Positions 1-64,000 of a DNA stretch of 64,000 nt are shown here, one piece after another. The notes under the pieces were generated by a model. It ran no database searches. It was not told where the DNA came from and worked only from the letters and a program-made list of their open reading frames with translations. The position numbers and the translations under genes were made by a program. Source of the DNA: a virus; IMG/VR virus record IMGVR_UViG_3300042549_007551, positions 11,791-75,790 of that record. One strand, 5' to 3'. Each line of letters begins with the position of its first letter. Positions within the stretch are counted from its first letter, which is position 1.

Positions 1-335
1 TTAATTATGTTAAACCTAACACCGTTGTTGCTGGTTCTGATGAACAATTAATTGGTCAAATACTAAACGAACTTGATACACACAAAGGTGTGATATCTAA
101 ATTAGAAGGTGAGCTTGATGTGTTGTTAGATAAAGTTAGAGAAAAAATGGCAGCACAAAAAGACTATAGCTTTTATAACGATCAATACACAATTAACTAT
201 GTACACCCACAGAACCGAAAGACACTCGATGCTACTAAAGTTAAACAACATCTTCTTAATAATGGTCAGAACATAGATGACTTTATGAAAGAAACCGTAA
301 CTAAGGATAGTGTCAAAGCCGTTTTAAGAAAGTAA
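1..335 (+). CDS. 5'-truncated phage protein, possibly the C-terminal tail of a YqaJ-like recombination exonuclease
   Basis: Frame of ORF 90..335 is open back to the window start; tail RKTLDATKVK and position next to a Sak4-like gene are only suggestive. Confidence 0.35.
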   Translation, partial: NYVKPNTVVAGSDEQLIGQILNELDTHKGVISKLEGELDVLLDKVREKMAAQKDYSFYNDQYTINYVHPQNRKTLDATKVKQHLLNNGQNIDDFMKETVTKDSVKAVLRK

Positions 336-341
336 TAAAAC

Positions 342-368
342 AGGGGGACTAACCCTCCCCCTTTTATT
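342..368 (+). terminator. Rho-independent terminator
   Basis: AGGGGGA-ctaaccc-TCCCCCT followed by TTTATT. Confidence 0.65.
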
Positions 369-389
369 AAGGCATAAGGAGGAAAAACA

Positions 390-1301
390 ATGCCAATAGT
401 TTTGCAGTCAGCCGTCAAAATTCTTAAGCCCATTAAGGTCATGTCTTACGGACCGACCTATAGTGGCAAGACTCTCAGCTCTTTGTATCTAGCTGTGGGT
501 GCAGTCATGAACATACGTAAATGTACTGAAGCCGAAGCATACAAACACATAGTCTTGATCGACACTGAGTTCGGTCGAGGCGCACTCTACAATAAGATTG
601 GTTTATATAACTATCTTAAGATTGATCCGCCATACTTTACTGAAAAGTTGGTGACCATGCTAGCTGAACTCAATACGATGGAACAAGTTGATGTTATTAT
701 CATCGACTCCATTACCCACTTCTGGGTTAAAGAAGGTGGCATTTTAGATCAAAAAGCAATGAAGGATAAGCTAGGTGGTAACTCATATACTAACTGGCAA
801 GACTTCACAACTAAGTTCAATAAGATGATTGACTCTATCTTATCTTCACCTAAGCATATCTTTGTTACAGCTCGTGCAAAGACAGACACTGCATTAATCA
901 CAGGTGAAAATGGTAAGGCAACACCAAAGTCTTATGGCTTAAAGCCTGAGCTTCGTGACAATGTTGAATACGATTTTGATATTGTATTTAACATCGACAA
1001 GATTAGCCACAACTTAATCGTTGATAAAGGTATACCTGGTTTAAAACCCGTATACGAAATGGCTACACCAAAGACAGGTCAAGAAATCTTTGACTTGTTT
1101 ACAGCCGATGCTACTCTACCCACACGTAGTAAAGTTGAAATTGCAAATAGTCTTAGACAAATTGCAAAGACCAACGATATGATCCCGTTCGTTCAACTAG
1201 AACTACGTGGTCGTAAGCTCGAAGACTTAAACGAAGATGAGTTGAAATCAATCGAAGCTATACTTCTTAACAACATCAAGAAGATGCAAGTTAAAAACTA
1301 G
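390..1301 (+). CDS. Sak4-like / AAA_24 RecA-fold ssDNA-annealing ATPase
   Basis: Walker A GPTYSGKT, LIDTE, Walker B IIIDS, YDFDIVF motif; RBS AAGGAGG. Confidence 0.8.
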   Translation: MPIVLQSAVKILKPIKVMSYGPTYSGKTLSSLYLAVGAVMNIRKCTEAEAYKHIVLIDTEFGRGALYNKIGLYNYLKIDPPYFTEKLVTMLAELNTMEQVDVIIIDSITHFWVKEGGILDQKAMKDKLGGNSYTNWQDFTTKFNKMIDSILSSPKHIFVTARAKTDTALITGENGKATPKSYGLKPELRDNVEYDFDIVFNIDKISHNLIVDKGIPGLKPVYEMATPKTGQEIFDLFTADATLPTRSKVEIANSLRQIAKTNDMIPFVQLELRGRKLEDLNEDELKSIEAILLNNIKKMQVKN

Positions 1302-1332
1302 GTAAAATTGCGCTGACATACCGCTTAGTAGT

Positions 1333-1656
1333 ATGTCTTTTAACTTTGAAAGGAGTACAGTGAATGTAAAAGAATTTTTAAATGTTATAGACTTGACTAA
1401 CATAGACATTATTAAAATAAATGGTGAACGATTTATATATGCTTTTATTGAAGACCAATACGGTCAACACTTAGTTGATAATGTCACAATTCAAACTAGT
1501 TATAAAACTTTAACGACAGATAATATTCGTTCAAGTGTAATGACAGACGATATTGATAGCGTTGTAGATTACCTTAATGTAGAACATACACTACCTAACA
1601 ATCCACAATACATTAGTATTGAATTACATATTAAAGTAAAAGAAAGAAGGATGTAA
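1333..1656 (+). CDS. hypothetical protein
   Basis: ORF in operon; GTG at 1360 after AAGGAG is the likelier start. Confidence 0.6.
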   Translation: MSFNFERSTVNVKEFLNVIDLTNIDIIKINGERFIYAFIEDQYGQHLVDNVTIQTSYKTLTTDNIRSSVMTDDIDSVVDYLNVEHTLPNNPQYISIELHIKVKERRM

Positions 1657-1658
1657 TA

Positions 1659-1895
1659 ATGCCTAAGTCTAAAATCAAAAAGGTTCTTGTACCAAAATTA
1701 GATGCAGATACTGTTAATAAATTACAAGAACAGTTAGATGCAGAAGAATCAGAAGTACAAAACTATGAAGATCAAATGGAAGCAGAACTTAATCAAGTAG
1801 GTTTAGATGATAATTTTGTTGAAGAAATTTCTAAACAAGTTGAAGAAAAAACAACTGATTCCAAAGATTTAAAGCCAACACGTAGAGACGCTTAA
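1659..1895 (+). CDS. small acidic coiled-coil hypothetical protein
   Basis: RBS AGAAGGA; E/D-rich. Confidence 0.65.
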   Translation: MPKSKIKKVLVPKLDADTVNKLQEQLDAEESEVQNYEDQMEAELNQVGLDDNFVEEISKQVEEKTTDSKDLKPTRRDA

Positions 1896-1907
1896 CATAA
1901 AAAGATT

Positions 1908-1928
1908 AGCCCACTTCACGGGCTTTCT
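1908..1928 (+). terminator. weak hairpin terminator
   Basis: AGCCC-acttcac-GGGCT-TTCT. Confidence 0.4.
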
Positions 1929-2037
1929 AACTAAACTCTTTATTGGGGTAGTCGGGTAAGACAATCTATAAACCTTATGGGCTAAAGATTGTAACGTGGG
2001 TTCAACTCCCACCTACTCCACCAAAGAGTTTAGTTAG
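1927..2037. repeat. 15-bp perfect inverted repeat bracketing the tRNA-like gene
   Basis: ctaactaaactcttt (1927-1941) / aaagagtttagttag (2023-2037). Confidence 0.9.
1945..2023 (+). ncRNA. tRNA-like RNA resembling the isolated tRNA-like domain (TLD) of tmRNA, with Ala identity
   Basis: Acceptor stem GGGGTAG/CTACTCC with G3-U70, discriminator A, encoded CCA; T arm GTGGG-TTCAACT-CCCAC; 9-nt stemless D region; 7-bp ACAATCT/AGATTGT stem closing an 18-nt non-anticodon loop. Confidence 0.75.
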
Positions 2038-2107
2038 GTTAACTTATAAGCACCACATAAGTTGATACATCTACCCCCTCTTTCTTTCTACGGTGCTAAA
2101 GTTATAT

Positions 2108-2131
2108 GGGTATAAGAATAAACTTATACCC
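2108..2131. terminator. hairpin between convergent transcription units
   Basis: GGGTATAAG-aataaa-CTTATACCC directly after the giant gene's stop codon. Confidence 0.6.
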
Positions 2132-2133
2132 TA

Positions 2134-5100
2134 TTAACGGAGTGCAACACGACTACGTCTATACCGTACATACTGACGCCACTTTGTATTCTTAACTAAA
2201 CTATAAGGATTAACTCTAGGCTTACGCATAGTTCCGTACTTAGTAAACCAGTCTCTATAAATATTTTCATACTTAGCCCAACGTCCATTGCTACCATAAA
2301 GATAACGATAACGTTTCGGTGTGTACTTTTCATAATCAGGTACAGTATACAAAGGTAATATGCCTGAACTTAATGGAATGATTGGGTTTTTATTCTTAGA
2401 AACAAACGGAGCTAAAGGACCTTGTGTTAACTGTTCTCTTACAGGTAACTTATTAAGTACGTTACTAATAGGACCTGCAATAGCTAACTGTCTTATGCTT
2501 TGTAAAACATCTTTTGTTTCTAAAAACTTAGACAAACCTCTTAATAAAGGACGTTGTCTATCTAATAACGAACGACCTGGATCACTTAGTAATTTTTGTA
2601 CATCAAACAAACCAAACCCAAGACGTATACCAACACCATTATATATACGTAACCAACCGTTTTGCATTTCAAATAATTCAAATGGACTGTATTCTCCATC
2701 ATCATCTGTGTATTGTCCATACACACCGTCAATAATATCACTCAATAATACAGACATTCTTGGATCTAATATACGATCAATCCAGTTTGTTAAGGAACGA
2801 ACAGGGAAAGATAAATAAGGTATGTCTGCAAGTAACTGCATTTCTAAAGGACTTCTTAATCCGTAATTAAAAAATCGTTTAAGAGAAGAGTTAACAGCTT
2901 CTTGGAAAGTGTAACCTCTTAACTGTCTGTCTAATAAGTAACCTGCAATACGACCTACGTTTTCTATGTTAGCGTTTAAATCAGAGTAAGTATATTTATA
3001 ACCTTTATGAACTAAACCTAATAAACCTTTATTAAATAAACCATTCTTTTCTTTTTCTATTTCATCATAAACTTCTTTAAAGGTTCTTGTTTCAGTATCA
3101 TTGAAATCATTTAACTTTCTTTCTTCTACAATATTTCTTAAGTACTCAAAAGTTTCTTGTCTATATACGTCTACTTGTGCGTTTGTTTGCATGAAAGCAC
3201 TGACTTCAAACAATATCTTTTTAAGATCTTCATAGTCAGCAGAGTACACAGGTTGACCGTTGCTATCTAAAGTAGTTTTATATTTTTCTAAACGTTTATT
3301 AATACGTTGACGATAAAGATTTGTTTCTCCTGGATTAAACTTTAATGAATCGTACAATGTAAAATATTCTGCGAACCTTGTGTCCCCTAAAAAAGCTACT
3401 GATTCTTGAAGAGCAATATTATATGTAATATTTTTTAAAGCTTTTACATTTTTAAATTTAGAAGTAACTTTGATATTATCTAAATCTTTTATATCTTTAA
3501 CACCAATAACAACGTTTAAAATATAATTACCAATACCTTCTAAACGTTGACTAATTTCTTTTGCTTTAATTAAACGAGTTTCTATTCTTTTTTTAACATC
3601 TTCTTTTTTAATAGCTTCTGCACCGTCAATATAATTTTTTAATCTATCTTTTATAATATAAAAGTTTTCTGTGATCGTTAAAACTTCTTCATTTGTTACG
3701 TTATCTTTCTTTAAAAGTAACGATAACATCTTATCATATGCAGTTTTAACTTCTAATAAACTTAATAAACGTTCTTCAGATACATCTTTATAAATGTTAT
3801 AAACATCGTGAGTCAACCCCATGATTCTAACGATTTGTTTTCTATTTTTAAATGCACCGAAAACACCAAAGTCTTTATAGAGTTCACTATATAATTGAGT
3901 CCATGTATCTAAATAGTTTCTCATAATAAACCCATAGTTAAATCTCATTAATAACTTTTCAAGGTACTGTAACTGTGCTAATATGTTTGACCAACCACCT
4001 TTAAATCTAAATGGTTTATAAGCTTGGTTATACAAACTCATTAATGAATCGATTGTTACAAATCCAAATTGTAAATTAACACCTTCATCAGCTTGATATT
4101 TTTTAATAAGATTAAATATTTTTTCTAAATCTTTCCAACTTCTAACATCAATTTGTTTAGTAGTTAAAGATAAATCTTCTTTAAAATTAATATTATCTAA
4201 ATCTACACTAGTATATTCTTTACCATTAAAAATAATTGAATTAACTTTTTTATCTTTAGGGTCATTTAATTGTTTGACATATGATTCTATTTCATCAAAG
4301 CTATTAAATCTTACTTTATCTCTATGCTTCGCCGCCCCTATGAACTGTTGCCAACGTGTTTTCTTTTCCCATTCTGGGTCGTTTTTTCTAAACAAATCAC
4401 CAACACGTTTTATTAAACCTTCAGAAGCGTAACCATCTTTTACCACAACTAGTCTAATAAAATTAGAATTACGTTTAACATGTTCATACATTGTTTTAAA
4501 ATCGTATACTTCTTTTTTAGTTTTGTTACCATTTTGGTCTACAACAATAATGTCTTTTTTATACATACTTGCTAACGTAATAAAAGGAACAACTGATTTA
4601 TCAATGTTCATTAAATTAGTATGTTTAATTCTTTCAACATCTTGTTTACTTAAAGTTTCTTCATCACCCATGATTCTAGGTATACCTTGCTTTAATAAAT
4701 CCATGCTTTCGCCTTCAGGAGTATGTAATAAAAACATACCTTGAGCAAACTTACGTGAGAATATTTTAGATATAACTGCTAGTTTAATATCACGTCTTCT
4801 CTTTTCTAACTCTAATAATTTCTTGTTAAAATAATCTAAGGTATCTTGTTTGCTAAGATCTTTGACTTCATCAATAGCTAACTTTACTTTATTTTCTTCG
4901 TTTGATTTTTGTAATATAAGATTACCTAATGTTTTTATTCTAATTTCTTTACGTTTTATTTCATCGTTTTTACTACGAAGATTATTGTCAGCCACATTTA
5001 TTTCTTTTATGTATCTTTCAATACGATTAAATGATAATTCTTTATTCAATAAACGAATTGCAATATCATTAACAGTCGTTTTATCAACAGTTTTATTTCT

Positions 5101-8100
5101 GCTGTTATATATTTTTTGTTTGTCTTCTGTTACTATTTTAAATTCTTTAAATGCGCTAATAAGAACATCTATTAAACTATCAATAGTTACTACGTCTCGT
5201 AAAGATTCTAAGTCTTGGTCTTTTATAAACTCTAAAGCAGTTAATCTTTCTAAGTCGCTGGCATTAGTTTGTTCTGAACCAAGCGCTTTGCTATAACTAT
5301 TACCATACGGTTCTAATAATTCACTTGCAATAATACTTGCTTGTTCTTTTAAGGTAGATACAGTTGCACTGTTTTGACTTTTATTTAAACGTTGTGTAAC
5401 GTTGCCACTTTCAATATCAATGTTAACGTAGTTAGCATCTACTTCTCTTGAGCTTAAAAAGAAATCTTTACTTGCTTGATACTTCTTATCTAGGTTTAAA
5501 CGTAACTCTTCTTTGGCATTATAACCATTAAACTCAAGTAATAACTTATATAAGTAAAATGTTTTATTTAACCACGATATTTCTTTACGATCAATTCTAT
5601 CATTTGATTCAGTACCACTGCTATAGCGTGCGTTAATTTCGTTATACGTATTATTTGCCACATTAAACAACCTTAAGATTCTATAAGCAGGCATTTTTAT
5701 AGCAACTAATTCACCTAAGAAAGCATTAACAGTACCTGTTACACCGTTAATAGTTACTTCCGTATCTAATGATTCTTCTAAAGCACCTTTGTTTTTGTAG
5801 AAAACAATTGCAACTTCTTTAATAATATTAAAATAATAAGTTGAAATTTCATCAGGTATTTTTGAATCAGGGAATAATTCTTTCTTAGCATATTGATTTA
5901 TAACTGTAGTAATATCATCAATTGCTTTACTTTTTCTAGTGTAGCTTTGTGCTATTTGTACGTTTTTACTTTCTTCATTGTTGTCAATTTCTTTTTCTAA
6001 TTCTAAATTTCTTATTGATAAATTATTTGTTTCAATAGGATCACTATCTAATCCAATTGCCAAAGCGTTTTCATGTGCTTCATCTAAACCAATCGTTACT
6101 TTTCTTACACTTAATTTATCTACATTTTCTTTAACACGTTTTTTAAAGTCTCTTAAGAATTTAGTAACATCCATTCTTAAAGCACCGTGCTTTGCAATAC
6201 CAATAATAATTGTAGCATCGTTAGATTGTTTTCCTAAAATACCACGATCTATAATAACTTGATCTAAGTAATCACTACTATAGATATCAGCCATTGTACT
6301 AATGGTTGGTTTCTTTTTATCGTTAGTAACTTTATCGTTATCTTTGATTGCTTTTTTAAACTTTTTAACGTCTGCGTTATTTCTTCCAAAGTAAAATAAA
6401 TGTAAATACATTTCTTCTACTTCATTTAATTTAGTTTGTTCCATATTTCTTTTAACTAAGTCTCTGTATTTTTCTATTAAAGAACGATAAAAAGGATTTA
6501 GTATATCATCTTCTTTATTAGCAGGCTTTTGATAGTACTTATCAAAGTGTTTTACAATAGCACCCAATTTATATTCTGATTTTAAAGCAAACCCAAATGA
6601 AGACATCTCTTGTCTAACTAATAAAGATAAATAATTCTTATCAAAAATTAAACCTAAGATTTCATCAACACTTTCTTTAAAGTATTCTTTGTATTTAGCA
6701 GCATCTTCTTTATCGATATATACTTTTTTATCTTTATCATAAGCAACTTCTTTAAACCAACTATCATAAATAGTTTCGTTTAACTTTCCTTTAACTTTAC
6801 TAATAAAAACTTTCTTGTCTTTTTCTAGTTTATTTTTTCGGTCAGTAACATTTAAACTTAAATCAGATTCAATATTAATATCGTTAAGTATTCCTTTTAA
6901 ATTTGTTGCGCTTAATATTTTATCTGAGAGTGATCTTATTGTTACAACACCTAAGTTAGATTTAAAAGCGTGCCAAGCATTTCCTGTTTGATCTTTATTC
7001 ATACCTAAGAAAGGACTTATAATACTTGTTACGTTTTGTATTTTTCTTAAACCACCAAATACACCGATACCGTTTTTAGATGCTTGGAAACGTGTAATAG
7101 TTTCAATCAAACTTTGAGTATGTAATATTCTTAAAAACAATTTATAAATAATTTCTTTATCTTTTTCGTTTTTTCTTTTGAAAATAGTTTCAACTTTATT
7201 TTCTTTTATATATTGTTTATCTTCTAAACTAAAATGTTTTTCAATAACTTCATCATTAACTAATACTAAATCTTCTTTAGTCATGTACTTTGTAACATTG
7301 TATTTGTTGTTCTTGATGCTTTGATCAAACAAATAGTTTCTAGCTGCAATTTTATAAAGCGTTTCGTTTGTTTCTAATATTTTATTGACCGCATCTTTTG
7401 AATCATATTCTTTTAATTCAAAACCTTCGTATGCGTTTTCATTATATACTTCACGAATTGCTACGTTTAAAAAATACTTTTTAGCTGCGTCATCATTTTC
7501 CCAACCAACAACTTTTGGTATTTCTATTTCGCTAATATCCTTTTTAATACCGGCAAAAATAGTTCCATATAATTCTCCAAAAGAATATGAGGTTCTAATA
7601 GGTGTGCCACTTGCTCCTTTAAACACAGCTTTACCAACACTTGTTGCCTCAGTACTAATGACATCGGTTCTTCCGTTGCTTTTTACATTAGTAAGTAATT
7701 CTTTTCTTACACTTTCTAAGTATCCTTTTTCTTTCTTCTTAACGTTATTAATAGAATCCCAGCTCCAGAATCCTTCATCATAATAACTTTCTTTAGTAGC
7801 ATCATTCTTAAAGAATAAACCTTTATTAAATTGTTCATTGTTTAAAGCTATCATACCGATGGTATCACCGTCGTTATCAGCACCCATCATTTTATACATG
7901 TAAGGATTTGCTTCAATAGTTTCATTAGTATGATACCCAACAATCTTTACTGTAGGTGTAGACTTAGCGTCTTGGATAGGCCAACGTGCAGCTAATACCC
8001 AACCAAACTTAATACCTTTATTATTTGTTACAAATTTTACTGTATATGTTTTACTATCAACAACATACATTTTGTTTTCTTTGCCACTTATATTGTCGTT

Positions 8101-11100
8101 TGTTATCCCAGATTTATTTAAGTGAATAATAAAATCTTCTAGTTCTTGTTTAGAAGATAATTTAACTTCGTCTTTGTTATTAACAATAGATACGCTGTTG
8201 TTTTTATAATTTAAAGCAGTATTTATATTAAAACCATTTATTATTTTTGACCAAGAAGCGTCATCAATTCTGTCTATTTGCAGCCAATCCTTATTCTTGC
8301 TTAGTTCTTCCCATCCTTGTCTTGAAGTTCTTAGTTGGCCTAACATTAAATCAGTGTTAGCTAATAATTGTTGTCTAATACCAGGGTGTTTTCTATAAGT
8401 ATAAGAAACAATAGCACCTGTATTTCCAGTTAAAAATTCGCTAGCTCTATTCATAGCTTTTAAGTTTATTTTAGGTAAGATAATTGTTTCTAATTTTAAT
8501 CTTGTTTCTTGATTGCTTGTTCTTATAGAGAAGTTTTTATATGTTAAGTAATTAATAACTTCATCTACCATTGGTGTGTTGGTTTCTAAACTAATTTTTT
8601 TAGCCATAGCTTCAATGTCATAAGTACCGTTTGATTTTTTAATAGAATACTTTTCAATGAAAGGAAGTAACCCGTTGTTTTGTATTTCACTAAACACTTC
8701 AATTTCGTTTCTATCTTTTTGATCTAACAATACTTTCCAATTCACACCTTGTGCTTCTAATATTGCTGAAAAGGATGGAGTTATTGGTACACCACCGATG
8801 ATGCTACCTTTAATATCCCGTTCAGCAATGGATATATTTTCTTCTTCAATCAATCTAGTTCTAACATTCATTTTTTCTGCAGTATGTTCTGCATCTAAAA
8901 TGACATATATTTCACCGCGTTGAATATCAATTCCTTTAAAGTTTAAAGTATTAATATCTCCGTTACTTAAAATATTGTTAACAATTAAATCATCTTTAAT
9001 AACATCATATATAATGTCATTCCATACTGAATGGCCATCTGATGCTTTACCAAAAATACCGTCTAATATTTTTGCGTAATCTTTAGCAGCATCTAATATG
9101 ATCTTACCTTCTCTAATTTTAAACGTATCTTTTAATTCTTTTTCTTTACTTCTTAATACACTTAAGTTGTTTTTTGTTAAACCATACTTCTTTAGTAACG
9201 CGTTATCTGCAATATTTTTATAACCATCACCTTGTAATTCATCATTAACTAAATACATTCTAACTGCGTTTAAAGTTTGTTCTAATACTGCTCCACCTGC
9301 ACCACGCTTAACTAAAGATTCTTTGTTAGCGACAATATCAACGCCAAACTTTTCTTTTAAACCAACTACATAACGTATGCCACCCTTAAAACCCCACATC
9401 CCTAACCAAGTTTTATTACCTTCATCCATTCCTACAGCTTTAGCATACTCAGCATCAATTAACAAAGCGTCTTCAAAAGCACCTGGATGATTAATAAACC
9501 CAACAATAGTATTAACACCTATCTTATGTAAGATATCTCGCTTATAAAATTGATATTGTTTTTCTGTTAAATAGTTAGGTGTAAAGATATTAATAACTTT
9601 ATCTTTACCATTCTTATCTTTATAGGTTCTTAATAATCTACTAGTAATGATTTCTTTTTCTTTTGGATCAGCGATACTATCAATAAACTTACCTAAGTTG
9701 TCTTCAATAGTTGTAGCGTTTAACTTATTTAAATCTTCGTATTCGTAATAATCATTAATAATCTTATAAGGAGTATACTCTAAATAAAGTTTATTAAACG
9801 ATAATACAATACGCCCTGGGTTTGTATTTAATGTATGAGGCATATCAACATTAAGTGCTGTTAAAGGTGGGTTAGATTTACCAGCTGAACCTTCTGCAGA
9901 TTTTTCTAAATCTAAACTTAAACGCACTACATTTTTTCTAGTCCATATAATTAAAGGACTTGTTGAGTACTGTGGATCAACTAAAAATAATAATTTTGCA
10001 GGGTCATTAGCTTTAAACTTTGATAATATTCTGTCAGCAATACCTCGGTATACCTTAACAATGTCTGAATCTTTTTCGTTACGTTTCGCGCTTTGATAAG
10101 TATCATAATATCTAAAGAATCTTTGCTTTAATACCGTTGTCATATTAATACGTTCTAATGCGCTGTCTGGTATAGCATCATCAAATACTACAGATTCTCT
10201 AAACGCTGCTATTTCCTTTGCTTTAATTGCTTTATCTGTTTCGTCTTGGGTGTATTCAAACAAACCATCTTTTTGATGTTTAGCTGCTAGTTTAATAGTT
10301 TTTTCAATACTGTTATAGCTAGCGTCTATTCCATCTTCTAAGTAAATAGCTTCTTTATTTAAACCTGAAAAACCTAACTTACGTTTTCCACTCTTATCCG
10401 TATAGTTAAAGAACTTAGTTTTTAACCAGCCTTCCATGTCTTCATTAGGCTTGGGTCTATAAACAATGTCTTTAGTTTTAACTTCTAAAATTTTACCTAC
10501 TTCAACATAAGTATATCTAAATTTAAATGTTGGCATACCACCGCCAGTAGTAAACTGATAATAGTTATATATGTTATTTTGATTATCCATATAACCAACT
10601 AAATAAAAATTATCAGATGGAGATTTAGCAAGAGCTATATCGTCCTTTACAATTAAAGCTTCTTTATCTAAACCACGATGAGCATCTTTATATACACGTT
10701 TAACATTTTTAACGCCTAGTTTGTTTATAAACGATTGCTCTTCTCTTTCAGTTGCTACTCGTTGTAAACCATCAAGACGTTCATCTGGTGTAAAGTTATT
10801 AATATTTTCTTCGTTTCCGTTTAAAACTGTAAAAATATTGCTTCTTTCAAATTCTGTTTTAATACGTTCTGTATTTCTTAAGACAGAAATAACTTCTAAA
10901 AATTTATTAGTAATAACTTCGTTATTAATTTCTGTATTGTTTTTTGGTACGCCAATCTTTAAATCATTTAAAAAACTAATGTTACTGTTTACATAGTCTA
11001 GTTCTTTTTTTAAAGCCAATGTAATAAGTGTTCTTAAATTAAACTTGTCTATGTTTTTAAGTATCTTTTTTTCTTCTTCAATAACACTTATTAATCCTCT

Positions 11101-14100
11101 AGCACCTTTTTCTTTACTAAGTAAAGATACTAATGAAGCGTATGTTGTATTATCTTTTAGTTCATTTTGTTTACTTACAAGAATACTTAAGGCTTCATTA
11201 AACTTAATATTTAAATCAGTATCACTTGCTTTTAAATTACTTAACACAGGTTTAAAACTAGTTCCTAGTAAAGATTTACCTACAGTATTCCAAGCATCTT
11301 CTACTGTTTTTAATTTAATGTCTGCATCTTTTTTAAGTCCGGCTACAATTTCTTTAATCTTTTCTTCTATTTTAGCATCAATAATATTTCTGCCGTTTTC
11401 AATACCGGTAGTAAGTTTAACTAATTTACTTTGTCTTTCGTTAAATTCTTTTAATAACTTATTCTTTTCTTCATTTGTTTTTATTTTTATAATACTAGGA
11501 TCAACCATTCTACTTAAAACATCTTTAACTTTTTGAGAGTTTAAATCTATTTTTTGGTCAGCATCTGCAGGAATCAGTGTTAATAAAATTTCCATTTCTT
11601 CTAAAGTTTTATTTAATAACTTTAAGTTTTCATCTATTTCAAATTTTAACAAACCAAAATCAACACTGTTTGTTCTTATGTATTTAAATCTTTTCTTAGC
11701 ATTTTCTAACTGATTGTTTAAAACATTTTGTATACGATAAGATGTGTTGCTACGAATGTTTTTAATTTTGTCAGCAGCTTTTTTTATAATATTTTTTAAG
11801 TCATCGGTTCCTACTTTAGCAGTAACTATTTCTTTTTTTAAATTTTCAACTTCACTAATTATTTGATTTCTTTCTTTGATCAAAGCGTCTTGTGTAGCTT
11901 TAAGTTCAAGTACTTTTTCTTTATGTGATTTAACAGAAGATAAATTAACGTAAGCAATAAATTTTTTAATTTGTTCTATTTGTTTTTCTACACTGTACAA
12001 AGCTTCGTTATATTCAAAATCATTTAATTGGGTATCTTTAATACCTAGTTCTTTTTTAACAGCTTTTCTTATTGCCATACCTGTACTGGCAATAGATACA
12101 CCTTGATCTTCTTTTAAAACGCCATCTTCTAAATAGTTATTGTATTCAAGTTCTGTGTCTTTTAGTAAAGCATCTGCGTACTTTTCAATATTTTTACTTT
12201 CATCTGTGGTATGTCTTAACTTCCAACCTTCAATAAAGTAAGCAACTAACATATCTTTTAGTCTAGCTTTTTCAGCAGGATCTTTAGTACTGATGTACTC
12301 TAATACAATATTTGTAACTGATTTAATTTGTGAATTGTTTCCCGTAAATAAAGCTTCTTTAAGTTTTACATTAACTGTAATACCTAGTTTCTCTTCAATT
12401 TCTTTCATTAATTTTGTTACAATAATCGAACCTATTTCTTGGTTAAACCTAGTCATCGCTGTTATATCAGCATCGGTTAAAGCAATACCTTTATTAACTT
12501 TGTTTAATATGTTATTAATTTCTTTTTTATTTGCTTCAATAAGTTTTACTTCTTCGCCTTTATCTACAGCATCTTCTACACTTAAAAGATTTAAACGTTC
12601 TCTAACAGCTTTAGGATCGTTTTGTCTTATTAATTGATAGTATAAATTTGTCTTTAATGTTTTAGATAGTTTAAAAATAAACTCATTATAGTTTACAAAG
12701 TCAAAACGTTTACCGTTGTGTGCAACAATAGGTACTGTGTTAGGTAAAGCATTGATTTCAGAAACAAACAAGCGTATAAATTCAATGTCATTAGGTAAAC
12801 CGGCAATATTTTTTATGGTTAAATCAATACGTTTAGTATAGTCATCTAATTCATTTTTAGTTAAGTTGTTATTAATATATTCTTCTAACGCTTTAGCATC
12901 CCAATATTTTTTCTTATTAATATCTGCCCATGCTTTAAAGCCTGCGCTTTCTTTAACATACATTTTAACTTGTTGATCATAGAATCCTTCAAGTTCATCT
13001 GACTTAGTAATAGTTTTAACACCATTTGAATCTATTGTTTCTTCAATACCGTCTATAAAAATACGGTTTGTCATAAATTGGTTTAAAACATTAAACATTA
13101 ACTTACCTTTTACACGTGTAACATTTAAGATTGTTAATTGATAAGGGGTTCTTCTTCCACTTTTTTCTGTAATAGTTTCCATGTCTAACACAACAAAACG
13201 ATCAGGTATATTTTTACCACTTAATTCAATTTGTTTCATGTAGTTAAAGAAGGTAACGATGTTATCAACAACAGCGTTGTGTAAGTTTATACCTTTTTCA
13301 CCATCAATATTAGTGCTTTCAATTAAATCAAGTAATGCTTGTTTACCACCTTGATAGTAGTTTCCTGCTTCAGTAATAATACTATCTAACAGTGCTTCTC
13401 TGCTAACATCTTCTTTTATCTTATAGTTATTTCTATAAGTATCTAAGTTACTATTACCGTAAGGTTTGTTTTTCTTAGCTTCAAGTAAAAGATTATCATG
13501 TCTTAACTTTATAGGTGCACTTTCTTCTTCTAATAAATCAATTCTTTTATTTAGTTTAGAAATCTTATCAGGATTTACAACTGTGTACGTATTGATTGAG
13601 TCACGTCTATTTTTAAGAGTAGATAGTTCTGCATTTAATTGTTCTTTACTTTTAATTAAAATATCTTCTTCATCATTAAAAGCTTTTACTTCATTACTTA
13701 ATAAATAAGAAACAACTTCATCTTCTTTAACTAAACTAATTCCATCTTTTGCAACACGCTTAACAATGTTCTTAATAACATCTTCTGGTTTTTGATTCCC
13801 ATATTTATTTATGTTTTCTAAAGCAGTTTCAGCACTCTTAATGTTTTCTAAAGTAGTTTTAATATTACTTTTTAATTTCTTTAAATTGTAAATTAACTTT
13901 GAGAGGTCTGTATTTTTACTATTAATAATAATGTTATTTACACTAGTAGAAAATTCTTCTCTTAAAGTTTCTAATTGATCTAATGTGTATTCTTCTTTTT
14001 CATCTTTTAAAATCTGTAAAGACTTTGTTTTTAATTTTAAATTAAATCCACTTGATTTAAAATAAGTTGTGTCTTCTTCATTTATCTTATAGATAAGATT

Positions 14101-17100
14101 TTTTAAACGCTTATATAGTTCTTCACTCTTAAGCGTATACAAAACTTTATATTTATTTGTTTCTTTTTTAACTGTTTCTTTTGTAAGATCTTTCTTTTTT
14201 ATGTTTAATTTTTTAAATTTGTAGTCTAAAGCTATTTGTATGTAAGTTGCAACCATAAACTTTTTAAAAACATTAGTATATTTTCTATCATGTGGTTTGT
14301 AATCAACACCAGTTAACTTGCTATCTTGTAATTCTTTGACCTTGTTATCAATTTCTTCTTCATAATTTTTAAAGTCTTCAAATTCATACGTAAAAATAAA
14401 TTCATTTTCTAATTCCTGTAAGATGTACTTAGCTTTGTCTAAGTATTTATTTTTTCCTTTAACTAAAGAAGCGGTAGCTTCTTCATTTAATACAAGTTTA
14501 TTTAAATCTTGTTGTTCTTTTTTAACAAGTTCTTTTGTAGCTTCTTTTATACCACTAAAATAAACTGTTCTAATATTATTTAGATAGTATTTTACAGAAG
14601 CAATCTTACGTTCTTTAGCGCTTTGTGTATCTTCATCTAAGTAACCTTCATTAACGATGTATTGGTTAATGTTATCTATTCTTTTTTTATTTTTTTCTTC
14701 AATGTTTAAAACAATCTTAGTAAACTTTTTCCATGAATTAGTTTTAATCTTACTGTCTTTAGGACCGGTAGATAAAGTTTGTTCTAAAGCATCAATATCA
14801 TCTAATTTTTTATTAGCATTTAATATGAAATCTTTATATCCAGCTGCATTTGTAATATTGATTTTATATTTCTTTAATATTAAAATAGATTTACTGTTAT
14901 ATAAATTTTGTAATTTCTTTTTACGTATGTTCTTAAAAGCTATATACTCGTTTGTTTTAAAATAAGTTTTTTCTGCCTCAAGTTCAATTAATATTTTTTC
15001 TCTTTCTTGAAAAAATTCTTTAGGTATAAACGCTTTAACTTTTTCTAAAGCTTGTTTGTTTTCTTTTTCAGCCTTATCTAAAACAGTTAACCAATAGTCA
15101 TTAAATTCTTTCATTAAACCAGGATTGTTATTATAAATATCAATTAATAATTTTTCTTTATATGCTGCGTTTTTATCTTTTAATACTTCTATGCTGTTGT
15201 TAATACCACTAACAGCTTCTTCTAGTTTACTAATAGCTTTATTTAAACTAGACATGTTCTTATTAATTATTGTGTTTTCATTGATATCAAAATTATAGTT
15301 TAACTTAAACCCTCTTTGGCTAGCGTTAACAACTTTTAACTCTTTCTTTAATTCATCAATTGTATCTTTAATACTTAACCAAGTAGTAATAGTAGGCAAT
15401 TGTTTTAGTGCCATCTCACTGTTTGCAGCCATACCAAGCTCAACAGTATCATAAACATTACGTGTACTTGCATCTAGTTTTAAACTACTTTCTAAAACAT
15501 TAACAAGGTTTTCTATTTTTTCAATACGATCTTCTGCTTCTTTACGTTCTGATTTTGACATGTTGTTTAAAACAGATTCAGGATAAATTAACTTTAATAA
15601 TTTTTTAACACCGTGAACACTCTCAATATTGGTAGCAATTTCTGATAGTTTTAATAATTGATTACTAATATTAGCTTCTTGTATATCCATTAACCCTTGT
15701 AAAACAAGTTTTTCACGGTCTTTAATACCTTCTTGTGTCTTTAATTCAAACTTTTGTACAAGGATATAACCCATAATTGCTTTTACTTGCTCAATGTTAA
15801 CGCCTATTAAATAACCGCGGCTGTTAAAATACTTAACAATATCTTTTAATGCTTCTTCTATTTCAATAACTTTCTTAGGATCGTTAATTGTTTTAACATA
15901 TCTTTCAAAATCTTTTTTATAAAGAGTAATATATTTTTTATCTTGTTCTAAAACTAATAAAGCACTACCTATTTCTTTCATCTTAACAAAGTCGTACTTA
16001 TCTACACCGCCTTTTAATAAACTTAATACATTTGTATATCGTGTCATTAAGTTTAAATAAACACTGTCTGGGTTTCTAGTGGATACTTTATCAATTGTTT
16101 CTGCATAGTCTTCATTAATAGAGTGAAAGCTAAAATCAGCCAGTGTTTGTTCTATAACTTGTGCCATAGTACTTTGATAAGAAGGATCTGTATTAGGTTT
16201 AAACACAGCACTAAAAGCATTTCTTGTTGCTTCTCTAGTAATCTTATTAATATTATTTGGCGTAGTCATTAACAACTGTGGCTTAACAGTTACATTAGTA
16301 TCAGGTGTATCTTTTTCTTTTAAAACAATAATGTCTAGTCTATCGTTAATGCCTTTAACATAAGAACCTGCATTACTTAAATGACTTACACTATTAAATA
16401 TAGATCGTAAAATACTGTTTTCAAATGGGTCATCTTGTTGTTTAGTTTCAAAAATATTTAAAGCTTCAAGTTTTTTAATACGTCTAATGTTCTTTTTAGC
16501 TGCACCAATTCTAAATTTATTAACTGCATCTTGCCAAGACCATTGTTGTTTAAACTCATTGTTAATAAACTGTGTTTTAGCAAAGTTAATAATGTTTACA
16601 AAAGCAAACATGTTATCGTTTTTGCTTATGGTGTTATACAACACATCCATGATTTCATCTAATGTATTGTATTTTGTAAATAAATTTTCAACAGTTTCAA
16701 AATCAATACCTAAAGAATTAAATAATTTCTTAGATAAACTAATTCTTTTTTCTTTTTCATTGTGAGTATGACGTATAACGTTACCTTTATAGTCTTTAAA
16801 CCCAAATAAATATTCGTATAAGTATACTTTAAATTTTTTATTATCATCTAATAAAGGTAAATTTATTAAATTGTAAACTTCAAAAGGACTTTCAAATTTG
16901 TTTTCTTTTTTATTTCTTAATAAGTAAGACATAACTTTAAAGACATTATCGTCAATAGGACCTAATCTAGTCTTACCGCTTTCTTGTTTATACTTGTTTA
17001 AATCTATTTTAAATTGTTTAGCGACAGTTTCTATCGTTGCGTTTTCTTTCTTTAATCCACCATAAAACATAATGTTAATAAAAAGCTCAGTCATATTTCT

Positions 17101-20100
17101 TGCTTCTTTATCTTTAATGCTGTCTAAGTATTCTGAAGCACTGCCAAAGTTTTTAATAAAAGTTGGTTTAATAATTGCTTTACCGGAGGTGTCTCCAAAG
17201 AATACGTCTTCTGCTTTGTTAACAATACTTTCTATGGTTTCTTTAACTACGTTATTAAAAGCAGAAGGAGTTGTTTGCGTTATATTATCAAGAATAACGT
17301 CAGTAATATTAACACCATTTTCTTCTCTAAAATCTTCTTTTGGTTTTTTATACCAGTTCTTTACATTATCTTTATCTTGAATTCTTAAATCTTTAATCAT
17401 ACTTTCTAACGTAACAGTACTCTTTGGATCTTTTTCAAGCATCTTTTTATAGCTTAAAGAAGCATTAATTTGTAAATAAATTTCGTTTGTTTTATTAGCA
17501 TGTAAAGAAATATTGTTTATGTATTTGTTTAATGTTGTTTTTAAAACATCTTTTTTAATGCTATTAATTTCTGCGTCACTAACTGTTTTAATGTTGTCAT
17601 CAAACATAGTACTATATTTCTTTATATAATTTAAAATTGCATTAACTTGAGGGTTATTTGTTTTAACATCGGTTATTAATTCTGCTAAAGTCATGTCATC
17701 TGGTAACTCAAGTACGCTTTTTAATTGATTAAAGTAAGTATTAATTGTATTTTTAATAGCAATTTTAATACTTAAGTAGTCTTCATTTTTAAATTTATTA
17801 AAAATAGAATCATCTATATTTAAATAAGAAGCCAGACCAATTAAAGTTTTATCATCCATACGATCAATATCAAAAGTACTAGGTAAGTTTTTTATTACGT
17901 AAAATAAGTTAGTCCAGTTTAAATTTGTAGCAGTGCCTCTAACCCTAGCGTTATTTGCTTTAGTAGATTCTTTATACAAAGCTCTACTACGTCTTAGCTG
18001 TGCTGCTAAAACGCTTTCTAATGATACACCTTCAGTTTGTTTGCTGTTAAATTCTTCTTTTAATTCATTGATAAGATTTAACATTCCAACTTTTTGTGCA
18101 TTAAACAAACCTTTGTTGTATTCTTTTTTACCGTTAACTAAAACAAATGTTTTGTTTTCTGAGTGCTTTAAAATATTATTTCTGGTGGACATTTCTTTAG
18201 CAGTAATAAAACCTTCAAGCCCTGAACCAAAATAATCTTGTAACTTTTTAATAAGTTTTTTGTAATAAATATTATGGGTGTACTTTAAAGAAGATACAAA
18301 ACTATATGCAACGTCTTTTAATTGTTCTATTGTTTTTAAAAACTCTTTATTATAGATATCGTTATAGTTATTAAAAGTAATATCTTCGTTCTTATATTCT
18401 TTTTGCATAACAATAAGCGCATTTTTAATAGCATCTAATAGTGTTATTTTAATATCAGGTCCTATGTTAGTTGCATTTATTTTTATCTCTGTTAACTGTT
18501 CATATAAACGATAATTTTCTCTTCTTAAATCAGATTCAAAATTATTAAAGTTATAATTTTCTTTAATGTAACGATCAGTAAAAAAGTTTCGTCCAATAAC
18601 ATCTATATCAAAAGAACCAAAATCATTGTATAAAAGTTCTAAAAATCTAGCAAAGGCTTTTTCTTTTCTAGCTAGTCTTACAACCCTTTTAAACAAATTG
18701 GTTTGGTTAAAATTAATATTAACAACATCACCAGGTTCTACAATAGTGTATTCTTTTTTTATTCTGGCAAACTCAGTCAACTTTTTAACAAGGTCTTCTC
18801 TGCTTAACTTTAATCTATCAGCTAACTTTTGTAGGTTTTCAACATCTTTTAAGAACCCACCTAAGATACCACCTTGTCCACTTCTTGAAGTTGAGCTCTT
18901 AATATTTATATAGTTAGATTTTAACTCTCCATTTATATTTCCGTTTTTATCTTTAGTAATAACGTAATCAAAAGTATTAATATATTTCTTAGTCCTTCTC
19001 ATTTCTAATATATCTTTGTGTTGTTCCTCAGTCATGAAGTAAATATTTTTATCTTTAGAGGTTTTATCTTTTAGAGCAAATTTTACAAGGTTATTAAATT
19101 CTGAAAAAGCCGTTTCAAGATTGTCTTTGCTAACAATAATAACTGCACCAGTTTCACTGATGTCTCTTAAAGTTAAAACATAAGGATCGTATCCTTTTTC
19201 TTTTAAAACTTTAGCTATTTTTTTACTTCCTTCTGTATGTAATTCAGTATTGTGTTTGCTTATAATTTTCTCACCAATCTCAGAGTTATAGTTAGGTAAT
19301 CCTTTTACACCTGATTCATCAATATTTGAGTTGCCATTACCATCATAGTGTTCTACCACCATGTATTCTTTTGTCGCAGGATCATAAGCAATAGCAATAT
19401 TACTATCATCAGAAGTACTTCTGTTGTTATAAAACATTGTTTCAACTTTTTCAGGGTTATCAACTATGTATTTATAAAAAGCATTAAAGTCTTCTTCTAA
19501 TGCTTTATCTTTGATATTGTTTCTAAAGTTTTCATACGCATTAATACGTCTTTGAATATCGATAACTTCATTTTCTAAATCACTAATTTGGTCTTTAATG
19601 TTTTTACTCTTACTATCTTTTCTATTTTTTAATAAAGCTATACGGTTGTTTTGTCTTAACACAACGCCATTAAGTTCTTCTATTTTGTTTAATGTAGCTA
19701 CACCTTTTCCTACAGTACCTTGATAAAAGAAAACCTTTTTAACTAATAGTTCTTTGGTTTCTTGTGGTATATCTTTTGCATCTAACACATACAAAATAAA
19801 TAGTATGTCACTACTTACAGGTTTATTAATTGTTTTACCGTTTATAACAACAGTTGTTTCTGGTTTTTTAAATTCTGTATTAGCTTTTTCTAAATAGTAA
19901 AATATCTCTGGTTTTAAAACTAATTGTATATTACTATAACGATTTTTTCTTTTTAAAAATTTAGGGTCTGCAGATTCATATTGAGTTTCTAAGAACAGTA
20001 AAGTGTTTAAACTTCCGTATGCATTAATGAAATTAATATCATTAACTAAAGCATATTCTTCATCTGTTCCTTTAAACAACTCTCTGCTAATTGTTAACGG

Positions 20101-23100
20101 TGCGGTTACAATACTACTTCCAAATTTTTTAACGGCGTCTTGGTATTCATTTAATAGTTTATTACCAAGTTCACTAGCTGTTTCAGGTGTTAACGTACCT
20201 TTAGCAACTGTATTTGTTTTTAAACGATCAATAATACTAGACACAATTCTTATGTTTACATGGTGTGTTAGTAAGTATTCTAATAAGTAAACTTTTCTAG
20301 ATACTTTATTTTTGTCATTTTTAATATAAATAACTATTTGTTTATCTTCAAAAGCAAAGTAATCTAACTCTTTAAAATCAACTTCTTTTTTAAATGCTTT
20401 ATCAGTTTCGATAAAGCTGTTTAAAAAGTAAACAACTTGCATTAATCCGCTCTTTAAATTAAATGCTGGTTTAATACTATTTTCATCTTCATAGTTTCCA
20501 AACGTTTGAAAGTTAGAGAAAGTAATAATATCATCTAATAAATCTTTATGTTTATCGTCACTAATAGAAAGTGCTTTGTACACACTTGTACTTAAAGTAT
20601 AGTGCCGATCACTAGATGCTCTGATATCTTTTATTTCTGTAGCACGTATACCTTTATCAATAATATTTTTTAGATAACGATGTTTATTATTAAAGGCATA
20701 CAAATCTTGCAGTTTAATAGTCATTATCTTTAGAGCATTGCCAGCTATTAATTTATATACATCAGCAGTAATTGATTTATCCCCGCTAATTAACTTTTCA
20801 ATAAAGTCTTTTAAATAATCTTTATCATACTCAATATTATTTTCATCAAAATAATTACGTATAGATTCATTAACAGATTGATAGTAAATACGGTTTAATC
20901 GTTTTTGTTCCTTACCATCTAAAGGTAGTTTAATATCAATATCTTCTTCTTTGTTATAAAGATCACCTAAAAGTCTTATCTTATAGCTGTCACTCTTAAA
21001 CGTTTCACCACGTTTACTAAATACTTTGACCTTCTTACCTTCTTTAGAGTTGGATAAAGTATCCCAATCTATTGTAATTACTTTTTCTTTATCTAAACGA
21101 ACAAGTTCTTTTAAAACTTTTTCTAAAAAATAATAGTGCCCAGAGGATGTTCTTTTTAATCCCTTTAAAGTTTCTTTATAACTTTTTGCATCGTCTATTG
21201 TTTCACTGTCACTATTTATAAACATCGCCATTCTAAAATTAAACCTTAATTCTTTAATATTTAAAACACTAAAACCACCGGCTAGTATTTTCTTTAAAGC
21301 ATTGTAAGGATTGTTTTTATCTTTTTCAATATCACTTGTACTTAATTTAAATAATAAATTAGTTAATAAAGATTGAGGTATATTTTCTAGTTGTTTTACA
21401 ATCGTGCTTTGAACACTTAATGTACTACTAACTGCTTTTTTAATTGTATTCTTTTTAGCTTCTTCTTGTTTTCTAATTTCCTTAGTTTCAATCAACTCTT
21501 CAATCATCGTGTCGTACTCAGTTAAAAATTCTTTATCACTAAGCACTTCATCTTTTTGTAAGATGTATTCACTTTCAACAACATTGCTTTCTCTTTCTTC
21601 TAAAAATTTAATGAAAGCTGTATCAATGCTATTAAGTTTACTAACAGCATCTGGTATAGATAGCTTGTTCCAATTTTTTAATTCGTCTTCTGTTATGAAA
21701 TCAGGGAGTAATTCTTTCTTTGCTTCGTCACTTAAAAATAAATTAATATCTTTGTTAACATTAATACTGTTATAGTAATACGATTTAACATATGAATACA
21801 TTTCATTGTATTGTAAAAAGTTATTAATACGTCTTAATTCTTGATCTAAAATATCTTTAATAGCTTTCTTATCTGCTTTATTTTTTTCTGAATCAGAATC
21901 AAGAACCTTAGTTATTTTTTCAATTTGTTTATCTGCACGTTCAAATAATTTATTTACTGTATCTAACTTTTGTTTAAACAAACCATTCTTTTGATTTAAT
22001 AACTTATAAAAAACTATTTCTTTTAACTCTGTTAAGCTTACATCTTCAACACTTCTAAAGGTAGGTTTATTTTTGTTTTCAATAACTTTATTGATTGCTT
22101 CAACAACACCTAAAAGACCTCCGAAACTTTTAACTTTATCTGCTGATATATAACTATCTAACTCTAACTTTTTTATAATTCTAATTAATGTGTTTATTTT
22201 AGCAGCAGTCGTTTGTTTGTCCCAGTTTTTTTCGATGTCATCAGCATCAAAGTTTATTAATCCTTTTAATAATAAAGTAGTTTCAAATCCATCTGGAAGT
22301 AAGTTATAAATTAAACTAACGATATCTTGTTCAATTGTTTTAACAAAAGAAATTTGTACATCAACTACTTTCTTTTTTCTATTACTAGGAGTAATTGTTT
22401 TTAAAGTAGCTCTTTCTATTTCGTTGCCGTCTTTATCAACTAAAGCTACCTTAATTCCATATTGATTAGCTAGATCAACTAATGCATCACCTTCGTCACC
22501 TTCAATAAACTCATCAATAGCACGTTGTTTATTATACGTATTACGTTGTACATCTTCATCTTTTTTAGGATTGTTCTTAATAATTTCTAACTTATCTTTT
22601 AATGTTTTAATTGTTGTAGCTTTTTTATCTTGTGCATTTTGTATTTTAGTAATGCTGGTTTCTAAAGCAATAATTTCCTCAGACGCTTTTAGTTTTTCTT
22701 CTCCAGTAGCTTTAACATTTTTAGTAATCTTTAAAAGTTTATTAACTTGTTTTTTTAAATCAACTTTTTCTTTTTCTAATTCTTTATTTTCTTCTTGTAA
22801 AGTAGCAAGTTCTTCATTAATAACTAAACTACTTTTAATAAAAACAGTTTCATTAGAAAATATTTTAAAACCATTAATTACTTTTAAAACGTTAAACAAA
22901 CTTTGTTGTGCAACGGTAGTTAATTCATTTACATGTACAAGACCAGCGTCCATAAGAACAAATACTTGACTCAAAACTTTACGGTGTTTAGTAATATACG
23001 TATAGTTTAATAAAGCATTTCTTTTTGCTACATATTCAAGCGTAACTTTATCATTACCTTTTTGTCCGGCTTTTACAACGGCGTCTAAATCAGGTCCTGC

Positions 23101-26100
23101 TTTTTTTTCGTAGTCACTAACTTCAGTTTGTATTCTTTTAAAATTCTTTTTATTAATAACAATTTTAATACCACTACTAGTTTCATAATTTAAAACAGGG
23201 TAATCAATGTACTCTTCATTTTCTTCATAAGCTTTTTTTCTACTTTCAAGCGCTTGTTTTGCTTGATCTAAAATATCACTTTGACTATCAATAGTATCTT
23301 TTTCTGCACTTTGTTCAACCTGTTCTTTTGTTGTTTGTTGAATAATTTTAGATAATGTTTTATTAGTTTTCTTTTGCTTGTTTAAAACTTCATCAAAAGT
23401 TTCATTAGATTTTTTAACAGAGGTACCTGTTTTATTTATATCAATAAGTTCTTTATTAATTGTATTAACGTCTTTTTCAATTGCTTCAAATTTTTCAATT
23501 GTAATAGCAGCTTGTTTAGGATTAATGTTTCTTCTTAAATATTCAAAAAGTTTTTCAACAGAAAAAGATAAACCTTTAAAAGCAACTGACATAGGGTTTG
23601 CTACGTGTGTTACTATTCCAGCAAAACTATCTACATTATCAATATGATTTTTTAAACTTTCAAAGTTGTTATATAAATTAGAACTAACTTTAGAATTGAT
23701 TTTTAAATCAAAGTCTTTATAAGCTTTTGCTAATAGTTGTCCTTCACTTAACGAACCACCGTACAATGTTTTAAGTTCTCTAAATGTATTATCAAAACGA
23801 CCTATTAAAGCTATTTGATTTTCTGTAGGTGTTGTACTCTTACGAGCTTGTTTGTATCTTCTATAAGAATTTTCTAATTCATTTTTAAGTTTAGCTGAAC
23901 CTACTTTATAAATATAGTTTTTATTTTCTAAAACATTTGTAAATAAATTGTCTAAAATATTAAGCTGTGAAGAAATATCTAAAGTATACACTCTAGCCTT
24001 TTGTCCAAACTGAATACCACCAGAAGCAAATTGTTTGTATAAAATTTCTTGTACACCTTTTCTACCGTTGCTTATCCAAGCTCCTACTAATTGTTTTAAG
24101 AAAGCTTGTTTAGCTGTAGGATCGTTTATCTTAAAACTAAAAACGCCATCTTCATCCACAAGTTTTCCTAAGCTGTTAGCTGCAGCTTTTGTTTTACCTG
24201 TCATTTTTAACTTACTAGTTTCATGTTCAACTATTCTTGATAGCACATTAGTACCAACGTCTATCGTATAAGTTTGGTAATACTTATTAACAACTTCGTT
24301 AAAGTTTTGTGGGTCAATTAAAAGCTCACCTAATGTAGATATTAAAGAGTTTCCTATTTCACCTAAGTTTAAATTAGCAGCTTCACGGATATCATCAAAC
24401 ATAACTGATCGATATAACTCGTTACTATAACCCCAAGATTTTGCTAAAGCATCAGTCATTGCTTTAGAATCACCTGAAACTAAACCAAGTAACACTGCTT
24501 TGTTTCTTGTAGCACCATATAAGTTATCGTTAATATCCCCGTATAAAGATATTGCAGAAACAAAACTAACATCATCAGGATCGGTTGCTTTCCAAGGACT
24601 AAATTGATCATCTAAAGGAGCGGTAATACTAGTAACTGCTTGTAATGTCATCATTGATAATCCTGCTCGAACCTGATTACCAAATGCGTTTGTACTTAAC
24701 CAACTACCTATACCAGTTAACGGGTTGTTTTTACTCAGTAAACTAAGATTTTTATTGATACGTAAACCACTACTCAACCATCCTGTTAAAGCTGGTACTG
24801 CAATCGTTGTTAATAATGTAGCAATCGAACTAATCGGACGTTGCATCATACCTGCATATAAGTTTTGTGCAAACATTTCTTGTGCTTTAGCACCTTCTGG
24901 ACTAAATGAACGACCAACAGTTCTTCCTACTAAAAATCCTTGTAGTGCTGAAACAGCTATAGAAGCTACTGTACCGATGCCGCTTATTGCTGAACCAATT
25001 AAACCACCACCAGCAACTTCTATTGCGCTACCTGTTAAAGCAACTGTATCTGATATAAGTGCTAATGCATTAAATGCTGTATTAAATATATCGCCTTGTT
25101 GAACGCTTTGAGCTAATCCAACTGCTGAAGTACCTAAACTATAGATGTCTGCGGCGATACCTAAACCAGGCACAAATCTGGCGCCTGCTTCACTAATACT
25201 TTTAAAGAATGTTTTACCAGCTTGCGCGCCTTTTTTTATAGTAAGTTTTGCTGCATCAACAATAACACCATTTGTTTCTAATATTTTAGCAGCTGCAGTT
25301 ATAGTTTTAGAAGCGTCATTTACAGTGTTTGTAATACGCGCCGAATCATTTAACATGTTAGTAACGTCTACAACATCCTCAGCTTTTGCCGCTATTTTAA
25401 TAGCTTCATCACTATTTTTTACAATTGAATTACCAGCATCTACTATTTGTTGTTGTGCTAGTTTAACGCTTTGATCTAAGTTTACTAAATCTTTTTGTGC
25501 AAGGTCAAAAGCTTGTTGAGCTTGTATCTTTAAAGGATTATTTTTACCTAATCGTTTTACTTTTTTTAAATTAGCTTCTGCTTTAATAAAACTTTTATCA
25601 GCAATTTTCTTTAGCTCTACATTGTTTGTTAGTGTAGCTTCTAAAGTAGCTTTATTTACTTTAGATAATTCTAAGTTTTTAACACTTTCAATAAACTTAG
25701 GATCATAAGTTTGTAATGTTTTTTTAATTTTATAATCTTGTTTTAGTAAATCATTTGCACTTTTTACTTGTTTATTATAATCAAGAACAAGCGATTCATT
25801 AGCTTTAATATTTCTTAATTGTTTAAATCTTGCGTCTTGATAACGTGCTCTTTTAGGATCAAAGGTAGTAGAAAAAGGATTTTGCCATGATTCTTTTTTC
25901 CAGAACTTTTTATCAATTAATGCTGAACGAAGGTACCCACTGTTTAAAGCAGCGCCTACACCTGCACCCACAAGACCGCCTAAGTTACCAAATAAATCAT
26001 ATGTTCCAGTATCTTCTATCCCATATCGGTTTCGAATGCGCTCCATAAAATCTTCGTTGTTAACAGCAAAAGGTGAGATTGCCCATTGTTGTAATGATCT

Positions 26101-26250
26101 TACAAGTACTTGATTTGAAGTAGCGCGCGCTTGTCCAAACCCTCTAAGCCCTTCATAATAAGGTGCTAATGCAGGTCTAGAATAAATATTTCCAGGATAT
26201 ATTCTAGTCGTTCCTGCTAATAAAGGTTTTCGTGGATATAATAATGCCAT
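2134..26250 (-). CDS. giant (8038 aa) virion/ejection polyprotein containing a single-chain two-barrel RNA polymerase and a DEDD-exonuclease-like domain
   Basis: GADNDGD (aa 6123-6129) with RWP 36 aa upstream; beta-like AFEDALLI, GNKTWLGMWGFKG, VDIVANKESLVKRG, EHTAEKMNVR, GGVPITPSFSAILEAQG; DEDD-like VVLDMET and VAHNGKRFD; located next to the capsid gene. Confidence 0.85.
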   Translation of the reverse strand: MALLYPRKPLLAGTTRIYPGNIYSRPALAPYYEGLRGFGQARATSNQVLVRSLQQWAISPFAVNNEDFMERIRNRYGIEDTGTYDLFGNLGGLVGAGVGAALNSGYLRSALIDKKFWKKESWQNPFSTTFDPKRARYQDARFKQLRNIKANESLVLDYNKQVKSANDLLKQDYKIKKTLQTYDPKFIESVKNLELSKVNKATLEATLTNNVELKKIADKSFIKAEANLKKVKRLGKNNPLKIQAQQAFDLAQKDLVNLDQSVKLAQQQIVDAGNSIVKNSDEAIKIAAKAEDVVDVTNMLNDSARITNTVNDASKTITAAAKILETNGVIVDAAKLTIKKGAQAGKTFFKSISEAGARFVPGLGIAADIYSLGTSAVGLAQSVQQGDIFNTAFNALALISDTVALTGSAIEVAGGGLIGSAISGIGTVASIAVSALQGFLVGRTVGRSFSPEGAKAQEMFAQNLYAGMMQRPISSIATLLTTIAVPALTGWLSSGLRINKNLSLLSKNNPLTGIGSWLSTNAFGNQVRAGLSMMTLQAVTSITAPLDDQFSPWKATDPDDVSFVSAISLYGDINDNLYGATRNKAVLLGLVSGDSKAMTDALAKSWGYSNELYRSVMFDDIREAANLNLGEIGNSLISTLGELLIDPQNFNEVVNKYYQTYTIDVGTNVLSRIVEHETSKLKMTGKTKAAANSLGKLVDEDGVFSFKINDPTAKQAFLKQLVGAWISNGRKGVQEILYKQFASGGIQFGQKARVYTLDISSQLNILDNLFTNVLENKNYIYKVGSAKLKNELENSYRRYKQARKSTTPTENQIALIGRFDNTFRELKTLYGGSLSEGQLLAKAYKDFDLKINSKVSSNLYNNFESLKNHIDNVDSFAGIVTHVANPMSVAFKGLSFSVEKLFEYLRRNINPKQAAITIEKFEAIEKDVNTINKELIDINKTGTSVKKSNETFDEVLNKQKKTNKTLSKIIQQTTKEQVEQSAEKDTIDSQSDILDQAKQALESRKKAYEENEEYIDYPVLNYETSSGIKIVINKKNFKRIQTEVSDYEKKAGPDLDAVVKAGQKGNDKVTLEYVAKRNALLNYTYITKHRKVLSQVFVLMDAGLVHVNELTTVAQQSLFNVLKVINGFKIFSNETVFIKSSLVINEELATLQEENKELEKEKVDLKKQVNKLLKITKNVKATGEEKLKASEEIIALETSITKIQNAQDKKATTIKTLKDKLEIIKNNPKKDEDVQRNTYNKQRAIDEFIEGDEGDALVDLANQYGIKVALVDKDGNEIERATLKTITPSNRKKKVVDVQISFVKTIEQDIVSLIYNLLPDGFETTLLLKGLINFDADDIEKNWDKQTTAAKINTLIRIIKKLELDSYISADKVKSFGGLLGVVEAINKVIENKNKPTFRSVEDVSLTELKEIVFYKLLNQKNGLFKQKLDTVNKLFERADKQIEKITKVLDSDSEKNKADKKAIKDILDQELRRINNFLQYNEMYSYVKSYYYNSINVNKDINLFLSDEAKKELLPDFITEDELKNWNKLSIPDAVSKLNSIDTAFIKFLEERESNVVESEYILQKDEVLSDKEFLTEYDTMIEELIETKEIRKQEEAKKNTIKKAVSSTLSVQSTIVKQLENIPQSLLTNLLFKLSTSDIEKDKNNPYNALKKILAGGFSVLNIKELRFNFRMAMFINSDSETIDDAKSYKETLKGLKRTSSGHYYFLEKVLKELVRLDKEKVITIDWDTLSNSKEGKKVKVFSKRGETFKSDSYKIRLLGDLYNKEEDIDIKLPLDGKEQKRLNRIYYQSVNESIRNYFDENNIEYDKDYLKDFIEKLISGDKSITADVYKLIAGNALKIMTIKLQDLYAFNNKHRYLKNIIDKGIRATEIKDIRASSDRHYTLSTSVYKALSISDDKHKDLLDDIITFSNFQTFGNYEDENSIKPAFNLKSGLMQVVYFLNSFIETDKAFKKEVDFKELDYFAFEDKQIVIYIKNDKNKVSRKVYLLEYLLTHHVNIRIVSSIIDRLKTNTVAKGTLTPETASELGNKLLNEYQDAVKKFGSSIVTAPLTISRELFKGTDEEYALVNDINFINAYGSLNTLLFLETQYESADPKFLKRKNRYSNIQLVLKPEIFYYLEKANTEFKKPETTVVINGKTINKPVSSDILFILYVLDAKDIPQETKELLVKKVFFYQGTVGKGVATLNKIEELNGVVLRQNNRIALLKNRKDSKSKNIKDQISDLENEVIDIQRRINAYENFRNNIKDKALEEDFNAFYKYIVDNPEKVETMFYNNRSTSDDSNIAIAYDPATKEYMVVEHYDGNGNSNIDESGVKGLPNYNSEIGEKIISKHNTELHTEGSKKIAKVLKEKGYDPYVLTLRDISETGAVIIVSKDNLETAFSEFNNLVKFALKDKTSKDKNIYFMTEEQHKDILEMRRTKKYINTFDYVITKDKNGNINGELKSNYINIKSSTSRSGQGGILGGFLKDVENLQKLADRLKLSREDLVKKLTEFARIKKEYTIVEPGDVVNINFNQTNLFKRVVRLARKEKAFARFLELLYNDFGSFDIDVIGRNFFTDRYIKENYNFNNFESDLRRENYRLYEQLTEIKINATNIGPDIKITLLDAIKNALIVMQKEYKNEDITFNNYNDIYNKEFLKTIEQLKDVAYSFVSSLKYTHNIYYKKLIKKLQDYFGSGLEGFITAKEMSTRNNILKHSENKTFVLVNGKKEYNKGLFNAQKVGMLNLINELKEEFNSKQTEGVSLESVLAAQLRRSRALYKESTKANNARVRGTATNLNWTNLFYVIKNLPSTFDIDRMDDKTLIGLASYLNIDDSIFNKFKNEDYLSIKIAIKNTINTYFNQLKSVLELPDDMTLAELITDVKTNNPQVNAILNYIKKYSTMFDDNIKTVSDAEINSIKKDVLKTTLNKYINNISLHANKTNEIYLQINASLSYKKMLEKDPKSTVTLESMIKDLRIQDKDNVKNWYKKPKEDFREENGVNITDVILDNITQTTPSAFNNVVKETIESIVNKAEDVFFGDTSGKAIIKPTFIKNFGSASEYLDSIKDKEARNMTELFINIMFYGGLKKENATIETVAKQFKIDLNKYKQESGKTRLGPIDDNVFKVMSYLLRNKKENKFESPFEVYNLINLPLLDDNKKFKVYLYEYLFGFKDYKGNVIRHTHNEKEKRISLSKKLFNSLGIDFETVENLFTKYNTLDEIMDVLYNTISKNDNMFAFVNIINFAKTQFINNEFKQQWSWQDAVNKFRIGAAKKNIRRIKKLEALNIFETKQQDDPFENSILRSIFNSVSHLSNAGSYVKGINDRLDIIVLKEKDTPDTNVTVKPQLLMTTPNNINKITREATRNAFSAVFKPNTDPSYQSTMAQVIEQTLADFSFHSINEDYAETIDKVSTRNPDSVYLNLMTRYTNVLSLLKGGVDKYDFVKMKEIGSALLVLEQDKKYITLYKKDFERYVKTINDPKKVIEIEEALKDIVKYFNSRGYLIGVNIEQVKAIMGYILVQKFELKTQEGIKDREKLVLQGLMDIQEANISNQLLKLSEIATNIESVHGVKKLLKLIYPESVLNNMSKSERKEAEDRIEKIENLVNVLESSLKLDASTRNVYDTVELGMAANSEMALKQLPTITTWLSIKDTIDELKKELKVVNASQRGFKLNYNFDINENTIINKNMSSLNKAISKLEEAVSGINNSIEVLKDKNAAYKEKLLIDIYNNNPGLMKEFNDYWLTVLDKAEKENKQALEKVKAFIPKEFFQEREKILIELEAEKTYFKTNEYIAFKNIRKKKLQNLYNSKSILILKKYKINITNAAGYKDFILNANKKLDDIDALEQTLSTGPKDSKIKTNSWKKFTKIVLNIEEKNKKRIDNINQYIVNEGYLDEDTQSAKERKIASVKYYLNNIRTVYFSGIKEATKELVKKEQQDLNKLVLNEEATASLVKGKNKYLDKAKYILQELENEFIFTYEFEDFKNYEEEIDNKVKELQDSKLTGVDYKPHDRKYTNVFKKFMVATYIQIALDYKFKKLNIKKKDLTKETVKKETNKYKVLYTLKSEELYKRLKNLIYKINEEDTTYFKSSGFNLKLKTKSLQILKDEKEEYTLDQLETLREEFSTSVNNIIINSKNTDLSKLIYNLKKLKSNIKTTLENIKSAETALENINKYGNQKPEDVIKNIVKRVAKDGISLVKEDEVVSYLLSNEVKAFNDEEDILIKSKEQLNAELSTLKNRRDSINTYTVVNPDKISKLNKRIDLLEEESAPIKLRHDNLLLEAKKNKPYGNSNLDTYRNNYKIKEDVSREALLDSIITEAGNYYQGGKQALLDLIESTNIDGEKGINLHNAVVDNIVTFFNYMKQIELSGKNIPDRFVVLDMETITEKSGRRTPYQLTILNVTRVKGKLMFNVLNQFMTNRIFIDGIEETIDSNGVKTITKSDELEGFYDQQVKMYVKESAGFKAWADINKKKYWDAKALEEYINNNLTKNELDDYTKRIDLTIKNIAGLPNDIEFIRLFVSEINALPNTVPIVAHNGKRFDFVNYNEFIFKLSKTLKTNLYYQLIRQNDPKAVRERLNLLSVEDAVDKGEEVKLIEANKKEINNILNKVNKGIALTDADITAMTRFNQEIGSIIVTKLMKEIEEKLGITVNVKLKEALFTGNNSQIKSVTNIVLEYISTKDPAEKARLKDMLVAYFIEGWKLRHTTDESKNIEKYADALLKDTELEYNNYLEDGVLKEDQGVSIASTGMAIRKAVKKELGIKDTQLNDFEYNEALYSVEKQIEQIKKFIAYVNLSSVKSHKEKVLELKATQDALIKERNQIISEVENLKKEIVTAKVGTDDLKNIIKKAADKIKNIRSNTSYRIQNVLNNQLENAKKRFKYIRTNSVDFGLLKFEIDENLKLLNKTLEEMEILLTLIPADADQKIDLNSQKVKDVLSRMVDPSIIKIKTNEEKNKLLKEFNERQSKLVKLTTGIENGRNIIDAKIEEKIKEIVAGLKKDADIKLKTVEDAWNTVGKSLLGTSFKPVLSNLKASDTDLNIKFNEALSILVSKQNELKDNTTYASLVSLLSKEKGARGLISVIEEEKKILKNIDKFNLRTLITLALKKELDYVNSNISFLNDLKIGVPKNNTEINNEVITNKFLEVISVLRNTERIKTEFERSNIFTVLNGNEENINNFTPDERLDGLQRVATEREEQSFINKLGVKNVKRVYKDAHRGLDKEALIVKDDIALAKSPSDNFYLVGYMDNQNNIYNYYQFTTGGGMPTFKFRYTYVEVGKILEVKTKDIVYRPKPNEDMEGWLKTKFFNYTDKSGKRKLGFSGLNKEAIYLEDGIDASYNSIEKTIKLAAKHQKDGLFEYTQDETDKAIKAKEIAAFRESVVFDDAIPDSALERINMTTVLKQRFFRYYDTYQSAKRNEKDSDIVKVYRGIADRILSKFKANDPAKLLFLVDPQYSTSPLIIWTRKNVVRLSLDLEKSAEGSAGKSNPPLTALNVDMPHTLNTNPGRIVLSFNKLYLEYTPYKIINDYYEYEDLNKLNATTIEDNLGKFIDSIADPKEKEIITSRLLRTYKDKNGKDKVINIFTPNYLTEKQYQFYKRDILHKIGVNTIVGFINHPGAFEDALLIDAEYAKAVGMDEGNKTWLGMWGFKGGIRYVVGLKEKFGVDIVANKESLVKRGAGGAVLEQTLNAVRMYLVNDELQGDGYKNIADNALLKKYGLTKNNLSVLRSKEKELKDTFKIREGKIILDAAKDYAKILDGIFGKASDGHSVWNDIIYDVIKDDLIVNNILSNGDINTLNFKGIDIQRGEIYVILDAEHTAEKMNVRTRLIEEENISIAERDIKGSIIGGVPITPSFSAILEAQGVNWKVLLDQKDRNEIEVFSEIQNNGLLPFIEKYSIKKSNGTYDIEAMAKKISLETNTPMVDEVINYLTYKNFSIRTSNQETRLKLETIILPKINLKAMNRASEFLTGNTGAIVSYTYRKHPGIRQQLLANTDLMLGQLRTSRQGWEELSKNKDWLQIDRIDDASWSKIINGFNINTALNYKNNSVSIVNNKDEVKLSSKQELEDFIIHLNKSGITNDNISGKENKMYVVDSKTYTVKFVTNNKGIKFGWVLAARWPIQDAKSTPTVKIVGYHTNETIEANPYMYKMMGADNDGDTIGMIALNNEQFNKGLFFKNDATKESYYDEGFWSWDSINNVKKKEKGYLESVRKELLTNVKSNGRTDVISTEATSVGKAVFKGASGTPIRTSYSFGELYGTIFAGIKKDISEIEIPKVVGWENDDAAKKYFLNVAIREVYNENAYEGFELKEYDSKDAVNKILETNETLYKIAARNYLFDQSIKNNKYNVTKYMTKEDLVLVNDEVIEKHFSLEDKQYIKENKVETIFKRKNEKDKEIIYKLFLRILHTQSLIETITRFQASKNGIGVFGGLRKIQNVTSIISPFLGMNKDQTGNAWHAFKSNLGVVTIRSLSDKILSATNLKGILNDINIESDLSLNVTDRKNKLEKDKKVFISKVKGKLNETIYDSWFKEVAYDKDKKVYIDKEDAAKYKEYFKESVDEILGLIFDKNYLSLLVRQEMSSFGFALKSEYKLGAIVKHFDKYYQKPANKEDDILNPFYRSLIEKYRDLVKRNMEQTKLNEVEEMYLHLFYFGRNNADVKKFKKAIKDNDKVTNDKKKPTISTMADIYSSDYLDQVIIDRGILGKQSNDATIIIGIAKHGALRMDVTKFLRDFKKRVKENVDKLSVRKVTIGLDEAHENALAIGLDSDPIETNNLSIRNLELEKEIDNNEESKNVQIAQSYTRKSKAIDDITTVINQYAKKELFPDSKIPDEISTYYFNIIKEVAIVFYKNKGALEESLDTEVTINGVTGTVNAFLGELVAIKMPAYRILRLFNVANNTYNEINARYSSGTESNDRIDRKEISWLNKTFYLYKLLLEFNGYNAKEELRLNLDKKYQASKDFFLSSREVDANYVNIDIESGNVTQRLNKSQNSATVSTLKEQASIIASELLEPYGNSYSKALGSEQTNASDLERLTALEFIKDQDLESLRDVVTIDSLIDVLISAFKEFKIVTEDKQKIYNSRNKTVDKTTVNDIAIRLLNKELSFNRIERYIKEINVADNNLRSKNDEIKRKEIRIKTLGNLILQKSNEENKVKLAIDEVKDLSKQDTLDYFNKKLLELEKRRRDIKLAVISKIFSRKFAQGMFLLHTPEGESMDLLKQGIPRIMGDEETLSKQDVERIKHTNLMNIDKSVVPFITLASMYKKDIIVVDQNGNKTKKEVYDFKTMYEHVKRNSNFIRLVVVKDGYASEGLIKRVGDLFRKNDPEWEKKTRWQQFIGAAKHRDKVRFNSFDEIESYVKQLNDPKDKKVNSIIFNGKEYTSVDLDNINFKEDLSLTTKQIDVRSWKDLEKIFNLIKKYQADEGVNLQFGFVTIDSLMSLYNQAYKPFRFKGGWSNILAQLQYLEKLLMRFNYGFIMRNYLDTWTQLYSELYKDFGVFGAFKNRKQIVRIMGLTHDVYNIYKDVSEERLLSLLEVKTAYDKMLSLLLKKDNVTNEEVLTITENFYIIKDRLKNYIDGAEAIKKEDVKKRIETRLIKAKEISQRLEGIGNYILNVVIGVKDIKDLDNIKVTSKFKNVKALKNITYNIALQESVAFLGDTRFAEYFTLYDSLKFNPGETNLYRQRINKRLEKYKTTLDSNGQPVYSADYEDLKKILFEVSAFMQTNAQVDVYRQETFEYLRNIVEERKLNDFNDTETRTFKEVYDEIEKEKNGLFNKGLLGLVHKGYKYTYSDLNANIENVGRIAGYLLDRQLRGYTFQEAVNSSLKRFFNYGLRSPLEMQLLADIPYLSFPVRSLTNWIDRILDPRMSVLLSDIIDGVYGQYTDDDGEYSPFELFEMQNGWLRIYNGVGIRLGFGLFDVQKLLSDPGRSLLDRQRPLLRGLSKFLETKDVLQSIRQLAIAGPISNVLNKLPVREQLTQGPLAPFVSKNKNPIIPLSSGILPLYTVPDYEKYTPKRYRYLYGSNGRWAKYENIYRDWFTKYGTMRKPRVNPYSLVKNTKWRQYVRYRRSRVALR

Positions 26251-26260
26251 GCTGTAAAGT

Positions 26261-26269
26261 ATTATAGCA
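26261..26269 (-). promoter_or_regulatory. extended -10 promoter for the giant gene (near-leaderless)
   Basis: TGCTATAAT ending 10 nt before the ATG; no Shine-Dalgarno. Confidence 0.7.
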
Positions 26270-26270
26270 T

Positions 26271-26300
26271 AAAAAAAACCACTGTAAACTATACAGTGGC
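26271..26300 (-). terminator. Rho-independent terminator
   Basis: GCCACTGTA-tagtt-TACAGTGGT then T-run on the minus strand. Confidence 0.85.
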
Positions 26301-26320
26301 TCTTTTACTAATTGTCTAAA

Positions 26321-26659
26321 CTACATCTTCTTAAAGTCGCCGGACGCTTGCGTGTCCATAAACTTAGCTGTGGTTTTAGCGATACGAATCTGACGGTCAA
26401 TGTGATGAAGATACTTCAACAACGCATTGTAATGTCCGCGTGATAACGAGAATTCGGTACCATCCGTTGGATACTTTTTAAAGTTTCCATTAAACGCCAC
26501 AGTAATGCTCTCACCTACGTAACGAGCATATAATGGTGAGATTGAGTATTTAACATTAGATTCACGGAATAACCTTAAATCGTTATTACGTGCTTGTGTT
26601 TCAACGCTTTCCACACCTTTAATAAGACTGGATGTTAGTTCAAATGTGTCTTTTGCCAT
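26321..26659 (-). CDS. hypothetical protein downstream of the capsid gene (probably virion-associated)
   Basis: RBS AGAAAGGAGG; own TGCTATAAT promoter at 26716-26724. Confidence 0.75.
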   Translation of the reverse strand: MAKDTFELTSSLIKGVESVETQARNNDLRLFRESNVKYSISPLYARYVGESITVAFNGNFKKYPTDGTEFSLSRGHYNALLKYLHHIDRQIRIAKTTAKFMDTQASGDFKKM

Positions 26660-26715
26660 TTGAGTGCTGCCTCCTTTCTTGGAAGAATTACGGTTAACCT
26701 ATACACCGTAAGGTT

Positions 26716-26724
26716 ATTATAGCA
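26716..26724 (-). promoter_or_regulatory. extended -10 promoter
   Basis: TGCTATAAT. Confidence 0.65.
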
Positions 26725-26728
26725 CGAA

Positions 26729-28723
26729 CTACTCTACGTTAGAGCCTTCGTCGTTGCCAGTACCCTTTGCGCCTAAAACATCTTCTTCAAGAGTATCTAC
26801 AAATTTCTTTAAGTATTCAGCACGGATTGCTTTGAATTTTCCATCAACTGTATCAATTGGTGCGGCACCAAGAGCGTTGTTAGCAGCAGTGAGTAATTTT
26901 TTAAATACAAACGCTTTAACTTCAGTTGAGTATTGTGCGGTTGCAAACACAGTACCATTAGGTTGTTTTAATTCAACCGTAATTGGGTGCAACACAACAT
27001 CACCTTTTTTATATTCGACACCAGATGTGTAAAACTTATAAGGATTTTGACCAGCGATGTTTGACGATCCAACTAAACCACCGCGGTTAACGCCATCAAC
27101 ACGTAACTTACCTGCACCATCAACACCAATAGAGTTAAAGTTATTTTGTTCATACGCTTCAGCTTCAGTTAAGAAACTTGGGTCGTAGTTCTTATTGATA
27201 ACTTTTTCAGTTAATGCAGCAAGTTCTGCGTAACGTGGGATTCCAAACGTAACAACAACAGCTTCAGGACGCTTAATTGCTAATCCAAAACCATCGACTT
27301 TAAATCCAATAGATTGACGTTGATCGATAGGATCAGCAACACCTGAAGAACCTAAAGCTTTAATAATAATCTTAGGAGCATCTGAGACACCTTCCATGGT
27401 TAACTTCACTAACGCTTCCGCGCCAAATAAAATACCACGATGGACCGGTAATTGCATGAATTCACCGCTATCGATGTATCCATTAATTTTCGCTAAGTCA
27501 CCAGATTCACCAGCTGCCACAGGAGCATACGTCACAACGCCAGTAACCGCGTTAATCGTACGGGTTTGCTTTTTAAGAACCGCAGTGGCTGCTACTGCTT
27601 CAGCTGTTGCGGATAACATAACAGTTGCAACAACAGGAGGAGTCGCACCTGCGTCTGCTAACACTAAATTAGTAGCAAGCGTACCAGTAGGAATTTCCCA
27701 CTTGATTAATTCGTCAATAGCCGATCCATCTTTAAGATACGAAGTACCTGCAAGATTAGATTTAGCTTTAACGCCAGAGCTAACAACAAAGTCTTGATGA
27801 ATGTCTAAGTACCAAATTGTGCTAGTAGGGTTACCACTAACTGGAGCAATTGGTTCAACTGCGTATAAACGGATAACTTCAGTACCGTCTGCTTTTTCAT
27901 AGACGCCTGGGAATTCAATGTCAGGATATGCAAATTCATCTAACATCGTTGGGATGAAGGATAATTCAAACATATCGAATTGTTGGCCCGTAGTCCAAAG
28001 TTTACCAGTAGTTAATTCAATTTCCATATATTGTTTCACACGTGGGTCATCAATTAAACCATTGATGAATTCTGGTGAACACACATAGTTGAACTTACCG
28101 CCGACAGGTTTAACCATCATGCGTTTCATACGTGATACTAAGAATCGAAGATCATCTAAACGGATTTCATCACCAAAATGTAATTGAGCAAAGCCTGTTT
28201 TAAAGCCAGCATAAAATTCATTTGGGGTAGCTAACCAGGTCTTACGTGCATACAGTTCTTTGGTTTGGTTGGCAACTTCACCATATTGAACTGAACGTTC
28301 AGCAAGAACTTCGTTAACAATGCTTAAGTCTAGCTTGTCAGTATATTCTGACCAGCGACCAAACGAGAACACGTTACCAACTTCAATAGTTTCGTAAGCA
28401 TGTTTGTCTGGTGAAGGTGGGATACCTTCTTTTAATGGAGTCAAGGTTGGAGTTAATCCAGCCCAACGACGGAAACGAGCAGTCGTGTCGCCTCTGCGAA
28501 TCGTTAACGTTTCTGCAGCAGCTAAGTGTACGTAGTTTTCTTCCCCGTACTTGAGAGAGTCTAAAAGAATAGTGTTGTAAAAAATGTTGGGATCAAACCC
28601 AGCACGGTACACACCATCTTTGTCGTAAAGCATTCCAATGACGGTATTTACGTTTTGCAAATTATGCAAAGGTAGCAACGCGTCTTTTGAAAGCTTTATA
28701 TTAGCGTCTGATAAAATGGCCAT
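26729..28723 (-). CDS. major capsid protein, N4-gp56 family-like (HK97 fold), about 664 aa
   Basis: GDTTARFRRW...TPLKEGIPP and IIKALGSSGVADPIDQRQSIGFK motifs; start moved to the ATG at 28723 behind AAGGAGG. Confidence 0.85.
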   Translation of the reverse strand: MAILSDANIKLSKDALLPLHNLQNVNTVIGMLYDKDGVYRAGFDPNIFYNTILLDSLKYGEENYVHLAAAETLTIRRGDTTARFRRWAGLTPTLTPLKEGIPPSPDKHAYETIEVGNVFSFGRWSEYTDKLDLSIVNEVLAERSVQYGEVANQTKELYARKTWLATPNEFYAGFKTGFAQLHFGDEIRLDDLRFLVSRMKRMMVKPVGGKFNYVCSPEFINGLIDDPRVKQYMEIELTTGKLWTTGQQFDMFELSFIPTMLDEFAYPDIEFPGVYEKADGTEVIRLYAVEPIAPVSGNPTSTIWYLDIHQDFVVSSGVKAKSNLAGTSYLKDGSAIDELIKWEIPTGTLATNLVLADAGATPPVVATVMLSATAEAVAATAVLKKQTRTINAVTGVVTYAPVAAGESGDLAKINGYIDSGEFMQLPVHRGILFGAEALVKLTMEGVSDAPKIIIKALGSSGVADPIDQRQSIGFKVDGFGLAIKRPEAVVVTFGIPRYAELAALTEKVINKNYDPSFLTEAEAYEQNNFNSIGVDGAGKLRVDGVNRGGLVGSSNIAGQNPYKFYTSGVEYKKGDVVLHPITVELKQPNGTVFATAQYSTEVKAFVFKKLLTAANNALGAAPIDTVDGKFKAIRAEYLKKFVDTLEEDVLGAKGTGNDEGSNVE

Positions 28724-28948
28724 ATAAGCCTCCTTGTTTTTGTTAGAGCTCGCGTAACAACTTATCGTATGCAGATCCGCTTTTAATAAAAAACGCCAGA
28801 AGGATAGCATTAAATAACATAACTTAAAATGGTTATATTACTTCACTACTCATTCTGGCGTAAGCATCCATGTATAAATTGCCGAGTTTTACACACTTCG
28901 ATCTGGACACTAAAGTAGTCCGCTACTATCTACGCATATAATATAACA
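28724..28948 (-). promoter_or_regulatory. promoter plus structured 5' leader with a long hairpin and U-tract upstream of the capsid gene
   Basis: TGTTATATT (28940-28948); hairpin 28793-28861 followed by T6. Confidence 0.6.
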
Positions 28949-28965
28949 CGTAAATTTCTGTGTAT

Positions 28966-29026
28966 AAAACAAAAACACCGTTTCTTTACAATTCACTCAT
29001 AATGAAGTGCGATAGAATCGGTGTTT
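28966..29026 (-). terminator. long hairpin terminator after the basic-protein cluster
   Basis: AAACACCG.TTCT ... AGAA.CGGTGTTT followed by TTGTTTT. Confidence 0.55.
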
Positions 29027-29051
29027 AAGATACAGATAATTTTACAATTAT

Positions 29052-29120
29052 CTATTTCTTTTTAGTTTTAGCTTTAGCACTCATTGCTTTTTTTGCCATA
29101 ATCTTTTTATTCATTGCCAT
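29052..29120 (-). CDS. 22-aa Lys/Met/Ala-rich basic peptide (MAMNKKIMAKKAMSAKAKTKKK)
   Basis: Translated by hand; purine-rich RBS AGAAAGGACGGAG; below the ORF-track cutoff. Confidence 0.6.
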   Translation of the reverse strand: MAMNKKIMAKKAMSAKAKTKKK

Positions 29121-29162
29121 ATTTAATCTCCGTCCTTTCTTTTTTAATATCGATATCACAGG

Positions 29163-29411
29163 TTATTTACTATTGGTTCTAAACTTTCTAACTTTACTTA
29201 CTATCGACTTAGGTTGTGCAACAAATTGTTTGCCTGCACGATTACCTTGTGCCTTCGCACGATTAGTCGCTGCACGTTCTGATGCACTTAAAGCAGACCA
29301 CGCTTTTTCAGGCAGGTATCTTAACCTACCTTCAGAAGGTTTACCGCTTGCAGTTTTCCAACGTTGTTCTGTCCAATGATCAAGTGAACGTTGTGATGCT
29401 TTCTTTGGCAT
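29163..29411 (-). CDS. small basic phage protein (DUF5872-like, C-terminal half)
   Basis: SLDHWTEQRWKT...RYLPEKAW...KQFVAQPK pattern. Confidence 0.65.
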   Translation of the reverse strand: MPKKASQRSLDHWTEQRWKTASGKPSEGRLRYLPEKAWSALSASERAATNRAKAQGNRAGKQFVAQPKSIVSKVRKFRTNSK

Positions 29412-29412
29412 A

Positions 29413-29523
29413 TTAATACATGCCTTTAGACTTCATCATTTTACCCTTGCCCATTTTCTTAGGGGTCCAAGTACCTGATAAAGCTGTTCCTTTATTCTTA
29501 AACATCTTAGGTGCTTTCATCAT
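29413..29523 (-). CDS. 36-aa Lys/Met-rich basic peptide
   Basis: MMKAPKMFKNKGTALSGTWTPKKMGKGKMMKSKGMY; RBS GGAGGA; ATGA overlap with the upstream stop. Confidence 0.6.
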   Translation of the reverse strand: MMKAPKMFKNKGTALSGTWTPKKMGKGKMMKSKGMY

Positions 29524-29693
29524 TTGTATCCTCCACCTTTCTTTTTATATTCACGAGCTAACAATTGTGCTTTACGTGCTGACCATTCACCAGGGTCACC
29601 ACCTTTAGTACCGCGTTTAATTTTATTAAATAAATTCTTACGCATCGTTGGCTTGGTGTAATTGCCAGCGGCGTTTACTTTTGATTTTACCAT
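29520..29693 (-). CDS. 57-aa basic phage protein (DUF5872-like, N-terminal half)
   Basis: Hand translation: NYTKPTMRK...KGGDPGEWSARKAQLLAREYKKKGGGYK. Confidence 0.7.
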   Translation of the reverse strand: MVKSKVNAAGNYTKPTMRKNLFNKIKRGTKGGDPGEWSARKAQLLAREYKKKGGGYK

Positions 29694-29965
29694 TTGACTT
29701 TATCCGCCCAATACGCTGCAGACATCTTACCTTTAGCAATATTACTTGCGTGTCTTGCTTTAAAGGCTTCTCGTCTTGCACGGTAGCTTGCAGACTCACC
29801 ATCTTTTTTAGGTGATCCACTCACACCTTGTTGACCGAATCGAATGGTCTTAACATCATCTCCAGACTTTGCCACAACCACGTGTGACTTGCTAGGATGG
29901 TTTGGTGTACGTTTAGGTTTGTTATAACCTGATACGCCAATACGATTAAGAATTGCTTTTGACAT
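29687..29965 (-). CDS. small basic phage protein (KTIRFGQQG...FKARH...AAYWADKVKW family)
   Basis: RBS AAGGAG; promoter TGATATATT at 29983-29991. Confidence 0.75.
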   Translation of the reverse strand: MSKAILNRIGVSGYNKPKRTPNHPSKSHVVVAKSGDDVKTIRFGQQGVSGSPKKDGESASYRARREAFKARHASNIAKGKMSAAYWADKVKW

Positions 29966-30266
29966 GTTCTTCTCCTTTTAATAATATATCACGTTTATAT
30001 TTTAATAACAAATTTCTAAACCAAACTGCTATGATAATGTTAAGAATCCAGAACGGTGTAAAAGGCGCTAAAATAAAAGCGTATACTGCAGCAGCTGCAA
30101 TATAACCGCGTTCATCTTGAAAAACAAATCCATATGCTAGTGGTAAAAACCACGGTAGTGACGTAATAATGTTAGCAAAAATCCAACTGATCCAACCTTC
30201 TTTAGTAAGTAGGATTTCTTTGACTGCTTTTTTTGCTTTGGTTAAAAAATTATTTTGGATTGCCAT
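29946..30266 (-). CDS. small multi-pass membrane protein
   Basis: 2-3 hydrophobic helices; start reassigned to MAIQNN. Confidence 0.6.
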   Translation of the reverse strand: MAIQNNFLTKAKKAVKEILLTKEGWISWIFANIITSLPWFLPLAYGFVFQDERGYIAAAAVYAFILAPFTPFWILNIIIAVWFRNLLLKYKRDILLKGEEHVKSNS

Positions 30267-30393
30267 TGTTAAAATATTCTTCTGCTTCTGCAAACGTTTC
30301 AAATTCATACTCTTCATTTTCATACATTGATGAAGGTTCAATACTCATTCCAATATATACACCGTTGTGTTTGTAAAAATAAAATTTTTGCAT
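30250..30393 (-). CDS. 47-aa acidic protein immediately downstream of the tail fibre (possible fibre chaperone)
   Basis: Hand translation MQKFYFYKHNGVYIGMSIEPSSMYENEEYEFETFAEAEEYFNNGNPK; starts 1 nt after the fibre stop. Confidence 0.55.
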   Translation of the reverse strand: MQKFYFYKHNGVYIGMSIEPSSMYENEEYEFETFAEAEEYFNNGNPK

Positions 30394-30394
30394 A

Positions 30395-33300
30395 TTAATA
30401 TCCAAACCATCTAAATGCTAGACTGGCTCCTGTAAAGTTGTGTCTAAAAGACATTGTAGTTCCACTAAAGAAAATATCAATGTTCATTACTTGTGTGTTA
30501 GTTCCATTCGACCAAGCAACACGATGTTGTTTGCCAGGCGTTGCAGTTCCAATACTTTGAGCTGATGTAATGGTTAATGGTATACGAGCAATGACTGAAC
30601 CTGTTGTTGAGTCTTGATGAATGTATAACCAAAAGTCGCGCATACCACTTGTAAATGTAATCGTTGTAAAACTTGTCGAGTTAGCGATAGCAGAACTTAC
30701 TCCTATTTCTCTTTGATGAGTTCCATAATAAACTGCTCGTTCTAATGTAGGCACAACACTTGAAGATGATAATTGACCTAAATCTGTAAGGTCTTTAGGA
30801 GCAACGGTTGTAACTGCTCCAGTTCCAGCACCTACTAAAAGACTTCCTGAAGTTAACGAAGTAGTGCCAGTTCCACCTCTATTAACGGCAATCGTTGAAG
30901 CAGTCCATGTACCTGTAGTAACAGTACCTAATGTTGTAATACTTGTAGAACCTGCTGTTGGAGCAGCTCCGACCATTGCTGCAGTGATACCACTAACAGT
31001 ACCAGTAAATGTAGGAGATGCAAACATTGTAGCTTTAGATTCATTTGTAACATTACCGAGCCCTACCATTGCTGCAGTAACACCTGAAACAGTTCCTGTA
31101 AATGTAGGACTACTAAACATCGTTGCTTTAGATTCGTTTGTTACGTTAGCTAATCCAACATCAGTAGCAGTAGGTTTATTACCTTCATGGTAAATAGGAT
31201 AATATGTATCACTAATGTAATCTCTGACTGCACTTAATTTATCATTATAATCTGAAATACCCCAAGAACCGGCAGTATCACTACCACCACTTGACGGGTT
31301 TGCAATAAACCTTGGTGCGTAAATATCTCCTGTAACTGTGCCACCTGTTAATGGAAGTTTAGTAGCATCAGCTGGTGTAGCCCAACTTCCGTTACCACTT
31401 AAAAAGGTGGTTGCACTTGGAGTACCTGACGCAGCGATGTCTGCAATTTCCACACCGAAAATATGCATTCTTGTTAAGATAATACCTTCAGTTGCATTAA
31501 CTTTGGTCACTGCGCCTACTTGTATTTTTGCATTGGTTCCGGTTGGTTCGGTCGCCGTTAAAGCGCCTGCTGTTGATCCTGCACTTGCAAACCAAAGAAT
31601 ATTACCTGCTGTATATGTAGATGTATTAACGTTAATTAATTCACCTTGTGTTAGAACATAACCGAAGTCATTCGTCGCAAGTGTTGCTTCTGCTAAACCA
31701 ATAAAGTAATCTGGGTTCGTATTGATTTCACTTGGCACCGCTGCTTTTATTAAGATATGGTCGCCTTGAACACCGGCAAATTGTACGGCTTGTCCTTTGG
31801 TAATTGCTGATTGTGCTTTACCATAAATGTATAAATACTTTAATTGTTCTTTGACTGCACTTGTTAATAAGAATGCCGAAGCATGATTGCCATCAAGTAA
31901 ATCAGCGTTTAAATTTGTAACGGCTGTCGTCGATGCGACCGTTAATGGAGCGGTACCTGTGGCTTGTGTGGAAATAAATGTGGTGGCTTTGGTATTGCCA
32001 ACAACTTCTAATTTTTCAGATGGTGTTCTTGTTGCAATACCAACGTTACTTCCGTCAGGTTGTAAAGCAAGATTTTTATACGATACGCCATCTTGAACAA
32101 CTTGAATTGTTCCCATATCGTTGCCGTCTTCAAAATCAACCCAAAGACGTTTAGTTTCAGCATCTCCCATTACGTTTAATTGACCTGTAATTCTTGTGCC
32201 ACCTGCAACGTGTAGTTTAACGGCAGGAGCAGTCGTTCCAATACCGACGTTTCCGTTACCAAGAATATGCATTCTTTCAAGATTATTTGTTCCAAAACTA
32301 ATTGGTTCATTATTATATGTGTATATAAAGTTTTTTCCAACAGCATCATTCCATCGTCCAATAATTAAACCCGCCGCAGCACCAGATCCAGTTGTGTTAT
32401 TAGTAAAATGAATTGCCGAAGCATTTGTATCAGGTGAATGAATATGAATAAATTTACCTGTTGAATTTAAAACTGGACTTGTAGTTCCTACACCAATTGT
32501 ATTACTTACATTTAAAGTACCAGTAATGTTTCCACCTGTTAAAGGTACATAGTTAGCAAACCGTGGATCACTACTATTGATTACAGAAAAAGTAAATTGT
32601 TGATCGTTACCATCTCCTGCAACATCACTGTATTTTGTAAACACAATCATATCGCCTGCTTCTAAAGTAACTGGTGATGTTGAGTCGCCTTCATCTCCTG
32701 GAGTTAATACGTGATATTGAAAAGTTGGTCCTAGTGTGGTTTGATCAGTCCAAGTTAAAGTTACTTCTGCTGCAGCTGTCCACATGTAACCGTACATGTT
32801 TTCATAATCGCCACCCGATAAAGCTACTAACTGTGCAACTAAACCAGTAGAAGCTGCGCTTAATGAAACAGCACCGCTAATAGTACCTACTAAATAAAAA
32901 CCACGGCCTGCACCTGTAATAAAATCAGGTAAGTTTGCAACAGGAACTTTGCTAGTTGCATCAAGCGGAGCAACTCCGTTTGCTGCGTTACGTGCTGAAG
33001 TATTTATTTTTGCATCTAAACTTGTTTGTAAATTAGTTACATCTGCAATAGCATGTGTATGTGCATTAGGTGCAGCTGTAACTGTAATGTTAGCAGAACC
33101 ATTAAAACTAACACCATTAATTGTTCTTGCTGTTTGTAATGTTGTAGCAGTAGCAGCATTTCCTGTAGTACTATCTGAAACTCTAGCACTATCTACTCTA
33201 ACACCATAAGTGTTTAGACCATTCCAACCCATTAATGTAGGATATGTAGCTGACCAAAATACGTCTGGGTTTGTGTTATTTTTAGCTGTACCACCAGGAG

Positions 33301-34642
33301 CTGTGCCATTAGAAGCATCAAATATAGTATGACCGTTACCGTAGTTTTTCCAAGCAAGTTCACCTATTACATTACCAATTACTGAAGTACTATTGTTCCA
33401 GTCACTTCTTGTTCTTGCTGAAACAAATGCTGTAGAGTGAAGTCCATCTAGTAAGTCAGCATTTAAATTTGCAACTGCAGTAGTAGACGTAACAGCTAAC
33501 GGTGATGTGCCTGTAGCAATAGTAGATATTAAACGAGTCCCTTGCACAGTTCCTGGGAAAAATGCATTTTGTGACATATCAAAAGAATATAAATCATTAG
33601 TACCTGCTAGTGTTGAAGGAACTTGCCAAGCATTTTCACCAAAAATTCTAATACCCTCTACTTGAGCAGTACTAGGATAATTAGTATCTTTTGTAGTCAT
33701 GATAAAAGTTAAACGTAATTGCCAGTTATTTCCTGTTTGTGTTGTACCACCACCAAGAGTTCCTAATACTAAAGGTATGTCATTCCAGCCTGACCATCCA
33801 CTTAATGAATATGTTCCAACTGTAGACCATGCTCCACTTGATTGAAAGTTAACACCTGTTCTAGTTTCAACTAAAACATTCATACCACCACTGGATGCAA
33901 TGTTAATTAACATCTTTCTTGGGTTTGTGTAAACATATCCAGTGGTTCCATTTTGAGCAGTTAATGTGACTCTAGTTCTACTTGTAGTAAAGTATTCACC
34001 ACTTATTCTACCGACTGTAACTGACATCGCAGTAGTACACCATTGTGATTTTTGTGTAGCATTATAGTTATAATTAGTCCAAGTTGTACCACTGTCAGCA
34101 GAATATTCAAAATCTAATCCAGCACCATTAATAAAAGCAATTCTATTAGCACTAAGTTCATTTGAAAGTGACATACCAATAGGTGTAACTTGTCCACTAA
34201 GATGTTTACCACCCCATGTTAAATAAGATTCACTTACTCCAGTGATAGGAATAGTTATATTTGCTGATCCATTAAATGATGTAGCCGTTCCAACTGCACC
34301 TGTTCCAATACCAATAGTTCTTCCAGTAGTTAATATATCAGCAGTTCCAGCAGTAGTTACATTTAAATTACTTACTCTAGTTGTAGAAGCAACAACAAAA
34401 GGAGCAGTTCCTGTTGCTACTGTTGATGTTAGTTGTCCACTCATCGTATCGCCGGTAATGTTTACATAATTATCTACACCAGCAGGCACCGCCCACTGTC
34501 CATCTCCACGAAGAAAAGTAGTACCACTTGGAGTACCACTTGCTGCGATCTGACCTACACTTGTTTTAGGGTATAGCTCTTCAAACGCACCCAGCCCTCC
34601 GTTAAGAGTTGGGTTCCAACGTTTAAGAATTGTGTTTGGCAT
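30395..34642 (-). CDS. long tail fibre / receptor-binding protein
   Basis: Gly/Thr/Ala-rich; fibre repeats LNADLLDG, ARTINGVSFNGSANI, GNVGIGTTAP, FLRGDGQW; tandem VGL.NVTNESKATMF repeat. Confidence 0.85.
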   Translation of the reverse strand: MPNTILKRWNPTLNGGLGAFEELYPKTSVGQIAASGTPSGTTFLRGDGQWAVPAGVDNYVNITGDTMSGQLTSTVATGTAPFVVASTTRVSNLNVTTAGTADILTTGRTIGIGTGAVGTATSFNGSANITIPITGVSESYLTWGGKHLSGQVTPIGMSLSNELSANRIAFINGAGLDFEYSADSGTTWTNYNYNATQKSQWCTTAMSVTVGRISGEYFTTSRTRVTLTAQNGTTGYVYTNPRKMLINIASSGGMNVLVETRTGVNFQSSGAWSTVGTYSLSGWSGWNDIPLVLGTLGGGTTQTGNNWQLRLTFIMTTKDTNYPSTAQVEGIRIFGENAWQVPSTLAGTNDLYSFDMSQNAFFPGTVQGTRLISTIATGTSPLAVTSTTAVANLNADLLDGLHSTAFVSARTRSDWNNSTSVIGNVIGELAWKNYGNGHTIFDASNGTAPGGTAKNNTNPDVFWSATYPTLMGWNGLNTYGVRVDSARVSDSTTGNAATATTLQTARTINGVSFNGSANITVTAAPNAHTHAIADVTNLQTSLDAKINTSARNAANGVAPLDATSKVPVANLPDFITGAGRGFYLVGTISGAVSLSAASTGLVAQLVALSGGDYENMYGYMWTAAAEVTLTWTDQTTLGPTFQYHVLTPGDEGDSTSPVTLEAGDMIVFTKYSDVAGDGNDQQFTFSVINSSDPRFANYVPLTGGNITGTLNVSNTIGVGTTSPVLNSTGKFIHIHSPDTNASAIHFTNNTTGSGAAAGLIIGRWNDAVGKNFIYTYNNEPISFGTNNLERMHILGNGNVGIGTTAPAVKLHVAGGTRITGQLNVMGDAETKRLWVDFEDGNDMGTIQVVQDGVSYKNLALQPDGSNVGIATRTPSEKLEVVGNTKATTFISTQATGTAPLTVASTTAVTNLNADLLDGNHASAFLLTSAVKEQLKYLYIYGKAQSAITKGQAVQFAGVQGDHILIKAAVPSEINTNPDYFIGLAEATLATNDFGYVLTQGELINVNTSTYTAGNILWFASAGSTAGALTATEPTGTNAKIQVGAVTKVNATEGIILTRMHIFGVEIADIAASGTPSATTFLSGNGSWATPADATKLPLTGGTVTGDIYAPRFIANPSSGGSDTAGSWGISDYNDKLSAVRDYISDTYYPIYHEGNKPTATDVGLANVTNESKATMFSSPTFTGTVSGVTAAMVGLGNVTNESKATMFASPTFTGTVSGITAAMVGAAPTAGSTSITTLGTVTTGTWTASTIAVNRGGTGTTSLTSGSLLVGAGTGAVTTVAPKDLTDLGQLSSSSVVPTLERAVYYGTHQREIGVSSAIANSTSFTTITFTSGMRDFWLYIHQDSTTGSVIARIPLTITSAQSIGTATPGKQHRVAWSNGTNTQVMNIDIFFSGTTMSFRHNFTGASLAFRWFGY

Positions 34643-34659
34643 GGTTTTATACCAGCCTA

Positions 34660-36468
34660 TTAGTTAATGTCGAACCAGACCGTACCTGCTAAAGGAGTAG
34701 TTGGAGTTGCTGTTTGAATAAATAATGGGTGGTTCATTCTAAATGCATCTGAAGCCATTGTTAAACCACCTAAAGCAGTTGCTGTATAAGTTGTGTTATT
34801 GTCAGTACCCCATTCAACAGCAGTTGCACCAGAGTTTATTTTTAAAACTTGACCAGCTGTGCCTTTAGCTAAACGAATATTATTTGTACCATTATGAGTT
34901 AATAAGTCTCCTCCAGCTGATAATGGTGAAAGCGCATCAAAACTTAAAAGTTTAGTAGTTTGTCCCGTACCACCATTAGCAAGAGCAACAGTTCCTGTTA
35001 CGTTAGCGGCAGTTCCTGTAGTGTTTTGATTTAAAGTGGGAATGTCACCTGCAGCAAGAGCGCCCCATGCAGGAGCAGCAGATGCACTACCTGTACCTGT
35101 TTGACTTAAGAATTGTTTAGTAGCGCTTGTATTACCTGCAAGTTTTACGTTACTACCTAAAGCTCCACCATAAATAATATCACCTAAACTATCTATTGGT
35201 GATAAAGCATTAAAAGCATTAGTTTTAGTAGCAAATCCAGTACCACCATTCGCGAGTGCGACTACGCCTGTTACGTTTGCAGCAGTACCAGTTGTGTTTT
35301 GGTTAAGCGTTGGAACATCAGCAGCTTGAATTCCCGACATTAAAATATTAGATCCATTACCTCTTAAATAACTTCCTGCAGTAACCGACCCTGCAAGAGC
35401 ATTAATAGCAGTTTGAGCAGTTGTAGCACCTGTACCACCGTTTGCGATTGCAACTACACCTGTTACGTTAGCTGCAGTACCAGTTGTGTTTTGGTTAAGT
35501 GTTGGGATGTCTCCGGCAGCTAAAGTTTTAGATGAAACAGATGTTACGTGTCCTAAACTATTAACAGTAATTGCAGAAAGAACAAGACCTGTTGCAGCTG
35601 TAATAGTACTATTAGCCCCATCTGTTGGGTGAGCATAAGTTCCGGTAGGAGTTCCCCAAGTTCCAGCACCTGTTAAATATTTAACGTTATCAGTAGCAGC
35701 TGGTGTTGGAACAAGACCAGCCGTACCGGGATTAGTACCGTTAGCACCAGTCATTAATTCATAAGTATTATTAACAGTTGCAAAAACAAAACTATAAGGT
35801 GATCCAACTGTACCAGCTCCCGTAATATTAGTAAGAATAAACCAATCGCCAGTTTCAATATTTACAGTTAATTGTGATCCTGGGGAACGTTCTTCACCTG
35901 GGTTAATACCACTTGTAGTAGCATATACTCCACCTACGTCTATTGCTCCAGTTCCACTGGTAATAGTAACTGCAGTTGTTGTTACCCAATAATAACCAAT
36001 AGCACTACGACCAGCACTTGCAGCGTTAGCAACAGCAGCAAGACCAAGGTTTCTAATGTCACTATTTGCACCTACTGTAGCAAAAAAACGCAAACTATCA
36101 AAAACAGAGTTAGGTAAATACGCAGGTTTAATTTTAAGTGTATTTCCTGAACCTTCAAAAACACTAACAGGAGTATGTGCAGTTACATCTACTACTAAAT
36201 CAGTAGCATTAGTTTTAGCACTTTCTTTTACAAACCCATCTGTAAATGTTAAAGACACACCTGTTCCATTAGCAGTAGCATTATTATTCATTGTTAAATC
36301 TGTGCTATTAGTAATACTAACTACAACAGTTCCAGTAGGAATACCTGTACCTGAAATAACTGCACCTTGTTTAATGCTTGCTGTAGCCCCAACAGTTAAG
36401 TTAGGTGTTCCTGAAGTAGTGTTAAATGCTTGTACAACACTACCTGTCGTCCAACGTTTAATAATCAT
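34660..36468 (-). CDS. second tail fibre-like protein
   Basis: Three copies of D(I/V)PTLNQNTTGTAANVTG.VA.ANGGTG; N-terminal IIKRW shared with the neighbour's ILKRW. Confidence 0.8.
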   Translation of the reverse strand: MIIKRWTTGSVVQAFNTTSGTPNLTVGATASIKQGAVISGTGIPTGTVVVSITNSTDLTMNNNATANGTGVSLTFTDGFVKESAKTNATDLVVDVTAHTPVSVFEGSGNTLKIKPAYLPNSVFDSLRFFATVGANSDIRNLGLAAVANAASAGRSAIGYYWVTTTAVTITSGTGAIDVGGVYATTSGINPGEERSPGSQLTVNIETGDWFILTNITGAGTVGSPYSFVFATVNNTYELMTGANGTNPGTAGLVPTPAATDNVKYLTGAGTWGTPTGTYAHPTDGANSTITAATGLVLSAITVNSLGHVTSVSSKTLAAGDIPTLNQNTTGTAANVTGVVAIANGGTGATTAQTAINALAGSVTAGSYLRGNGSNILMSGIQAADVPTLNQNTTGTAANVTGVVALANGGTGFATKTNAFNALSPIDSLGDIIYGGALGSNVKLAGNTSATKQFLSQTGTGSASAAPAWGALAAGDIPTLNQNTTGTAANVTGTVALANGGTGQTTKLLSFDALSPLSAGGDLLTHNGTNNIRLAKGTAGQVLKINSGATAVEWGTDNNTTYTATALGGLTMASDAFRMNHPLFIQTATPTTPLAGTVWFDIN

Positions 36469-36956
36469 TTTTTGTTTCCTCCGTTATACTCTTCAATTTT
36501 TATTGAAAGGTATTTTTCAACCGTTTGAGTATTTTTAAAAAAGACGCCTAACATTTTATTTTGATCTTGAAAAGAAGTAATGTACTCATCAAATAAATTA
36601 GCAAGTTTAGTTAAGTCAGATTTTAGCATTTCAATTTGTTTATCTTTAGATGTTTTTAAAGTTAAAATTTCTTGCTCTTTACTTTGTACAACGTTTTGTA
36701 ACACAGCTGTTTCATTTTTTGACTTATCTAAATGTTGACGTACACTGTGTTCATTAGCAACAATTTCTTCGTTACTTTTTTTAATAGATAACAATTCTTT
36801 TTTAAGCAATGTAATTTCTTCTTTTAATTGTGGTAACAAAGCATTTTCTGCTTCTAACAAAATAATCTTTTTAAAAAGTTCTTTTTCATTACTAACAAAC
36901 ACCGGACTTTTTTCCATTGTTTCTTCTTTTAATTCAAGTTCTTTTTTAGTTGCCAT
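36465..36956 (-). CDS. coiled-coil hypothetical protein
   Basis: RBS AGGTGAGG; promoter TGATACAAT at 36974-36982. Confidence 0.7.
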   Translation of the reverse strand: MATKKELELKEETMEKSPVFVSNEKELFKKIILLEAENALLPQLKEEITLLKKELLSIKKSNEEIVANEHSVRQHLDKSKNETAVLQNVVQSKEQEILTLKTSKDKQIEMLKSDLTKLANLFDEYITSFQDQNKMLGVFFKNTQTVEKYLSIKIEEYNGGNKK

Positions 36957-36987
36957 AAATTCCTCACCTTTTTATTGTATCACAAAT

Positions 36988-37392
36988 TTAAAACTCAAAC
37001 CAAATATCATTTGTTTTATTATTGGTTGGTGGCGTATCTGATACAACAACTTTATTAGCAGTCGTTGCTTTAAACGCTTCAGTAGTTCCGTCATAACGAA
37101 TAAACTGTCCGTCTTGCAAGTTAGCAATATTAAATTGTGCAAGTATACTTAAAAGTGTATTAATAACCCCTTCATCTTCAAATTCATTAAGCCCAGTGGT
37201 AACACTAGTATAAGTACCGAACAAAGCTTTATGTAATTTTTCAAGATACTCGACGGTTACGTTAGCTTGAAGTTTAAGTGTATTAACAACTTGATTCCAT
37301 TCTTGGATCGTTAAACTATTCGCGGCTTGTTTAACTTGTTCTACGATGCCGTTTCTAACTAATGTGGGTTTCTTTTCAAGAAAAACTGCCAT
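36988..37392 (-). CDS. hypothetical virion/tail-associated protein
   Basis: C-terminal VSDTPPT...DIWF motif typical of fibre-associated proteins. Confidence 0.6.
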   Translation of the reverse strand: MAVFLEKKPTLVRNGIVEQVKQAANSLTIQEWNQVVNTLKLQANVTVEYLEKLHKALFGTYTSVTTGLNEFEDEGVINTLLSILAQFNIANLQDGQFIRYDGTTEAFKATTANKVVVSDTPPTNNKTNDIWFEF

Positions 37393-37393
37393 G

Positions 37394-37861
37394 TTATTTG
37401 TTTACTACGCCTAACACGTAGCCTTTTGAAAGAAGGTACAGTTCTTTATACTTGAGATGAAATGCATCAAACACACTAGCAACTGCCATGCTTCCAAACA
37501 ATACAATGACTGTTTCAAAGTATGATGTAAACGCTACATCAATTGCATTTTCTATCACATACTTAAGTGTAAGACCTAATGTAATTAAAACAATAAACAA
37601 TAATATCTTTGGGCTCGCTTTAACTAAACCTTTAAATAGACTAGGTTCCCATGCGCTAACCCATTGTGGTATGTCTGACGCTAGTTTAATAATTCCTATG
37701 GTGCCTACAATAATCGTTGGCATAACCAGTCTACTGGAAACAGGCGTCTCAGTAAAACCTAACTTAATTGCAAAGTATGCAAAAGGTAAAACATATCCTA
37801 TTAGAAATCCAATCCAATAGTAAGTATTTTTTAACTTTGCATAGTTAAGTGTGGTGCTCAT
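37394..37861 (-). CDS. four-helix integral membrane protein (holin-like candidate)
   Basis: Four hydrophobic segments. Confidence 0.55.
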   Translation of the reverse strand: MSTTLNYAKLKNTYYWIGFLIGYVLPFAYFAIKLGFTETPVSSRLVMPTIIVGTIGIIKLASDIPQWVSAWEPSLFKGLVKASPKILLFIVLITLGLTLKYVIENAIDVAFTSYFETVIVLFGSMAVASVFDAFHLKYKELYLLSKGYVLGVVNK

Positions 37862-38361
37862 TACTTAGCTCCTACGTATTTACTTAATAAATCTCCTGCG
37901 GCTTTAACAACAGTTTCAACTGTTTGTGCAACCACTTCTTGGCTTACAACTGGTTTAGGTAATGCTGGTGTAACACCTGCACTTCCTTCAGAAACAACAG
38001 GCTTAACTGTCATTAACTTAGTAAACTCTTCTTGTAAAGATAGTTTATCTTCAATTGGAAGTTTAGATGCAATGACAATATACGACAATGCCTTGAATGT
38101 AGCTAGGTTAACTTGTTCTAGGTAACGATCCTTAGCTTCTAATTCTTGATGTCTTGCTTCTAAAGCATTGTACTTTTGCGCAATGTCTTTGACTAACTGA
38201 TTAGAGTTAGATAATTGACCAGTGCTTTGCATACGTAATGCATTGAATTGCAAGATAGACTTAACTTGCACAACAATAAACGTTAGCAGTGTACCTACGG
38301 TCACACCACCTGCAATCGACACTCCCCAATACTCTTCTAAAAATTGAATAACTTGTTCCAT
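37861..38361 (-). CDS. N-terminally membrane-anchored coiled-coil protein
   Basis: WGVSIAGGVTVGTLLTFIVV helix; RBS AAGGAGG. Confidence 0.6.
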   Translation of the reverse strand: MEQVIQFLEEYWGVSIAGGVTVGTLLTFIVVQVKSILQFNALRMQSTGQLSNSNQLVKDIAQKYNALEARHQELEAKDRYLEQVNLATFKALSYIVIASKLPIEDKLSLQEEFTKLMTVKPVVSEGSAGVTPALPKPVVSQEVVAQTVETVVKAAGDLLSKYVGAK

Positions 38362-38378
38362 AAATTATTCCTCCTTTC

Positions 38379-39329
38379 TTATTTTGTTACGTTACCTGCA
38401 GGATTACCTGTAGATACACGATTACTTGTCTCAGTCCACTGTGAAGCGGTCCACTTACTTGGGTCAGATCCGTATAAACTGGTCATCTGACGTATTGTTT
38501 GTTGATATGGATCACCTGCATCTGAAGCAGCCATTGCTGAACCAATCTGACCACGTGCATTAGCTTGATTAAGAAAGTCTGCGTAAGCTTGATCTTGCGA
38601 CGTGTTCATACCAATCTGTGCTTCAAGTCTACCTTGGTTTAACATCTGTGCGTTTTGATTTAATGTATTTACATTTGTCATTAACATCTGCATATCTTGA
38701 TTTGCAATTTGTGATTCACTCATACCTGCTCGTAAACGTGCTAATCGTTCGCTGCGTACTTGATCTGTAATTTGTTTTACTGTACTTGCTTGCTGCATAG
38801 CCGCTTGTTGGAATCCAACATCTGCCATGGTTGCAGCTTGTTGTGCTTGGTTTGCATAAGATTCTTCTAATCGACCTAGCATTTCTGCTCCACCAGTACC
38901 GGGTTTTAATGAATACACATCTTGATAATACTGATTAAAGGCATCTACTTGACCTTCAGCGTTTGTTGGGGCTTCAATACCCCGTGTTATAAGTTCGCCT
39001 GTTTCTTTGTTATACGTATTACCTGCAACGTCGAATCCTAATTTAGTTGCATTCAAATTAATAATTTGATTCATCGCAGCTTTTACGTTTTTAAAACGTT
39101 CAGATCCTTCACGGTTACCACCAGCATCTATAAGCTGTTCAGCCAGCAACTCCGCGTCAGTAAGCGGTCTGCCTAAAGAAACTATTTTTGCTAATAATCT
39201 ATCTCTTTCTTCTGCATCTAAATTCCAGTTAGCATCAGTTCCTGCAACAGTTGTATTATATTCAACACCATTTACAGTTCCTGTAGTACCACCAAACTGT
39301 TGTAAATTTAGTTTAAATTTTAACTTCAT
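38379..39329 (-). CDS. putative internal virion (ejection / DNA-pilot) protein with an N-terminal Prp cleavage motif
   Basis: MKLKFKLNLQQF|GG; Gln/Ala/Met-rich helical body, no Cys; follows the tail genes. Confidence 0.6.
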   Translation of the reverse strand: MKLKFKLNLQQFGGTTGTVNGVEYNTTVAGTDANWNLDAEERDRLLAKIVSLGRPLTDAELLAEQLIDAGGNREGSERFKNVKAAMNQIINLNATKLGFDVAGNTYNKETGELITRGIEAPTNAEGQVDAFNQYYQDVYSLKPGTGGAEMLGRLEESYANQAQQAATMADVGFQQAAMQQASTVKQITDQVRSERLARLRAGMSESQIANQDMQMLMTNVNTLNQNAQMLNQGRLEAQIGMNTSQDQAYADFLNQANARGQIGSAMAASDAGDPYQQTIRQMTSLYGSDPSKWTASQWTETSNRVSTGNPAGNVTK

Positions 39330-39772
39330 ACGATTTCTCCTTTCTCTTCTATCTCTTTAATAACAGCAGCTAAACGTAATTGTTCATCAATTAACTTTTG
39401 TTTTTCATCTAAAAGAGCTTGTTTTAAAACACGTATTTCTTCTTCAAGCTTGTATAAGTAGTCTTCAATATTAGGACGAATAGGCTTCTGTCCTAATATC
39501 TGATAAACATTATACGGCAAATTAGAAACATATGTACGCACAATATGATTGTTGTCATCTAATAACTCTACTTTAACATTTATAATTTGTTGTTCTAGAG
39601 AAATATAAATGTACTCTTTATTACCTCTAAATAATTTTTCATTAAGATACAACACAGGATGCAAGTGCTGTGTGTTTGGTTCAAAAACATACTCAACATA
39701 TGTACGTTCAACCAATTCAGGCACATACATTGTTTCAATAAGTACCTTTCCGTCTATTAATTTTAATATCAT
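39326..39772 (-). CDS. hypothetical structural-region protein
   Basis: Translationally coupled at both ends; C-terminal coiled coil. Confidence 0.65.
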   Translation of the reverse strand: MILKLIDGKVLIETMYVPELVERTYVEYVFEPNTQHLHPVLYLNEKLFRGNKEYIYISLEQQIINVKVELLDDNNHIVRTYVSNLPYNVYQILGQKPIRPNIEDYLYKLEEEIRVLKQALLDEKQKLIDEQLRLAAVIKEIEEKGEIV

Positions 39773-42700
39773 ACTCTTCTCTCCTTATAGATAATACCAA
39801 AATGTTGAAGCTTATATAAACCTTTTGATACAAATTGAAGTTTTAATCTAAATACTTTACCCATACCAAGAATCGAAGTACGATGCGTAAGTAACTTACT
39901 GGATGTGTACTCAGAAAAATCTAATAACAAGTTATTATTTTCAAATGTATTATTAATTAAAGAGTACTTTAAAGCATCCGATGCTGTTTCTGATATTTGG
40001 TTTACTTGAACAAGTTGCGTTAAATCATTATAATTTGATTTAATAATAGGTATAAAATAACTAGCACCACCAATTTCTTGTACTTCTAGTACTGTATTAT
40101 AAAAAGGTTTTGCAATAATTTCATCAATATTAGTTTCTAAATTAAATAACAAGTCACTTGCATTAAGATTTTTAAATACAACATGTAGATCACGAAACCG
40201 TTTAGTTAAATGATTATTAAGATTTAAGTTACCTGTATCAATTAAACAGTTAATAGCTTCTTTTTTAAAGTTATCTGTTATAGTTTGATCAACATAATTA
40301 TCACGTGTGTTGTTTTCTACAAAAGGAAACGTAAAGTATATATTATTATTTAGTTCTGTTACATAAACTTCGCCACTTTCAATAAACCATTTATCATAGA
40401 TACTTGAAATAGTAAGTGTATCTTCAGCGTAGTACCTATTATTTAAAACATCATAAACTAAAGTATACGTAATTAAACCTGGCACATAATAGAATATTTT
40501 AATATAGTTAATAGAAATTAACGCTTTAATTTTTATATCTGATTTTTGCACTCTTTCTTTTTTTCCATAGCTCACTAATCTTTCGTTCATGTAGACTTCA
40601 TAATTTTTTAATATATCATTAGCTGCCTTATTCATGTATTGAATACTAAATCTAGTTTGATCATCAATTGTTGTGCTAGGTCTAATCATGAATAACTGTC
40701 CATCTTCGGAATAAAATAAAACCATTTGATTAAAAATTTGTATAACATCTGCGTAGTTTTTATTAACTAATAAATTATATAAGACAGCTTGTTTTACCCA
40801 TGCAATACCTGTAACAACTTGTTCAAGTTGGTTTGTAGCAGGATTAATTGTAGTAGTAGTTGTTTCTAAACGATATACAGCATAAAGATTTTGAGTTGTA
40901 AAAACTAAAATAATTGTTTTATATTGAATAGCTTTAACTATTTCTTCATTAAACTCTAATTTATTTTTATCTTTAAACCAATAGAAACGTCCTACTTCTG
41001 ATATATAAAGAACATTTTTATACCACGTTAATAAAATACTGCTTTCAAAAACAGCAATATTATTTGTAACTTGTATATCTTCAGGTTCTTTTGTAATTAC
41101 TTTTTCAATATAAGTAACTGTTAAATTATCATAACCATATTGTTTAACAGGCATTGTTTGTATTAAAGCTGTAGCACCCCAAGCAACTTGTAATGTTTGT
41201 AACTCAGTATATGTTTTATTTGAAAGCTCAGATTCTTCGTAAGGCTTCATATAAAATATAACGCTTAGACCTTTATCAAAAAAACCAGCAGTATTTAAAT
41301 CAGCGTTGTTATGAAGCTCTGTTAACAACCCGTTACTACCAGTAGGATTTTCCCAAATATAAAATTTTGCATCAGCATTGTTATAATAAATTTGATTTTT
41401 AATAAATAAAACTAAAGGAGGTGAACCACCACCGTTATTAATCCATTGATTGTTTGTACCTGCACCATCCTGTATAAATTTACTTCCATTACTCGTACCG
41501 TCTACGCCTATAACTTGTATAACTGTCCCTTGAATAGCGTATACAGTACTATCAGGAGTAGTCGATCGATAATAAGGAGGCTGACCTGTTGAACCAAAAC
41601 TTTCTGAAGAAAACGTTATCGGAGTTTTACCTACATTTTTTAGTATATTTAAATTAGTTTCTAAACTATAAGTACCATTTAAAACATTATATTTATAAAA
41701 ACCGTAATTATTATTAACAAAAAAACTATTATGTACGGTGTTATATAAATCAAATTGATTGATCAACGTTGTTACATATGGTAAAAATTGATTGTTTGCA
41801 ACACCTTGATACAGACTCCATGTTCTTTTATCAAAGTATCGGAAGGTTGTAGTTGTTGTTGCCGGCAAAGAAATTGCATTGGTTTTAATTAAAAACCATT
41901 CTGTTTTATTTTTAAAAGTTTTAACAGTTTCATTTTCATTTAATGTTAAGGTAATTTGAATAGGTTCGTTTTTAAAATTAGTTGGACCAGAACTTCCATT
42001 ACCTAGTTGACCTTCATCACCGTTTCCCCAAGTATAAATTTTACCCAAGTTTGTAATAAACATATTTGTAAAATTATAAACTGAACCTGATGCTGCATCA
42101 CCAAATGCAGTATTAAACTCTGTAATAAATTCATCATTACTTAAACCATTAAAATTTAAAACAGCTGGTGTTTGATTTATGTCAGCACCAAATCTACTTC
42201 CAAAAATAATTACTTTGTTTGTGTTTGTTAACAAATAAGTTGAACGATAACCAGCAATAATTTTAACAATAGTTTCATCTATTTCTAGTAAATCTATTTC
42301 AATTAATGTTGGAGTTACTACATTAGACAAAGCAGAAGCTTCGCTTAACTGACCGTAAATATTACTACCTGTCCCAAACACTCTTCCAAAATTAGTTAAA
42401 AAAATACTATGAGTATAACCAGCACTAACACTAGTAATAATTTCTCCATCTTTTAATGAAGACCCAAAAGAAACTAAAGTTGGACTTGTTTTTAAAACAT
42501 TATCACCGACACCAAGTCGTCCGTCTAGATTATATCCCCAAGAAAAAACACGCCCTTGATTTGTTAAAATAACATTATGTAAATTTGCCGAAGTTATTTG
42601 AACAATTTTTTCATTTGTATTTAAAGTAGACAGAACACCAAAATTTGTAATGCTTAAAGGTGCGGTGTTTCCAGTAGTTGTATTACCTCTACCAAGTTCA

Positions 42701-45507
42701 CCATTACTGTTGGAACCCCAAGTATATAAAGTTCCTGCTGTAGTTAAAAGCATACCGTGATTTGATCCTGATGAAATTGCTTTTGGTGCAAATGCAACGC
42801 CACCTATGGTGCTTATTTCAACAGGTATGTTACTTTGAGTTGTTGTACCGTTACCTAATTGACCACTAGTATTTTTACCAAAACTAAATAGTCTATTAGA
42901 TGTTATTAAATAACTATGACCGTCTCCTACAGCTGCTCCTAAAAAATTTGTAAAATTTGCACTACCACTTGTTAATAACGTAGGTTCATCTCGCGTTGTT
43001 GTATCATTTAAACCTAACTGACCTGTAGAGTTATAACCCCAAACAAACACGCGGTTGTTTGTAGTAATTACTATTTTATGATCAGCTTCAGTCCCGCTAG
43101 AAATATTTAAATCAATATAAGAATTTTCATATATGTTTGTTCCAACCTGTATACGTTGTTTATTTTTAACATCGGTATTAGATAGTGAACTTGCAACATA
43201 AAGTTGTTGATCTTTAAACAACGCATTACTTTCTAAAAATCTGACGTTAGGTGTTGCCGGGTCTGTAGTTTCGTTTACAATACTTCCAAAAAACCAACGG
43301 TAGCTAACGACCGATGTATTATCTCTATCAATAGTTGTATGTGTTTCATTTACAACAAAAGGTAACAATCTAAAAGTAATGCTAGATTTTTTAAACTCTA
43401 ATTTTTTATCTTCTATTATTTTTAAAAGTTCTGCACCTGTTAAAAAATTTGCAGCGTAATCTTCGTTACTACTAGAATCTTTTTCAATTGTATATTTTGT
43501 TTGATACAAGTCTTTTAAAGTTTTAAATTCAGCATTAAAAGGATTTAATGGCGTAGTTGCTTGTAAGTCAACTACATAAAATAGTGTATTAGTAAATAAA
43601 GGTATAGAATTTTTTAAACTTATAATATCTTTAACACCATTTGTTATATTTGTCCAAGTAGTTTTAAGACTAGTGTATGTATTTGAAGTAGGATAATTTG
43701 GATAATCCTTTTTAAATTCACCTGACGCGTGCGAAGAAGTTGTACTAATGGTTGTGTTAGGTTCATTAGGTACAACAAAAATAATATATCGTGCATTACG
43801 ATAATGATTCAAAGTAATATTATCATTGCCTAAAACAAACTGACCAGTACGAATTTGTTCTGTATCTGTAAATACTCTTGCAGGTTTTGTCGTGTTATTA
43901 ATATACTTTAACCATGGACTAGAATAAATAGCGTCAACATTAGGACTATTAAAGTCTGTAATTGAAGTATTAACAACTTCAAATTTATACGCCCATTTAT
44001 CAGTTGCACTGTTTTCATTATTTAAATCATAAAAAGCTGGGTTTAATTGAAAGTATGGTTTGATATTATAGTTAGTATTTCGATATATAAAGTTATTAAC
44101 ATAATTTAAAACATCATCATATACATAAATAAAGTTTCCTAAATTACTTATTTGCCCACTAGGTCTATTACCTTCTGTAAATAATGTTTGAAAACTATTA
44201 GGTATAATTGATTTACTAACAGAGACACTTCGTTCTGTAGGAATTAAAGTAGGGTGTGTGAAAGTATCAACAATATCTATATTTAAAGTATTAGCTGGGT
44301 ACGTAATATCCCCAACAGAAAAACTATCTTTACGATAATACAATTGTAAAATAAATTTAAAGTTAGATGTGTTTGGAATTACTAACTCTGCTTTTAATAA
44401 TGTTTTATGTACACCATTCTCATCATAAATATGCTCGACTTTACTGTCGCTAAGTATTTTAATATTTGCTTGAACATACGTTTGTACATCATCTAACTTT
44501 TCTTGATTTGTACCAGCTGCATTACTGTATAAAGTCTGTAAATAAGTTATTTCATTAATTAAAATTTCTAAAGTACTAAAAGGACGATCTTCTGTACTAC
44601 GCCAATTAAAGTTTACTATTTTTGTAGTTACAGGTAGTAGTTTGTCTTTAATATGATAAGCACTAATATCTGCAATATAACCTTTATTATTTTCAAAGTC
44701 ATAAATAACATATTCATTGATATTGTTGTCTTTAAAAATAATTGTTTGATTACTAAAAGATAAATAATTTATATTTAACTTGGTATATACATTAGGGTTA
44801 CCGCCGTAGTTTTGTTGTGCAGTAGTGTTAATTATAACACCTTCCCATTCATTAACATCCCAAGTTGTTGTTGGATTTAAAACAGTAATTTTCCTACGTA
44901 TAGAATAATTAGCAGTAGATCCTGATGGTACTAAAGACCACCCTGTTCCAGGATCAACTCCAATAACACCGAACGCATCTAAAAGATTATTGTTTTTAAA
45001 CAAACCAATCGCATCATCACCATTAAAAGTCATAACATCGTTTCCTACAGTTTTATGAACTGCGGCAGCTATACCCGGAAAGTTGTTAAGACTTAAAGTA
45101 CTTTTGTACACAATATACATTGTGTTGTGCGGTAGTACAATATTAGGTAAAATAAAAGTATGACTAGGACTTCCTAAAACTGCACCGTTTAAAAAAACTT
45201 TTAAACTGTAAGAGTTTAAAAATACTATGTCACCTGTTCCATTAAAAATTTCAATGTATGTGTTGTCCGAATTTCCTTCGTAAACTTCTGATATAAATAA
45301 ATCTGAAGCAAATTCAGTGTTTGTTAATGTTGTTGTTAATAAACCTTTTCTTGGTGTAACAGATTGACCAGTATCTGAAACATTAAAGTTAACCATGTGT
45401 TTAAACAATCCTTCGTTTAAAGGATCAGTAGTTGCGACAATCCCTAGGTATCTAGTATTGTCGTAGTATGATTTTTCAGGGTATCCCTGTACAGCTTTTC
45501 TAGCCAT
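39769..45507 (-). CDS. large tail protein (nozzle/tail-tubular-B-like) with an inserted lamin-tail domain and an RCC1-repeat propeller
   Basis: LFISEVYEG...YIEIFNGT...FNGDDAIGL (lamin-tail domain); six or more (W/F)GxNxxG(Q/E/R)LG repeats; N- and C-termini and gene position fit a podoviral nozzle. Confidence 0.65.
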   Translation of the reverse strand: MARKAVQGYPEKSYYDNTRYLGIVATTDPLNEGLFKHMVNFNVSDTGQSVTPRKGLLTTTLTNTEFASDLFISEVYEGNSDNTYIEIFNGTGDIVFLNSYSLKVFLNGAVLGSPSHTFILPNIVLPHNTMYIVYKSTLSLNNFPGIAAAVHKTVGNDVMTFNGDDAIGLFKNNNLLDAFGVIGVDPGTGWSLVPSGSTANYSIRRKITVLNPTTTWDVNEWEGVIINTTAQQNYGGNPNVYTKLNINYLSFSNQTIIFKDNNINEYVIYDFENNKGYIADISAYHIKDKLLPVTTKIVNFNWRSTEDRPFSTLEILINEITYLQTLYSNAAGTNQEKLDDVQTYVQANIKILSDSKVEHIYDENGVHKTLLKAELVIPNTSNFKFILQLYYRKDSFSVGDITYPANTLNIDIVDTFTHPTLIPTERSVSVSKSIIPNSFQTLFTEGNRPSGQISNLGNFIYVYDDVLNYVNNFIYRNTNYNIKPYFQLNPAFYDLNNENSATDKWAYKFEVVNTSITDFNSPNVDAIYSSPWLKYINNTTKPARVFTDTEQIRTGQFVLGNDNITLNHYRNARYIIFVVPNEPNTTISTTSSHASGEFKKDYPNYPTSNTYTSLKTTWTNITNGVKDIISLKNSIPLFTNTLFYVVDLQATTPLNPFNAEFKTLKDLYQTKYTIEKDSSSNEDYAANFLTGAELLKIIEDKKLEFKKSSITFRLLPFVVNETHTTIDRDNTSVVSYRWFFGSIVNETTDPATPNVRFLESNALFKDQQLYVASSLSNTDVKNKQRIQVGTNIYENSYIDLNISSGTEADHKIVITTNNRVFVWGYNSTGQLGLNDTTTRDEPTLLTSGSANFTNFLGAAVGDGHSYLITSNRLFSFGKNTSGQLGNGTTTQSNIPVEISTIGGVAFAPKAISSGSNHGMLLTTAGTLYTWGSNSNGELGRGNTTTGNTAPLSITNFGVLSTLNTNEKIVQITSANLHNVILTNQGRVFSWGYNLDGRLGVGDNVLKTSPTLVSFGSSLKDGEIITSVSAGYTHSIFLTNFGRVFGTGSNIYGQLSEASALSNVVTPTLIEIDLLEIDETIVKIIAGYRSTYLLTNTNKVIIFGSRFGADINQTPAVLNFNGLSNDEFITEFNTAFGDAASGSVYNFTNMFITNLGKIYTWGNGDEGQLGNGSSGPTNFKNEPIQITLTLNENETVKTFKNKTEWFLIKTNAISLPATTTTTFRYFDKRTWSLYQGVANNQFLPYVTTLINQFDLYNTVHNSFFVNNNYGFYKYNVLNGTYSLETNLNILKNVGKTPITFSSESFGSTGQPPYYRSTTPDSTVYAIQGTVIQVIGVDGTSNGSKFIQDGAGTNNQWINNGGGSPPLVLFIKNQIYYNNADAKFYIWENPTGSNGLLTELHNNADLNTAGFFDKGLSVIFYMKPYEESELSNKTYTELQTLQVAWGATALIQTMPVKQYGYDNLTVTYIEKVITKEPEDIQVTNNIAVFESSILLTWYKNVLYISEVGRFYWFKDKNKLEFNEEIVKAIQYKTIILVFTTQNLYAVYRLETTTTTINPATNQLEQVVTGIAWVKQAVLYNLLVNKNYADVIQIFNQMVLFYSEDGQLFMIRPSTTIDDQTRFSIQYMNKAANDILKNYEVYMNERLVSYGKKERVQKSDIKIKALISINYIKIFYYVPGLITYTLVYDVLNNRYYAEDTLTISSIYDKWFIESGEVYVTELNNNIYFTFPFVENNTRDNYVDQTITDNFKKEAINCLIDTGNLNLNNHLTKRFRDLHVVFKNLNASDLLFNLETNIDEIIAKPFYNTVLEVQEIGGASYFIPIIKSNYNDLTQLVQVNQISETASDALKYSLINNTFENNNLLLDFSEYTSSKLLTHRTSILGMGKVFRLKLQFVSKGLYKLQHFGIIYKERRV

Positions 45508-46831
45508 TATAGCCCCATATAAATTCTACTGTATAACTGTTACTACCGTCTAAAGTAGTTGGTGCAAAACAATTAGGGTGCCAACCAGTTGTACCGTTCC
45601 ATACTGGTTTATTAATTTCTAAACGTCTTAATTTAATAACAATGCGTTTACCTGCTACAAGTGGAAAAGCGTTTTCTTGTATAGTTGTCACACTAGCAGG
45701 GATAATAATCTCTACTAACTTAGGTGTGTTCGCAAAAGCATTGGTTTGTATTGTTACAAGACCTTCATTTAAGTTAATATTATTTCCTCTGAAACGATTA
45801 AAAGCGTTTGTTTCTAACGTTCGTATTGTACTAGGAAGTGTAATGCCCTGTGTTAATTTATCTAGTGCTTCTGTAGGTAATGTACCATCACTATTATTAA
45901 CAAACTGTGAAGGAATTGTTACAGGCACAAGTCCATTAACTTCGTTAGGAATTGTTAAACTAACCATACTATTTCTATATGTAGCAGAAATAGAAACTCT
46001 AAACAGCGACGATGCAGATTCAACTGTAAGAATCGGTGTAGAACTCCACGTGGCAAACAGATTTAAATCACTTCTCATAATAACTGTAGCCGCCGTTCCA
46101 GCAGGATAGTTAGCAGTAGCATTAGTAGTACTTTTAGTCCAACCTAAAAATGTGTAGATTTTATCATATTTTGTTGAAAAGTAAGTACTATCTGGAAATA
46201 AAATTGTAGCAACTTTATCATAAATATAAGCATTTGTATCTTTTGTAAATGCTGTAGGCAATATAATATCATTGTTATTTGGGAAGTAATTAACTCTAAA
46301 TTTAAATGTTGGTACGTTTAAGTTACGTTGATTGTGTTGACTAATACCTTCTTGACTGTCTAATGAAAAAAATACACCTTGATCTGGGTTTTGTCGAAAC
46401 TCAAAAGGCACTCTATTAAATTCTTTTTGAAACATATCGTATAAACCTTCTTGCATTTCAAGCAAGTACTTATTATAGATAGTTGTAAACTCTTCATCAC
46501 GTGCTAGTATTTCTGCCGCAATGTAAGGAATAATAATACTGTGAAAGTATTCTTCTGGAATAATTTCATACTCTGTAGCTTCTTCAATAAGCTCTCCTGC
46601 TCCATCATATTGTTCTTCACCGTCTTCGTCTAGTATAGGTTTTGATGTAGTCGTAGTATAAGATTTAGTGGGATCAGTCATTACGGTTGAAATTTTAGGA
46701 TACTTTGTACCTAAAAAGTTATTGATTTTATTAATAGCTTTATCTGCATCATACTTAATATCAAACCAAGTAAGGTTATACCTCAAGGTTAATTGGTTAA
46801 GACGTACCAACAATTCTTCTTGTGTTATCAT
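45500..46831 (-). CDS. putative head-tail adaptor fused to an InlB B-repeat and BspA-type leucine-rich repeats
   Basis: Helical N-terminus (IIPEEYFHSIIIPYIAA); YTFLGW...LFATW; LPSTIRTLETNAF, LNEGLVTIQTNAF, IPASVTTIQENAF. Confidence 0.6.
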   Translation of the reverse strand: MITQEELLVRLNQLTLRYNLTWFDIKYDADKAINKINNFLGTKYPKISTVMTDPTKSYTTTTSKPILDEDGEEQYDGAGELIEEATEYEIIPEEYFHSIIIPYIAAEILARDEEFTTIYNKYLLEMQEGLYDMFQKEFNRVPFEFRQNPDQGVFFSLDSQEGISQHNQRNLNVPTFKFRVNYFPNNNDIILPTAFTKDTNAYIYDKVATILFPDSTYFSTKYDKIYTFLGWTKSTTNATANYPAGTAATVIMRSDLNLFATWSSTPILTVESASSLFRVSISATYRNSMVSLTIPNEVNGLVPVTIPSQFVNNSDGTLPTEALDKLTQGITLPSTIRTLETNAFNRFRGNNINLNEGLVTIQTNAFANTPKLVEIIIPASVTTIQENAFPLVAGKRIVIKLRRLEINKPVWNGTTGWHPNCFAPTTLDGSNSYTVEFIWGYNG

Positions 46832-46853
46832 TTCAAAAAGTCCTCACATGTTG

Positions 46854-46862
46854 ATTATAGCA
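46854..46862 (-). promoter_or_regulatory. extended -10 promoter
   Basis: TGCTATAAT upstream of a GAGGA RBS. Confidence 0.65.
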
Positions 46863-46892
46863 CAAAAGTTTTTAAACAATAGTTCAATTAAT

Positions 46893-46918
46893 AAAAACAC
46901 ACCCGAAGGTGTGTCTTT
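46893..46918 (-). terminator. Rho-independent terminator (cUUCGg loop)
   Basis: GACACACC-TTCG-GGTGTGTT-TTT. Confidence 0.85.
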
Positions 46919-46922
46919 AGTT

Positions 46923-47840
46923 TTACTTCTTACGATTAGCAGCTTGTGTTAGCAAATCGTTTAATGAAACTCCGTTAGCATTAACAGGTTTTGGTTGAGC
47001 TGATTGTGCTGGGTTTGCAACAGGAACTTTAGTTTGACGCAGTCTTTCTTCTTCCCACTTACCTTTAGCTTGGTTAACCGCTGTATCAATTTGTTGTTTT
47101 AACAACTTATCACGATAAACTAAGATATAAAGATCTTGTAAGTCTCCGCCTTGTGCTAACCATTGATACGGGTTTTTCTTTACAGACATTGCGTCTTTAA
47201 AGAAATTGTTTACTTCTGCTGTCTTAACACCCATGTTTTGTTGTAAGTTAGTTAGCGCCCGGTCCATACTAATTTGAAGTCTTTGCTTTTGAATTTCAAC
47301 CTTATCTCGTTCAATACGATCAATTTCTGATTGTACTTCAGGAGTAATACCTTTAGCTTCAGCTTTTACTTTAGTATCAGAAGTATTCATTGCTGTAGCT
47401 AAAGCATCATAATCCATCCTACCTTCTTTCATAAACTCTTTCAGTTTAAATTCGTAGGACCCATTAGTATAACGTTGTACTAATCCTTCAATTTTTTCTT
47501 TAGCAGTTTTTTCAGCACTATACTTATCACGGATTTCTTTAATTGGATTACTTTCTTTAATCGGATTACCTTTAGCGTCTTTCTTTTCTTCAGGCTTTCC
47601 TTCTGTAGGTTTAACTTCACCAGGTTTAGCTTCTACTTTTGGTTGTTCTGTTGGAGTAGTTACAGCAGTTTCTGCTTGTTTAACTTGAGCTAACTTAGCT
47701 TCTACTAGTTGTTCTTCAGCAGGTTTAACTGCAGATTGAGTTTCAACTGGTTTAACATCTGTAGGCGCTTCCGTTTTCGGTTCATTACCTGCTGCTTGAC
47801 TTAACGCTTCTTGTAAACTAATTTTGTTTTGGTCTGCCAT
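46923..47840 (-). CDS. probable capsid scaffolding protein
   Basis: E/K/P-rich disordered N-terminus, helical core, basic C-terminal helix; head-gene region. Confidence 0.55.
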   Translation of the reverse strand: MADQNKISLQEALSQAAGNEPKTEAPTDVKPVETQSAVKPAEEQLVEAKLAQVKQAETAVTTPTEQPKVEAKPGEVKPTEGKPEEKKDAKGNPIKESNPIKEIRDKYSAEKTAKEKIEGLVQRYTNGSYEFKLKEFMKEGRMDYDALATAMNTSDTKVKAEAKGITPEVQSEIDRIERDKVEIQKQRLQISMDRALTNLQQNMGVKTAEVNNFFKDAMSVKKNPYQWLAQGGDLQDLYILVYRDKLLKQQIDTAVNQAKGKWEEERLRQTKVPVANPAQSAQPKPVNANGVSLNDLLTQAANRKK

Positions 47841-47842
47841 AA

Positions 47843-48001
47843 TTACTTCTTACCTTCTTTCTTAACAAGTTCTTGTTCTTGTTTATTAATTTCGCCAACA
47901 ATGCTTTCGATAAACTTAACGACTTGATCGTATGGTAATCTAGACAAAGCACTTAAGATAATTTTAACTTCTTCGATCGTAAACTCTAATTTGTATTTCA
48001 T
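47843..48001 (-). CDS. 52-aa hypothetical phage protein
   Basis: Hand translation MKYKLEFTIEEVKIILSALSRLPYDQVVKFIESIVGEINKQEQELVKKEGKK; RBS AAGGAGG. Confidence 0.7.
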   Translation of the reverse strand: MKYKLEFTIEEVKIILSALSRLPYDQVVKFIESIVGEINKQEQELVKKEGKK

Positions 48002-48002
48002 T

Positions 48003-48356
48003 TTATTTACCTCCTTTATATGTTTTTAGTAATTCAATGAATACTTTTGTTTTAATAATCGACTTGTCAATTTCGTCTTGAACATACTTTTCAATTTGAC
48101 TGCTACCTGCAATAACTTGATTTTGACTTATAATCTTTTCAATCTCTTTAATCGTAGATAAATTGACATCAATGTTAGACATATCAAGTTTATCTGGTTT
48201 AGGTATATGAATGTCTGGTACTTTTTTACCTAAAGATACTTTAGATATATAAGACGCTGACACTCCATACTTTACTGCAACATCTTTGTTTAGCATTCCT
48301 AATCCCACGTCAGCTAAGATTTGCATATCAATCTCAGCGCTAATTCGCTTTGGCAT
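48003..48356 (-). CDS. HTH DNA-binding protein
   Basis: GMLNKDVAVKYGVSASYISKV helix-turn-helix. Confidence 0.7.
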   Translation of the reverse strand: MPKRISAEIDMQILADVGLGMLNKDVAVKYGVSASYISKVSLGKKVPDIHIPKPDKLDMSNIDVNLSTIKEIEKIISQNQVIAGSSQIEKYVQDEIDKSIIKTKVFIELLKTYKGGK

Positions 48357-49575
48357 TGGCCACCTCCTTTAACTCTTTAGGGATTTCTTTCTTGTTATCC
48401 GCTAAATATAACAACCCAATTGAGCGTCGACTAATTAGGTTATTAACAAGTTGGTTGTCCATAAATACGTTACTGTAATCAATTGCTAGTGGTATTTGTA
48501 ATAGTAGCGGTGCAATCTTTGACATAGCATTAATTACAATCCAGAAAGGATCTTGTTGATAAGAAGACACAGCAGTAACTGTAATTAAGATAGCAAACAA
48601 GAATGTATTAATTAAAGCCCACAAAACTTTTGCACCAGCATCTTTAACGATTCTACGTTCGTTACTATTAATTAATGAATAACTATCAACACTAAGGCCT
48701 TCATTATCACTGCCGTTATAAACAAACATCGGACTAATGTATTTAAAATGTTTGACACGCCCATCAACAACGTACTCTTGTATGTAACTTTCATCTAACA
48801 ATTGTAGTAAACGTTCTTTCTTTTTAAGATACTTTTTTTCTCTACGATTAAGTTTACCCAAGCTTTTTAAAATATCTTTACCATCTTCTTTTCTACGTAA
48901 AGATTCAAAGTATAGTTTAGTTTTTTTACGGTCTTCATAATTTGTTTTTTGTTCTAACAAGTCGATATCGTATTTAACATTTGTTTTATGTTGTTGGATT
49001 TTACGGTGGTAATTAAACACGTCATGCAACCAAGGTTGAAACGTAACAGGGTCTAAATGTTTTTCTGTCATGTCTTCGACTTGATTAGATAAGTCTACAT
49101 ACCGTTTGTATCTTTCTTTAGCAACCGTAACTAAATAATTAAACAAACTATAAAACAATATAATAGCTGAGCCTAACGAAATAATCGTTGAGACGTACCA
49201 AAATGGATATTCAAAAAAGAACTTTGTGTAAACTTGAACTTCAAAATTTTCTGGTACTTGAACTTCAAAAAAGTTTGTACCTGGATTTTCTATAACATAC
49301 GTACTCTTATAAAGAGCAATCGCTTGTTGCGAGTACCAAGTGATACGGTAGTTGCTGTTTTCAACTTTCATCGCAAGGTATTCAGTATACGTCGTGTCAA
49401 CGGCACCGACTGTGTACTGAGCTTGTCCTTCAATGATTGGCAACACACCGTTGATGCCTAAAACAACCATTAATGAAACCAGCAAGAAAATAACACTACG
49501 TGATTTTTTATTTGTGATCAACGTAGTTGCTTTATCAAACGCTGCTTCAACTTTGGTTTGTCTAAGTTCAGCCAT
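48340..49575 (-). CDS. multi-pass membrane protein
   Basis: About four TM segments separated by soluble domains. Confidence 0.7.
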   Translation of the reverse strand: MAELRQTKVEAAFDKATTLITNKKSRSVIFLLVSLMVVLGINGVLPIIEGQAQYTVGAVDTTYTEYLAMKVENSNYRITWYSQQAIALYKSTYVIENPGTNFFEVQVPENFEVQVYTKFFFEYPFWYVSTIISLGSAIILFYSLFNYLVTVAKERYKRYVDLSNQVEDMTEKHLDPVTFQPWLHDVFNYHRKIQQHKTNVKYDIDLLEQKTNYEDRKKTKLYFESLRRKEDGKDILKSLGKLNRREKKYLKKKERLLQLLDESYIQEYVVDGRVKHFKYISPMFVYNGSDNEGLSVDSYSLINSNERRIVKDAGAKVLWALINTFLFAILITVTAVSSYQQDPFWIVINAMSKIAPLLLQIPLAIDYSNVFMDNQLVNNLISRRSIGLLYLADNKKEIPKELKEVANAKAN

Positions 49576-49576
49576 A

Positions 49577-49807
49577 TTAAATTCCTGTCAAACTATTAAT
49601 AGTTGTTTTAATTAATTGGAATTGTTCATCACGTTCTTTTTCTTCTGTATAAGTTGCACTAATTGGTTCTCTTACATCTGCTAACCAAATAGTTAATGCG
49701 TACATTTCTAGTGTTTGCATAGTTTGTGGGATTGTAACTTTACCATAAGCTACAATAGAACGAGCATCAATAGTTACATCTTTTAATTCAACAAATTTAG
49801 TTTCCAT
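49577..49807 (-). CDS. hypothetical protein
   Basis: RBS AGGAGG. Confidence 0.7.
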   Translation of the reverse strand: METKFVELKDVTIDARSIVAYGKVTIPQTMQTLEMYALTIWLADVREPISATYTEEKERDEQFQLIKTTINSLTGI

Positions 49808-49818
49808 ATTTTTTCCTC

Positions 49819-50274
49819 CTAAATGTGGATAACGTATTTAACTTTATCTTTTAAACGGTTTACTTCTTTTGCATTAACAATTTTTTCTAAACCTTTTGCG
49901 TATCTTTTGTTATCTACATGCAACACGGCGTGTATTGGACGCATATACATTTTTAAATAATTAAACATTTCTAATAGTAATGTTAATCCACCTGCTCGAT
50001 ACTCTGGCATAATGTATGTTTCTGTTACAAATAAATAACTGTCATTACTTAAATCTAACGAAACAAACCCTATAGTAATGCCTTCTGGATTAACTAACAT
50101 TAAACATTCGCCTTTAATTAATTTATAATGAAGCGTTGTTATCTTTATAAAAAAGTGTTCGTTATCAAAGAAAAGAAATTTTTTGTCTTGTTCAGACATC
50201 TTATTAAACATTTCTATAACTTTATATAAGTCTGGATGTGAACTGTAGTGTATCATCCGATGCTTGGGTCCCAT
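49819..50274 (-). CDS. GNAT-family acetyltransferase-like protein
   Basis: IGFV...FVTETYIMPEYRAGGLT (motif A-like). Confidence 0.55.
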   Translation of the reverse strand: MGPKHRMIHYSSHPDLYKVIEMFNKMSEQDKKFLFFDNEHFFIKITTLHYKLIKGECLMLVNPEGITIGFVSLDLSNDSYLFVTETYIMPEYRAGGLTLLLEMFNYLKMYMRPIHAVLHVDNKRYAKGLEKIVNAKEVNRLKDKVKYVIHI

Positions 50275-50558
50275 CCACCATCATTATCCTCATAAGGATT
50301 TTGTGGTTCATTAGTTATATCTTCGTAATCAGGTTCATCAATGTCAGGGATTGGTACATCTATATACGTTTCAGTATCAATAACACTCATTGTATGTATA
50401 TCACCATCATTGTCTTGGTTTTTTAAAGTCGTTACAATTTTACTATGTTGACAATTTTTACAAAAATAAATATCAATTAAACGATTTAGCCCTTGAATCT
50501 TACTAGACAATAATGTTAATCGTGTGCTTTCACACTTGTCACATTTTAGTTCCGTCAT
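50253..50558 (-). CDS. small Zn-ribbon protein with an acidic tail
   Basis: CDKC...CKNC. Confidence 0.6.
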   Translation of the reverse strand: MTELKCDKCESTRLTLLSSKIQGLNRLIDIYFCKNCQHSKIVTTLKNQDNDGDIHTMSVIDTETYIDVPIPDIDEPDYEDITNEPQNPYEDNDGGWDPSIG

Positions 50559-51027
50559 TCTTTACTGGTTCCTCCTCTTTAACTTCTTTAGCTAAGTCTT
50601 GAATAAATCGTTTATGATCAGCTGCTTCTTCAGGAGTCATCTCCATAACAGTTGTTTGTTGATGAGTAATTGATTCTGAAATAAATTGAACATCAGGAAA
50701 CAATTCTTTTAATGTATTATTAAAAACTTTAGCAACAGTATCATGAATTGCTTTACGCGTTTGGTATAAAGCATTATCTTTATCTGCGTCTTTAAAAATA
50801 TAAGCTTTAGCTTCAAGTTCACTTTTACTAGCAGGACGCATTACAGGTAAGTCAGCCAACACTGCAACTAAACCTAAACGAATACTACTTAGAATCGCAC
50901 TAAGGTATGGTTTAATATCAGTCGCTATACCACGTTTTAATTTAGGTACAATACGCGCTTCAATGGTTCCTGCAACAGGATCTGCTACAAAACTAAACTT
51001 GATAACTGCTTTGTCATTCTTTGGCAC
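50539..51027 (-). CDS. hypothetical protein
   Basis: GTG start, RBS AAGGAGG, promoter TGATATACT at 51052-51060. Confidence 0.7.
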   Translation of the reverse strand: MPKNDKAVIKFSFVADPVAGTIEARIVPKLKRGIATDIKPYLSAILSSIRLGLVAVLADLPVMRPASKSELEAKAYIFKDADKDNALYQTRKAIHDTVAKVFNNTLKELFPDVQFISESITHQQTTVMEMTPEEAADHKRFIQDLAKEVKEEEPVKNDGTKM

Positions 51028-51068
51028 AAGTATGCCTCCTTGTTTTCTATGAGTATATCATAACATAT

Positions 51069-51099
51069 AAAAAACACAAGATGTGTATATCTTGTGTTC
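51069..51099 (-). terminator. Rho-independent terminator after the portal gene
   Basis: AACACAAGAT-atacac-ATCTTGTGTT-TTTT. Confidence 0.8.
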
Positions 51100-51121
51100 T
51101 TTGTGTAATATTTACAATTGT

Positions 51122-52858
51122 CTACTTAAAGCCTTGACCTAAGCTTGGGTCTTGTTGCATTGCATTCTTTTCTTCGATTAAGATTGTAATTGCTTGTTGA
51201 GCAGCTTGTTCTTCAGATAATCCTTGCGATAGTAACCGACTAAAGATTGAAGCAAAGTTAGTAAGGTCAGCCACCAATGTTTCAGCTGTACCATCTTGCT
51301 CATTTTTTTCAAGTCTTTGTAAGAATAAATCTTTTTGTGGAAAGTCTGAGTACTTAATAAGATCTTGTGGTGTAATAATCTGTGGTTTAATTTGATACTG
51401 TGCTTGCATTTCATATAGTGCTTTAGCAGAATCAAACAAGTTTGCTTGGTTCATTGGCAATAATGTAGAAGCCGCAATATTATAATCAAACTTCATACCA
51501 CGTTCTCTTAATTGATCAAACTGAATCTTACGTTGCTCAACAATTTTATTAGTACCTGTGGCAGATAGCTTTGGAACAACATAAGTTTTATCACCGCCGT
51601 AAGCAAAATAGTATTCTAACACAAGTTTAGTTAAGTCTTCACAAAATTCTTCAAGTAAAGTAATACGTGAGTTATCAGTAAGCATCGTTACCCGTGCTTG
51701 GAATGCTTGCGTCGCTCCAGTGGTTTGAATACTATTTGTCATACGACCTTTATAATATGGATCAACACCCGTTACTTGAAAGATAGATTGTTCTAAACGT
51801 TGTTTAATATTACCTAAGTCAGGAATAACTGGGACATCTGTGTAATAAACAATATTACGTGGGTCACCTTTGGTTTCAAACGAAGCTCCAGGAGTGTTGC
51901 CATAGTCAGCAAACGATCTCATGTTAATACGCCCATCAGTATTTACAAAGCGTACGCGATTAAGTACGCGGTATGGTTGGGTTGCTTCCATTGAATCTAA
52001 CATATTTAAAGCAATAACTGTATTTAAAATTTTAGTTAACTTAGAGTTTCCATATGGATTACCATCTGGTCTTTGTGGCGTATAGCATACAACAGGAAAC
52101 CGTTTAAGTGGTATGTTTAAGTTTTCATAAATAATAGTAGTTTCATCGATAATAAAGATTTGATCAATGTTACCTTTGTCATTTCTAATAAAACATTCAA
52201 TTAAAGAAACAGTTCGGTTACCTGTAGTTATGTTTGTTTCATAACCTCCAATACGATTGACTGCAGTTTTATCACTAATAACATTTTTATTTTTTGCTAC
52301 AAACTGTTCAACCCCTACTTTAAAGTCAGGATTTTTTAAAAGAACATCAACGTTAACAGCACGTTCAATAAAAATAGCTTCACCATCTTTATATGTATCA
52401 ACACTTGGATCGAAATATAATTCTTGTGGTGACAACGCTTTTAGTTTGATATGTCCTTTTGAAGCATCCCAGTCTACGCGCATTGCACCAACGTTATATA
52501 ACTCAGCATTTTCACCGACGTGTAAGTATTTATTTTTCATACCCCACTTGCTCCAGTTGTAAGCAACGAATGCATTTAGGTCTTGTACTGTTTTTTCGTC
52601 TTGAATAAAACGTGGGGTAAGTGTACCTACAAACGAGCCACTGTAAATAGAATTTAAAAAACCTTGAACAACGTATTCAAAGTAGTTCCAGTCTGGAGTA
52701 ATCGTATAATCTTTTAAATTCTTTTTAAAGATTGACCAAAACTCACCTTTATAAAGTGAGCGTATTAAACGCCATTCACGTAATGTACCTTGTTTAAATG
52801 CTCGATACTCATCAAACTTTGTCATTAACTTAAATACATCGTAGCTATACTTATCCAT
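51122..52858 (-). CDS. portal protein (podovirus-type)
   Basis: 578 aa, downstream of TerL; LSPQELYFDP, FPVV...YG.S and TGV...G...TGATQA patterns. Confidence 0.75.
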   Translation of the reverse strand: MDKYSYDVFKLMTKFDEYRAFKQGTLREWRLIRSLYKGEFWSIFKKNLKDYTITPDWNYFEYVVQGFLNSIYSGSFVGTLTPRFIQDEKTVQDLNAFVAYNWSKWGMKNKYLHVGENAELYNVGAMRVDWDASKGHIKLKALSPQELYFDPSVDTYKDGEAIFIERAVNVDVLLKNPDFKVGVEQFVAKNKNVISDKTAVNRIGGYETNITTGNRTVSLIECFIRNDKGNIDQIFIIDETTIIYENLNIPLKRFPVVCYTPQRPDGNPYGNSKLTKILNTVIALNMLDSMEATQPYRVLNRVRFVNTDGRINMRSFADYGNTPGASFETKGDPRNIVYYTDVPVIPDLGNIKQRLEQSIFQVTGVDPYYKGRMTNSIQTTGATQAFQARVTMLTDNSRITLLEEFCEDLTKLVLEYYFAYGGDKTYVVPKLSATGTNKIVEQRKIQFDQLRERGMKFDYNIAASTLLPMNQANLFDSAKALYEMQAQYQIKPQIITPQDLIKYSDFPQKDLFLQRLEKNEQDGTAETLVADLTNFASIFSRLLSQGLSEEQAAQQAITILIEEKNAMQQDPSLGQGFK

Positions 52859-53313
52859 TACTTCTTACCTTCTTTTGTTTTAATAGCCTTTTCAATAGTA
52901 GGTCCATCCATAATTTCACTAATAGTTCTAGCAATCGCATCCCCTTGCTTTTGAGTACTATTAATAATAGCTTCTTCTAGTTCTTTATCACGAATATTTT
53001 GTTGTTTGATTTGTTCTTTTAAAGCTTGTTCATTTAACTCTGCTTGTTCTTCTTCAGGATTTTCGCCCATAACACCACCGTGTTTTGCAAGATTAATAAT
53101 ATCTTGGATTTTTTCAGGAAGGTCTCCATCGTTATCAGGAGTTCTGTCTGCTTTATTAATTGTAGCTTTACTTCGGGATATACGCGCCGAGCGGTTTGTT
53201 GAAATCTTCTTCGGGTCTTTCATCATTTTCGTCATATACACTAGTTGCATATACTGGCCCACTGCTACCAGGATAAGTAAGATTACTGCCAAAGCTGTTA
53301 GAATTTCCATCAT
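52858..53313 (-). CDS. N-terminally membrane-anchored protein between TerL and portal
   Basis: TM helix ILTALAVILLILVAVG; RBS AAGGAG inside TerL; overlaps TerL by 146 nt. Confidence 0.65.
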   Translation of the reverse strand: MMEILTALAVILLILVAVGQYMQLVYMTKMMKDPKKISTNRSARISRSKATINKADRTPDNDGDLPEKIQDIINLAKHGGVMGENPEEEQAELNEQALKEQIKQQNIRDKELEEAIINSTQKQGDAIARTISEIMDGPTIEKAIKTKEGKK

Positions 53314-55039
53314 TTGTATTCTCCTTTAATGGGTCGTAATAATTTTGTTTCTTTTTAATTATAGCATCTTTTTGTTTATCATGGACAAAACTCTTACCGT
53401 TGGGTAAGTATACATTAAGTTTTAATTCTTGTAAATTATGTGGGAGTTCAACAACAACAAATTCTAAAGCAGTAATGCCATGATCGTTACCGTCTTCAGG
53501 CTTGTCTGTTGATGCTCCATTTTTATCTAGTTTAAATTTATAGTTAAGCGCTTCGTCAATTAAAAACTCACATGTTGAAAAAACTTCTATCTGACTGTGA
53601 TTAACAAGCGAGTTCATTTTAATAATACGCGCATCGTGTGATGCAAATGATGGTTCAAAATATAAACCTTCTGCTTCAAACATACTACCAATCGTCACCA
53701 AGTTGCTTTCGCGTTTGCTATAACTACGTCCATCAAATCTAGGTTGCATAAGTAAGCCGTCAAGATCAGTCCCATTAACTTTAGTTTCTTTACGATACTC
53801 TTTTGCCAGTGTTTTAATATCAGAGTTGTTGATACGTAGTTCGTCATACACATAAAGCTTTTTGGTTTCTGTAGAAAATGCTGTATAAATTACGTGAGTT
53901 GGGTCATTTATGCCGTAATCTACCCCAATTGCGTAGTATAGTACACGCTTTCCTGACTCGTCAAACGCTCTAGGAAGTGAGTGCGGAGGCACAATACACA
54001 CCCCAAAGTTAGGAAATACTAGGTTAGTTGAAAAGTTAAAGCTACCTTTATAGTATTGTTGGATGTACGCTTTAGATTTTCCTCTAGTTTGTTCCTCTTC
54101 ATAGGTAGCAGGCAGGTAAGGGTTAGCACTTGTAGAAATAATCTGTGTGTATTTTTGAGGATCTCGGTCTTTGTTATACTTATACCCTTCGTTATATGCG
54201 TCTCCATAAAACTCTACAGTAGCAGAATCAAGTAAGAACTTCGACTTTACCCAACCTGAGTCAGGGTTTGTTTCTAAGTTTATATGTCGAGCATCGATTC
54301 GATACTTAGGTTTAAAGATTTGTTGGTTCGGATCCCACTGCATAACAGGTTGTCCGTTTGAATCTGTTTCAGGAATCATAGCATTGGTATTACGAATACG
54401 AGATTGCAACATCGTAAACGCAGCAAAGTTAACATCGGATGATTCTACGATCACCGCCATCGTTAAGTTAATCGACTTTAGTTTTGTTTCATCATCAAAT
54501 GAACGAAACAATATTTCAGACCCATTGGTTAATTGCAGTTCATGCTTTTGATCGTTCTTACGTCGAATAAGTTTCATAGGAAAAATACTATAAAACTCTT
54601 TGACAAACGTAGCTTCTAATGCTGGGTATGTTCGTGCAGTTACTGCCACACGTGCTCCAGGTATTAACATAATATGTTTAATCACATCTTCGATGTTGGC
54701 ACGAGACTTACCAGAACCATAGCCACCAGCTGTCATCTTATAACGTTCACGTCTACGTAAAAACATTGCTTGGTATGATGTTGGTTTAAAAGTATTAACC
54801 AGTGTTCCACATTCTGGACATTCTTTAAATGAATTGCTTTCACTACCGTTGACGGCTTTAGCTGCTACTAAAGGTTTGTTACAGCGCGGACAATGTTGGA
54901 CACGACTAACATTAATATATTGTGGAGTTGCTTCTGCTAATGACGCTTCTGGTTTTACAGAAATACTTTTAGTAATGTCAAAAACTTCACCAGTACTTTT
55001 ATCGACAAGATATTGTTCATCAAGAATTGACTTAGGCAT
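53168..55039 (-). CDS. terL: terminase large subunit with an N-terminal Zn ribbon
   Basis: Walker A GGYGSGKS, NGSEILFRS, ETNP motif, NPYLP, nuclease GVDYG..DP, ND-H; CPRC/CPEC. Confidence 0.9.
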   Translation of the reverse strand: MPKSILDEQYLVDKSTGEVFDITKSISVKPEASLAEATPQYINVSRVQHCPRCNKPLVAAKAVNGSESNSFKECPECGTLVNTFKPTSYQAMFLRRRERYKMTAGGYGSGKSRANIEDVIKHIMLIPGARVAVTARTYPALEATFVKEFYSIFPMKLIRRKNDQKHELQLTNGSEILFRSFDDETKLKSINLTMAVIVESSDVNFAAFTMLQSRIRNTNAMIPETDSNGQPVMQWDPNQQIFKPKYRIDARHINLETNPDSGWVKSKFLLDSATVEFYGDAYNEGYKYNKDRDPQKYTQIISTSANPYLPATYEEEQTRGKSKAYIQQYYKGSFNFSTNLVFPNFGVCIVPPHSLPRAFDESGKRVLYYAIGVDYGINDPTHVIYTAFSTETKKLYVYDELRINNSDIKTLAKEYRKETKVNGTDLDGLLMQPRFDGRSYSKRESNLVTIGSMFEAEGLYFEPSFASHDARIIKMNSLVNHSQIEVFSTCEFLIDEALNYKFKLDKNGASTDKPEDGNDHGITALEFVVVELPHNLQELKLNVYLPNGKSFVHDKQKDAIIKKKQNYYDPLKENTNDGNSNSFGSNLTYPGSSGPVYATSVYDENDERPEEDFNKPLGAYIPK

Positions 55040-55040
55040 C

Positions 55041-55475
55041 TTACAATCCTAGCTTTTTGTTTTCAGCAACAGGCGGTAAGAACTCAGTCTCGTCTGTAGT
55101 CAGTGGTGTTTGAATGTAAATATATTGCACAGGCGTAGCAAAGTTAGGGCGATGATCATCACGGTATTTAATTGCGGCGTTTAGTTTAGTAGCGTCTGCC
55201 ATCCCAACATGCACGCCATCTTTCATATACTTGTTAACGATAATCCCTGCTTGGGTATAAATAATTTTATCAATGTAATCTTGCACACGGCTATCAGATA
55301 AAAACATTTGCCAGTCGTGATAGTTTGTATTTTGTCCTATTAACGTAGCTAGTTCGTGTGGATTAGATATAAATAAATTATCGTATACATGTGAAATTGT
55401 TTCTGCAAAGTTCCACAGATTAACAAGATGTAATAATTTAACTTCTGTTTTAGTAAACATTTCTAATGAGATCAT
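55041..55475 (-). CDS. hypothetical protein, possible terminase small subunit
   Basis: Size and position immediately upstream of TerL only. Confidence 0.4.
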   Translation of the reverse strand: MISLEMFTKTEVKLLHLVNLWNFAETISHVYDNLFISNPHELATLIGQNTNYHDWQMFLSDSRVQDYIDKIIYTQAGIIVNKYMKDGVHVGMADATKLNAAIKYRDDHRPNFATPVQYIYIQTPLTTDETEFLPPVAENKKLGL

Positions 55476-56086
55476 ATTTTACCTTTCAAGTGAGGTAGAT
55501 TAATAGAAACACCTCTACGATTAGGTTCCAATATTAATGGAACTTTATGTTTATAGTATACACCTTTACCACTTACACCTGTTCGATAAAGTGTAAATTG
55601 CTCCATCGGGTAGAATCTAGTCATCGATAAGATTTCTTTTCTAGCTTCTATTAAATTTTCAAACTCAAAACTTTTAATAACACTAGCTTTACGTTGAACA
55701 AGCAGTGCTTTATTTCTACCACCTGATTTAAAATTAATACCAGTAATGCCTTTAAAATTATTTAAACCATTGTAGTTGTCTAAATCTTTCATATCTTTTA
55801 AATTAGAAAATATAAATTGAAAAGTTGTTCGAAGAAATATTAACGTGTATTTTTTAAACTCGTGCATAAGCCAAGCTAATCCTGCTTCTGTAAGATATAA
55901 ACGATACTCATCAAATAGATTAAAGTTTTGATTATCTAATGTAAAAGAAATTTTAGCGTGTAATGCATACGCTTTTAAAAACACCGCTAAGTTTGCAGAA
56001 CGTAATGGGTACTTTCTTACAGTGTCAGAAGTTAAAAGACCAATGCGCAAACATTGGTCTATGTACTGTTGAATTAAATCTTTCAT
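55472..56086 (-). CDS. hypothetical protein
   Basis: Translationally coupled ORF. Confidence 0.65.
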   Translation of the reverse strand: MKDLIQQYIDQCLRIGLLTSDTVRKYPLRSANLAVFLKAYALHAKISFTLDNQNFNLFDEYRLYLTEAGLAWLMHEFKKYTLIFLRTTFQFIFSNLKDMKDLDNYNGLNNFKGITGINFKSGGRNKALLVQRKASVIKSFEFENLIEARKEILSMTRFYPMEQFTLYRTGVSGKGVYYKHKVPLILEPNRRGVSINLPHLKGKI

Positions 56087-56376
56087 TACATGCCGGCAAT
56101 TGCTTCGTCTAAGGCAGCCATTTGATCTAAATCTTCTTCAGTATCTTCTTCTTCGATAGGTTCTAATTCAGGAGCAGGTGCTTCTCCAGACGTTAACGTC
56201 ATATTGGTTTCTGTAAGTTCAGTAACAGTCATACCCATGGAATTAACCATGTTAAGAACTTCGATTAATTGCATCTTGTCCATTTCACCAACTTGAATGG
56301 AAAGCATACCTTGGTCTGGCATTTCTTCAAAGCCAATACCCATGCCTTCTAAAGCGCTAATAATTTCTTCAAACAT
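56086..56376 (-). CDS. very acidic Met-rich protein
   Basis: RBS AAGGAGG; a single Lys and no Arg. Confidence 0.7.
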   Translation of the reverse strand: MFEEIISALEGMGIGFEEMPDQGMLSIQVGEMDKMQLIEVLNMVNSMGMTVTELTETNMTLTSGEAPAPELEPIEEEDTEEDLDQMAALDEAIAGM

Positions 56377-56377
56377 T

Positions 56378-56854
56378 TTATTTACCTCCTTTTTGTATCA
56401 TATTATGCAGTATCGACCGATAAGGTTCCGCCACCATTTCCATATCTTGCATATGAACATCATAGTGACCATTTTTAATGAGCTCAGCGTGGTACATAAA
56501 CTTACCAAACGCGTCATCCGATTCTGGAATATACTGACGAGCAAACAGTTCAATTTCTAATCCTAAGGTTTCATCACCTTTAGATTGTTCTTCAGGGTAT
56601 GGCATCTCGATTTCAACTTCGATTGGCATTTCCATTTCCATTCCTATTTCCATGGTTTCTGGGAATACATACAAGTATTGTTCGTCTACACTATACTGTA
56701 CACCTTTTTCTTCAAGGTGGTCCATCATTGATAGCATTAACATTTGATCAACATCAGTAATATCAACGACAATCTTTTCCGGCCATTGTTCATAAGGAAC
56801 ACTCATGTCATCGAGCATCATCATAAATTCAGTACATTTGGGATCCATGTGCAC
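56378..56854 (-). CDS. very acidic Met-rich protein
   Basis: RBS GGAGGA; promoter TGATATACT at 56875-56883. Confidence 0.7.
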   Translation of the reverse strand: MHMDPKCTEFMMMLDDMSVPYEQWPEKIVVDITDVDQMLMLSMMDHLEEKGVQYSVDEQYLYVFPETMEIGMEMEMPIEVEIEMPYPEEQSKGDETLGLEIELFARQYIPESDDAFGKFMYHAELIKNGHYDVHMQDMEMVAEPYRSILHNMIQKGGK

Positions 56855-56880
56855 AAGTTATCCTCCGCCTTTAAAGTATA

Positions 56881-57234
56881 TCACAAAAATTCTTTCAGTA
56901 AATTTGTTTCTACTTCTGTAATAACATTACCATACTTTATAAAAAATTCACAACGTTCTTTTAAAACGTTTAGCTCTTCGTCCGTTGCAATTAAGAAGTA
57001 CCGGTTAGGACTTGACGCTTTGATATAGTCTCGCCACCACTCTTGTAGTGGACTCAAGTCATAGTAACTAGTACCTTTGAACTCGACGTAGATCGTACCG
57101 CCGTGTTTAGGTAATTGTAAAAACCTGTCGGGAAACCCTTTGGAGGTGACGACAGGTCCTTTAATAGCGACAATCTCTTTGGACTGGCACCAGCGTACAA
57201 AAATACTTTCTAATCGTTTCTCAGTTGTGCTCAC
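56881..57234 (-). CDS. VRR-NUC (PD-(D/E)xK) nuclease / resolvase
   Basis: EKRLE...GFPDRF...YVEFK...LSPLQ. Confidence 0.8.
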   Translation of the reverse strand: MSTTEKRLESIFVRWCQSKEIVAIKGPVVTSKGFPDRFLQLPKHGGTIYVEFKGTSYYDLSPLQEWWRDYIKASSPNRYFLIATDEELNVLKERCEFFIKYGNVITEVETNLLKEFL

Positions 57235-57692
57235 TACTCTATGATACCATTTTTACGCAACGTATCAATGGTACCTTTGTAGAGATCACGTTGTTCTTCA
57301 AGATGCGCATTCTCTAAACGCAAGTCTTTGATTTGTTTACTAGCGTTACTAATTACGTTAAACAGTAAGTTAAACAAGTCTCGCGTGATCACGTGTGCCC
57401 GTTCACCTGCGCTGTTAATATATTGGTTACCATAGTTAGCTTTGGTATTCTTTTCAACAATACAGAACCGACGCTTGTTACTATTAGGCATTGATGTTTC
57501 ACATTCTAATAACTGTAAGCTGGTTGTATCTAACAAGATACGTTCACTGCCTGGTTTAGAAACCACCATGCCCATGCCGCCGACTACTTCTTTGGTTACT
57601 TGTTCTGGGTTTTCAGCTACAGTGTCTAACGTTGCGTTACGTTTTTCTTGCGTGACTTGTTGAATCTTTTTATTAATTGCTTCGAAGTCCAT
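57234..57692 (-). CDS. hypothetical protein
   Basis: ORF in operon. Confidence 0.65.
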   Translation of the reverse strand: MDFEAINKKIQQVTQEKRNATLDTVAENPEQVTKEVVGGMGMVVSKPGSERILLDTTSLQLLECETSMPNSNKRRFCIVEKNTKANYGNQYINSAGERAHVITRDLFNLLFNVISNASKQIKDLRLENAHLEEQRDLYKGTIDTLRKNGIIE

Positions 57693-57694
57693 GA

Positions 57695-58021
57695 CTATAA
57701 CTTCTTTCCATGTTTATATGGACGCGTAATATTAAACTGATGTTTTTCTAAGACAGCAGATTCCATGTCGATGCCAAAGTATTCAGCAAGATCAAGCACA
57801 CGGATAATTACATCAGCAAGTTCAGCTGGGATACCTTCTGGTTTACCACCTTCGCTATAGTATGCTTCTTTTTCTTTGCGACCATTTCGGTATTCTTCTA
57901 AAGCTTCAGACAGTTCGGAATGGACTAGCGCAAGTAGTTCAGGAATGTCTCGGTGTTTTTCCCACCAGCCATGTTCTTTAGCGTTGTGATGAATCATTTC
58001 TTGTAGTTGTTTAAGATGCAT
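57695..58021 (-). CDS. MazG-like NTP pyrophosphohydrolase
   Basis: SELSEALEE...ELADVIIR...K...N..RPYKHGK. Confidence 0.85.
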   Translation of the reverse strand: MHLKQLQEMIHHNAKEHGWWEKHRDIPELLALVHSELSEALEEYRNGRKEKEAYYSEGGKPEGIPAELADVIIRVLDLAEYFGIDMESAVLEKHQFNITRPYKHGKKL

Positions 58022-58023
58022 AA

Positions 58024-58230
58024 TTAATCCTTCTTTTCTACGTAACAGATTTCATAACCCATTAACGTGTGTTTTGTTTTGACAAACTTACCATTAAGCG
58101 CCAGTGAGACCATGGGTCTCGACACGGCTATGTACGCAGCGACTTCGTCTTGAGTTTTAAATAAGTGCCATTCGTCTTCGTCTAATTTACGCACACCGAT
58201 CAATCCACGTCTATGCTTCTTTTTCATCAA
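58024..58230 (-). CDS. small HTH (NUMOD1-like) protein
   Basis: FKTQDEVAAYIAVSRPMVSLALNG. Confidence 0.55.
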   Translation of the reverse strand: MMKKKHRRGLIGVRKLDEDEWHLFKTQDEVAAYIAVSRPMVSLALNGKFVKTKHTLMGYEICYVEKKD

Positions 58231-58411
58231 TGTACTCCTTAACCTGGTACTTTAAGAACGTCCAACCTTCTTCAGCAATTTGGGGAATACTAACGAGTAA
58301 ATCCCCACCATCTAAAACTTGTAGCACTGTGCCTATCATTCCTTTACGGATACCTTTGACAATATCTTTAAGGTGTATGTTATGGACAACGACTTTACTT
58401 CCTTTTTGCAC
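58211..58411 (-). CDS. small SH3-like hypothetical protein
   Basis: KGSKVVV...GMIGTVL; GTG start after AAGGAG. Confidence 0.55.
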   Translation of the reverse strand: MQKGSKVVVHNIHLKDIVKGIRKGMIGTVLQVLDGGDLLVSIPQIAEEGWTFLKYQVKEYIDEKEA

Positions 58412-58583
58412 GGGCTTTCTCCTTTGCTTTATCAGCGGCGATATCTCTTTCGACTTCTAAGTAACCAAGCTTATGCTCTAACTGTACTCGGATTTTGTCA
58501 TTACTTTCCATCTTAATACTTAGTTTTAAAAATGTAATTGCTTTATCATACGTTTCGAATGTACGCCCTAAGATTCTAATCAT
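58395..58583 (-). CDS. hypothetical protein
   Basis: RBS AAGGAGG. Confidence 0.6.
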   Translation of the reverse strand: MIRILGRTFETYDKAITFLKLSIKMESNDKIRVQLEHKLGYLEVERDIAADKAKEKARAKRK

Positions 58584-58968
58584 GTGTTCCTCCTTTCGTT
58601 ACGGCTGGGTAAACTTGCAGCAAATCTTTTAACATCTCTGGTCGATCTGCATAGATCCGTTTACGCAGTAACTCTTTTGTTAACTGGTACATCGGATTGC
58701 TTTCATTGAAGATGACGTAGTAGTAGAACTCGGTGCCGTGTTTACAGATGTACTTATCGTAATATAAATACTGTCCTGCAACTTGGTAGAAGTCTCTGAT
58801 CGTCAGTCTTCCATCTCTTTCAAACACATTGTGTTTATAAATCTGGTAGAGTGTTGTTGCTTTAACCAAGGCTGTTTTACTTCTTATCGCATCTAACTCT
58901 TCTATGTTATGTTCAATCTTGTGGGCTTTGATATCAATAAACTTTGTAAAGAATTCTAGTGTTTTCAT
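58576..58968 (-). CDS. hypothetical protein
   Basis: Coupled ORF. Confidence 0.6.
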   Translation of the reverse strand: MKTLEFFTKFIDIKAHKIEHNIEELDAIRSKTALVKATTLYQIYKHNVFERDGRLTIRDFYQVAGQYLYYDKYICKHGTEFYYYVIFNESNPMYQLTKELLRKRIYADRPEMLKDLLQVYPAVTKGGTHD

Positions 58969-59144
58969 AAGTAGTCCGCCATGATTGATTCTAAATCTTT
59001 AATCGCTATAATTTTAACTTCACCTGTTTTTGTAACTATCGTTATCTTGTTATCGATGATTTTAATTTTTATACTTAGCTCGCGGTTAATATAGATTCCG
59101 TCAGGTTCTTTGACGAAACCCATATTGAGTAATTCAGTGTGCAT
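58965..59144 (-). CDS. 59-aa hypothetical protein
   Basis: Hand translation MHTELLNMGFVKEPDG...; fills the gap with TGATG/ATGA overlaps. Confidence 0.55.
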   Translation of the reverse strand: MHTELLNMGFVKEPDGIYINRELSIKIKIIDNKITIVTKTGEVKIIAIKDLESIMADYL

Positions 59145-60733
59145 CAGAGTAACAACTTCTGGATTTCATTATCGAAGAAGATGGTGCGTTTCACACCTTG
59201 TACATAATAAGAACCGTTCTTATGTATCATCGTTGCTTTGGCTAAGTGTCCTTCAATTAAATTTTGGAAACCGTTTGTACCTTTGTTACGAATCGCTTTG
59301 CGTCCATTCGCTTTACAGTATTGTTCGTACATCCGATAGAGATCACTACGCAACATTTCATCTTTGTTATTTGTCGTAACGTTAATGCATTCTTGCCAGA
59401 ACATCCCAATGATGTCTGAGTCGACGCGGTACTGTAAGAACTTCTGTTCGATGTTATGTGGCTTTGGTTCTTGTTTAATCTTAAGTCCCTTGTGCTTAAA
59501 GTAATTTAGATATAACCAAGCTTGGATTTTAGGGTACTCTTCTGCCAGCTTGTTTAAGAGGTTGGGGTCCTCTTTTACAATCTTAAAATCAAATGGAACT
59601 AAGATTAATCGTTTGAAGATAGGATCAAGTGCAGACCAGTCTCCGAAGTTAATCAACGAGTTAGCAATGACAAGCGGTGTCCCACAGACGTTGACTTCAT
59701 AGTTTCTGGAATACGCTGGACGAATGACAGTCATAATCTTATTGCCAAACTCATCACGTCCACCTTCAGTAATTTCTTTAATGTTCTGTGTTGATGCAAC
59801 CATACGTTCATCGATCTCATTAAAGATTAATAAACTTCTACCTTCAGTTGCAGCCAACGCGTCATCTTTTTTATACGAGCTTTGTGGTTGTGAGTTCAGA
59901 TACTCAGCGTTCATACGGACAGCATGCGGTCCAAGAATATCTTGTAAGACTTTGATGACTGTACTCTTACCGTTACGACCTGACTCACCGATAAAGTAAA
60001 TCATCACTTGGTTGTAGTTGTATGGTGACATCAAGTACGCCAACACTTTATGGAAGTAGGCAACTCTATCTTTGTCGTTTAACATATACTCACTGATCAA
60101 CTGTAACCATAATGTTGGTTCATCGTCTGTCGTGTTAATCGGAACTGGACTAATGTGCATCAAGTGTAAGTCTTGGGTATCTTTAAAGGCAACTGGTTTT
60201 AGATTGAAGCTGACTTTACTCATGTCGAGAATCGCACGTCGTCCATCTGTGGTTTCAAAGTAACGTAAGTTTTCGGTTGCATTCACAATGTCAGCACTCT
60301 TACGTATCGTAAAGATAATCGCTGTCTTGATCCGCGCAGCCAATGCGTTGAGTCTACCTGGAACAAAGAATGCTTTGGCATATCTATAAAAGATTTCATC
60401 CTTTGCTGCTTCGGCTTCTTCAGCAACGACACTGAAAAAGTCTGTTAACATATTGCGTAGTTTGGTTTCGTCTTGTTCGAAGTGCCATAGACCATTGATG
60501 TTGTCATAGACCAACATCTGTTCTTTGTCTTCGACATACTTGAAGTACGAACCTAACCACTCAAATGTTTTTTGTGGAATCGGAATCGCAGCATCACTTG
60601 TCAACTCAGCGACGAACCTTTTGATTTCCGGTTCGGACAAGTTCGAACGATCTTGAAACATTGTGAATACTTCTTTCACGTGCTTACGAAGATGCGCTTT
60701 GTAACTCGTCAAGTAGTTATTAAAAACTGCCAT
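59144..60733 (-). CDS. P4/D5-type SF3 helicase (primase-associated family), no obvious primase domain
   Basis: Walker A GESGRNGKST, Walker B LIFNE, motif C VIAN, RLILVPF, C-terminal winged helix RSDLYRMYEQYC. Confidence 0.85.
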   Translation of the reverse strand: MAVFNNYLTSYKAHLRKHVKEVFTMFQDRSNLSEPEIKRFVAELTSDAAIPIPQKTFEWLGSYFKYVEDKEQMLVYDNINGLWHFEQDETKLRNMLTDFFSVVAEEAEAAKDEIFYRYAKAFFVPGRLNALAARIKTAIIFTIRKSADIVNATENLRYFETTDGRRAILDMSKVSFNLKPVAFKDTQDLHLMHISPVPINTTDDEPTLWLQLISEYMLNDKDRVAYFHKVLAYLMSPYNYNQVMIYFIGESGRNGKSTVIKVLQDILGPHAVRMNAEYLNSQPQSSYKKDDALAATEGRSLLIFNEIDERMVASTQNIKEITEGGRDEFGNKIMTVIRPAYSRNYEVNVCGTPLVIANSLINFGDWSALDPIFKRLILVPFDFKIVKEDPNLLNKLAEEYPKIQAWLYLNYFKHKGLKIKQEPKPHNIEQKFLQYRVDSDIIGMFWQECINVTTNNKDEMLRSDLYRMYEQYCKANGRKAIRNKGTNGFQNLIEGHLAKATMIHKNGSYYVQGVKRTIFFDNEIQKLLL

Positions 60734-60794
60734 GTCTGTATCTCCTATCTTGGAATTATCCCGTTTCTATCGGGCTTTTCCTACTTCTGCTATG

Positions 60795-60823
60795 AGTATA
60801 GCATAGTAGAATTTATTTGTCAA
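60795..60823 (-). promoter_or_regulatory. near-consensus sigma-A/70 promoter
   Basis: TTGACA-17 nt-TATACT with TG extension. Confidence 0.8.
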
Positions 60824-60867
60824 CACATGCAACACAGAAAGTACACAGTCTGTGTATTACATCTTGT

Positions 60868-61050
60868 CTACATTGTCAAGTAAAATATTAAACTTGCGAG
60901 TCCACCCGCTGCTGCAGAAACTGCTAACACATAAAGCAGTCCTATAATAAATGGCACCCAACCAAACATGATAAGTTCATAGACTGGTGTCCGTTGGACG
61001 AACAACATAAAGAATAGGGCGACACTAAATGCAATTGTGAATACCATCAT
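60868..61050 (-). CDS. small two-TM membrane protein
   Basis: Almost entirely hydrophobic; RBS AAGGAG. Confidence 0.6.
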   Translation of the reverse strand: MMVFTIAFSVALFFMLFVQRTPVYELIMFGWVPFIIGLLYVLAVSAAAGGLASLIFYLTM

Positions 61051-61718
61051 TTCTCCTTGCTGACGATGTCCGCTTCATAGAGGAAGTCGTCTGTATCTTC
61101 GGTCACCCAAGCATGCTCTTGTTCACAGCTATACTCCTGGGTATTAATTTTCCAAGGTTTGTCTTTGTACTCCTTGGTGACGAAGCTCGGTTCATACCAA
61201 CGTAAGATCCGGTTGTTGGGTTGCAGTGCGAACTGTCCTGTCTCCAACATGATGAAGTGATGCGACTTATGTTCTTGCGGATCTTCGGATAACGTGAAGT
61301 CCATCCCGTTGTTCTCGTTGGCTCCCCATTGGATCGTGTACAAGTAAGTCCCTTGTAACGTCGTTCGGTTTTTCATCCTGACATCGACACTAGCATTATA
61401 CACATAGTTCAAGGTTACTAAGCTGAATACTTTAGAGAAGCAGTCCCACAACTGTAGACTATGGAATGGGTAAGTCTCCCAGACCTTTTCGTCTTCTGGT
61501 AACTTCCATGCTAAGGCAGAGATCGGTAACTTGTCCCGCATCATGCCATACTCGGTCAAGACTTGGAACAGTGCAGCCGAACCTTCGTTGCATCTGACCG
61601 AGATCAGAACCGCCTTCGTGTACTTGCCTACGTACTCGGGCGCATCAGGTTTGTCAAAAAAGAACCCATCCCGTACGTAGACTTTCATTGGCGGCAAGCT
61701 TGCTTCAATGTATGCCAT
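61047..61718 (-). CDS. phage hypothetical protein
   Basis: Start reassigned to MAYIEASL behind AGGAG; promoter TGTTATACT at 61736-61744; QLWDCF, EHKSHH and QPNNR motifs. Confidence 0.7.
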   Translation of the reverse strand: MAYIEASLPPMKVYVRDGFFFDKPDAPEYVGKYTKAVLISVRCNEGSAALFQVLTEYGMMRDKLPISALAWKLPEDEKVWETYPFHSLQLWDCFSKVFSLVTLNYVYNASVDVRMKNRTTLQGTYLYTIQWGANENNGMDFTLSEDPQEHKSHHFIMLETGQFALQPNNRILRWYEPSFVTKEYKDKPWKINTQEYSCEQEHAWVTEDTDDFLYEADIVSKEK

Positions 61719-62060
61719 AGTGATCTCCTGTATGTAGTATAACACAGACAACACAGAAATACACAACAACCTGCAGAACCTGTGCACCTGCTTCTGTGAT
61801 AGCTGCCGAACTCGCGCACCTGCTTCTGGTAAGACAAGCGGTTGGTTTCTGGATTTAGTATATCATACCTTAGCCGACATCTGTCCAGGATCGACTATGG
61901 TTGCGACTTAACGTCCTACGAAGGGTTGGCGAATTAAGGTGCCATCTCTATGATGTAGCGCATGTAGTATAAGTAGGCACTTCCCTTGGAGTATCCTATA
62001 GAGTGTCTATTAGATATATATAATATAGGAGGTATAAGGACTGACTGATTGTTTAAAAGA

Positions 62061-62142
62061 TATACTACTTATACTACTTATACTACTTTAGTCGTTGTAG
62101 ACGGTATGTTTGCTCAAGTGCTTATACTACCTGTATACTACC
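62061..62142. repeat. TATACTAC(T/C) iteron-like direct repeats
   Basis: Three tandem tatactact copies (62061-62087) and two tatactacc copies (about 62123-62142). Confidence 0.75.
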
Positions 62143-62642
62143 ATTGGAGAAAAGCTCGCTATATATATTTATATATATATACACCCCCACAACAAAATTG
62201 CATTTAAGAACCACCCCCCCCCTACCCCCCAGGCACTACCCTCATTATAAAACTATTACATATAATACATGTACCACAACAATAGGTACACCGTAAAAAC
62301 GTCATACCGCAAGGTATCTACCTTTTCCGCGCGTTCAGAGCCACAATAACCCGAAGGGCACAGTAAGTTTCCAACTTACGATCAGTGCATCGTAGATGTT
62401 ATTAGGCTCCTTACGTGTTAATATCCTTGGATTCATAAGTTTTTCGAGTACCTCTATTTGTCACTACATATACTATATCTACATAATTTTACATATCTAG
62501 ACCATATGAATCTAATCCACACCCAATAACGTGAGCCCGCTCACAACCATTCTCAACCTCCGGCCTCGCCTGGCGTTTTTATTAAACTACGGATACACTA
62601 GTCGTGTCAACTACACCCGCAAAACCAGAGGAGGGCATAATT

Positions 62643-62867
62643 ATGCCATTTTATTTGACTTTAGGAGATGGAAAGAATGCAATCAATGCATTTGAAGTAA
62701 CTCTTTCCAGCAAAGCTGGTGGAACTCGTGTCCGTACATTCATGTATGACCCGACGAAAATTGGCGTCAAGCAAGAAGCCATTGGCACGATTCCTTTGGA
62801 TCGCGCTAATCTTCCTGTTGGAAGTGTCTTCGTTTACGAAGCCGCACCTACTTCTGAAAAGAAGTAG
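62643..62867 (+). CDS. first plus-strand (probably early) gene, hypothetical
   Basis: ATG at 62643 behind GAGGAGGG. Confidence 0.65.
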   Translation: MPFYLTLGDGKNAINAFEVTLSSKAGGTRVRTFMYDPTKIGVKQEAIGTIPLDRANLPVGSVFVYEAAPTSEKK

Positions 62868-62880
62868 GTCGCTTTTTTTT
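62844..62880 (+). terminator. Rho-independent terminator (GAAA tetraloop)
   Basis: ACCTACTTCT-GAAA-AGAAGTAGGT then T8; overlaps the stop codon. Confidence 0.85.
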
Positions 62881-63060
62881 AAGGTCATAGACCTTAGAAA
62901 CCTATTATAAACACTGTTAAGTGTATGTGCTAAATGCACAAAAAACAGGATGTTCCTGTTCGGTTTTAGTACTTTCCATATAAAAAAGTACATATATGAA
63001 CTAATAAGGTAAATTCCTTTAATAGTTCACCAAAGCTTATTGCTCTAGGAGGGGCACAAC

Positions 63061-63207
63061 ATGCGTAAAAACGCAAAAACAAGTCGTTGGGTTTTAATAC
63101 AAAATTTTGATTTAAAATCAAAGACATTCAGTACTACATTTGACAAACCTGTTTTATATGAAGTTAATACAGGTCGTATTGTTACTAAATGGCCTACAAT
63201 TAAATAA
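63061..63207 (+). CDS. 48-aa hypothetical early protein
   Basis: RBS AGGAGG; MRKNAKTSRWVLIQNF...KWPTIK. Confidence 0.65.
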   Translation: MRKNAKTSRWVLIQNFDLKSKTFSTTFDKPVLYEVNTGRIVTKWPTIK

Positions 63208-63325
63208 TGCGGGATAGGCTGAACAACGTAAGTCCTATCTTGTGTCTATTAGCAGTTACCCTTCTGCTATAACAAAAAGGGAAACCAGGGTTGTGACCTA
63301 CACAAAGCTTATCTAGGAGGATAAT

Positions 63326-63727
63326 ATGTCTAAAAAACTAAAAGAACTGTATATTGCTTTAAACAATGCAATGAATTCTGGACGTATTGATGAAGAGTAT
63401 CTTCAATACATTGATCGTCTTCAAGATGAAATACAAGCATTAGAAAATCAAACACAAAAACCTATGCAACAATTATCAATACTATCTGTCTATCACGTTC
63501 CATCACTAGAAAAATTGTATATTAAAGTTGTTGATGTAGATGGTCCACGTTATGTTTTAGAACTTGTTGAATATAAAGAAGATGCTTCTGTGTTCAATCA
63601 AGATCAAGTCAAAGAATTACTTGAAGATTTTCGTTCACATAACAAAGACCAAGCTTACTTCTCTAATGAACTTCTTCATACTGAAATGAAAAAAGGTCTT
63701 GTTGAATTTCACAAGGAAATATTATGA
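63326..63727 (+). CDS. hypothetical early protein
   Basis: RBS AGGAGG. Confidence 0.7.
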   Translation: MSKKLKELYIALNNAMNSGRIDEEYLQYIDRLQDEIQALENQTQKPMQQLSILSVYHVPSLEKLYIKVVDVDGPRYVLELVEYKEDASVFNQDQVKELLEDFRSHNKDQAYFSNELLHTEMKKGLVEFHKEIL

Positions 63728-63903
63728 CATTCGAAGAATTCTGTAAACAAGCTGAAGCATCTCCCTTCCACTGGGAGATCTTCGGCGAAATGAATGAACT
63801 TCTACATGAAGGTTATTCAGAACAACAAGCTTATACCCAAGCATTAGCTTACGGATATGACTTGGAACAAGAAGCATTACGCTTTGAAAAAAGTCTACAA
63901 TAA
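63724..63903 (+). CDS. 59-aa acidic hypothetical early protein
   Basis: ATGA overlap, RBS AAGGA; MTFEEFCKQAEASPFHWEIF... Confidence 0.65.
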   Translation: MTFEEFCKQAEASPFHWEIFGEMNELLHEGYSEQQAYTQALAYGYDLEQEALRFEKSLQ

Positions 63904-63964
63904 CATAGTAAACTACACAGACTTTACACACCTGTGTAGTTTGCGTTTAATGAAAGGAATAATT

Positions 63965-64000
63965 ATGGAACACACAGTGTTACTTTCTCACAATGCTATG
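63965..64000 (+). CDS. 3'-truncated ORF
   Basis: ATG behind AAAGGA; open to the window end. Confidence 0.45.
   Translation, partial: MEHTVLLSHNAM

What the first reader, a model, noticed from the sequence alone, without database searches (positions are those of the whole stretch)
1945..2023. Mini-tmRNA: a 79-nt gene with only the tRNA-like domain and no tag reading frame
Seen: 7-bp acceptor stem with G3-U70 and discriminator A (AlaRS identity elements), encoded CCA and a canonical T arm. There is no D stem (TCGGGTAAG running into AC, like the GAC that ends tmRNA D-loops), and a 7-bp stem closes an 18-nt loop with no valid anticodon arm. The 3' end ACGTGGGTTCAACTCCCACCTACTCCACCA closely parallels tmRNA 3' ends (E. 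coli ACGCGGGTTCAACTCCCGCCAGCTCCACCA). Established: tag-less tmRNAs occur in jakobid mitochondria, while the phage tmRNAs I know of are full length. Inference: a decoy that titrates SmpB, AlaRS or EF-Tu, blocks trans-translation, adds Ala without a degradation tag, or baits tRNA-targeting defences.
Basis: partly seen in the sequence, partly recalled or inferred. Interest (0 to 1): 0.85.

Follow-up and report, generated by a model that had tools for sequence, protein, structure and literature searches.

The report
Phage tag-less mini-tmRNA gene
This uncultured lake-water phage carries a real, conserved 79-base RNA gene that keeps only the alanine-accepting, tRNA-like end of the bacterial ribosome-rescue RNA (tmRNA); one such phage RNA (mycobacteriophage DS6A) is already published, so this is a new member of a known but barely charted kind that probably interferes with the host's rescue-and-tag system.

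Summary
At 1945-2023 (+) there is a 7-bp acceptor stem with G3:U70, discriminator A, an encoded CCA, a standard T arm and a 9-nt unpaired stretch where a D arm would be. A 7-bp stem closing an 18-nt loop replaces the anticodon arm. Across 34 distinct relatives from phage and metagenome contigs, all three helices are kept by compensatory changes, and the central arm is replaced wholesale inside a constant frame. A cloverleaf reading fails, with the anticodon stem only 32% paired. There is no tag reading frame.

ARAGORN finds nothing. Rfam scores the element about equally as tRNA (31.4 bits) and as a tmRNA with the middle deleted (30.1 bits). The published 'TLD only' tmRNA of mycobacteriophage DS6A behaves the same way (43.2 bits, also under the cut-off of 47).

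An attP remnant is very unlikely. The 5' strand is present, the phage record has no integrase, and no species genome holds the 3' end.

Earlier reports of this scan reached the same reading on sister phages.

New here:
- The gene is nested in the convergent terminator hairpin of this lineage. Three relatives have the hairpin but no gene.
- G3:U70 persists in lineages found without imposing it.

Function (alanylation, SmpB competition) is inferred, not shown.

The parts
1945..2023 (+). 79-nt tRNA-like-domain-only RNA gene (mini-tmRNA), single copy in the phage record
   Evidence: Own covariance model R1 scores it 89.9 bits, and it is the only hit in the 75.8-kb record. Rfam scores it as tRNA at 31.4 bits and as tmRNA at 30.1 bits across model positions 1-374. 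G.U pairs, including G3.U70 in 34 of 34 relatives, fix the + strand as the RNA strand.
1945..1951 (+). Acceptor stem, 5' strand (GGGGTAG), pairs with 2013-2019
   Evidence: 97.5% of cells paired across 34 distinct relatives. Pairs 5:68 and 6:67 show 4-5 pair types.
1952..1960 (+). Unpaired D-loop analogue TCGGGTAAG, with no D stem
   Evidence: GGGTAAG recurs across the family, but it was imposed by the search patterns. The D-stem alternative has no compensatory change and clashes with the central helix.
1961..1992 (+). Central arm in place of the anticodon arm: 7-bp stem (1961-1967 with 1986-1992) and 18-nt loop (1968-1985)
   Evidence: The stem sequence is wholly different in sister elements (ACAATCT/AGATTGT, ACATAT/ATATGT, TTAACCTA/TAGGTTAA) while pairing is kept. 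All 7 of 7 pairs covary. No GCN-to-stop frame lies inside it.
1993..1995 (+). Linker AAC before the T stem (AAC or GAC in nearly all members, like the GAC of tmRNA)
   Evidence: Alignments A1 and A3.
1996..2012 (+). T arm: stem GTGGG/CCCAC, loop TTCAACT
   Evidence: 98.8% paired, and 4 of 5 pairs show compensatory change.
2013..2023 (+). Acceptor stem 3' strand (CTACTCC), discriminator A (2020), encoded CCA (2021-2023)
   Evidence: The discriminator is A in 35 of 36 members. CCA is encoded in some members and absent in others.
1927..1941 (+). 5' arm of the 15-bp leader/trailer clamp (CTAACTAAACTCTTT)
   Evidence: Inverted repeat I1. The fold with flanks has z -6.2. One compensatory C-G to T-A change occurs in sister phages. 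The clamp is present only in this phage lineage.
2023..2037 (+). 3' arm of the clamp (AAAGAGTTTAGTTAG). It overlaps the terminal A of CCA.
   Evidence: Relatives without the RNA gene have a plain hairpin at this spot.
1908..1924 (.). Hairpin after the last + strand ORF (1659-1895). It is terminator-like when read on the - strand.

Best explanation
This is a functional phage gene for a tag-less 'mini-tmRNA', an RNA that keeps only the tRNA-like domain (TLD) of tmRNA.

Shown:
- It is a conserved, covarying tRNA-shaped fold. It has a 7-bp acceptor stem with G3:U70 and A73, a T arm and an ACCA end.
- It has no D stem, no anticodon arm, no tag frame and no pseudoknots.
- A short, freely replaceable hairpin stands where tmRNA carries helix 2 and the mRNA-like domain.

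Inferred:
1. It is transcribed with, or just after, the + strand replication-gene block. In this lineage it is released from a leader/trailer duplex that derives from the local terminator hairpin, then trimmed by RNase P and 3' nucleases.
2. It is charged with alanine by host AlaRS. That enzyme needs only the acceptor helix with G3:U70 (established for alanine minihelices and for tmRNA).
3. It competes with host tmRNA for SmpB and EF-Tu, and perhaps for stalled ribosomes. At most it could donate one alanine there, with no template to continue on. Host trans-translation and proteolysis tagging would therefore be damped during infection.
For: Fold and covariation.

The cloverleaf is rejected. 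The anticodon stem is 31.6% paired and the D stem has no compensatory change. ARAGORN finds nothing at default settings. At relaxed settings it gives only a mismatched tRNA-Ile(tat).

There is no tag frame in the centre.

Rfam tmRNA model:
- It matches the element end to end with the middle deleted (30.1 bits).
- It treats the published DS6A TLD-only RNA the same way (43.2 bits).
- Eleven of the 15 other family loci scanned are tmRNA-best at 21-43 bits.

Model R1, built without DS6A, finds the DS6A element full length (37.5 bits).

Several members lie inside phage tRNA gene arrays (L052, L151, L123, L077). They are therefore placed where they would be transcribed and processed like tRNAs.

G3:U70 persists where it was not imposed by the search. 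L139-type and L151 lineages keep it with a changed 4:69 pair, and a TM7 phage does too.

The identical 47-nt frame occurs in phages whose neighbouring proteins show no similarity, which indicates strong constraint or transfer.

Literature: DS6A is listed as 'TLD only', and a similar molecule strongly inhibits tmRNA, perhaps by titrating SmpB (PMC4131195, citing Mao et al. 2009; PMC11915505).
Against: - There is no expression, charging or SmpB-binding data.
- The junction motif of bacterial tmRNA (GGnUUCGAC ... GGAC, with tandem G.A pairs, which from my own knowledge matter for SmpB binding) is replaced here by UCGGGUAAG ... AAC. SmpB binding is therefore not assured.
- The Rfam tmRNA score is far under the cut-off (30.1 against 47), and the tRNA model scores as high (31.4).
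- R1 scores ordinary tRNA-Ala genes at 28-30 bits, so the sequence link to DS6A (37.5) is modest. Descent from tRNA-Ala rather than from tmRNA is not excluded.
- One member (L108) has G3-C70.
- G1-G4, GGGTAA, the T loop and TCCA were imposed by most of the search patterns.
- The 15-bp leader/trailer duplex could hinder RNase P.
- The phage encodes no SmpB, so any effect depends on the unknown host's protein.
Confidence: 0.55

Rival explanations
1. It is an anticodon-less, alanine-accepting tRNA-shaped RNA that acts outside trans-translation. It could be a decoy or sponge for a host defence or toxin that attacks tRNA acceptor ends or bodies. Alternatively the constant frame could be a handle that carries a variable central arm, which is the active, target-binding part.
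For: The central arm is swapped wholesale while the frame stays identical. Some subfamilies share arm motifs (CAAAGUU ... GUACACUA in L139- and L063-type members). CUUA occurs in the arm of 7 of 21 lineages against 2.2 expected (post hoc). The tmRNA junction motif is missing. Rfam scores tRNA and tmRNA equally.
Against: Arm sequences share nothing across most lineages. Many arms are plain hairpins of 18-30 nt, which suits a spacer better than a specific ligand. No partner gene is conserved next to the element. Only the tmRNA-interference reading has a published precedent.
Confidence: 0.22
2. It is mainly a cis-acting RNA-processing or stability element. A tRNA-like structure at the end of the + strand operon would be cut by RNase P or RNase Z to define mRNA 3' ends. 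The small RNA would be a by-product.
For: It lies 50 nt after the last + strand ORF, inside the convergent terminator hairpin, and no sigma-70-like promoter stands before it. Relatives have only a terminator there.
Against: This does not explain why G3:U70, A73 and an encoded CCA are kept. It does not explain the same frame in unrelated contexts, inside tRNA arrays and without the clamp.
Confidence: 0.1
3. It is an unusual but decoding tRNA (for example tRNA-Ile UAU, as relaxed ARAGORN proposes, or an intron-bearing tRNA) or a decayed tRNA-Ala pseudogene.
For: Rfam tRNA scores 31.4 bits, just over the cut-off of 29. Relaxed ARAGORN draws a cloverleaf. GGGU can wobble-pair with the 5' strand of the central helix in 76% of cells.
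Against: The proposed anticodon stem has 2 mismatches in 5 pairs here and is 31.6% paired across relatives. The competing 7-bp helix covaries at 7 of 7 pairs. ARAGORN with introns finds nothing at default stringency. Strict conservation and compensatory change argue against a pseudogene.
Confidence: 0.05
4. It is an attP-type remnant of a host ssrA or tRNA 3' end.
For: Its 3' 30 nt resemble ssrA and tRNA-Ala 3' ends, and real ssrA attP fragments exist in phages.
Against: The matching 5' acceptor strand and the D loop are present. All helices covary. There is no integrase in the 75.8-kb record. The 3' 25-mer occurs in none of 185,579 species genomes. True attP fragments (L113, L116, L135) have only the 3' part.
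Confidence: 0.02

Closest known systems
'TLD only' (CDS-less) tmRNA of Mycobacterium phage DS6A (JN698994: 28478-28560; tmRNA Website tmID 11587; Hudson, Lau & Williams 2014, PMC4131195; PMC11915505)
   Same: Both are phage-encoded RNAs of about 80 nt. Both have a contiguous acceptor stem with G3:U70, a T arm, no D stem, and a short hairpin where helix 2 and the mRNA-like domain would be, with no tag frame. Both match the Rfam tmRNA model end to end with the middle deleted and fall under its cut-off (43.2 and 30.1 bits). My model R1 finds both.
   Different: DS6A keeps the canonical tmRNA D loop and junction (UGGUGGUCGAC ... GCAC). The window RNA has a short UCGGGUAAG ... AAC. The host and GC content differ (69% against 47%). 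DS6A has an integrase and this record has none. Here the gene is nested in a 15-bp leader/trailer clamp.
Standard bacterial tmRNA (ssrA, Rfam RF00023) and phage full-length or two-piece tmRNAs
   Same: The tRNA-like domain architecture, the alanine identity elements, and a 3' end about 87% identical to enterobacterial ssrA 3' ends over 30 nt.
   Different: There is no resume codon, tag frame, pseudoknot or long helix 2. It is 79 nt against about 350 nt. ARAGORN does not call it. A real two-piece phage tmRNA seen in passing (L093, RF04321, 70.6 bits) shows what a complete one looks like.
CDS-less organellar tmRNAs (jakobid and oomycete mt-tmRNA, RF02544; ~65-bp plastid forms, PMC11915505)
   Same: They are tag-less, reduced to about the tRNA-like domain, and retained together with SmpB in the same cell.
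   Different: The RF02544 model gives no match even at E 10. Those are the cell's own rescue RNAs, whereas this one is a viral extra copy beside a presumably complete host tmRNA.
tRNA-Ala and alanine minihelices
   Same: G1-C72, G2-C71, G3.U70, G4-C69 and A73 are all present, as is a T arm. The Rfam tRNA model passes marginally (31.4 bits).
   Different: There is no D stem and no anticodon stem-loop, so it cannot decode.

Membership tests
tmRNA (standard, RF00023) | tRNA-like domain: 7-bp acceptor stem with G3:U70, discriminator A, CCA end, T arm, no D stem | tested here: met
   The D-stem alternative lacks compensatory change.
tmRNA (standard, RF00023) | mRNA-like domain with a resume codon and a tag reading frame ending in a stop | tested here: not met
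   No GCN-to-stop frame lies in the 35-nt centre, and 22 of 36 family members have none.
tmRNA (standard, RF00023) | Long helix 2 and pseudoknots PK1-PK4 | tested here: not met
   The centre is a single 7-bp hairpin with an 18-nt loop.
tmRNA (standard, RF00023) | Rfam gathering score (47 bits) | tested here: not met
   30.1 bits, matching model positions 1-374 with 326 positions skipped. When upstream sequence is included, only a 22.9-bit truncated match is found.
tmRNA (standard, RF00023) | Conserved D-loop and helix-2a junction (GGnUUCGAC ... GGAC) | tested here: not met
   The window has UCGGGUAAG ... AAC. Some family members (L026) do keep UCGAC ... GGAC.
tmRNA (standard, RF00023) | Binds SmpB and is alanylated | not testable with these tools
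   This needs biochemistry. The phage encodes no SmpB.
TLD-only / CDS-less tmRNA (DS6A type) | Contiguous tRNA-like domain whose two halves are joined by a short hairpin, with no tag frame, encoded by a phage | tested here: met
   The DS6A element was located and compared.
TLD-only / CDS-less tmRNA (DS6A type) | Recognised by the tmRNA model across both ends in preference to, or on a par with, the tRNA model | tested here: met
   Window: 30.1 bits (tmRNA) against 31.4 (tRNA). DS6A: 43.2 bits. Of the 15 other family loci scanned, 11 are tmRNA-best at 21-43 bits.
TLD-only / CDS-less tmRNA (DS6A type) | Inhibits host trans-translation | not testable with these tools
   Reported for a similar molecule in E. 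coli (PMC4131195, citing Mao et al. 2009). The primary paper is not held.
Canonical tRNA (RF00005) | Rfam gathering score (29 bits) | tested here: met
   31.4 bits, which is marginal. The alignment forces a wobble D stem and a 13-nt anticodon loop.
Canonical tRNA (RF00005) | 5-bp anticodon stem with a 7-nt loop, and a D stem kept by covariation | tested here: not met
   The anticodon stem is 31.6% paired. The D stem is 76% paired by wobble only, with 0 compensatory pairs. ARAGORN at default settings finds no gene, with or without introns.
mt-tmRNA (RF02544) | Match to the family model | tested here: not met
   No match at E <= 10 in the whole phage record.
attP copy of a host ssrA or tRNA 3' end | Only the 3' segment is present, it is identical to a host gene, and an integrase is in the phage | tested here: not met
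   The 5' strand is present and covaries. The 25-mer is absent from 185,579 species genomes. No PF00589 integrase is found.

The most novel reading that the evidence does not exclude
The family may not be a mere tmRNA decoy. It may be a distinct class of phage RNAs in which a constant, alanine-chargeable tRNA-like frame serves as a delivery or stability handle for a rapidly exchanged central arm. The arm would be the specific effector, for example a bait for a host defence protein or a pairing partner for a host RNA. The identical 47-nt frame carrying at least three unrelated arms in co-occurring lake phages would then reflect arm swapping under selection.
Probability: 0.15. Interest if true: 0.8.

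Novelty: new member of a known kind. Interest (0 to 1): 0.45.

Why it matters
Tag-less tmRNA look-alikes are missed by ARAGORN, the tRNA/tmRNA finder tested here, and by Rfam's tmRNA cut-off. The held literature credits them to a single phage (DS6A). This element belongs to a family of at least about 35 distinct sequences in more than 100 phage or metagenome contigs from varied samples. Some sit inside tRNA arrays, and one lies in a GenBank TM7 phage record where it is unannotated. If they do jam or short-cut SmpB-tmRNA rescue, interference with ribosome rescue would be a common phage strategy rather than a curiosity. These RNAs would also be compact natural probes or inhibitors of trans-translation. 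For this window, the nested position in a terminator hairpin and the absence of the gene from three relatives give a clean gain event to work with.

Tried and rejected
- **ARAGORN.** Default runs on the window, the whole genome and 15 related loci called none of the elements. Relaxed runs gave only a mismatched cloverleaf.
- **mt-tmRNA model RF02544.** No match.
- **Tag-frame idea.** L002-type arms read GCA GAT GCT CCT GCT TAA, but the window element has no such frame and 22 of 36 members have none. I dropped the idea.
- **attP idea.** Rejected.
- **SmpB gene in the phage.** None found.
- **blastn of the 1.1-kb region against 50,697 phage records.** No match. The 79-nt query hit only 3' ends of tRNA-Ala, tRNA-Met and ssrA fragments.
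- **Expression.** No RNA holder was listed among the sequencing runs. All holders are lake or freshwater DNA metagenomes.
- **Host tmRNA comparison.** Not possible.
- **Mao et al. 2009.** Not held, so its result is cited second-hand.
- **The look-up of encoding contigs.** Closed. Lineage relatives were reached through the search for related loci instead.
- **Leader/trailer clamp as a family feature.** Rejected. It occurs only in this phage lineage.
- **Pairing between the loop (1978-1985) and 1906-1913.** The 8-nt match is about what chance gives and does not covary.
- **Synteny with group-B phages.** Neighbouring proteins show no similarity.
- **Complex prediction and structure tools.** Not applicable to RNA.

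Full report
**What is there**

The window comes from a 75.8-kb IMG/VR phage record estimated at 77% complete, with about 30% GC. The record occurs in many lake and freshwater metagenomes.

The finding lies in a 238-nt gap between two converging gene blocks. On the + strand is a replication-type block: a Sak4-like ATPase at 390-1301 and small ORFs ending at 1895. On the - strand is a giant 8038-aa ORF at 2134-26250.

- Acceptor stem GGGGTAG/CTACTCC with G3.U70.
- Discriminator A and an encoded CCA.
- T arm GTGGG-TTCAACT-CCCAC.
- A 9-nt unpaired TCGGGTAAG.
- A 7-bp stem ACAATCT/AGATTGT closing an 18-nt loop.

The minimum-free-energy fold is this structure.

**Is it real?**

Pattern scans of viral, genome and metagenome collections, followed by a covariance model (R1) built from ten sequences, gave 56 matches. 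Of these, 34 are distinct.

Pairing across the 34 distinct sequences:

| Helix | Cells paired | Pairs with compensatory change |
|---|---|---|
| Acceptor | 97.5% | 2 of 7 |
| T stem | 98.8% | 4 of 5 |
| Central | 76% | 7 of 7 |

The covariation score is 0.464 against 0.114 in shuffles (0 of 500 reach it). Slid controls drop to about 50% paired.

The closest relatives are the most telling. The 16-nt 5' part and the 31-nt 3' part are identical, while the central stem is ACAATCT/AGATTGT, ACATAT/ATATGT or TTAACCTA/TAGGTTAA.

One caveat applies. GGGG, GGGTAA, the T loop and TCCA were written into most of the search patterns, so their invariance is partly built in. A scan that imposed nothing on the acceptor stem still found new lineages that keep G3.U70 while pair 4:69 changes. 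These are GGGCGUG/CACGUCC and GGGAUUG/CAAUUCC. One lineage has G3-C70 instead. A TM7 phage in GenBank has an unannotated 66-nt version that also keeps G3.U70. G.U pairs fix the + strand as the RNA strand.

**tRNA, tmRNA or remnant?**

- ARAGORN calls nothing in the window, the genome or the relatives. With thresholds lowered it draws a tRNA-Ile(tat) with two mismatches in the anticodon stem.
- Tested on the alignment, that anticodon stem is 31.6% paired. The D stem pairs only by wobble, has no compensatory change, and clashes with the covarying central helix.
- Rfam's tRNA model just passes (31.4 bits, cut-off 29).
- Rfam's tmRNA model matches the element from its first to its last position with the middle skipped (30.1 bits, cut-off 47).
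- The mt-tmRNA model gives nothing.
- The centre holds no GCN-to-stop frame, and most members have none.

An attP remnant is very unlikely for four reasons. The 5' strand is present and covaries. The record has no integrase. The 3' 25-mer is in none of 185,579 species genomes. Real ssrA attP fragments seen in passing carry only the 3' part.

**What is known**

Hudson, Lau and Williams list 'Mycobacterium phage DS6A (TLD only)'. They state that a similar molecule strongly inhibits tmRNA, perhaps by titrating SmpB (PMC4131195, citing Mao et al. 2009, which I could not read). The 2025 tmRNA database paper repeats this and adds CDS-less plastid and mitochondrial forms (PMC11915505).

I located the DS6A element at JN698994: 28478-28560. 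Rfam's tmRNA model matches it end to end with the middle deleted, as it does the window element, at 43.2 bits. R1, built without it, finds it at 37.5 bits. Ordinary tRNA-Ala genes reach 28-30 bits with R1, so this link is modest.

Of the 15 other family loci scanned, 11 are tmRNA-best in Rfam at 21-43 bits. Several sit inside phage tRNA arrays. One family member (L026) keeps the canonical UCGAC ... GGAC junction, bridging DS6A-like and GGGUAAG-type forms.

Earlier reports of this scan reached the same reading on sister phages and other families. I list them but rest on my own tests.

**Local context (new here)**

The gene is nested in a 15-bp leader/trailer duplex, 1927-1941 with 2023-2037. 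The 3' arm overlaps the terminal A of CCA. The duplex shows one compensatory C-G to T-A change in sister phages.

This clamp is not a family feature. Other members lack it.

Three relatives keep the same synteny but have no such RNA. They are 80%, 56% and 47% identical in the Sak4-like protein. At this spot they have only a plain hairpin. In two of them it is an obvious bidirectional terminator with a T run.

The simplest reading is a gain in this subclade, into the loop of the convergent terminator hairpin. Phages whose neighbouring proteins show no similarity carry the identical frame with another arm. This points to transfer between co-occurring phages or to very strong constraint.

**How it most likely works**

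Shown: a conserved tRNA-shaped RNA gene with alanine identity elements, no decoding arm and no tag frame.

Inferred from established knowledge: AlaRS charges any acceptor helix with G3:U70, and the tmRNA TLD with SmpB enters stalled ribosomes. On that basis the RNA is processed, alanylated, and competes with host tmRNA for SmpB and EF-Tu. Host rescue-and-tagging would be damped.

I put this at about 0.55, for four reasons. The canonical SmpB-side junction motif is replaced. Nothing is known of expression. Descent from tRNA-Ala is not excluded. The exchangeable arm may itself matter.

The rivals are an arm-borne function or defence decoy (0.22), a cis processing element (0.10), an odd tRNA or pseudogene (0.05) and attP (0.02).

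**Verdict**

This is a new member of a known but barely charted kind, of moderate interest.

Noticed in passing
window 2134-26250 (-): A single 8038-aa ORF has no cysteine at all (machine-counted) and one D.D.D match, DNDGD, at aa 6125-6129, like an RNA polymerase metal-binding loop. The protein is rich in K, L, N and I.
   Followed up: partly
L189 1465-1530 (= MG269973.1, TM7 phage DolZOral124_53_65): An unannotated 66-nt TLD-only element sits in a GenBank phage record. Its acceptor stem is GGGCUAG/CUAGUCC with G3.U70, and R1 scores it 46.7 bits.
   Followed up: partly
L052 146-2784: A phage tRNA array of about 25 tRNA genes has a mini-tmRNA (607-680) in the middle. L151, L123 and L077 also have tRNAs directly beside the element.
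   Followed up: partly
L093 543-741 (-): A complete permuted (two-piece) tmRNA lies in a 169-kb phage contig (RF04321, 70.6 bits, over its cut-off).
   Followed up: no
L017-L023 (e.g. L017 3498-3570): A different conserved RNA-like element shares GGGTAAGATCACCG and a T-loop-like GGTTCGAATCC but has no matching acceptor stem. It follows a conserved GTGGATCGTCA-GGGTGC stretch. Its identity is unknown.
   Followed up: no
central arms of family members (window 1974-1977; L003, L006, L029, L030, L050): CUUA, the complement of the D-loop UAAG, occurs in the central arm of 7 of 21 lineages against 2.2 expected from shuffles (P about 0.003). This is a post hoc test, and some occurrences lie in the stem. 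It could be a tertiary or alternative pairing.
   Followed up: partly
L139, L104, L110, L123, L086, L147, L063 central arms: A subfamily shares an internal-loop motif CAAAGUU ... AGUACACUAU around a variable inner hairpin. This suggests that the arm is not always a mere spacer.
   Followed up: no
L030 8555-8641: An unusually long (87-nt) tRNA-Ala(GGC) lies 10 nt upstream of that contig's mini-tmRNA (8651-8720).
   Followed up: no
L113, L116, L135: Enterobacterial-type ssrA 3' fragments (GGACGCGGGTTCAACTCCCGCCAGCTCCACCA without the 5' strand) occur in phage contigs. These are typical attP remnants and serve as a useful contrast to the finding.
   Followed up: no
window 1906-1913 and 1978-1985: There is an 8-nt perfect complementarity between the upstream hairpin arm (TTAGCCCA) and the loop of the element (TGGGCTAA). 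This is about what chance gives in 271 nt, and sister phages show no compensating change.
   Followed up: partly

What the first reader, a model, noticed from the sequence alone, without database searches (positions are those of the whole stretch)
2134..26250. 24-kb ORF is apparently cysteine-free and has ejection-protein-like ends
I found no Cys on reading the 8038-aa translation; even 0.5% would give about 40. Coliphage N4 vRNAP, which is injected, is known to lack Cys. The C-terminal ~600 aa (GFIMRNYLD...ENVGRIAGY...EAVNSSLKRFFNYG...E.....IPYLSF) resemble the tails of large podoviral internal/polyvalent proteins. About 3800 aa between the N-terminal region and the exonuclease have no motif I can recognise and could hold further injected effector domains. 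The gene takes up 38% of the window.
Basis: partly seen in the sequence, partly recalled or inferred. Interest (0 to 1): 0.75.

Follow-up and report, generated by a model that had tools for sequence, protein, structure and literature searches.

The report
Giant cysteine-free phage polymerase protein
One gene filling a third of a lake-water phage genome encodes a 0.92-MDa protein with no cysteine at all, which carries a hidden cellular-type RNA polymerase core and is most likely packed in the virus particle and threaded into the host with the DNA, as coliphage N4 does with its much smaller polymerase.

Summary
The ORF at 2134-26250 (-) is 8,038 aa (921.5 kDa) and has no Cys. There is no in-frame TGT/TGC, against 92 and 423 in the other two frames, and 1,505 codons are one substitution from Cys.

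It is not an assembly artefact. Thirty-three full-length relatives (6,661-7,998 aa) exist, and independent lake metagenome contigs cover the 20 kb laid with no frame-breaking indels in the long pieces.

Cys exclusion is a family trait. Twenty members carry 11 Cys in 153,569 residues; one clade of 14 carries 15-28 each. N4 gp50/51/52 and P23-45 gp96 also have none.

The protein contains a single-chain two-barrel RNA polymerase. The beta-like half matches RNAP second-largest subunits (Z 9-11), and R-x-P...DNDGD is invariant. It also has a probable DEDD exonuclease and strongly conserved ends.

The middle ~3,600 aa has no detectable domain. It diverges fast but stays collinear and keeps its length.

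The claimed likeness of the C-terminus to polyvalent or internal proteins is only weakly supported. A BFVD match to LPD38 proteins gives E 1.3e-3, Pfam LPD38 is negative, and the profile comparison with N4-type C-termini is not significant.

Best reading: an N4-style ejected virion RNA polymerase in an API480-like podovirus. Packaging is inferred, not shown.

This scan has already reported giant Cys-free RNAP-bearing virion proteins in other genomes. This is a new and larger family of that kind.

The parts
2134..26250 (-). Giant ORF: 8,038 aa, 921.5 kDa, pI about 9, 0 Cys
24151..26250 (-). Conserved N-terminal module (aa 1-700). It is found in all 33 relatives and is Cys-free even in the Cys-bearing clade.
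24616..25188 (-). Gly/Ala-rich hydrophobic segment (aa 355-545) holding the only TM-like stretch (aa 417-442). Candidate membrane-insertion element.
   Evidence: function inferred by analogy with the N4 gp50 NTD (PMC13434306)
13351..24150 (-). Fast-evolving middle (aa 701-4300). No Pfam, PHROG or PDB match, collinear among near relatives, no internal repeats, patchy heptad-like stretches, GC 25-28%.
12571..13233 (-). Probable DEDD (DnaQ-like) exonuclease fold (aa ~4340-4560), with D4356-x-E4358 and H4511-N-G-x-R-F-D4517
   Evidence: several weak signals that agree; none significant alone
7021..9993 (-). Single-chain two-barrel RNA polymerase core (aa ~5420-6410)
8884..9786 (-). Beta/Rpb2-like half (aa 5489-5789) with FEDA..LID and G-N-K-x8-K-G (K5613, K5622 invariant)
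   Evidence: VIA Z 8.8-11.0 to nine RNAP second-largest subunits, then a drop to Z 6.3; 327 chains at Z>=8 in the second look, all 50 listed rows Rpb2/beta-type; Foldseek top 50 all RNA polymerase entries, almost all beta/second-largest chains
7864..7878 (-). Catalytic-type D6125-N-D-G-D6129 loop, invariant in all members, preceded by invariant R6089-x-P-x-Q
   Evidence: the best local hhalign alignments fall on NADFDGD of E. coli beta' and DFDGD of P23-45 gp96 (not significant)
2137..4053 (-).
2137..2250 (-). Basic, aromatic-rich C-terminal tail (aa 8001-8038; 32% K+R, no D/E), nearly invariant in the family
26271..26299 (-). Terminator-like hairpin plus T8 immediately upstream of the giant ORF
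   Evidence: read
26261..26266 (-). TATAAT -10-like hexamer 10 nt before the ATG; no Shine-Dalgarno core
1908..1924 (-). Terminator-like hairpin about 210 nt after the stop, at the point where the late and replication arms converge

Best explanation
The ORF encodes a virion-packaged, host-ejected, multi-domain protein that brings the phage's own RNA polymerase into the cell.

From N to C it has:
- a conserved module with a hydrophobic Gly/Ala-rich segment (aa 1-700), inferred to anchor in the ejection channel or cytoplasmic membrane;
- a long, fast-evolving, largely helical spacer (aa ~700-4300);
- a DEDD-type exonuclease-like domain (aa ~4340-4560);
- a single-chain two-barrel RNA polymerase in which beta-like and beta'-like halves are fused (aa ~5420-6410);
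- a conserved helical C-terminal module ending in a basic tail (aa 7400-8038), inferred to serve encapsidation or regulation.

The protein would be made late and in low copy, packed into the head, threaded unfolded or as beads on a string through the short tail, refolded, and used to transcribe early genes. The absence of cysteine would keep the thread free of disulfide cross-links in the particle and during passage.

Shown here: the ORF, the Cys exclusion and its conservation, the beta-like fold, the invariant catalytic motifs and the conserved ends. Inferred: packaging, ejection, polymerase activity and the roles of the ends.
For: - Cys: 0/8,038. Twenty members carry 11 Cys in 153,569 aa across two deep lineages. 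The same trait is seen in N4 gp50/51/52, P23-45 gp96 and nearly in phi14:2 gp66, whereas E. coli beta/beta' have 7 and 15. The composition matches this phage's virion module (0.08% Cys) and not its replication arm (0.73%).
- RNAP: VIA Z 8.8-11.0 to nine beta/Rpb2-type subunits followed by a gap. In the second look, 327 chains score Z>=8 and all 50 listed rows are of that type. R-x-P...DNDGD and K-x8-K-G are invariant.
- No other RNAP was detected in the record.
- Position: last gene of the late arm, converging on the replication arm, as N4 gp50 does.
- Morphogenesis genes are closest to podophages.
- Ends are conserved in all members.
- A terminator-like hairpin with a TATAAT hexamer lies upstream, with no SD. 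This fits a low-copy product.
Against: - There is no proteomic or expression evidence, and no RNA run holds the sequence.
- The beta'-like half was folded with pLDDT <50, so only motifs support it.
- Pfam RNAP models and PDB sequence searches find nothing.
- The ends have no significant similarity to N4, API480 or LPD38 proteins.
- One clade tolerates 15-28 Cys, so Cys exclusion is not obligatory for the family.
- The record is only 77% complete by CheckV, so another RNAP could lie in the missing part.
- Threading 0.92 MDa through a tail has no precedent.
Confidence: 0.6

Rival explanations
1. The protein is a non-packaged, intracellular enzyme: a giant phage RNA polymerase or nuclease scaffold made during infection and never put in the particle. 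Its low Cys content would only reflect a phage-wide or late-gene compositional habit.
For: There is no direct evidence of packaging. The whole late module is Cys-poor, so Cys-free does not single out ejected proteins. P23-45 also has a non-virion two-barrel RNAP (10.1101/2022.12.01.518664).
Against: A late-operon, last-gene position is poor timing for the only RNAP detected in the record. The replication-arm proteins of the same phage carry 0.73% Cys. The conserved hydrophobic N-terminal module and conserved ends are unexplained. The Cys pattern matches proven ejected polymerases.
Confidence: 0.15
2. The protein is mainly a structural ruler or internal core (tape-measure-like, or a head inner body). 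Its length, not its sequence, would be under selection, and the polymerase would be a passenger as in the P23-45 tape measure.
For: Length is held at about 7,200-8,000 aa in 33 of the 34 full-length members (one is 6,661 aa), while the middle is barely alignable. Many BFVD hits of the C-terminal model are tape-measure proteins. P23-45 gp96 is a precedent.
Against: TerL, portal and MCP are closest to short-tailed phages. No tail tube, sheath or chaperone genes were found. The gene is last in the operon, not followed by distal tail genes. An 8,038-aa ruler would imply a tail over 1 micrometre long. This reading is compatible with ejection and excludes only the pure-cargo version of the best explanation.
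Confidence: 0.12
3. The ORF encodes a polyprotein that is cut into separate proteins (N-terminal channel protein, exonuclease, polymerase, C-terminal protein) during head maturation or after ejection, as proposed for polyvalent proteins.
For: The blocks are discrete conserved units separated by variable linkers. The polyvalent-protein concept is described in PMC5512222.
Against: No protease or MPTase domain was detected in the ORF or its neighbours. No split forms were found: the 'shorter' searches returned only contig-truncated fragments. The single ORF is kept in every relative.
Confidence: 0.1
4. The ORF is an artefact: a mis-assembly, fused genes, or chance lack of Cys in an AT-rich sequence.
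For: None was found. The only grounds are the extreme size and the single linear, 77%-complete record.
Against: There are 33 full-length homologues from independent sources. Independent contigs from several years are identical in frame. Cys codons are abundant out of frame.
Confidence: 0.01

Closest known systems
Coliphage N4 gp50 virion RNA polymerase (Schitoviridae), with ejection proteins gp51/gp52 (PMC13434306)
   Same: A giant single chain with a tripartite logic (membrane-type N-terminus, polymerase, large C-terminal domain). No cysteine. Last gene of the late arm converging on the replication arm. Podovirus of about 70-76 kb.
   Different: N4 has a T7-type single-subunit polymerase and is 3,500 aa. 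Here the polymerase is a two-barrel cellular-type core and the protein is 8,038 aa with an added exonuclease-like domain. No significant sequence similarity was found, even profile to profile. The head genes are not N4-like.
Thermus phage P23-45 gp96, a tape-measure-fused virion two-barrel RNAP (10.1101/2022.12.01.518664 / PMC10770324)
   Same: A single-chain two-barrel RNAP embedded in a giant (5,002 aa) Cys-free virion protein that enters the host. The best local profile alignment falls on its R-x-P...DFDGD loop.
   Different: gp96 is a siphovirus tape measure with the RNAP at the N-terminus and a metallopeptidase. Here the context is podovirus-like, the RNAP lies three quarters of the way along, and there are no tail-tube neighbours. 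The similarity is not significant (E 0.27).
crAss-like phage phi14:2 gp66 virion RNAP (10.1101/2020.03.07.982082)
   Same: A virion-packaged single-chain two-barrel RNAP in a podovirus, nearly Cys-free (2/2,180).
   Different: No detectable sequence relation. gp66 was not among the listed structural matches, which were multisubunit-type beta subunits including the phiKZ and AR9 non-virion RNAPs. The genome is not crAss-like.
Beta-like subunits of phage phiKZ/AR9 non-virion RNAPs and of cellular and NCLDV RNAPs
   Same: Best fold matches of aa 5489-5789 (Z 10-11), with shared FED and K...KG motifs.
   Different: Those are separate subunits of multisubunit enzymes with Zn-binding Cys. Here the beta- and beta'-like halves are one Cys-free chain with a very short ED-to-Lys spacing. 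Pfam Rpb2_6 and Rpb1_2 do not match.
Phage-type polyvalent proteins with LPD38 (Iyer et al. 2017, PMC5512222)
   Same: Large multi-domain proteins predicted to be packaged and delivered with the DNA. The best BFVD match of the C-terminal model is an LPD38 protein.
   Different: Pfam LPD38 is negative in all 25 family C-termini and in the genome. No MPTase or other hub domains were found. The fold match is weak (TM <=0.25).

Membership tests
Two-barrel (double-psi beta-barrel) RNA polymerase superfamily | Beta/Rpb2-type barrel with two conserved lysines | tested here: met
   VIA Z 8.8-11.0 (rmsd 3.6-5.2 A, 164-196 aligned) to nine second-largest subunits, then a drop to Z 6.3. 327 chains at Z>=8 in the second look. 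K5613 and K5622 are invariant.
Two-barrel (double-psi beta-barrel) RNA polymerase superfamily | Beta'/Rpb1-type barrel carrying the DxDGD metal loop | tested here: inconclusive
   DNDGD and the upstream R-x-P-x-Q are invariant in all members, and local alignments land on NADFDGD/DFDGD. This part of the model has pLDDT <50, so the fold was not tested.
Two-barrel (double-psi beta-barrel) RNA polymerase superfamily | Match to curated sequence models (Pfam RNA_pol_Rpb2_6, RNA_pol_Rpb1_2) | tested here: not met
   No match at E<=10 in the genome, while all 14 control genomes matched. No Pfam hit.
Two-barrel (double-psi beta-barrel) RNA polymerase superfamily | Template-dependent RNA synthesis | not testable with these tools
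   Needs biochemistry.
N4-like virion RNA polymerase (Schitoviridae gp50) | T7-type single-subunit polymerase domain | tested here: inconclusive
   PF00940 found nothing, but its controls did not match either. tblastn against 50,697 phage records was negative. The polymerase found here is of another fold class.
N4-like virion RNA polymerase (Schitoviridae gp50) | Homologous C-terminal domain | tested here: inconclusive
   hhalign of A4 against the Schitoviridae profile gives E 0.24, and 12 of 80 column shuffles score as high. Motif-level likeness only: FxNY[GD]...F..[IV]RS.
N4-like virion RNA polymerase (Schitoviridae gp50) | Cys-free giant chain, last gene of the late arm | tested here: met
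N4-like virion RNA polymerase (Schitoviridae gp50) | Presence in virions and ejection | not testable with these tools
   No isolate and no proteome.
DEDD (DnaQ-like) 3'-5' exonuclease | ExoI D-x-E and ExoII N-x2-3-F-D motifs | tested here: met
   D4356/E4358 and H-N-G-x-R-F-D4517 are near-invariant in 11 sequences.
DEDD (DnaQ-like) 3'-5' exonuclease | ExoIII (H/Y-x3-4-D) motif and a significant family match | tested here: inconclusive
   No clear ExoIII motif. PDB profile hits to the PolB-exo/TREX1 ExoII motif have E 0.17-3. Single members hit Rv2179c-like and DNA_pol_B_exo2 at E 5e-3 to 8.5e-3. In the Atlas, 10 of 10 named neighbours are in the RNase_T/RNase_H_2 clan at 0.85-0.88.
Polyvalent proteins / LPD38 | Match to Pfam LPD38 (PF18857) | tested here: not met
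   No hit in 25 family C-termini at E<=1 or in the genome at E<=10, though the controls did not match either.
Polyvalent proteins / LPD38 | Fold likeness of the C-terminal module | tested here: inconclusive
   Best BFVD hit is an LPD38 protein at E 1.3e-3; 9 of the top 50 are LPD-named, with TM 0.1-0.25. PDB gives only generic helical bundles at Z<=9.4.
Tape measure protein | Siphovirus or myovirus tail-gene context (tube, chaperones, distal tail genes after it) | tested here: not met
   None found. The gene is last in the operon, and the head genes are closest to podophages.

The most novel reading that the evidence does not exclude
This would be the largest known phage polypeptide. It would be threaded whole into the host as a 0.92-MDa cysteine-free string that couples a proofreading-type exonuclease to a fused beta-beta' RNA polymerase and pulls the genome in by transcription. 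Cysteine exclusion would be a selectable rule of tail-channel translocation. One clade of the family would have escaped that rule after a change of host or habitat, so Cys content could be used to recognise ejected proteins and to read their delivery route from sequence alone.
Probability: 0.2. Interest if true: 0.85.

Novelty: new variant of a known kind. Interest (0 to 1): 0.62.

Why it matters
Virion-carried RNA polymerases are known from three unrelated phage groups: N4-like, crAss-like and P23-45-like. This family adds a fourth. It occurs in podoviruses related to Paenibacillus and Bacillus podophages, is more than twice the size of N4 gp50, and has a cellular-type fused beta-beta' core that curated models do not recognise.

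It gives a clean natural experiment on cysteine exclusion. Twenty members are essentially Cys-free across deep divergence, and a single clade has relaxed the rule. This could turn a folk observation about ejected proteins into a testable rule.

It also poses a physical problem: how a 0.92-MDa chain is packed and passed through a short tail. And it leaves about 3,600 residues whose length is conserved but whose sequence is not.

Tried and rejected
- Pfam and PHROGs on eight overlapping pieces gave only sub-threshold coiled-coil noise.
- PDB sequence search with both halves found nothing at E<=1.
- tblastn of aa 5401-7000 and aa 7001-8038 against 50,697 phage records found no match.
- Pfam on 3 x 3,332 aa of three relatives covering about aa 2000-5330 found nothing.
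- ESM Atlas on aa 1-720 returned only unnamed viral clusters at <=0.87.
- The C-terminal profile against PDB found nothing meaningful. The C-terminal model against PDB by VIA gave only generic talin/vinculin-type bundles.
- The RNAP profile against phi14:2 gp66 gave a meaningless 15-column hit. Against E. coli beta, the hit did not fall on the barrel.
- The ends against the 1,631-aa last late gene of API480 showed no relation.
- 'Shorter' searches for stand-alone N-terminal or RNAP modules returned only contig-truncated fragments of the same family.
- No relative was found in 185,579 prokaryote genomes by pattern scan, so there is no host clue.
- No listed RNA run holds the sequence. This is not evidence on expression.
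- The short 'joints' in read laying have 20-22-nt sides and are taken as spurious matches of other AT-rich DNA.
The genomic context of relatives could therefore be read only from IMG/VR and JGI loci.
- The careful tree search did not finish, so the quick IQ-TREE tree was used.
Full report
OBSERVATION. The window holds one uninterrupted ORF at 2134-26250 on the minus strand: 8,038 codons plus stop. A machine count gives 0 Cys and no in-frame TGT or TGC. The other two frames of the same DNA hold 92 and 423 such triplets, and position-specific base composition predicts about 100. 1,505 codons are one substitution from a Cys codon. The product is 921.5 kDa with pI about 9.

The window is bases 11791-75790 of a single 75,790-bp IMG/VR virus record, classed linear and 77% complete by CheckV. 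The gene therefore takes 32% of the known genome.

IS IT REAL? An exhaustive and a word-based protein search together gave 33 further full-length members of 6,661-7,998 aa at 21-33% identity, plus many contig-truncated fragments. In 18 loci from IMG/VR and JGI metagenomes, the homologous frame is open through the whole upstream flank held (10 kb in most loci). The sequence is held by at least 20 lake or freshwater metagenome runs from 2016-2024. Independent Logan contigs were laid on 20 kb of the gene. A 2016 run covers it with two contigs of 12.6 and 10.2 kb and one substitution. A 2024 run not flagged as a possible source covers parts with 0-1 differences and no gaps. The artefact reading is excluded.

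CYSTEINE. N4 gp50 has 0 Cys in 3,500 aa, and the two other N4 ejection proteins, gp51 and gp52, also have none, whereas N4 replication proteins have Cys. P23-45 gp96, the tape-measure-fused virion RNAP, has 0 in 5,002. phi14:2 gp66 has 2 in 2,180. E. coli beta and beta' have 7 and 15.

Within the new family the distribution is bimodal. Fourteen members have 0 Cys and 20 have 0-4, which is 11 Cys in 153,569 residues. Fourteen have 15-28 each. On a quick maximum-likelihood tree of the C-terminal 1,100 aa, the Cys-bearing members form one clade (SH-aLRT 82). The Cys-free state covers the rest, including two deep lineages with terminal branches of 0.2-1.7 changes per site. Even in the Cys-bearing clade the first ~700-1,100 aa carry none, and the last tenth carries almost none.

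This phage's whole virion module is Cys-poor: 6 Cys in 7,126 aa, against 27 in 3,704 aa in the replication arm. The composition therefore places the giant protein with the virion proteins. At the virion-module rate, a zero is expected only about once in a thousand.

WHAT THE PROTEIN CONTAINS. No Pfam, PHROG, PDB-sequence or phage-database match was found for any part. Family alignment shows three universally conserved blocks: aa 1 to about 1000, aa 5200-6300 and aa 7000-8038. Smaller islands lie at aa 3300-3500 and aa 4300-4650.

(a) RNA polymerase. AlphaFold2 on aa 5330-6500 gave a modest model (pLDDT 53) with well-folded parts. Foldseek's top 50 PDB rows are all RNA polymerase entries, almost all beta/second-largest-subunit chains, at E 5e-3 to 0.2. 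An independent all-against-48,161 search put nine such subunits first at Z 8.8-11.0, with rmsd 3.6-5.2 A and 164-196 residues aligned. They are ASFV, AR9 and phiKZ non-virion RNAPs, Pol IV, Pol I, vaccinia, plastid, bacterial and Pol III. The next row, at Z 6.3, is unrelated. In the second look, 327 chains reach Z>=8 and all 50 listed rows are of this type. The matched part is aa 5489-5789. It carries the invariant FED..LID and G-N-K-x8-K-G motifs, which read like E. coli beta ED813/814 and K1065/K1073; that reading comes from established knowledge of the motifs. Downstream, R6089-x-P-x-Q and D6125-N-D-G-D are invariant in every member. The best local profile alignments to E. coli beta' and to P23-45 gp96 fall exactly on their NADFDGD and R-x-P...DFDGD loops, although they are not significant (E 0.59 and 0.27). 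This half of the model was poorly folded, so its barrel is inferred from motifs only. Pfam Rpb2_6 and Rpb1_2 do not match. I put the RNAP assignment at about 0.85.

(b) Exonuclease. D4356-x-E4358 and H-N-G-x-R-F-D4517 are near-invariant. Three independent weak signals all point to the DEDD/RNase-H-like clan. The profile search hits the ExoII motif of archaeal PolB and TREX1 (E 0.17-3). Single members hit Rv2179c-like and DNA_pol_B_exo2 (E 5e-3 to 8.5e-3). Ten of ten named language-model neighbours belong to that clan (0.85-0.88). No ExoIII motif was found. The assignment is probable, not proven.

(c) N-terminus. aa 1-700 is highly conserved and holds a Gly/Ala-rich hydrophobic stretch (aa 355-545) with the protein's only TM-like segment. 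No stand-alone homologues exist.

(d) C-terminus. An exhaustive HMMER scan of 1.84 billion representatives with aa 7001-8038 found only 70 proteins, nearly all from this family. The AlphaFold2 model of aa 7400-8038 is all-helical (pLDDT 65, pTM 0.60). Its best BFVD match is a podoviral 'Large polyvalent protein associated domain 38' protein (E 1.3e-3), and 9 of the top 50 are LPD-named. However, TM-scores are 0.1-0.25 and tape-measure proteins are mixed in. Pfam LPD38 matches none of 25 family members nor the genome. Profile comparison with N4 gp50, and then with a profile of eight Schitoviridae vRNAP C-termini, picked the same region. The score (E 0.24) was equalled by 12 of 80 column-shuffled profiles. 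The resemblance is a lead, not a finding.

(e) The middle. aa ~700-4300 has no detectable domain here or in three relatives. It has no internal repeats, is alignable only among near relatives and is collinear with them. Its GC is low at 25-28%. Heptad-like stretches are patchy: 10% of the whole protein against 3.5% in shuffles. Total length is nevertheless held at about 7,200-8,000 aa in all but one (6,661 aa) of the 34 full-length members. I found nothing to support 'further effector domains'.

CONTEXT. The left arm (+) encodes DprA-like, AAA, primase, SSB, SNF2 helicase, PolA, exonuclease and Sak4-like proteins. The right arm (-) encodes TerL, portal, an LTD+RCC1 tail protein, a BspA-LRR protein, a tail fibre and a 693-aa MCP, then a 112-aa ORF and the giant gene. 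TerL, portal and MCP are closest (24-32% identity) to Paenibacillus larvae podophages API480/SV21 and Bacillus megaterium podophages. A short tail is therefore likely, and a tape-measure role unlikely. The layout has the giant gene last in the late arm, converging on the replication arm; N4 has the same. No other RNAP was detected in the record. A hairpin plus T8 and a TATAAT hexamer lie just upstream of the ATG, with no SD core, whereas 18 of 30 other genes have one. A terminator-like hairpin follows the stop. No relative occurs in 185,579 prokaryote genomes, so the host is unknown.

MECHANISM. The most likely reading (0.6) is an N4-style strategy. By analogy with the N4 model (PMC13434306), the protein is made late in low copy and packed in the head. 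It is expelled through the tail as a loosely folded thread led or anchored by its hydrophobic N-terminal module. It refolds in the cytoplasm and transcribes early genes. The exonuclease-like domain might trim nucleic acid ends or proofread; this is speculative. Absence of Cys would prevent disulfide cross-links in the oxidising environment of the particle and envelope. The single Cys-tolerant clade suggests a change in that constraint. Packaging, ejection and activity are all inferred. Rivals are a non-packaged enzyme (0.15), a structural ruler or core with a passenger polymerase (0.12, not exclusive of ejection), a processed polyprotein (0.1, also not exclusive) and an artefact (0.01).

NOVELTY. 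Giant Cys-free virion proteins carrying an RNAP are a known kind (N4 gp50, phi14:2 gp66, P23-45 gp96). This scan has already reported such proteins in other genomes. This family is new at the sequence level and is the largest of the kind. It has a beta-beta'-like fused core closer in fold to multisubunit enzymes than to gp66. It lies in a different phage lineage and has an added exonuclease-like domain. I class it as a new variant of a known kind.

Noticed in passing
window 26261-26299 (-): An 8-bp hairpin followed by T8 and then a TATAAT hexamer lies between the 112-aa ORF and the giant ORF, and there is no Shine-Dalgarno core before the ATG. This looks like a terminator/promoter pair that would set a low expression level for the giant gene relative to the MCP upstream.
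   Followed up: partly
window 26321-50274 (-): The whole virion module is Cys-poor (6 Cys in 7,126 aa; many proteins have none), whereas the replication arm has 27 in 3,704 aa. Cys avoidance is therefore a virion-wide trait in this phage.
   Followed up: partly
family members P0006, P0010-13, P0015-17, P0019, P0035, P0037, P0045, P0046, P0048; loci L008/L017, L018: One clade of the family carries 15-28 Cys per protein, but none in the first ~700-1,100 aa and almost none in the last tenth. Why the rule is relaxed there (host, habitat) is unexplained.
   Followed up: partly
window 13351-24150 (-) and family alignment: Total length is held at about 7,200-8,000 aa in all but one (6,661 aa) of the 34 full-length members, although the middle ~3,600 aa is barely alignable and has markedly lower GC (25-28%) than the conserved ends (31-40%). 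Length, not sequence, seems to be conserved.
   Followed up: partly
window 1945-2023: Other first-stage notes propose a mini-tmRNA or tRNA-like element here. ARAGORN finds no tRNA or tmRNA anywhere in the window, and a terminator-like hairpin lies next to the site at 1908-1924 (-).
   Followed up: partly
window 39769-45507 (-) and 45500-46831 (-): A 1,912-aa tail protein carries a lamin-tail domain and a full RCC1-like beta-propeller (Pfam WD40_RLD 4.8e-64). It is followed by a BspA-type LRR protein. Both are probably receptor-binding proteins.
   Followed up: no
window 26729-28810 (-): The major capsid protein is unusually long (693 aa). Only aa ~74-518 align with the 313-aa MCP of Paenibacillus phage API480, so it probably carries inserted or appended domains.
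   Followed up: no
L031 (Paenibacillus phage API480) 12564-17459: The nearest cultured relatives by head genes also end their structural operon with their largest gene (1,631 aa, unannotated). It is not detectably homologous to the ends of the giant protein.
   Followed up: yes

What the first reader, a model, noticed from the sequence alone, without database searches (positions are those of the whole stretch)
9400..9480. The polymerase lacks the flap and zinc-binding modules yet keeps cellular-like beta motifs
Only about 20 aa separate the ED dyad (5593-5594) from the first barrel Lys (5613), versus about 250 aa (flap and inserted domains) in bacterial beta. No Cys are available for beta' zinc sites. 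Downstream KNGIGVFGG and IIIGIAKHG (nt ~6185-6210) loosely recall the G-I-G and D..K.G elements of YonO/QDE-1-type enzymes rather than the cellular bridge helix and trigger loop. Inference: a sigma-independent architecture intermediate between multisubunit RNAPs and single-chain viral or RNAi polymerases.
Basis: partly seen in the sequence, partly recalled or inferred. Interest (0 to 1): 0.7.

Follow-up and report, generated by a model that had tools for sequence, protein, structure and literature searches.

The report
Flapless single-chain RNA polymerase in giant phage protein
An 8,038-residue, cysteine-free protein of an uncultured short-tailed phage hides a single-chain RNA polymerase with both catalytic barrels of cellular polymerases. 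It lacks the flap and zinc modules they use to bind initiation factors, which makes it a new and unusually cell-like member of the phage-carried polymerases.

Summary
Window 9400-9480 (minus strand) encodes residues 5591-5617 of one 8,038-aa ORF (2134-26250). E5593-D5594 lie 19 aa before K5613; the E. coli beta equivalents (E813/D814 and K1065) are 251 aa apart. The protein has no cysteine at all.

All eight residues invariant in two-barrel RNA polymerases are present and conserved in 35 non-redundant relatives. These relatives come only from metagenomes and are 5,094-7,919 aa where complete.

An AlphaFold model (pLDDT 68) matches beta/Rpb2-type subunits over residues 5526-5795 (Z 10-12). It matches beta'/Rpb1-type subunits over 5866-6181 (Z 12-13; E. 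coli beta' rmsd 2.2 Å over 112 residues). QDE-1 covers both barrels in one chain (Z 11.6).

Pfam, PHROGs, PDB sequences, 50,697 GenBank phages and 185,579 prokaryote genomes give no sequence hit.

A second model (pLDDT 79) puts them in a 47-residue helix and at the tip of a helical hairpin, the geometry expected of a bridge helix and trigger loop. Fold searches did not confirm this.

Most likely this is a virion-carried, sigma-independent early-gene polymerase. I class it as a new family within a known kind (crAss gp66, P23-45 gp96). Other first-stage notes of this scan flagged the same ORF.

The parts
2134..26250 (-). Giant ORF: 8,038 aa, no Cys, 26-28% GC. It is the last gene of the minus-strand virion-gene block.
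9295..9528 (-). Beta-like double-psi barrel (aa 5575-5652), compact, with no flap insert.
   Evidence: model 1 secondary structure; VIA matches to beta/Rpb2-type chains Z 10.3-12.4; hhalign against flapless beta
9469..9474 (-). E5593-D5594, equivalent to E. coli beta E813-D814 (second-metal ligands).
   Evidence: D invariant, E present in 26 of 32 relatives
9385..9414 (-). K5613 (GNKTW) to K5622 (GFKG), equivalent to beta K1065 and K1073.
8884..8934 (-). GEIYVILDAEH block (aa 5773-5789, H5789). By eye it parallels beta GYMYMLKLNH (H1237 region).
   Evidence: family consensus and E. coli sequence, aligned by eye; hhalign did not recover it
8356..8388 (-). HPGIRQQLLAN (aa 5955-5965). In the profile alignment it is paired with beta' GRFRQNLLGKR (residues about 337-347); the structural match to beta' starts just after, at residue 345.
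   Evidence: hhalign alignment, not significant on its own; E. coli beta' 345-491 superposes on aa 5952-6158 at rmsd 2.2 Å over 112 residues, Z 12.5
7831..8013 (-). Beta'-like double-psi barrel (aa 6080-6140) with R6089-x-P6091-x-Q.
7864..7878 (-). DNDGD (D6125, D6127, D6129), the catalytic metal triad. It starts 36 aa after R6089 in every relative.
7027..7167 (-). 47-residue helix (aa 6362-6408) carrying R...SKxG....GGxRK. Bridge-helix candidate.
   Evidence: model 2, pLDDT 73-89 here; invariant residues; one weak superposition reaching beta' 793
6112..6246 (-). Helical hairpin (aa 6669-6713) with invariant K6687-H6688 at the tip. Trigger-loop candidate.
   Evidence: model 2; invariant columns R465, I479, K483, H484

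Best explanation
Residues of about 5440-6760 of the 8,038-aa protein form a single-chain DNA-dependent RNA polymerase of the two-barrel (double-psi beta-barrel) superfamily.

The beta-like barrel supplies E5593/D5594, K5613 and K5622. The beta'-like barrel, about 530 aa downstream, supplies R6089, P6091 and the DNDGD metal triad. Together they would form the usual two-metal active site.

The enzyme lacks the flap insert of the beta barrel and has no cysteine-based zinc module. These are two of the parts that cellular polymerases use to hold sigma/TFIIB and to control pausing. It should therefore start transcription without a host-type initiation factor.

Inferred, not shown:
- The giant protein is made late and packed into the capsid.
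- It is ejected through the short tail with the DNA. Having no Cys would ease unfolded passage and refolding, and a conserved Gly/Ala-rich hydrophobic N-terminal part may act in envelope crossing.
- Its polymerase module then transcribes the phage's early genes.
- It may be cut into pieces after assembly.
For: Fold:
- Model 1 (aa 5520-6710, pLDDT 68.2). The top 50 Foldseek PDB matches are all largest subunits of multisubunit RNAPs (best E 3e-5).
- VIA-align gives beta/Rpb2-type chains on fragment 7-276: ASFV RPB2 Z 12.4 (rmsd 3.8 Å, 174 aa), AR9 beta-C Z 11.3 (20% id), phiKZ Z 10.3.
- It gives beta'/Rpb1-type chains on 347-662: Z 12.2-12.3, and vaccinia Rpo147 Z 11.8 at rmsd 2.3 Å.
- Single chains cover both barrels: QDE-1 Z 11.6 (219 aa), P74 gp62 10.2, P23-45 gp96 9.8, crAss gp66 6.4. 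Non-polymerase barrels reach at most Z 8.6 over at most 98 aa.
- E. coli beta' 345-491 superposes at rmsd 2.2 Å.

Residues:
- All eight superfamily-invariant residues named in PMC2919709 are present and conserved in 35 relatives of 17-60% identity.

Context:
- The gene closes the minus-strand block of terminase (53168-55039), SU10/P22-like portal (51122-52858), tail proteins and a capsid-like gene (26729-28810).
- The same convergent layout appears in relatives.
- Virion genes are also Cys-poor.
- No sigma factor or second polymerase was found in the 75.8-kb record.

Precedents:
- crAss gp66 and its fused polyproteins (10.1101/2020.03.07.982082).
- P23-45 tape-measure-fused gp96 (PMC10770324).
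Against: - No sequence method links the protein to any polymerase. Pfam, PHROGs and PDB phmmer/hmmsearch give nothing.
- Whole-length hhalign against E. coli rpoB, rpoC or YonO is not significant.
- Both models rest on shallow alignments (12 and 27 rows). Relative domain placement in model 1 is unreliable (pTM 0.52).
- The part downstream of the beta' barrel has no polymerase-specific fold match, so a bridge helix and trigger loop are not demonstrated.
- Packaging, ejection, template and promoter use are untested.
- The record is only 77% complete by CheckV, so a sigma-like factor or a second polymerase could lie in the missing part.
Confidence: 0.6

Rival explanations
1. It is a real two-barrel RNA polymerase but is not packaged. 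The giant protein would work inside the infected cell as a non-virion transcription (or transcription plus RNA/DNA processing) factory for middle or late genes.
For: No proteomic evidence exists. The chain also carries conserved DEDD-exonuclease-like motifs at about aa 4350-4520. The gene abuts the replication module.
Against: The gene sits on the strand and at the end of the virion-gene block. A polymerase needed to express late genes would then be made late itself. Total Cys avoidance and the hydrophobic Gly/Ala-rich conserved N-terminal part fit ejected proteins.
Confidence: 0.15
2. It is an ordinary member of the flapless YonO / RdRP / NCgl1702-like clade. The cellular-looking beta motifs would then be retained ancestral residues and not a sign of an intermediate position.
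For: - Absence of the flap insert is stated to typify RdRPs, YonO and NCgl1702-like enzymes (PMC7824862).
- DNDGD is also the YonO motif (supplement of PMC10770324).
- The beta'-barrel profile aligns to YonO at the right place with P 0.018, better than to E. coli beta'.
- QDE-1 is the best single-chain structural match (Z 11.6).
Against: - The beta-barrel profile finds nothing in YonO (P 0.25, wrong place) but does find E. coli beta.
- E of the ED pair is present, whereas YonO and RdRPs are reported to lack it (PMC2919709).
- Foldseek ranks only multisubunit-type largest subunits in its top 50.
- crAss gp66 is a weak match (Z 6.4).
Confidence: 0.3
3. The two-barrel module is not a DNA-dependent RNA polymerase. 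It could be an RNA-dependent polymerase or primase, a PolD-like DNA polymerase, or an inactive structural relic.
For: QDE-1 and plant RDR2 appear among the matches, as does PolD (Z 7.5). No biochemical data exist.
Against: All catalytic residues are invariant over 35 divergent sequences, which argues against a relic. PolD and RDR2 score 4-5 Z units below the DNA-dependent enzymes. The phage has its own family A DNA polymerase and DnaG-like primase.
Confidence: 0.05

Closest known systems
Cellular and jumbo-phage/NCLDV multisubunit RNA polymerases (beta/Rpb2 plus beta'/Rpb1)
   Same: - Best structural matches for each barrel (Z 10-13).
- Shared beta motifs: GxNxxVxF...ED, GxK...GxKG, VDIVxN...R.
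- Shared beta' motifs: RxPxx...DxDGD with 35-36 aa spacing.
- Fifth carboxylate present.
   Different: - Both barrels lie in one chain.
- No flap (SBHM) insert in the beta barrel, which is present even in jumbo-phage enzymes (PMC7824862).
- No Cys, hence no zinc ribbon or second zinc site.
- Downstream domains are not recognisable.
- Embedded in an 8,038-aa protein.
YonO of Bacillus prophage SPbeta (839 aa)
   Same: Single chain, no flap, DNDGD triad, RSPxx before it. It is a factor-independent DNA-dependent RNAP (PMC5467207).
   Different: - YonO has 14 Cys.
- It is reported to lack the E of the ED pair (PMC2919709).
- It shows no similarity to this family's beta barrel.
- It is not part of a giant protein.
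Virion RNA polymerase gp66 of crAss-like phage phi14:2 (PDB 6VR4), and fused polyproteins of other crAss-like phages
   Same: A single-chain two-barrel polymerase carried in the virion of a short-tailed phage. In some phages it is fused with neighbours into a huge protein.
   Different: - Weak structural match (Z 6.4; BFVD E 3e-3).
- The crAss family profile carries motifs such as DFDID (supplement of PMC10770324), against DNDGD here.
- No PHROG hit.
- This phage's terminase and capsid are nearest to Paenibacillus podophage API480, not Crassvirales.
P23-45 gp96, RNA polymerase fused to a 5,002-aa tail tape measure protein (PDB 8H2M/8H2N)
   Same: A two-barrel polymerase module inside a giant virion protein that must pass through the tail. 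Z 8.8-9.8.
   Different: In P23-45 the polymerase is N-terminal, in a siphovirus tape measure. Here it sits in the last third of a podovirus protein. There is no sequence similarity.
N4 virion RNA polymerase gp50 (about 3,500 aa)
   Same: A giant ejected polymerase of a podovirus with a genome of about 70 kb. This is a functional analogy.
   Different: N4 gp50 has a T7-like (palm) polymerase fold, which is unrelated to two-barrel enzymes.
NCgl1702-like beta::beta' fusions of mobile elements (2,169 aa)
   Same: Described as a flapless beta::beta' fusion in which only about 40 residues are conserved (PMC2919709, PMC7824862).
   Different: Not compared here, because no sequence was available to the tools.

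Membership tests
Two-barrel (double-psi beta-barrel) RNA polymerase superfamily | Eight invariant residues: three Asp of DxDxD, R and P upstream in the same barrel, one Asp and two Lys in the other barrel (PMC2919709). | tested here: met
   D6125/D6127/D6129, R6089, P6091, D5594, K5613 and K5622 are invariant in 35 relatives.
Two-barrel (double-psi beta-barrel) RNA polymerase superfamily | Two double-psi beta-barrel folds facing one active site. | tested here: met
   Predicted model only. Both barrels match polymerase barrels at Z 10-13, and QDE-1 covers both at Z 11.6. Their mutual geometry was not checkable because no coordinates were available.
Cellular-type multisubunit RNAP clade (including jumbo-phage, NCLDV and killer-plasmid enzymes) | SBHM 'flap/wall' domain inserted in the beta barrel (PMC7824862). 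| tested here: not met
   19 aa between D and the first Lys in all 32 members with this region, against 251 in E. coli. The model shows a compact barrel.
Cellular-type multisubunit RNAP clade (including jumbo-phage, NCLDV and killer-plasmid enzymes) | Fifth carboxylate (E of the ED pair; Rpb2 E836). | tested here: met
   ED in 26 of 32 members including this one; QD or LD in one subclade.
Cellular-type multisubunit RNAP clade (including jumbo-phage, NCLDV and killer-plasmid enzymes) | Cys4 zinc sites of beta' (C70/72/85/88 and C814/888/895/898 in E. coli). | tested here: not met
   0 Cys in the whole protein. Relatives have 0-8 Cys and no CxxC in the 1,600-aa module.
Cellular-type multisubunit RNAP clade (including jumbo-phage, NCLDV and killer-plasmid enzymes) | Recognisable bridge helix and trigger loop. 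| tested here: inconclusive
   Candidates are a 47-aa helix with GGxRK and a hairpin with K-H at the tip. No polymerase-specific fold match was found for this part. One poor superposition reaches beta' 793 (rmsd 10 Å).
YonO / eukaryotic RdRP (QDE-1) clade | Single chain with a flapless beta-like barrel. | tested here: met
YonO / eukaryotic RdRP (QDE-1) clade | Lacks the fifth carboxylate (PMC2919709). | tested here: not met
   E5593 is present and conserved in most members.
YonO / eukaryotic RdRP (QDE-1) clade | Detectable profile similarity to YonO. | tested here: inconclusive
   The beta'-barrel profile hits YonO 486-544 with P 0.018. The beta-barrel profile finds nothing. The whole-length comparison is not significant.
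crAss-like virion RNAP (gp66 family) | Sequence or profile membership, and close structural similarity to 6VR4. | tested here: inconclusive
   No PHROG hit. Z 6.4 to 6VR4 over 229 aa. BFVD E 3e-3, prob 0.35.
Virion-packaged (ejected) phage RNA polymerases as a functional class | The protein is present in virions and active at the start of infection. | not testable with these tools
   Only indirect support: position in the virion-gene block and Cys avoidance.

The most novel reading that the evidence does not exclude
This family would be a separate deep lineage of two-barrel polymerases. It would branch between the cellular/jumbo-phage clade (ED pair, cellular beta motifs, beta' region C and D motifs) and the flapless YonO/RdRP clade. 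It would then preserve what a beta-beta' core looked like before the flap and zinc modules were added, or show that these can be lost entirely. If so, a minimal, cell-like, factor-independent active site would be available for experiment.
Probability: 0.2. Interest if true: 0.8.

Novelty: new variant of a known kind. Interest (0 to 1): 0.62.

Why it matters
Polymerases carried in phage particles let a virus start its programme without the host enzyme. Only a few kinds are known: N4, crAss gp66, the jumbo-phage multisubunit sets and P23-45 gp96.

This family has at least 35 non-redundant members, all from metagenomes, with none in GenBank phages or prokaryote genomes. It adds a kind that sequence methods cannot see, inside one of the longest phage proteins on record; the gene takes up about 32% of the 75.8-kb record.

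Its beta-like barrel is close enough to the cellular one to align motif by motif. It nevertheless lacks the flap and zinc parts. That makes it a natural test of which parts of the universal polymerase core are needed for catalysis and which for regulation. It also bears on how the multisubunit and single-chain branches are related.

Tried and rejected
- Pfam and PHROGs on the whole protein and on seven pieces: nothing useful.
- Pfam at E<=10 on nine family members: no polymerase family.
- PDB sequence search with the fragment, with a 9-row profile and with two short barrel profiles: nothing.
- tblastn of the fragment against 50,697 GenBank phages: nothing.
- Scan of 185,579 prokaryote genomes: no relative, so no prophage or host clue.
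- ESM Atlas on aa 6201-7050: no usable hit.
- Whole-length hhalign against single E. coli rpoB, rpoC and YonO sequences: not significant. Only the short barrel profiles gave a signal.
- hhalign of the SKxG..GGxRK and AKH blocks against beta': nothing. The best, non-significant pairing of YLxQxIID was with the bridge-helix stretch GYLTRRLVD, P 0.66.
- L-INS-i realignment timed out.
- HExxH protease motifs in the giant protein: none.
- crAss-like affiliation was considered and set aside. Terminase and capsid are nearest to Paenibacillus podophage API480 (31% and 27% identity).
- NCgl1702, QDE-1, gp66 and gp96 could not be compared by sequence because I had no reference sequences for them.
Full report
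**What is at the coordinates**

The window holds one open frame of 8,038 codons on the minus strand (2134..26250). Window 9400-9480 encodes residues 5591-5617. E5593-D5594 are nt 9469-9474 and K5613 is nt 9412-9414.
- DNDGD at 6125-6129 (nt 7864-7878)
- KNGIGVFGG at 6392-6400 (nt 7051-7077)
- IIIGIAKHG at 6681-6689 (nt 6184-6210)

The protein has no cysteine. TGT/TGC occur 92 and 423 times in the other two frames of the same DNA. At the Cys rate of the phage's other ORFs (0.36%), zero in 8,038 has P of about 3e-13.

I read E. coli rpoB and rpoC from NC_000913.3. The spacing is therefore 251 aa in beta against 19 aa here.

**The family**

A search of 5.8 billion clustered proteins found 13 relatives of 5,094-7,919 aa. 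An exhaustive phmmer search of 1.84 billion representatives found 27, all the same family or fragments of it. Six IMG/VR and 16 metagenome loci were added.

After removing duplicates, 35 sequences remain, with 17-60% identity in the polymerase part. In every one that covers the region:
- DNDGD is intact.
- RxPxQ starts 36 aa before it (35 in E. coli beta').
- The Asp of the ED pair and both Lys are kept.
- The Asp-to-Lys spacing is 19 and Lys-to-Lys is 8-10.

E is replaced by Q or L in one subclade (6 of 32). The 1,600-aa polymerase module holds 0-8 Cys and never a CxxC pair. So the missing flap and missing zinc sites are family traits and not a quirk of this sequence.

The family has no hit in Pfam, PHROGs, PDB sequences, 50,697 GenBank phage records or 185,579 prokaryote genomes.

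**Fold of the two barrels**

AlphaFold2 on aa 5520-6710 with a 12-row alignment gave pLDDT 68.2 and pTM 0.52.

Foldseek against the PDB returned only largest subunits of multisubunit polymerases in its top 50. These include Pol I A190 (E 3e-5), archaeal A' and the AR9 non-virion enzyme. Against predicted viral structures it returned giant-virus and jumbo-phage subunits first, and crAss gp66 at E 3e-3.

VIA-align against 48,161 PDB representatives split the model into two matched parts.

| Model part | Best matches |
|---|---|
| Fragment 7-276 (aa 5526-5795) | ASFV RPB2 Z 12.4 (rmsd 3.8 Å, 174 aa); AR9 beta C-half Z 11.3 (20% id); Pol I A135 Z 11.2; plastid beta Z 10.5; phiKZ Z 10.3; Xanthomonas beta Z 10.3 |
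| Fragment 347-662 (aa 5866-6181) | Pol I, Pol II and archaeal largest subunits Z 12.2-12.3; vaccinia Rpo147 Z 11.8 (rmsd 2.3 Å, 113 aa) |
| Both barrels, single chains | QDE-1 Z 11.6 (219 aa); P74 gp62 10.2; P23-45 gp96 9.8; PolD 7.5; RDR2 7.2; crAss gp66 6.4 |

Barrels of unrelated proteins (Cdc48-type N domains and designed barrels) stop at Z 8.6 with at most 98 aligned residues.

A second look at Foldseek's list gave E. coli beta' 345-491 on aa 5952-6158 at rmsd 2.2 Å over 112 residues (Z 12.5, 19% id).

The beta-like barrel in the model is compact. Its strands are at fragment 59-66, 76-80, 94-97, 103-109 and 120-122, with nothing inserted where the flap sits in cellular enzymes.

**Sequence support for 'cellular-like'**

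- A 22-sequence profile of aa 5564-5654 finds its best local match in the 1,342-aa E. coli beta exactly at 794-824, the GQNMRVAFMPWNGYNFED stretch (P 0.0015).
- Against beta with residues 833-1055 cut out, it aligns 77 columns through GDK, GNKG, VDIV and the SR arginine (P 5.7e-5).
- A 13-sequence profile scores 22.3 against the same construct, versus 11.2 +/- 2.3 for 100 shuffles, none of which reach it.
- The same profile finds nothing in YonO.
- The beta'-barrel profile is weak against beta' (2 of 100 shuffles reach it). It is slightly better against YonO at the correct place (P 0.018).
- By eye, HPGIRQQLLAN parallels beta' GRFRQNLLGKR, and GEIYVILDAEH parallels beta GYMYMLKLNH. The first pairing appeared in a non-significant alignment. 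The second was not recovered.

According to Ruprich-Robert and Thuriaux (PMC2919709), eight residues are invariant across the superfamily. A fifth carboxylate (Rpb2 E836) is present in nearly all members except RdRPs and YonO-like proteins. This family has all eight and, in most members, the fifth.

According to Iyer et al. (PMC7824862), the flap is an SBHM domain inserted in the beta barrel of all cellular, killer-plasmid and jumbo-phage enzymes. It is absent from RdRPs, YonO and NCgl1702-like enzymes.

The family therefore combines a trait of each group. I could not place the family in a tree.

**The downstream motifs**

In model 1 both motifs fell in low-confidence stretches. I therefore modelled aa 6205-7050 alone with 27 rows (pLDDT 79, pTM 0.59). 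This part is entirely helical.
- The invariant R...SKxG....GGxRK lies inside one 47-residue helix (aa 6362-6408).
- The invariant K-H ends a helix (aa 6669-6688) that turns back into a second helix (6695-6713).
- These pack with a third long helix (6514-6557). VIA-align sees this part only as a generic three-helix bundle (Z at most 7.9).
- Foldseek finds nothing below E 0.1.

A long helix starting with GGxRK (compare GARKG in beta', GGREG in Rpb1) and a hairpin with a basic residue and His at its tip are what a bridge helix and trigger loop look like. One poor superposition of E. coli beta' runs to residue 793 in the bridge helix (rmsd 10 Å).

This is a lead and not a demonstration. YonO is reported to have no trigger-loop homology (PMC5467207).

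**Context and likely role**

The window is bases 11791-75790 of a 75,790-nt linear IMG/VR record that CheckV rates 77% complete.
- The plus-strand part encodes a DprA-like protein, an AAA ATPase, a DnaG-like primase, an SNF2 helicase, a family A DNA polymerase and an AAA_24 protein.
- The minus-strand block runs from terminase (53168-55039) and an SU10/P22-like portal (51122-52858), through RCC1-repeat and fibre-like tail proteins, to a capsid-like gene (26729-28810). It ends with the giant gene.
- Relatives show the same convergent layout.
- Terminase and capsid are nearest to Paenibacillus podophage API480 (31% and 27% identity), not to crAss-like phages.
- Virion genes here are nearly Cys-free too.
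- No sigma factor or second polymerase was detected.

Together with the precedents of crAss gp66 and its fused polyproteins (10.1101/2020.03.07.982082) and P23-45 gp96 (PMC10770324), the best reading is a virion-carried, ejected polymerase for early genes. The fold and catalytic residues are shown. Packaging, ejection, processing and promoter use are inferred.

**Verdict**

This is a new, sequence-invisible family of single-chain two-barrel polymerases inside a giant phage protein, so I class it as a new variant of a known kind. Other first-stage notes of this scan flagged the same ORF. I tested their motif claims here and found them accurate.

Noticed in passing
window 1945-2023 (+): Just downstream of the giant gene's stop, Rfam's tmRNA model (RF00023) matches 79 nt. 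The match spans model positions 1-374, so only the tRNA-like ends are present and there is no tag region. Score 38.5 bits (gathering 47), E 9e-14. ARAGORN reports no tRNA or tmRNA in the window.
   Followed up: partly
window about 12690-13210 (-), aa about 4350-4520: Family-conserved VxDMET and PIxxHNGxxFD blocks resemble ExoI and ExoII of DEDD 3'-5' exonucleases. Pfam finds nothing, even at E<=5, on aa 4300-4600.
   Followed up: partly
window 2134-26250 versus the rest: The giant gene is 26-28% GC, while the other genes of the record are 33-40% GC.
   Followed up: no
window 26321-50274 (-): The whole virion-gene block is very poor in cysteine (about 0.1%; many proteins have none). The replication-side ORFs reach 1-4%.
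   Followed up: partly
window 2137-3000 and 24300-25200 (-), aa 7750-8038 and 350-650: The last 290 residues and a Gly/Ala-rich hydrophobic N-terminal stretch are the best-conserved parts of the giant protein. The distance from DNDGD to the C-terminus is nearly fixed across relatives (1,783-1,919 aa).
   Followed up: no
L025:about 3887-4063, L026:about 1347-1565: Two short metagenome contigs encode a different Cys-free large protein. It carries HRDPAIQ...DADNDGDTLG with only 293 aa after the motif. It may be another undescribed two-barrel polymerase family.
   Followed up: no
window 39769-45507 and 45500-46831 (-): A 1,912-aa tail-block protein with a lamin-tail domain and RCC1 repeats, followed by a 443-aa protein with BspA-type leucine-rich repeats. 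These are likely host-binding parts.
   Followed up: no

What the first reader, a model, noticed from the sequence alone, without database searches (positions are those of the whole stretch)
12690..13210. DEDD 3'-5' exonuclease-like domain fused upstream of the RNA polymerase
RFVVLDMET (D4356, E4358) and PIVAHNGKRFD (H4511-D4517) match ExoI and ExoII of DnaQ-like nucleases. No ExoIII is evident nearby; the only candidate, AHRGLD (H5191), lies about 670 aa away across coiled-coil sequence and is imperfect. I do not recall a DnaQ-fold domain in a virion RNAP chain. Possible roles are RNA 3' trimming or proofreading, making ssDNA at the genome end for initiation, or a catalytically dead nucleic-acid clamp (inference).
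Basis: partly seen in the sequence, partly recalled or inferred. Interest (0 to 1): 0.75.

Follow-up and report, generated by a model that had tools for sequence, protein, structure and literature searches.

The report
Circularly permuted DEDDh exonuclease domain
An 8,038-residue protein of an uncultured phage contains a DnaQ-type 3'-5' exonuclease domain whose third catalytic motif lies before the first two rather than after them, so all five catalytic residues are present but in rearranged order.

Summary
DMET (aa 4356-4359) and PIVAHNGKRFDF (aa 4507-4518) lie in the 8,038-aa ORF (window 2134-26250, minus strand), and their key residues are invariant in about 20 homologues at 21-62% identity.

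An invariant H-x4-D (LHNAVVD, H4324/D4329) sits on a helix 27 aa upstream of ExoI.

- **Profile comparison:** three separate segments align to a PF00929 profile, each at the right place: the upstream segment to ExoIII, then ExoI, then ExoII. They are the three best of 250 windows along the whole protein.
- **Fold:** AlphaFold2 gives one compact domain for aa 4245-4564 (pLDDT 83, pTM 0.80). Its ExoI-to-ExoII part matches only DnaQ-like exonucleases among alpha/beta folds, weakly (Z 4.0-5.3).
- **Packing:** a two-piece fold places the upstream helix antiparallel on strand 1. H4324 and D4329 are in the interface with D4356, E4358 and H4511.

Best reading: a circularly permuted (III-I-II) DEDDh domain, probably an active exonuclease. 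Its substrate is unknown. Pfam, PHROGs, PDB sequence search and GenBank phages find nothing. I found no report of a permuted DnaQ fold. The RNA polymerase identity rests only on a conserved DNDGD motif.

The parts
2134..26250 (-). Giant ORF of 8,038 aa (P0001). It contains no cysteine and lies at the end of the phage structural gene block.
   Evidence: ORF list and translation. 0 Cys. Upstream ORFs hit PHROGs for terminase, portal, head and tail fibre proteins. Seven full-length homologues of 7.4-8.0 thousand aa.
12553..13467 (-). Proposed permuted DEDDh exonuclease domain, aa 4262-4566.
   Evidence: AlphaFold2 on aa 4245-4564: pLDDT 83.3, pTM 0.80. VIA-align matches to DnaQ-like exonucleases. 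Profile-profile alignments.
13420..13455 (-). Conserved N(S/T)N(L/I)xT(Y/F) motif with a helix, aa 4266-4277, at the N-terminal edge of the domain.
   Evidence: N4268 is kept in 15 of 16 sequences. Residues 20-27 of the model (aa 4264-4271) are in the predicted interface with the core.
13264..13284 (-). ExoIII-like motif LHNAVVD (H4324-x4-D4329) at the start of an 18-residue helix, upstream of ExoI.
   Evidence: H and D are invariant in 18 of 18 sequences. hhalign aligns them to the H and D of ExoIII in the PF00929 profile. This window ranks third of 250. Both residues are in the predicted interface with strand 1.
13174..13200 (-). ExoI motif RFVVLDMET (D4356, E4358) on predicted strand 1.
   Evidence: D is kept in 19 of 19 and E in 20 of 20 sequences. 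hhalign maps it to profile positions 3-34, P 1.8e-4. It is a strand in both AlphaFold2 models.
12733..13074 (-). Segment between strand 3 and strand 4 (aa 4393-4506): a beta hairpin plus five helices. It is much longer than in canonical DEDDh enzymes and includes a lineage-specific insert of about 25-30 aa.
   Evidence: DSSP of model 2. The insert is shared with L033/L034/L036, with a shorter one in L040, and is absent in most homologues. Weak HMG-box-like matches, Z about 5.
12697..12732 (-). ExoII motif PIVAHNGKRFDF (H4511, N4512, D4517): strand 4 and the start of the following helix.
   Evidence: H, G, F and D are kept in 19 of 19 sequences; N is replaced in 3. Best-scoring window against the PF00929 profile. 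A profile search of 1.84 billion proteins hit the ExoII region of a true tandem RNase_T/RNase_H_2 protein, P0022, at E 1e-4.
10666..10683 (-). Rejected.
   Evidence: H5191 is not invariant even among the four full-length proteins.
7864..7878 (-). DNDGD (aa 6125-6129), a motif of the RNA polymerase metal-binding type, 1,769 residues downstream of ExoI.
   Evidence: Present once at the equivalent place in all seven full-length homologues. No Pfam, PHROG or PDB sequence match supports the polymerase assignment.

Best explanation
Residues about 4262-4566 of the 8,038-aa phage protein form a DnaQ-like (DEDDh, RNase H-like) 3'-5' exonuclease domain that is circularly permuted. The helix carrying the ExoIII motif (H4324-x4-D4329), with two or three helices before it, precedes strand 1. 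After it come ExoI (D4356, E4358 on strand 1), strands 2-3, a long helical insertion, strand 4 and ExoII (H4511, N4512, D4517).

In the predicted fold the ExoIII helix lies antiparallel on strands 1 and 2. Its His/Asp end sits at the ExoI/ExoII end of the sheet, which rebuilds the usual five-residue two-metal site.

Because all five catalytic residues are invariant across the family, the domain is most likely an active Mg2+/Mn2+-dependent exonuclease that removes nucleotides from 3' ends. This step is inferred.

The protein lies at the end of the structural module, lacks Cys and carries a polymerase-type DNDGD motif. It is therefore probably packed in the virion and ejected into the host. The nuclease would then act at the very start of infection.

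My guesses at the substrate, in order:
- 3' ends of the incoming phage DNA, exposing single-stranded template or processing the termini for the co-delivered polymerase (about 35%).
- 3' ends of early transcripts (about 25%).
- Host or defence-related nucleic acids (about 25%).

The likely origin is tandem duplication of a DEDDh domain followed by loss of both outer parts (inference). The nearest outside hit, P0022, is itself a tandem DEDDh protein.
For: - **Conservation:** 12 of 356 columns are invariant in 20 sequences at 21-62% identity. Five of them are the DEDDh pentad: D4356, E4358, D4517, H4324, D4329. H4511 of ExoII is a sixth. His makes up only 0.65% of this protein.
- **Profile-profile comparison against 29 PF00929 members:** three local alignments fall in the right places. 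ExoI maps to profile 3-34 (P 1.8e-4). The upstream segment maps to profile 112-171 with H on H and D on D (P 0.016 in native order; P 1.3e-5 and probability 80% in permuted order). ExoII maps to 83-107 (P 0.028).
- **Shuffle control:** each segment beats 100 of 100 column shuffles.
- **Whole-protein scan:** these are the top three of 250 windows, scoring 27.3, 21.9 and 21.4. The best window elsewhere scores 18.5.
- **Predicted structure:** AlphaFold2 on aa 4245-4564 gives pLDDT 83.3 and pTM 0.80. The element order is helices, strands 1-2-3, hairpin, helices, strand 4, helix.
- **Fold search with VIA-align against 48,161 chains:** the top match is the PolC exonuclease 2p1j_B (Z 5.3, rmsd 3.3 A, 104 residues). 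Cas2-DEDDh, ExoI, REXO2, DinG exonuclease, 3'hExo, TREX1 and epsilon186 follow at Z 4.0-4.6. The top Foldseek rows are mostly RNase T and 3'hExo, with TREX2 further down the list (E 0.02-0.15).
- **Two-piece fold:** aa 4262-4348 against aa 4349-4564 scored 0.83, with the best of 3 controls at 0.29. That mark was reached by 58 of 80 solved complexes and 2 of 110 mismatched pairs. The runs agree in at least 81% of contacts and the partner's pLDDT is at least 86. The interface includes H4324, D4329, residues 110-114 of the model (D4356, E4358) and 265-267 (H4511). Helix residues 86-93 touch strand-1 residues 108-110 in antiparallel register. The two pieces are consecutive parts of one chain and Mg rode along, so the calibration holds only roughly.
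- **Library search:** a profile search of 1.84 billion proteins found only this family plus P0022, a true tandem RNase_T/RNase_H_2 protein, matched at ExoII with E 1e-4.
- **Language-model neighbours:** the nearest named ESM Atlas clusters all carry RNase_T, RNase_H_2 or PolB-exonuclease families. Scores are 0.85-0.88, which makes them a lead only.
Against: - No curated model reaches threshold: Pfam PF00929 finds nothing on the protein or the genome, and PHROGs finds nothing.
- A family profile finds no exonuclease in the PDB by sequence.
- Structural Z scores of 4.0-6.3 are below the level the tool calls trustworthy (about 8), and Foldseek E-values are 0.02-0.15.
- No fifth strand is predicted, so the sheet may have only four core strands.
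- I could not get model coordinates. The distances between the five residues, and a non-sequential superposition on a solved DEDDh enzyme, were therefore not measured.
- The upstream segment's profile score of 21.4 is only modestly above the noise ceiling of 18.5.
- The Asn of ExoII is replaced in 3 of 19 sequences.
- Activity, virion location and substrate are all untested.
Confidence: 0.65

Rival explanations
1. The domain is a DnaQ-like fold kept as a catalytically inactive nucleic-acid or protein-binding module (a pseudo-exonuclease like Maelstrom or the exonuclease-like domains of some polymerases). It would serve as a clamp or scaffold in the ejected protein.
For: No fifth strand is predicted, and there is a very long helical insertion between strands 3 and 4. 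The ExoII Asn is lost in 3 of 19 members. Maelstrom and ESRP1 RNase H-like domains appear among the weak fold matches.
Against: All five catalytic residues are invariant in 18-20 sequences down to 21% identity, while almost everything else varies. Pseudo-enzymes normally lose such residues. His is rare in this protein.
Confidence: 0.15
2. The domain is a truncated DnaQ-like core with only ExoI and ExoII (three acidic residues). The upstream H-x4-D helix is conserved for another reason, such as packing or another site, and is not the ExoIII equivalent. There would then be no true circular permutation.
For: The upstream segment's profile match is the weakest of the three: P 0.016 in native order, and a score of 19.8 against a shuffle maximum of 18.8. 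The residue-to-residue geometry of the active site was not measured.
Against: H aligns on H and D on D of ExoIII, and the following helix aligns too. This is the third-best window of 250. H4324 and D4329 lie in the predicted interface with the strand-1 residues that include D4356/E4358, and the helix runs antiparallel so that its His/Asp end points to the active-site end. After permutation in silico, single HMMER envelopes run from ExoII through ExoIII in P0009 and P0014.
Confidence: 0.12
3. The motifs are chance matches in a long, low-complexity, Lys/Glu/Asn-rich protein, and there is no RNase H-like fold.
For: Pfam, PHROGs and PDB sequence searches are negative.
Against: The motifs are invariant across the family. 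Window-scan and shuffle controls support them. The alpha/beta model is confident, and its only alpha/beta matches are DnaQ-like.
Confidence: 0.03

Closest known systems
DnaQ-like DEDDh 3'-5' exonucleases (Pfam PF00929 RNase_T): E. coli Pol III epsilon, PolC exonuclease domain (PDB 2P1J), RNase T, TREX1/2, 3'hExo, REXO2/Orn
   Same: The same five catalytic residues and the same local motifs: h-h-h-D-x-E-T on strand 1, A-H-N-x-x-F-D at strand 4 and its helix, and H-x4-D at the start of a helix. The ExoI-to-ExoII part superposes at Z 4.0-6.3 with rmsd about 3.1-5.0 A over 103-119 residues.
   Different: Motif order is III-I-II instead of I-II-III. No fifth strand is predicted. An insertion of 75-115 residues lies between strands 3 and 4. 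The domain does not reach the Pfam threshold. It is embedded in an 8,038-aa chain.
P0022, a 397-aa metagenomic protein with tandem RNase_H_2 and RNase_T domains
   Same: It is the only non-family protein found by the family profile among 1.84 billion representatives (E 1e-4). Its ExoII motifs, VAHNGYKYEFP and IAHNGATFDFP, are very close to this family's.
   Different: Each copy has the canonical I-II-III order. The protein is free-standing and short. It shows the kind of tandem arrangement from which a permutation could arise (inference).
Viral DEDDh exonucleases attached to replication or transcription machinery: coronavirus nsp14 ExoN, arenavirus NP exonuclease, phage T4 DexA (from my own knowledge)
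   Same: A DEDDh nuclease encoded by a virus and, for nsp14 and NP, physically linked to a viral polymerase complex.
   Different: Those have canonical motif order, occur in RNA viruses or as a free phage enzyme, and none is part of a virion-packed DNA-phage giant protein. No sequence relation was detected here.
Virion RNA polymerases of N4-like and crAss-like phages (N4 vRNAP; phi14:2 gp66) and podovirus ejection or core proteins (from my own knowledge)
   Same: A very large, Cys-free protein at the end of the structural module with one polymerase-type Asp motif (DNDGD).
   Different: No detectable sequence similarity to any solved structure or any GenBank phage. I know of no report of an exonuclease domain in those proteins, and the paper searches found none.

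Membership tests
DEDDh (DnaQ-like) exonucleases, PF00929 / RNase H-like clan | ExoI: D-x-E at the end of strand 1 | tested here: met
   D4356 is kept in 19 of 19 and E4358 in 20 of 20 sequences. It is a strand in both models and aligns to profile ExoI.
DEDDh (DnaQ-like) exonucleases, PF00929 / RNase H-like clan | ExoII: N-x2-3-(F/Y)-D after strand 4 | tested here: met
   F4516 and D4517 are kept in 19 of 19 sequences. N4512 is kept in 16 of 19, replaced by G, A or F in three. This is the best profile window.
DEDDh (DnaQ-like) exonucleases, PF00929 / RNase H-like clan | ExoIII: H-x4-D at the start of a helix | tested here: met
   H4324 and D4329 are kept in 18 of 18 sequences. They align H on H and D on D to the profile's ExoIII.
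DEDDh (DnaQ-like) exonucleases, PF00929 / RNase H-like clan | Collinear order ExoI-ExoII-ExoIII along the chain | tested here: not met
   The order here is III (4324-4329), I (4356-4358), II (4511-4517) in every family member.
DEDDh (DnaQ-like) exonucleases, PF00929 / RNase H-like clan | RNase H-like alpha/beta fold with a five-stranded mixed sheet | tested here: inconclusive
   Strands 1-4 and the ExoII helix superpose on DnaQ-like domains at Z 4.0-6.3. No fifth strand is predicted.
DEDDh (DnaQ-like) exonucleases, PF00929 / RNase H-like clan | Score above the curated Pfam threshold | tested here: not met
   No PF00929 hit on the protein or in the six-frame genome search.
DEDDh (DnaQ-like) exonucleases, PF00929 / RNase H-like clan | The five catalytic residues clustered at one two-metal site | tested here: inconclusive
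   H4324, D4329, D4356, E4358 and H4511 are all in one predicted interface, and the helix register points the His/Asp end to the ExoI end. No distances could be measured.
DEDDh (DnaQ-like) exonucleases, PF00929 / RNase H-like clan | Metal-dependent 3'-5' exonuclease activity | not testable with these tools
   Needs an enzyme assay.
Phage virion RNA polymerase (N4 / crAss-like type) | Catalytic Asp motif and a polymerase fold | tested here: inconclusive
   DNDGD is invariant in seven full-length homologues. There is no Pfam, PHROG or PDB sequence match. That region was not folded.

The most novel reading that the evidence does not exclude
This is the first natural circular permutation of the DnaQ/DEDDh exonuclease fold. 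It is a fully active nuclease carried into the cell as part of an ejected 8,000-residue protein that also holds a virion RNA polymerase. There it resects the 3' end of the entering phage DNA, or trims nascent RNA, so that the polymerase can start early transcription. That would be a nuclease-primed transcription start not described for N4-like or crAss-like phages.
Probability: 0.25. Interest if true: 0.8.

Novelty: new variant of a known kind. Interest (0 to 1): 0.65.

Why it matters
DEDDh exonucleases are among the best-studied nucleases, and their I-II-III motif order is treated as a family hallmark. A natural III-I-II version that keeps all five catalytic residues would show that the fold tolerates permutation. 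It would also explain why standard profiles (Pfam, PHROGs) miss this domain.

For phage biology, it adds a probable enzymatic activity to a lineage of giant, Cys-free proteins that are presumably ejected and are otherwise unannotated. That lineage is known only from metagenomes. It also raises a testable idea: early transcription by a virion polymerase may be coupled to processing of nucleic-acid ends.

Tried and rejected
- **Negative family and structure searches:** Pfam and PHROGs scans of the whole protein and of the region found nothing relevant. A PDB sequence search with a four-sequence profile gave only a chance seryl-tRNA synthetase hit at E 1.4. A PDB sequence search with the polymerase-like region found nothing.
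- **GenBank phages:** tblastn of the domain and of the polymerase-like region against 50,697 genomes found no match.
- **Viral structure library:** Foldseek against BFVD found nothing at E <= 0.001 and no informative row.
- **Tool limits:** The look-up of encoding contigs refuses proteins over 5,000 aa. The search for related loci refuses a query over 5,000 aa, and with the single sequence it found no viral relatives. Relatives were reached instead with a degenerate DNA pattern for the ExoII motif and with a small alignment.
- **Unhelpful scan:** the genome-contig scan with E. coli DnaQ returned only proteins more than 91% identical, useless for a profile. I built the PF00929 set from the genome search instead.
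- **First model:** VIA-align on model 1 was dominated by helical-hairpin matches to aa 4545-4625, so I folded a second model without that part.
- **HMMER on single sequences:** native against in-silico permuted order gave only 0-15 bits and no difference in total score. It serves only as a weak colinearity hint.
- **AHRGLD (H5191) as ExoIII:** rejected, not conserved.
- **Downstream candidates:** LLSVEDAV (aa 4556-4563) as strand 5 and RHTTDE (aa 4679-4684) as ExoIII were rejected. They are not conserved, and the alignment and pLDDT are low-confidence there.
- **Literature:** paper searches for a permuted DEDD/DnaQ fold, or for an exonuclease in virion polymerases, found nothing relevant.
Full report
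**Where it is**

The window holds a single open frame of 8,038 codons on the minus strand, nt 2134-26250. It follows, on the same strand, ORFs that match PHROG families for primase, large terminase, portal, head and tail-fibre proteins. The genome is an IMG/VR virus record of 75,790 bases, estimated 77% complete. So the ORF is a phage gene at the end of the structural block.

RFVVLDMET is aa 4351-4359 and PIVAHNGKRFDF is aa 4507-4518.

**Relatives**

A word-indexed search found three proteins of about 7,700 aa that are about 30% identical along the whole length. A degenerate DNA pattern for the ExoII motif and a small alignment then recovered DNA loci from viral and metagenome collections.

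A profile search of 1.84 billion representative proteins found only 20 hits. Nineteen belong to this family, either giant proteins or contig-truncated pieces. The other is P0022 (E 1e-4). P0022 is a true tandem RNase_H_2/RNase_T protein, and it is matched at its ExoII motif. No GenBank phage has a relative.

**Conservation**

The family alignment has 20 sequences, 21-62% identical to the window. Only 12 of 356 columns are invariant: H4324, D4329, N4336, D4356, E4358, T4359, P4369, Y4370, H4511, G4513, F4516 and D4517.

The new point is H4324-x4-D4329 (LHNAVVD). It sits at the start of a helix 27 residues before ExoI and is invariant in all 18 sequences that cover it. This is the form of the DEDDh ExoIII motif.

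His makes up only 0.65% of this protein. No conserved His or Tyr plus Asp pair exists in the 200 residues after ExoII.

**Profile evidence**

I built a profile from 29 true PF00929 domains taken from 31 genomes, plus the second domain of P0022. I compared it with the family alignment using hhalign. Three separate local alignments appear, each at the right place:

| Segment | Profile positions | P value |
|---|---|---|
| ExoI | 3-34 | 1.8e-4 |
| Upstream segment, aa about 4283-4343 | 112-171 (His on His, Asp on Asp) | 0.016 native order; 1.3e-5 (probability 80%) permuted order |
| ExoII | 83-107 | 0.028 |

Each segment beats 100 of 100 column shuffles.

I also scanned 250 overlapping 64-residue windows over the full 8,038-residue alignment. 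The three best windows are ExoII (27.3), ExoI (21.9) and the upstream ExoIII-like segment (21.4). The best window anywhere else scores 18.5 and the median is 10.2.

Curated libraries do not see the domain. Pfam, PHROGs and a PDB profile search are all negative.

**Fold evidence**

Its fold searches were dominated by a helical hairpin. Its only alpha/beta match was the PolC exonuclease domain 2p1j_B (Z 6.3, rmsd 3.1 A, 103 residues).

The second model, aa 4245-4564 with 15 sequences, has pLDDT 83.3 and pTM 0.80. That fits one compact domain which includes the upstream helices. Its element order is:
- helices, with the ExoIII-like helix at model residues 82-99;
- strand 1 (107-117), strand 2 (123-136) and strand 3 (139-148);
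- a hairpin, then helices 174-256;
- strand 4 (264-265) and the ExoII helix (274-299).

VIA-align against 48,161 chains again puts 2p1j_B first (Z 5.3, rmsd 3.3 A, 104 residues). The other alpha/beta matches near the top are nearly all DnaQ-like: Cas2-DEDDh, ExoI, REXO2, DinG exonuclease, 3'hExo, TREX1 and epsilon186, at Z 4.0-4.6. The exceptions are a type III pantothenate kinase at Z 4.5 and two more lower down. Every DnaQ-like match covers only the first 105-125 residues of the target, from ExoI to the ExoII helix. A sequential aligner would be expected to behave this way if the last third of the fold had moved to the front.

The top Foldseek rows are mostly RNase T and 3'hExo, with TREX2 further down the list, at weak E-values of 0.02-0.15. 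These Z scores are below the level the tool regards as safe, so on their own they are only supportive.

**Does the upstream helix sit at the active site?**

- The score was 0.83, and the best of 3 controls was 0.29.
- The mark was reached by 58 of 80 solved complexes and by 2 of 110 mismatched pairs.
- The runs agree in at least 81% of contacts, and the partner's pLDDT is at least 86.
- The calibration holds only roughly here. I used my own alignment, a ligand rode along, and the pieces are parts of one chain.

The interface list is the useful output. On the upstream piece it includes model residues 79-80 and 85-90, which contain H4324 and D4329. On the core it includes 110-114 (D4356, E4358) and 265-267 (up to H4511).

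Helix residues 93, 89-90 and 86 touch strand-1 residues 108 and 110. So the helix runs antiparallel to strand 1, and its His/Asp end lies at the end of the strand that carries Asp and Glu. This is the arrangement needed to rebuild a DEDDh site. It is a prediction, not a measurement.

**Interpretation**

The simplest reading is a circularly permuted DEDDh domain in the order III-I-II that keeps the whole catalytic pentad.

A permutation by tandem duplication and loss of the outer parts is the textbook route. The nearest outside relative is itself a tandem DEDDh protein, which fits that route (inference).

Invariance of all five residues in a family that otherwise diverges to 21% identity argues for an active enzyme rather than a dead clamp.

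What it acts on cannot be read from the sequence. The protein also carries one invariant DNDGD motif 1,769 residues downstream. It has no Cys, as do five of the six other full-length homologues. It ends the structural module. All of this fits an ejected protein with a virion polymerase.

If the protein is ejected, a few copies of a 3'-5' exonuclease would suit a specific early task. I rank resection or processing of the entering phage DNA end first, trimming of early RNA second, and attack on host or defence nucleic acids third.

**Novelty**

Full-text searches found no report of a permuted DEDD/DnaQ fold, and none of an exonuclease domain in phage virion polymerases. The library is incomplete, so this is absence in what was searched.

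I rate it a new variant of a known kind. The chemistry and fold are familiar. The topology and the context (a giant phage protein from an uncultured lineage) are not.

Earlier notes of this scan on the same genome had flagged the polymerase-like motifs and the lack of Cys. I confirmed the Cys count and the conservation of DNDGD, but nothing more about the polymerase.

Noticed in passing
window 2134-26250 (-), and homologues P0002-P0005, P0008, P0013: The giant protein has no cysteine in 8,038 residues. Five of the six other full-length homologues (7.4-8.0 thousand aa) also have none, and one has a single Cys. This composition is conserved across the family.
   Followed up: partly
window 12787-12993 (-), aa about 4420-4488: The helical insertion between strands 3 and 4 gives weak matches to HMG-box or ARID-like three-helix DNA-binding domains (Z 4.7-5.3, about 60 residues). 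Such scores are common for small helical units. The window, L033, L034 and L036 carry an extra insert of about 25-30 residues here (L040 has a shorter one) that most homologues lack.
   Followed up: no
P0022 (397 aa, metagenomic): A free-standing protein with two exonuclease domains in tandem. The first has a degenerate ExoI (GIET) and matches RNase_H_2. The second is a canonical DEDDh (DLET, AHNGATFDF, HDALGD). It is a possible model for how a permutation could arise.
   Followed up: partly
window aa 3489-3584 of the giant protein (nt about 15499-15786): Two overlapping windows give the best scores outside the domain against the PF00929 profile (18.5 and 17.7, profile positions 18-61). This is probably noise, but I did not examine it.
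   Followed up: no
window 39769-45507 (-): A 1,912-aa protein matches PHROG families annotated as 'regulator of chromosome condensation' (RCC1-like repeats, E 8e-27) and a tail protein family. It is probably a tail or receptor-binding protein with a beta-propeller.
   Followed up: no
window 1945-2023: Other first-stage notes propose a mini-tmRNA or tRNA-like gene here. ARAGORN finds no tRNA or tmRNA anywhere in the window.
   Followed up: partly
This would fit an ejection protein, but the scores are too weak to use.
   Followed up: no
whole giant ORF and its relatives: The lineage is known only from metagenomes; one source title names activated sludge. There is no relative among 50,697 GenBank phage genomes for either the exonuclease domain or the polymerase-like region.
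   Followed up: partly
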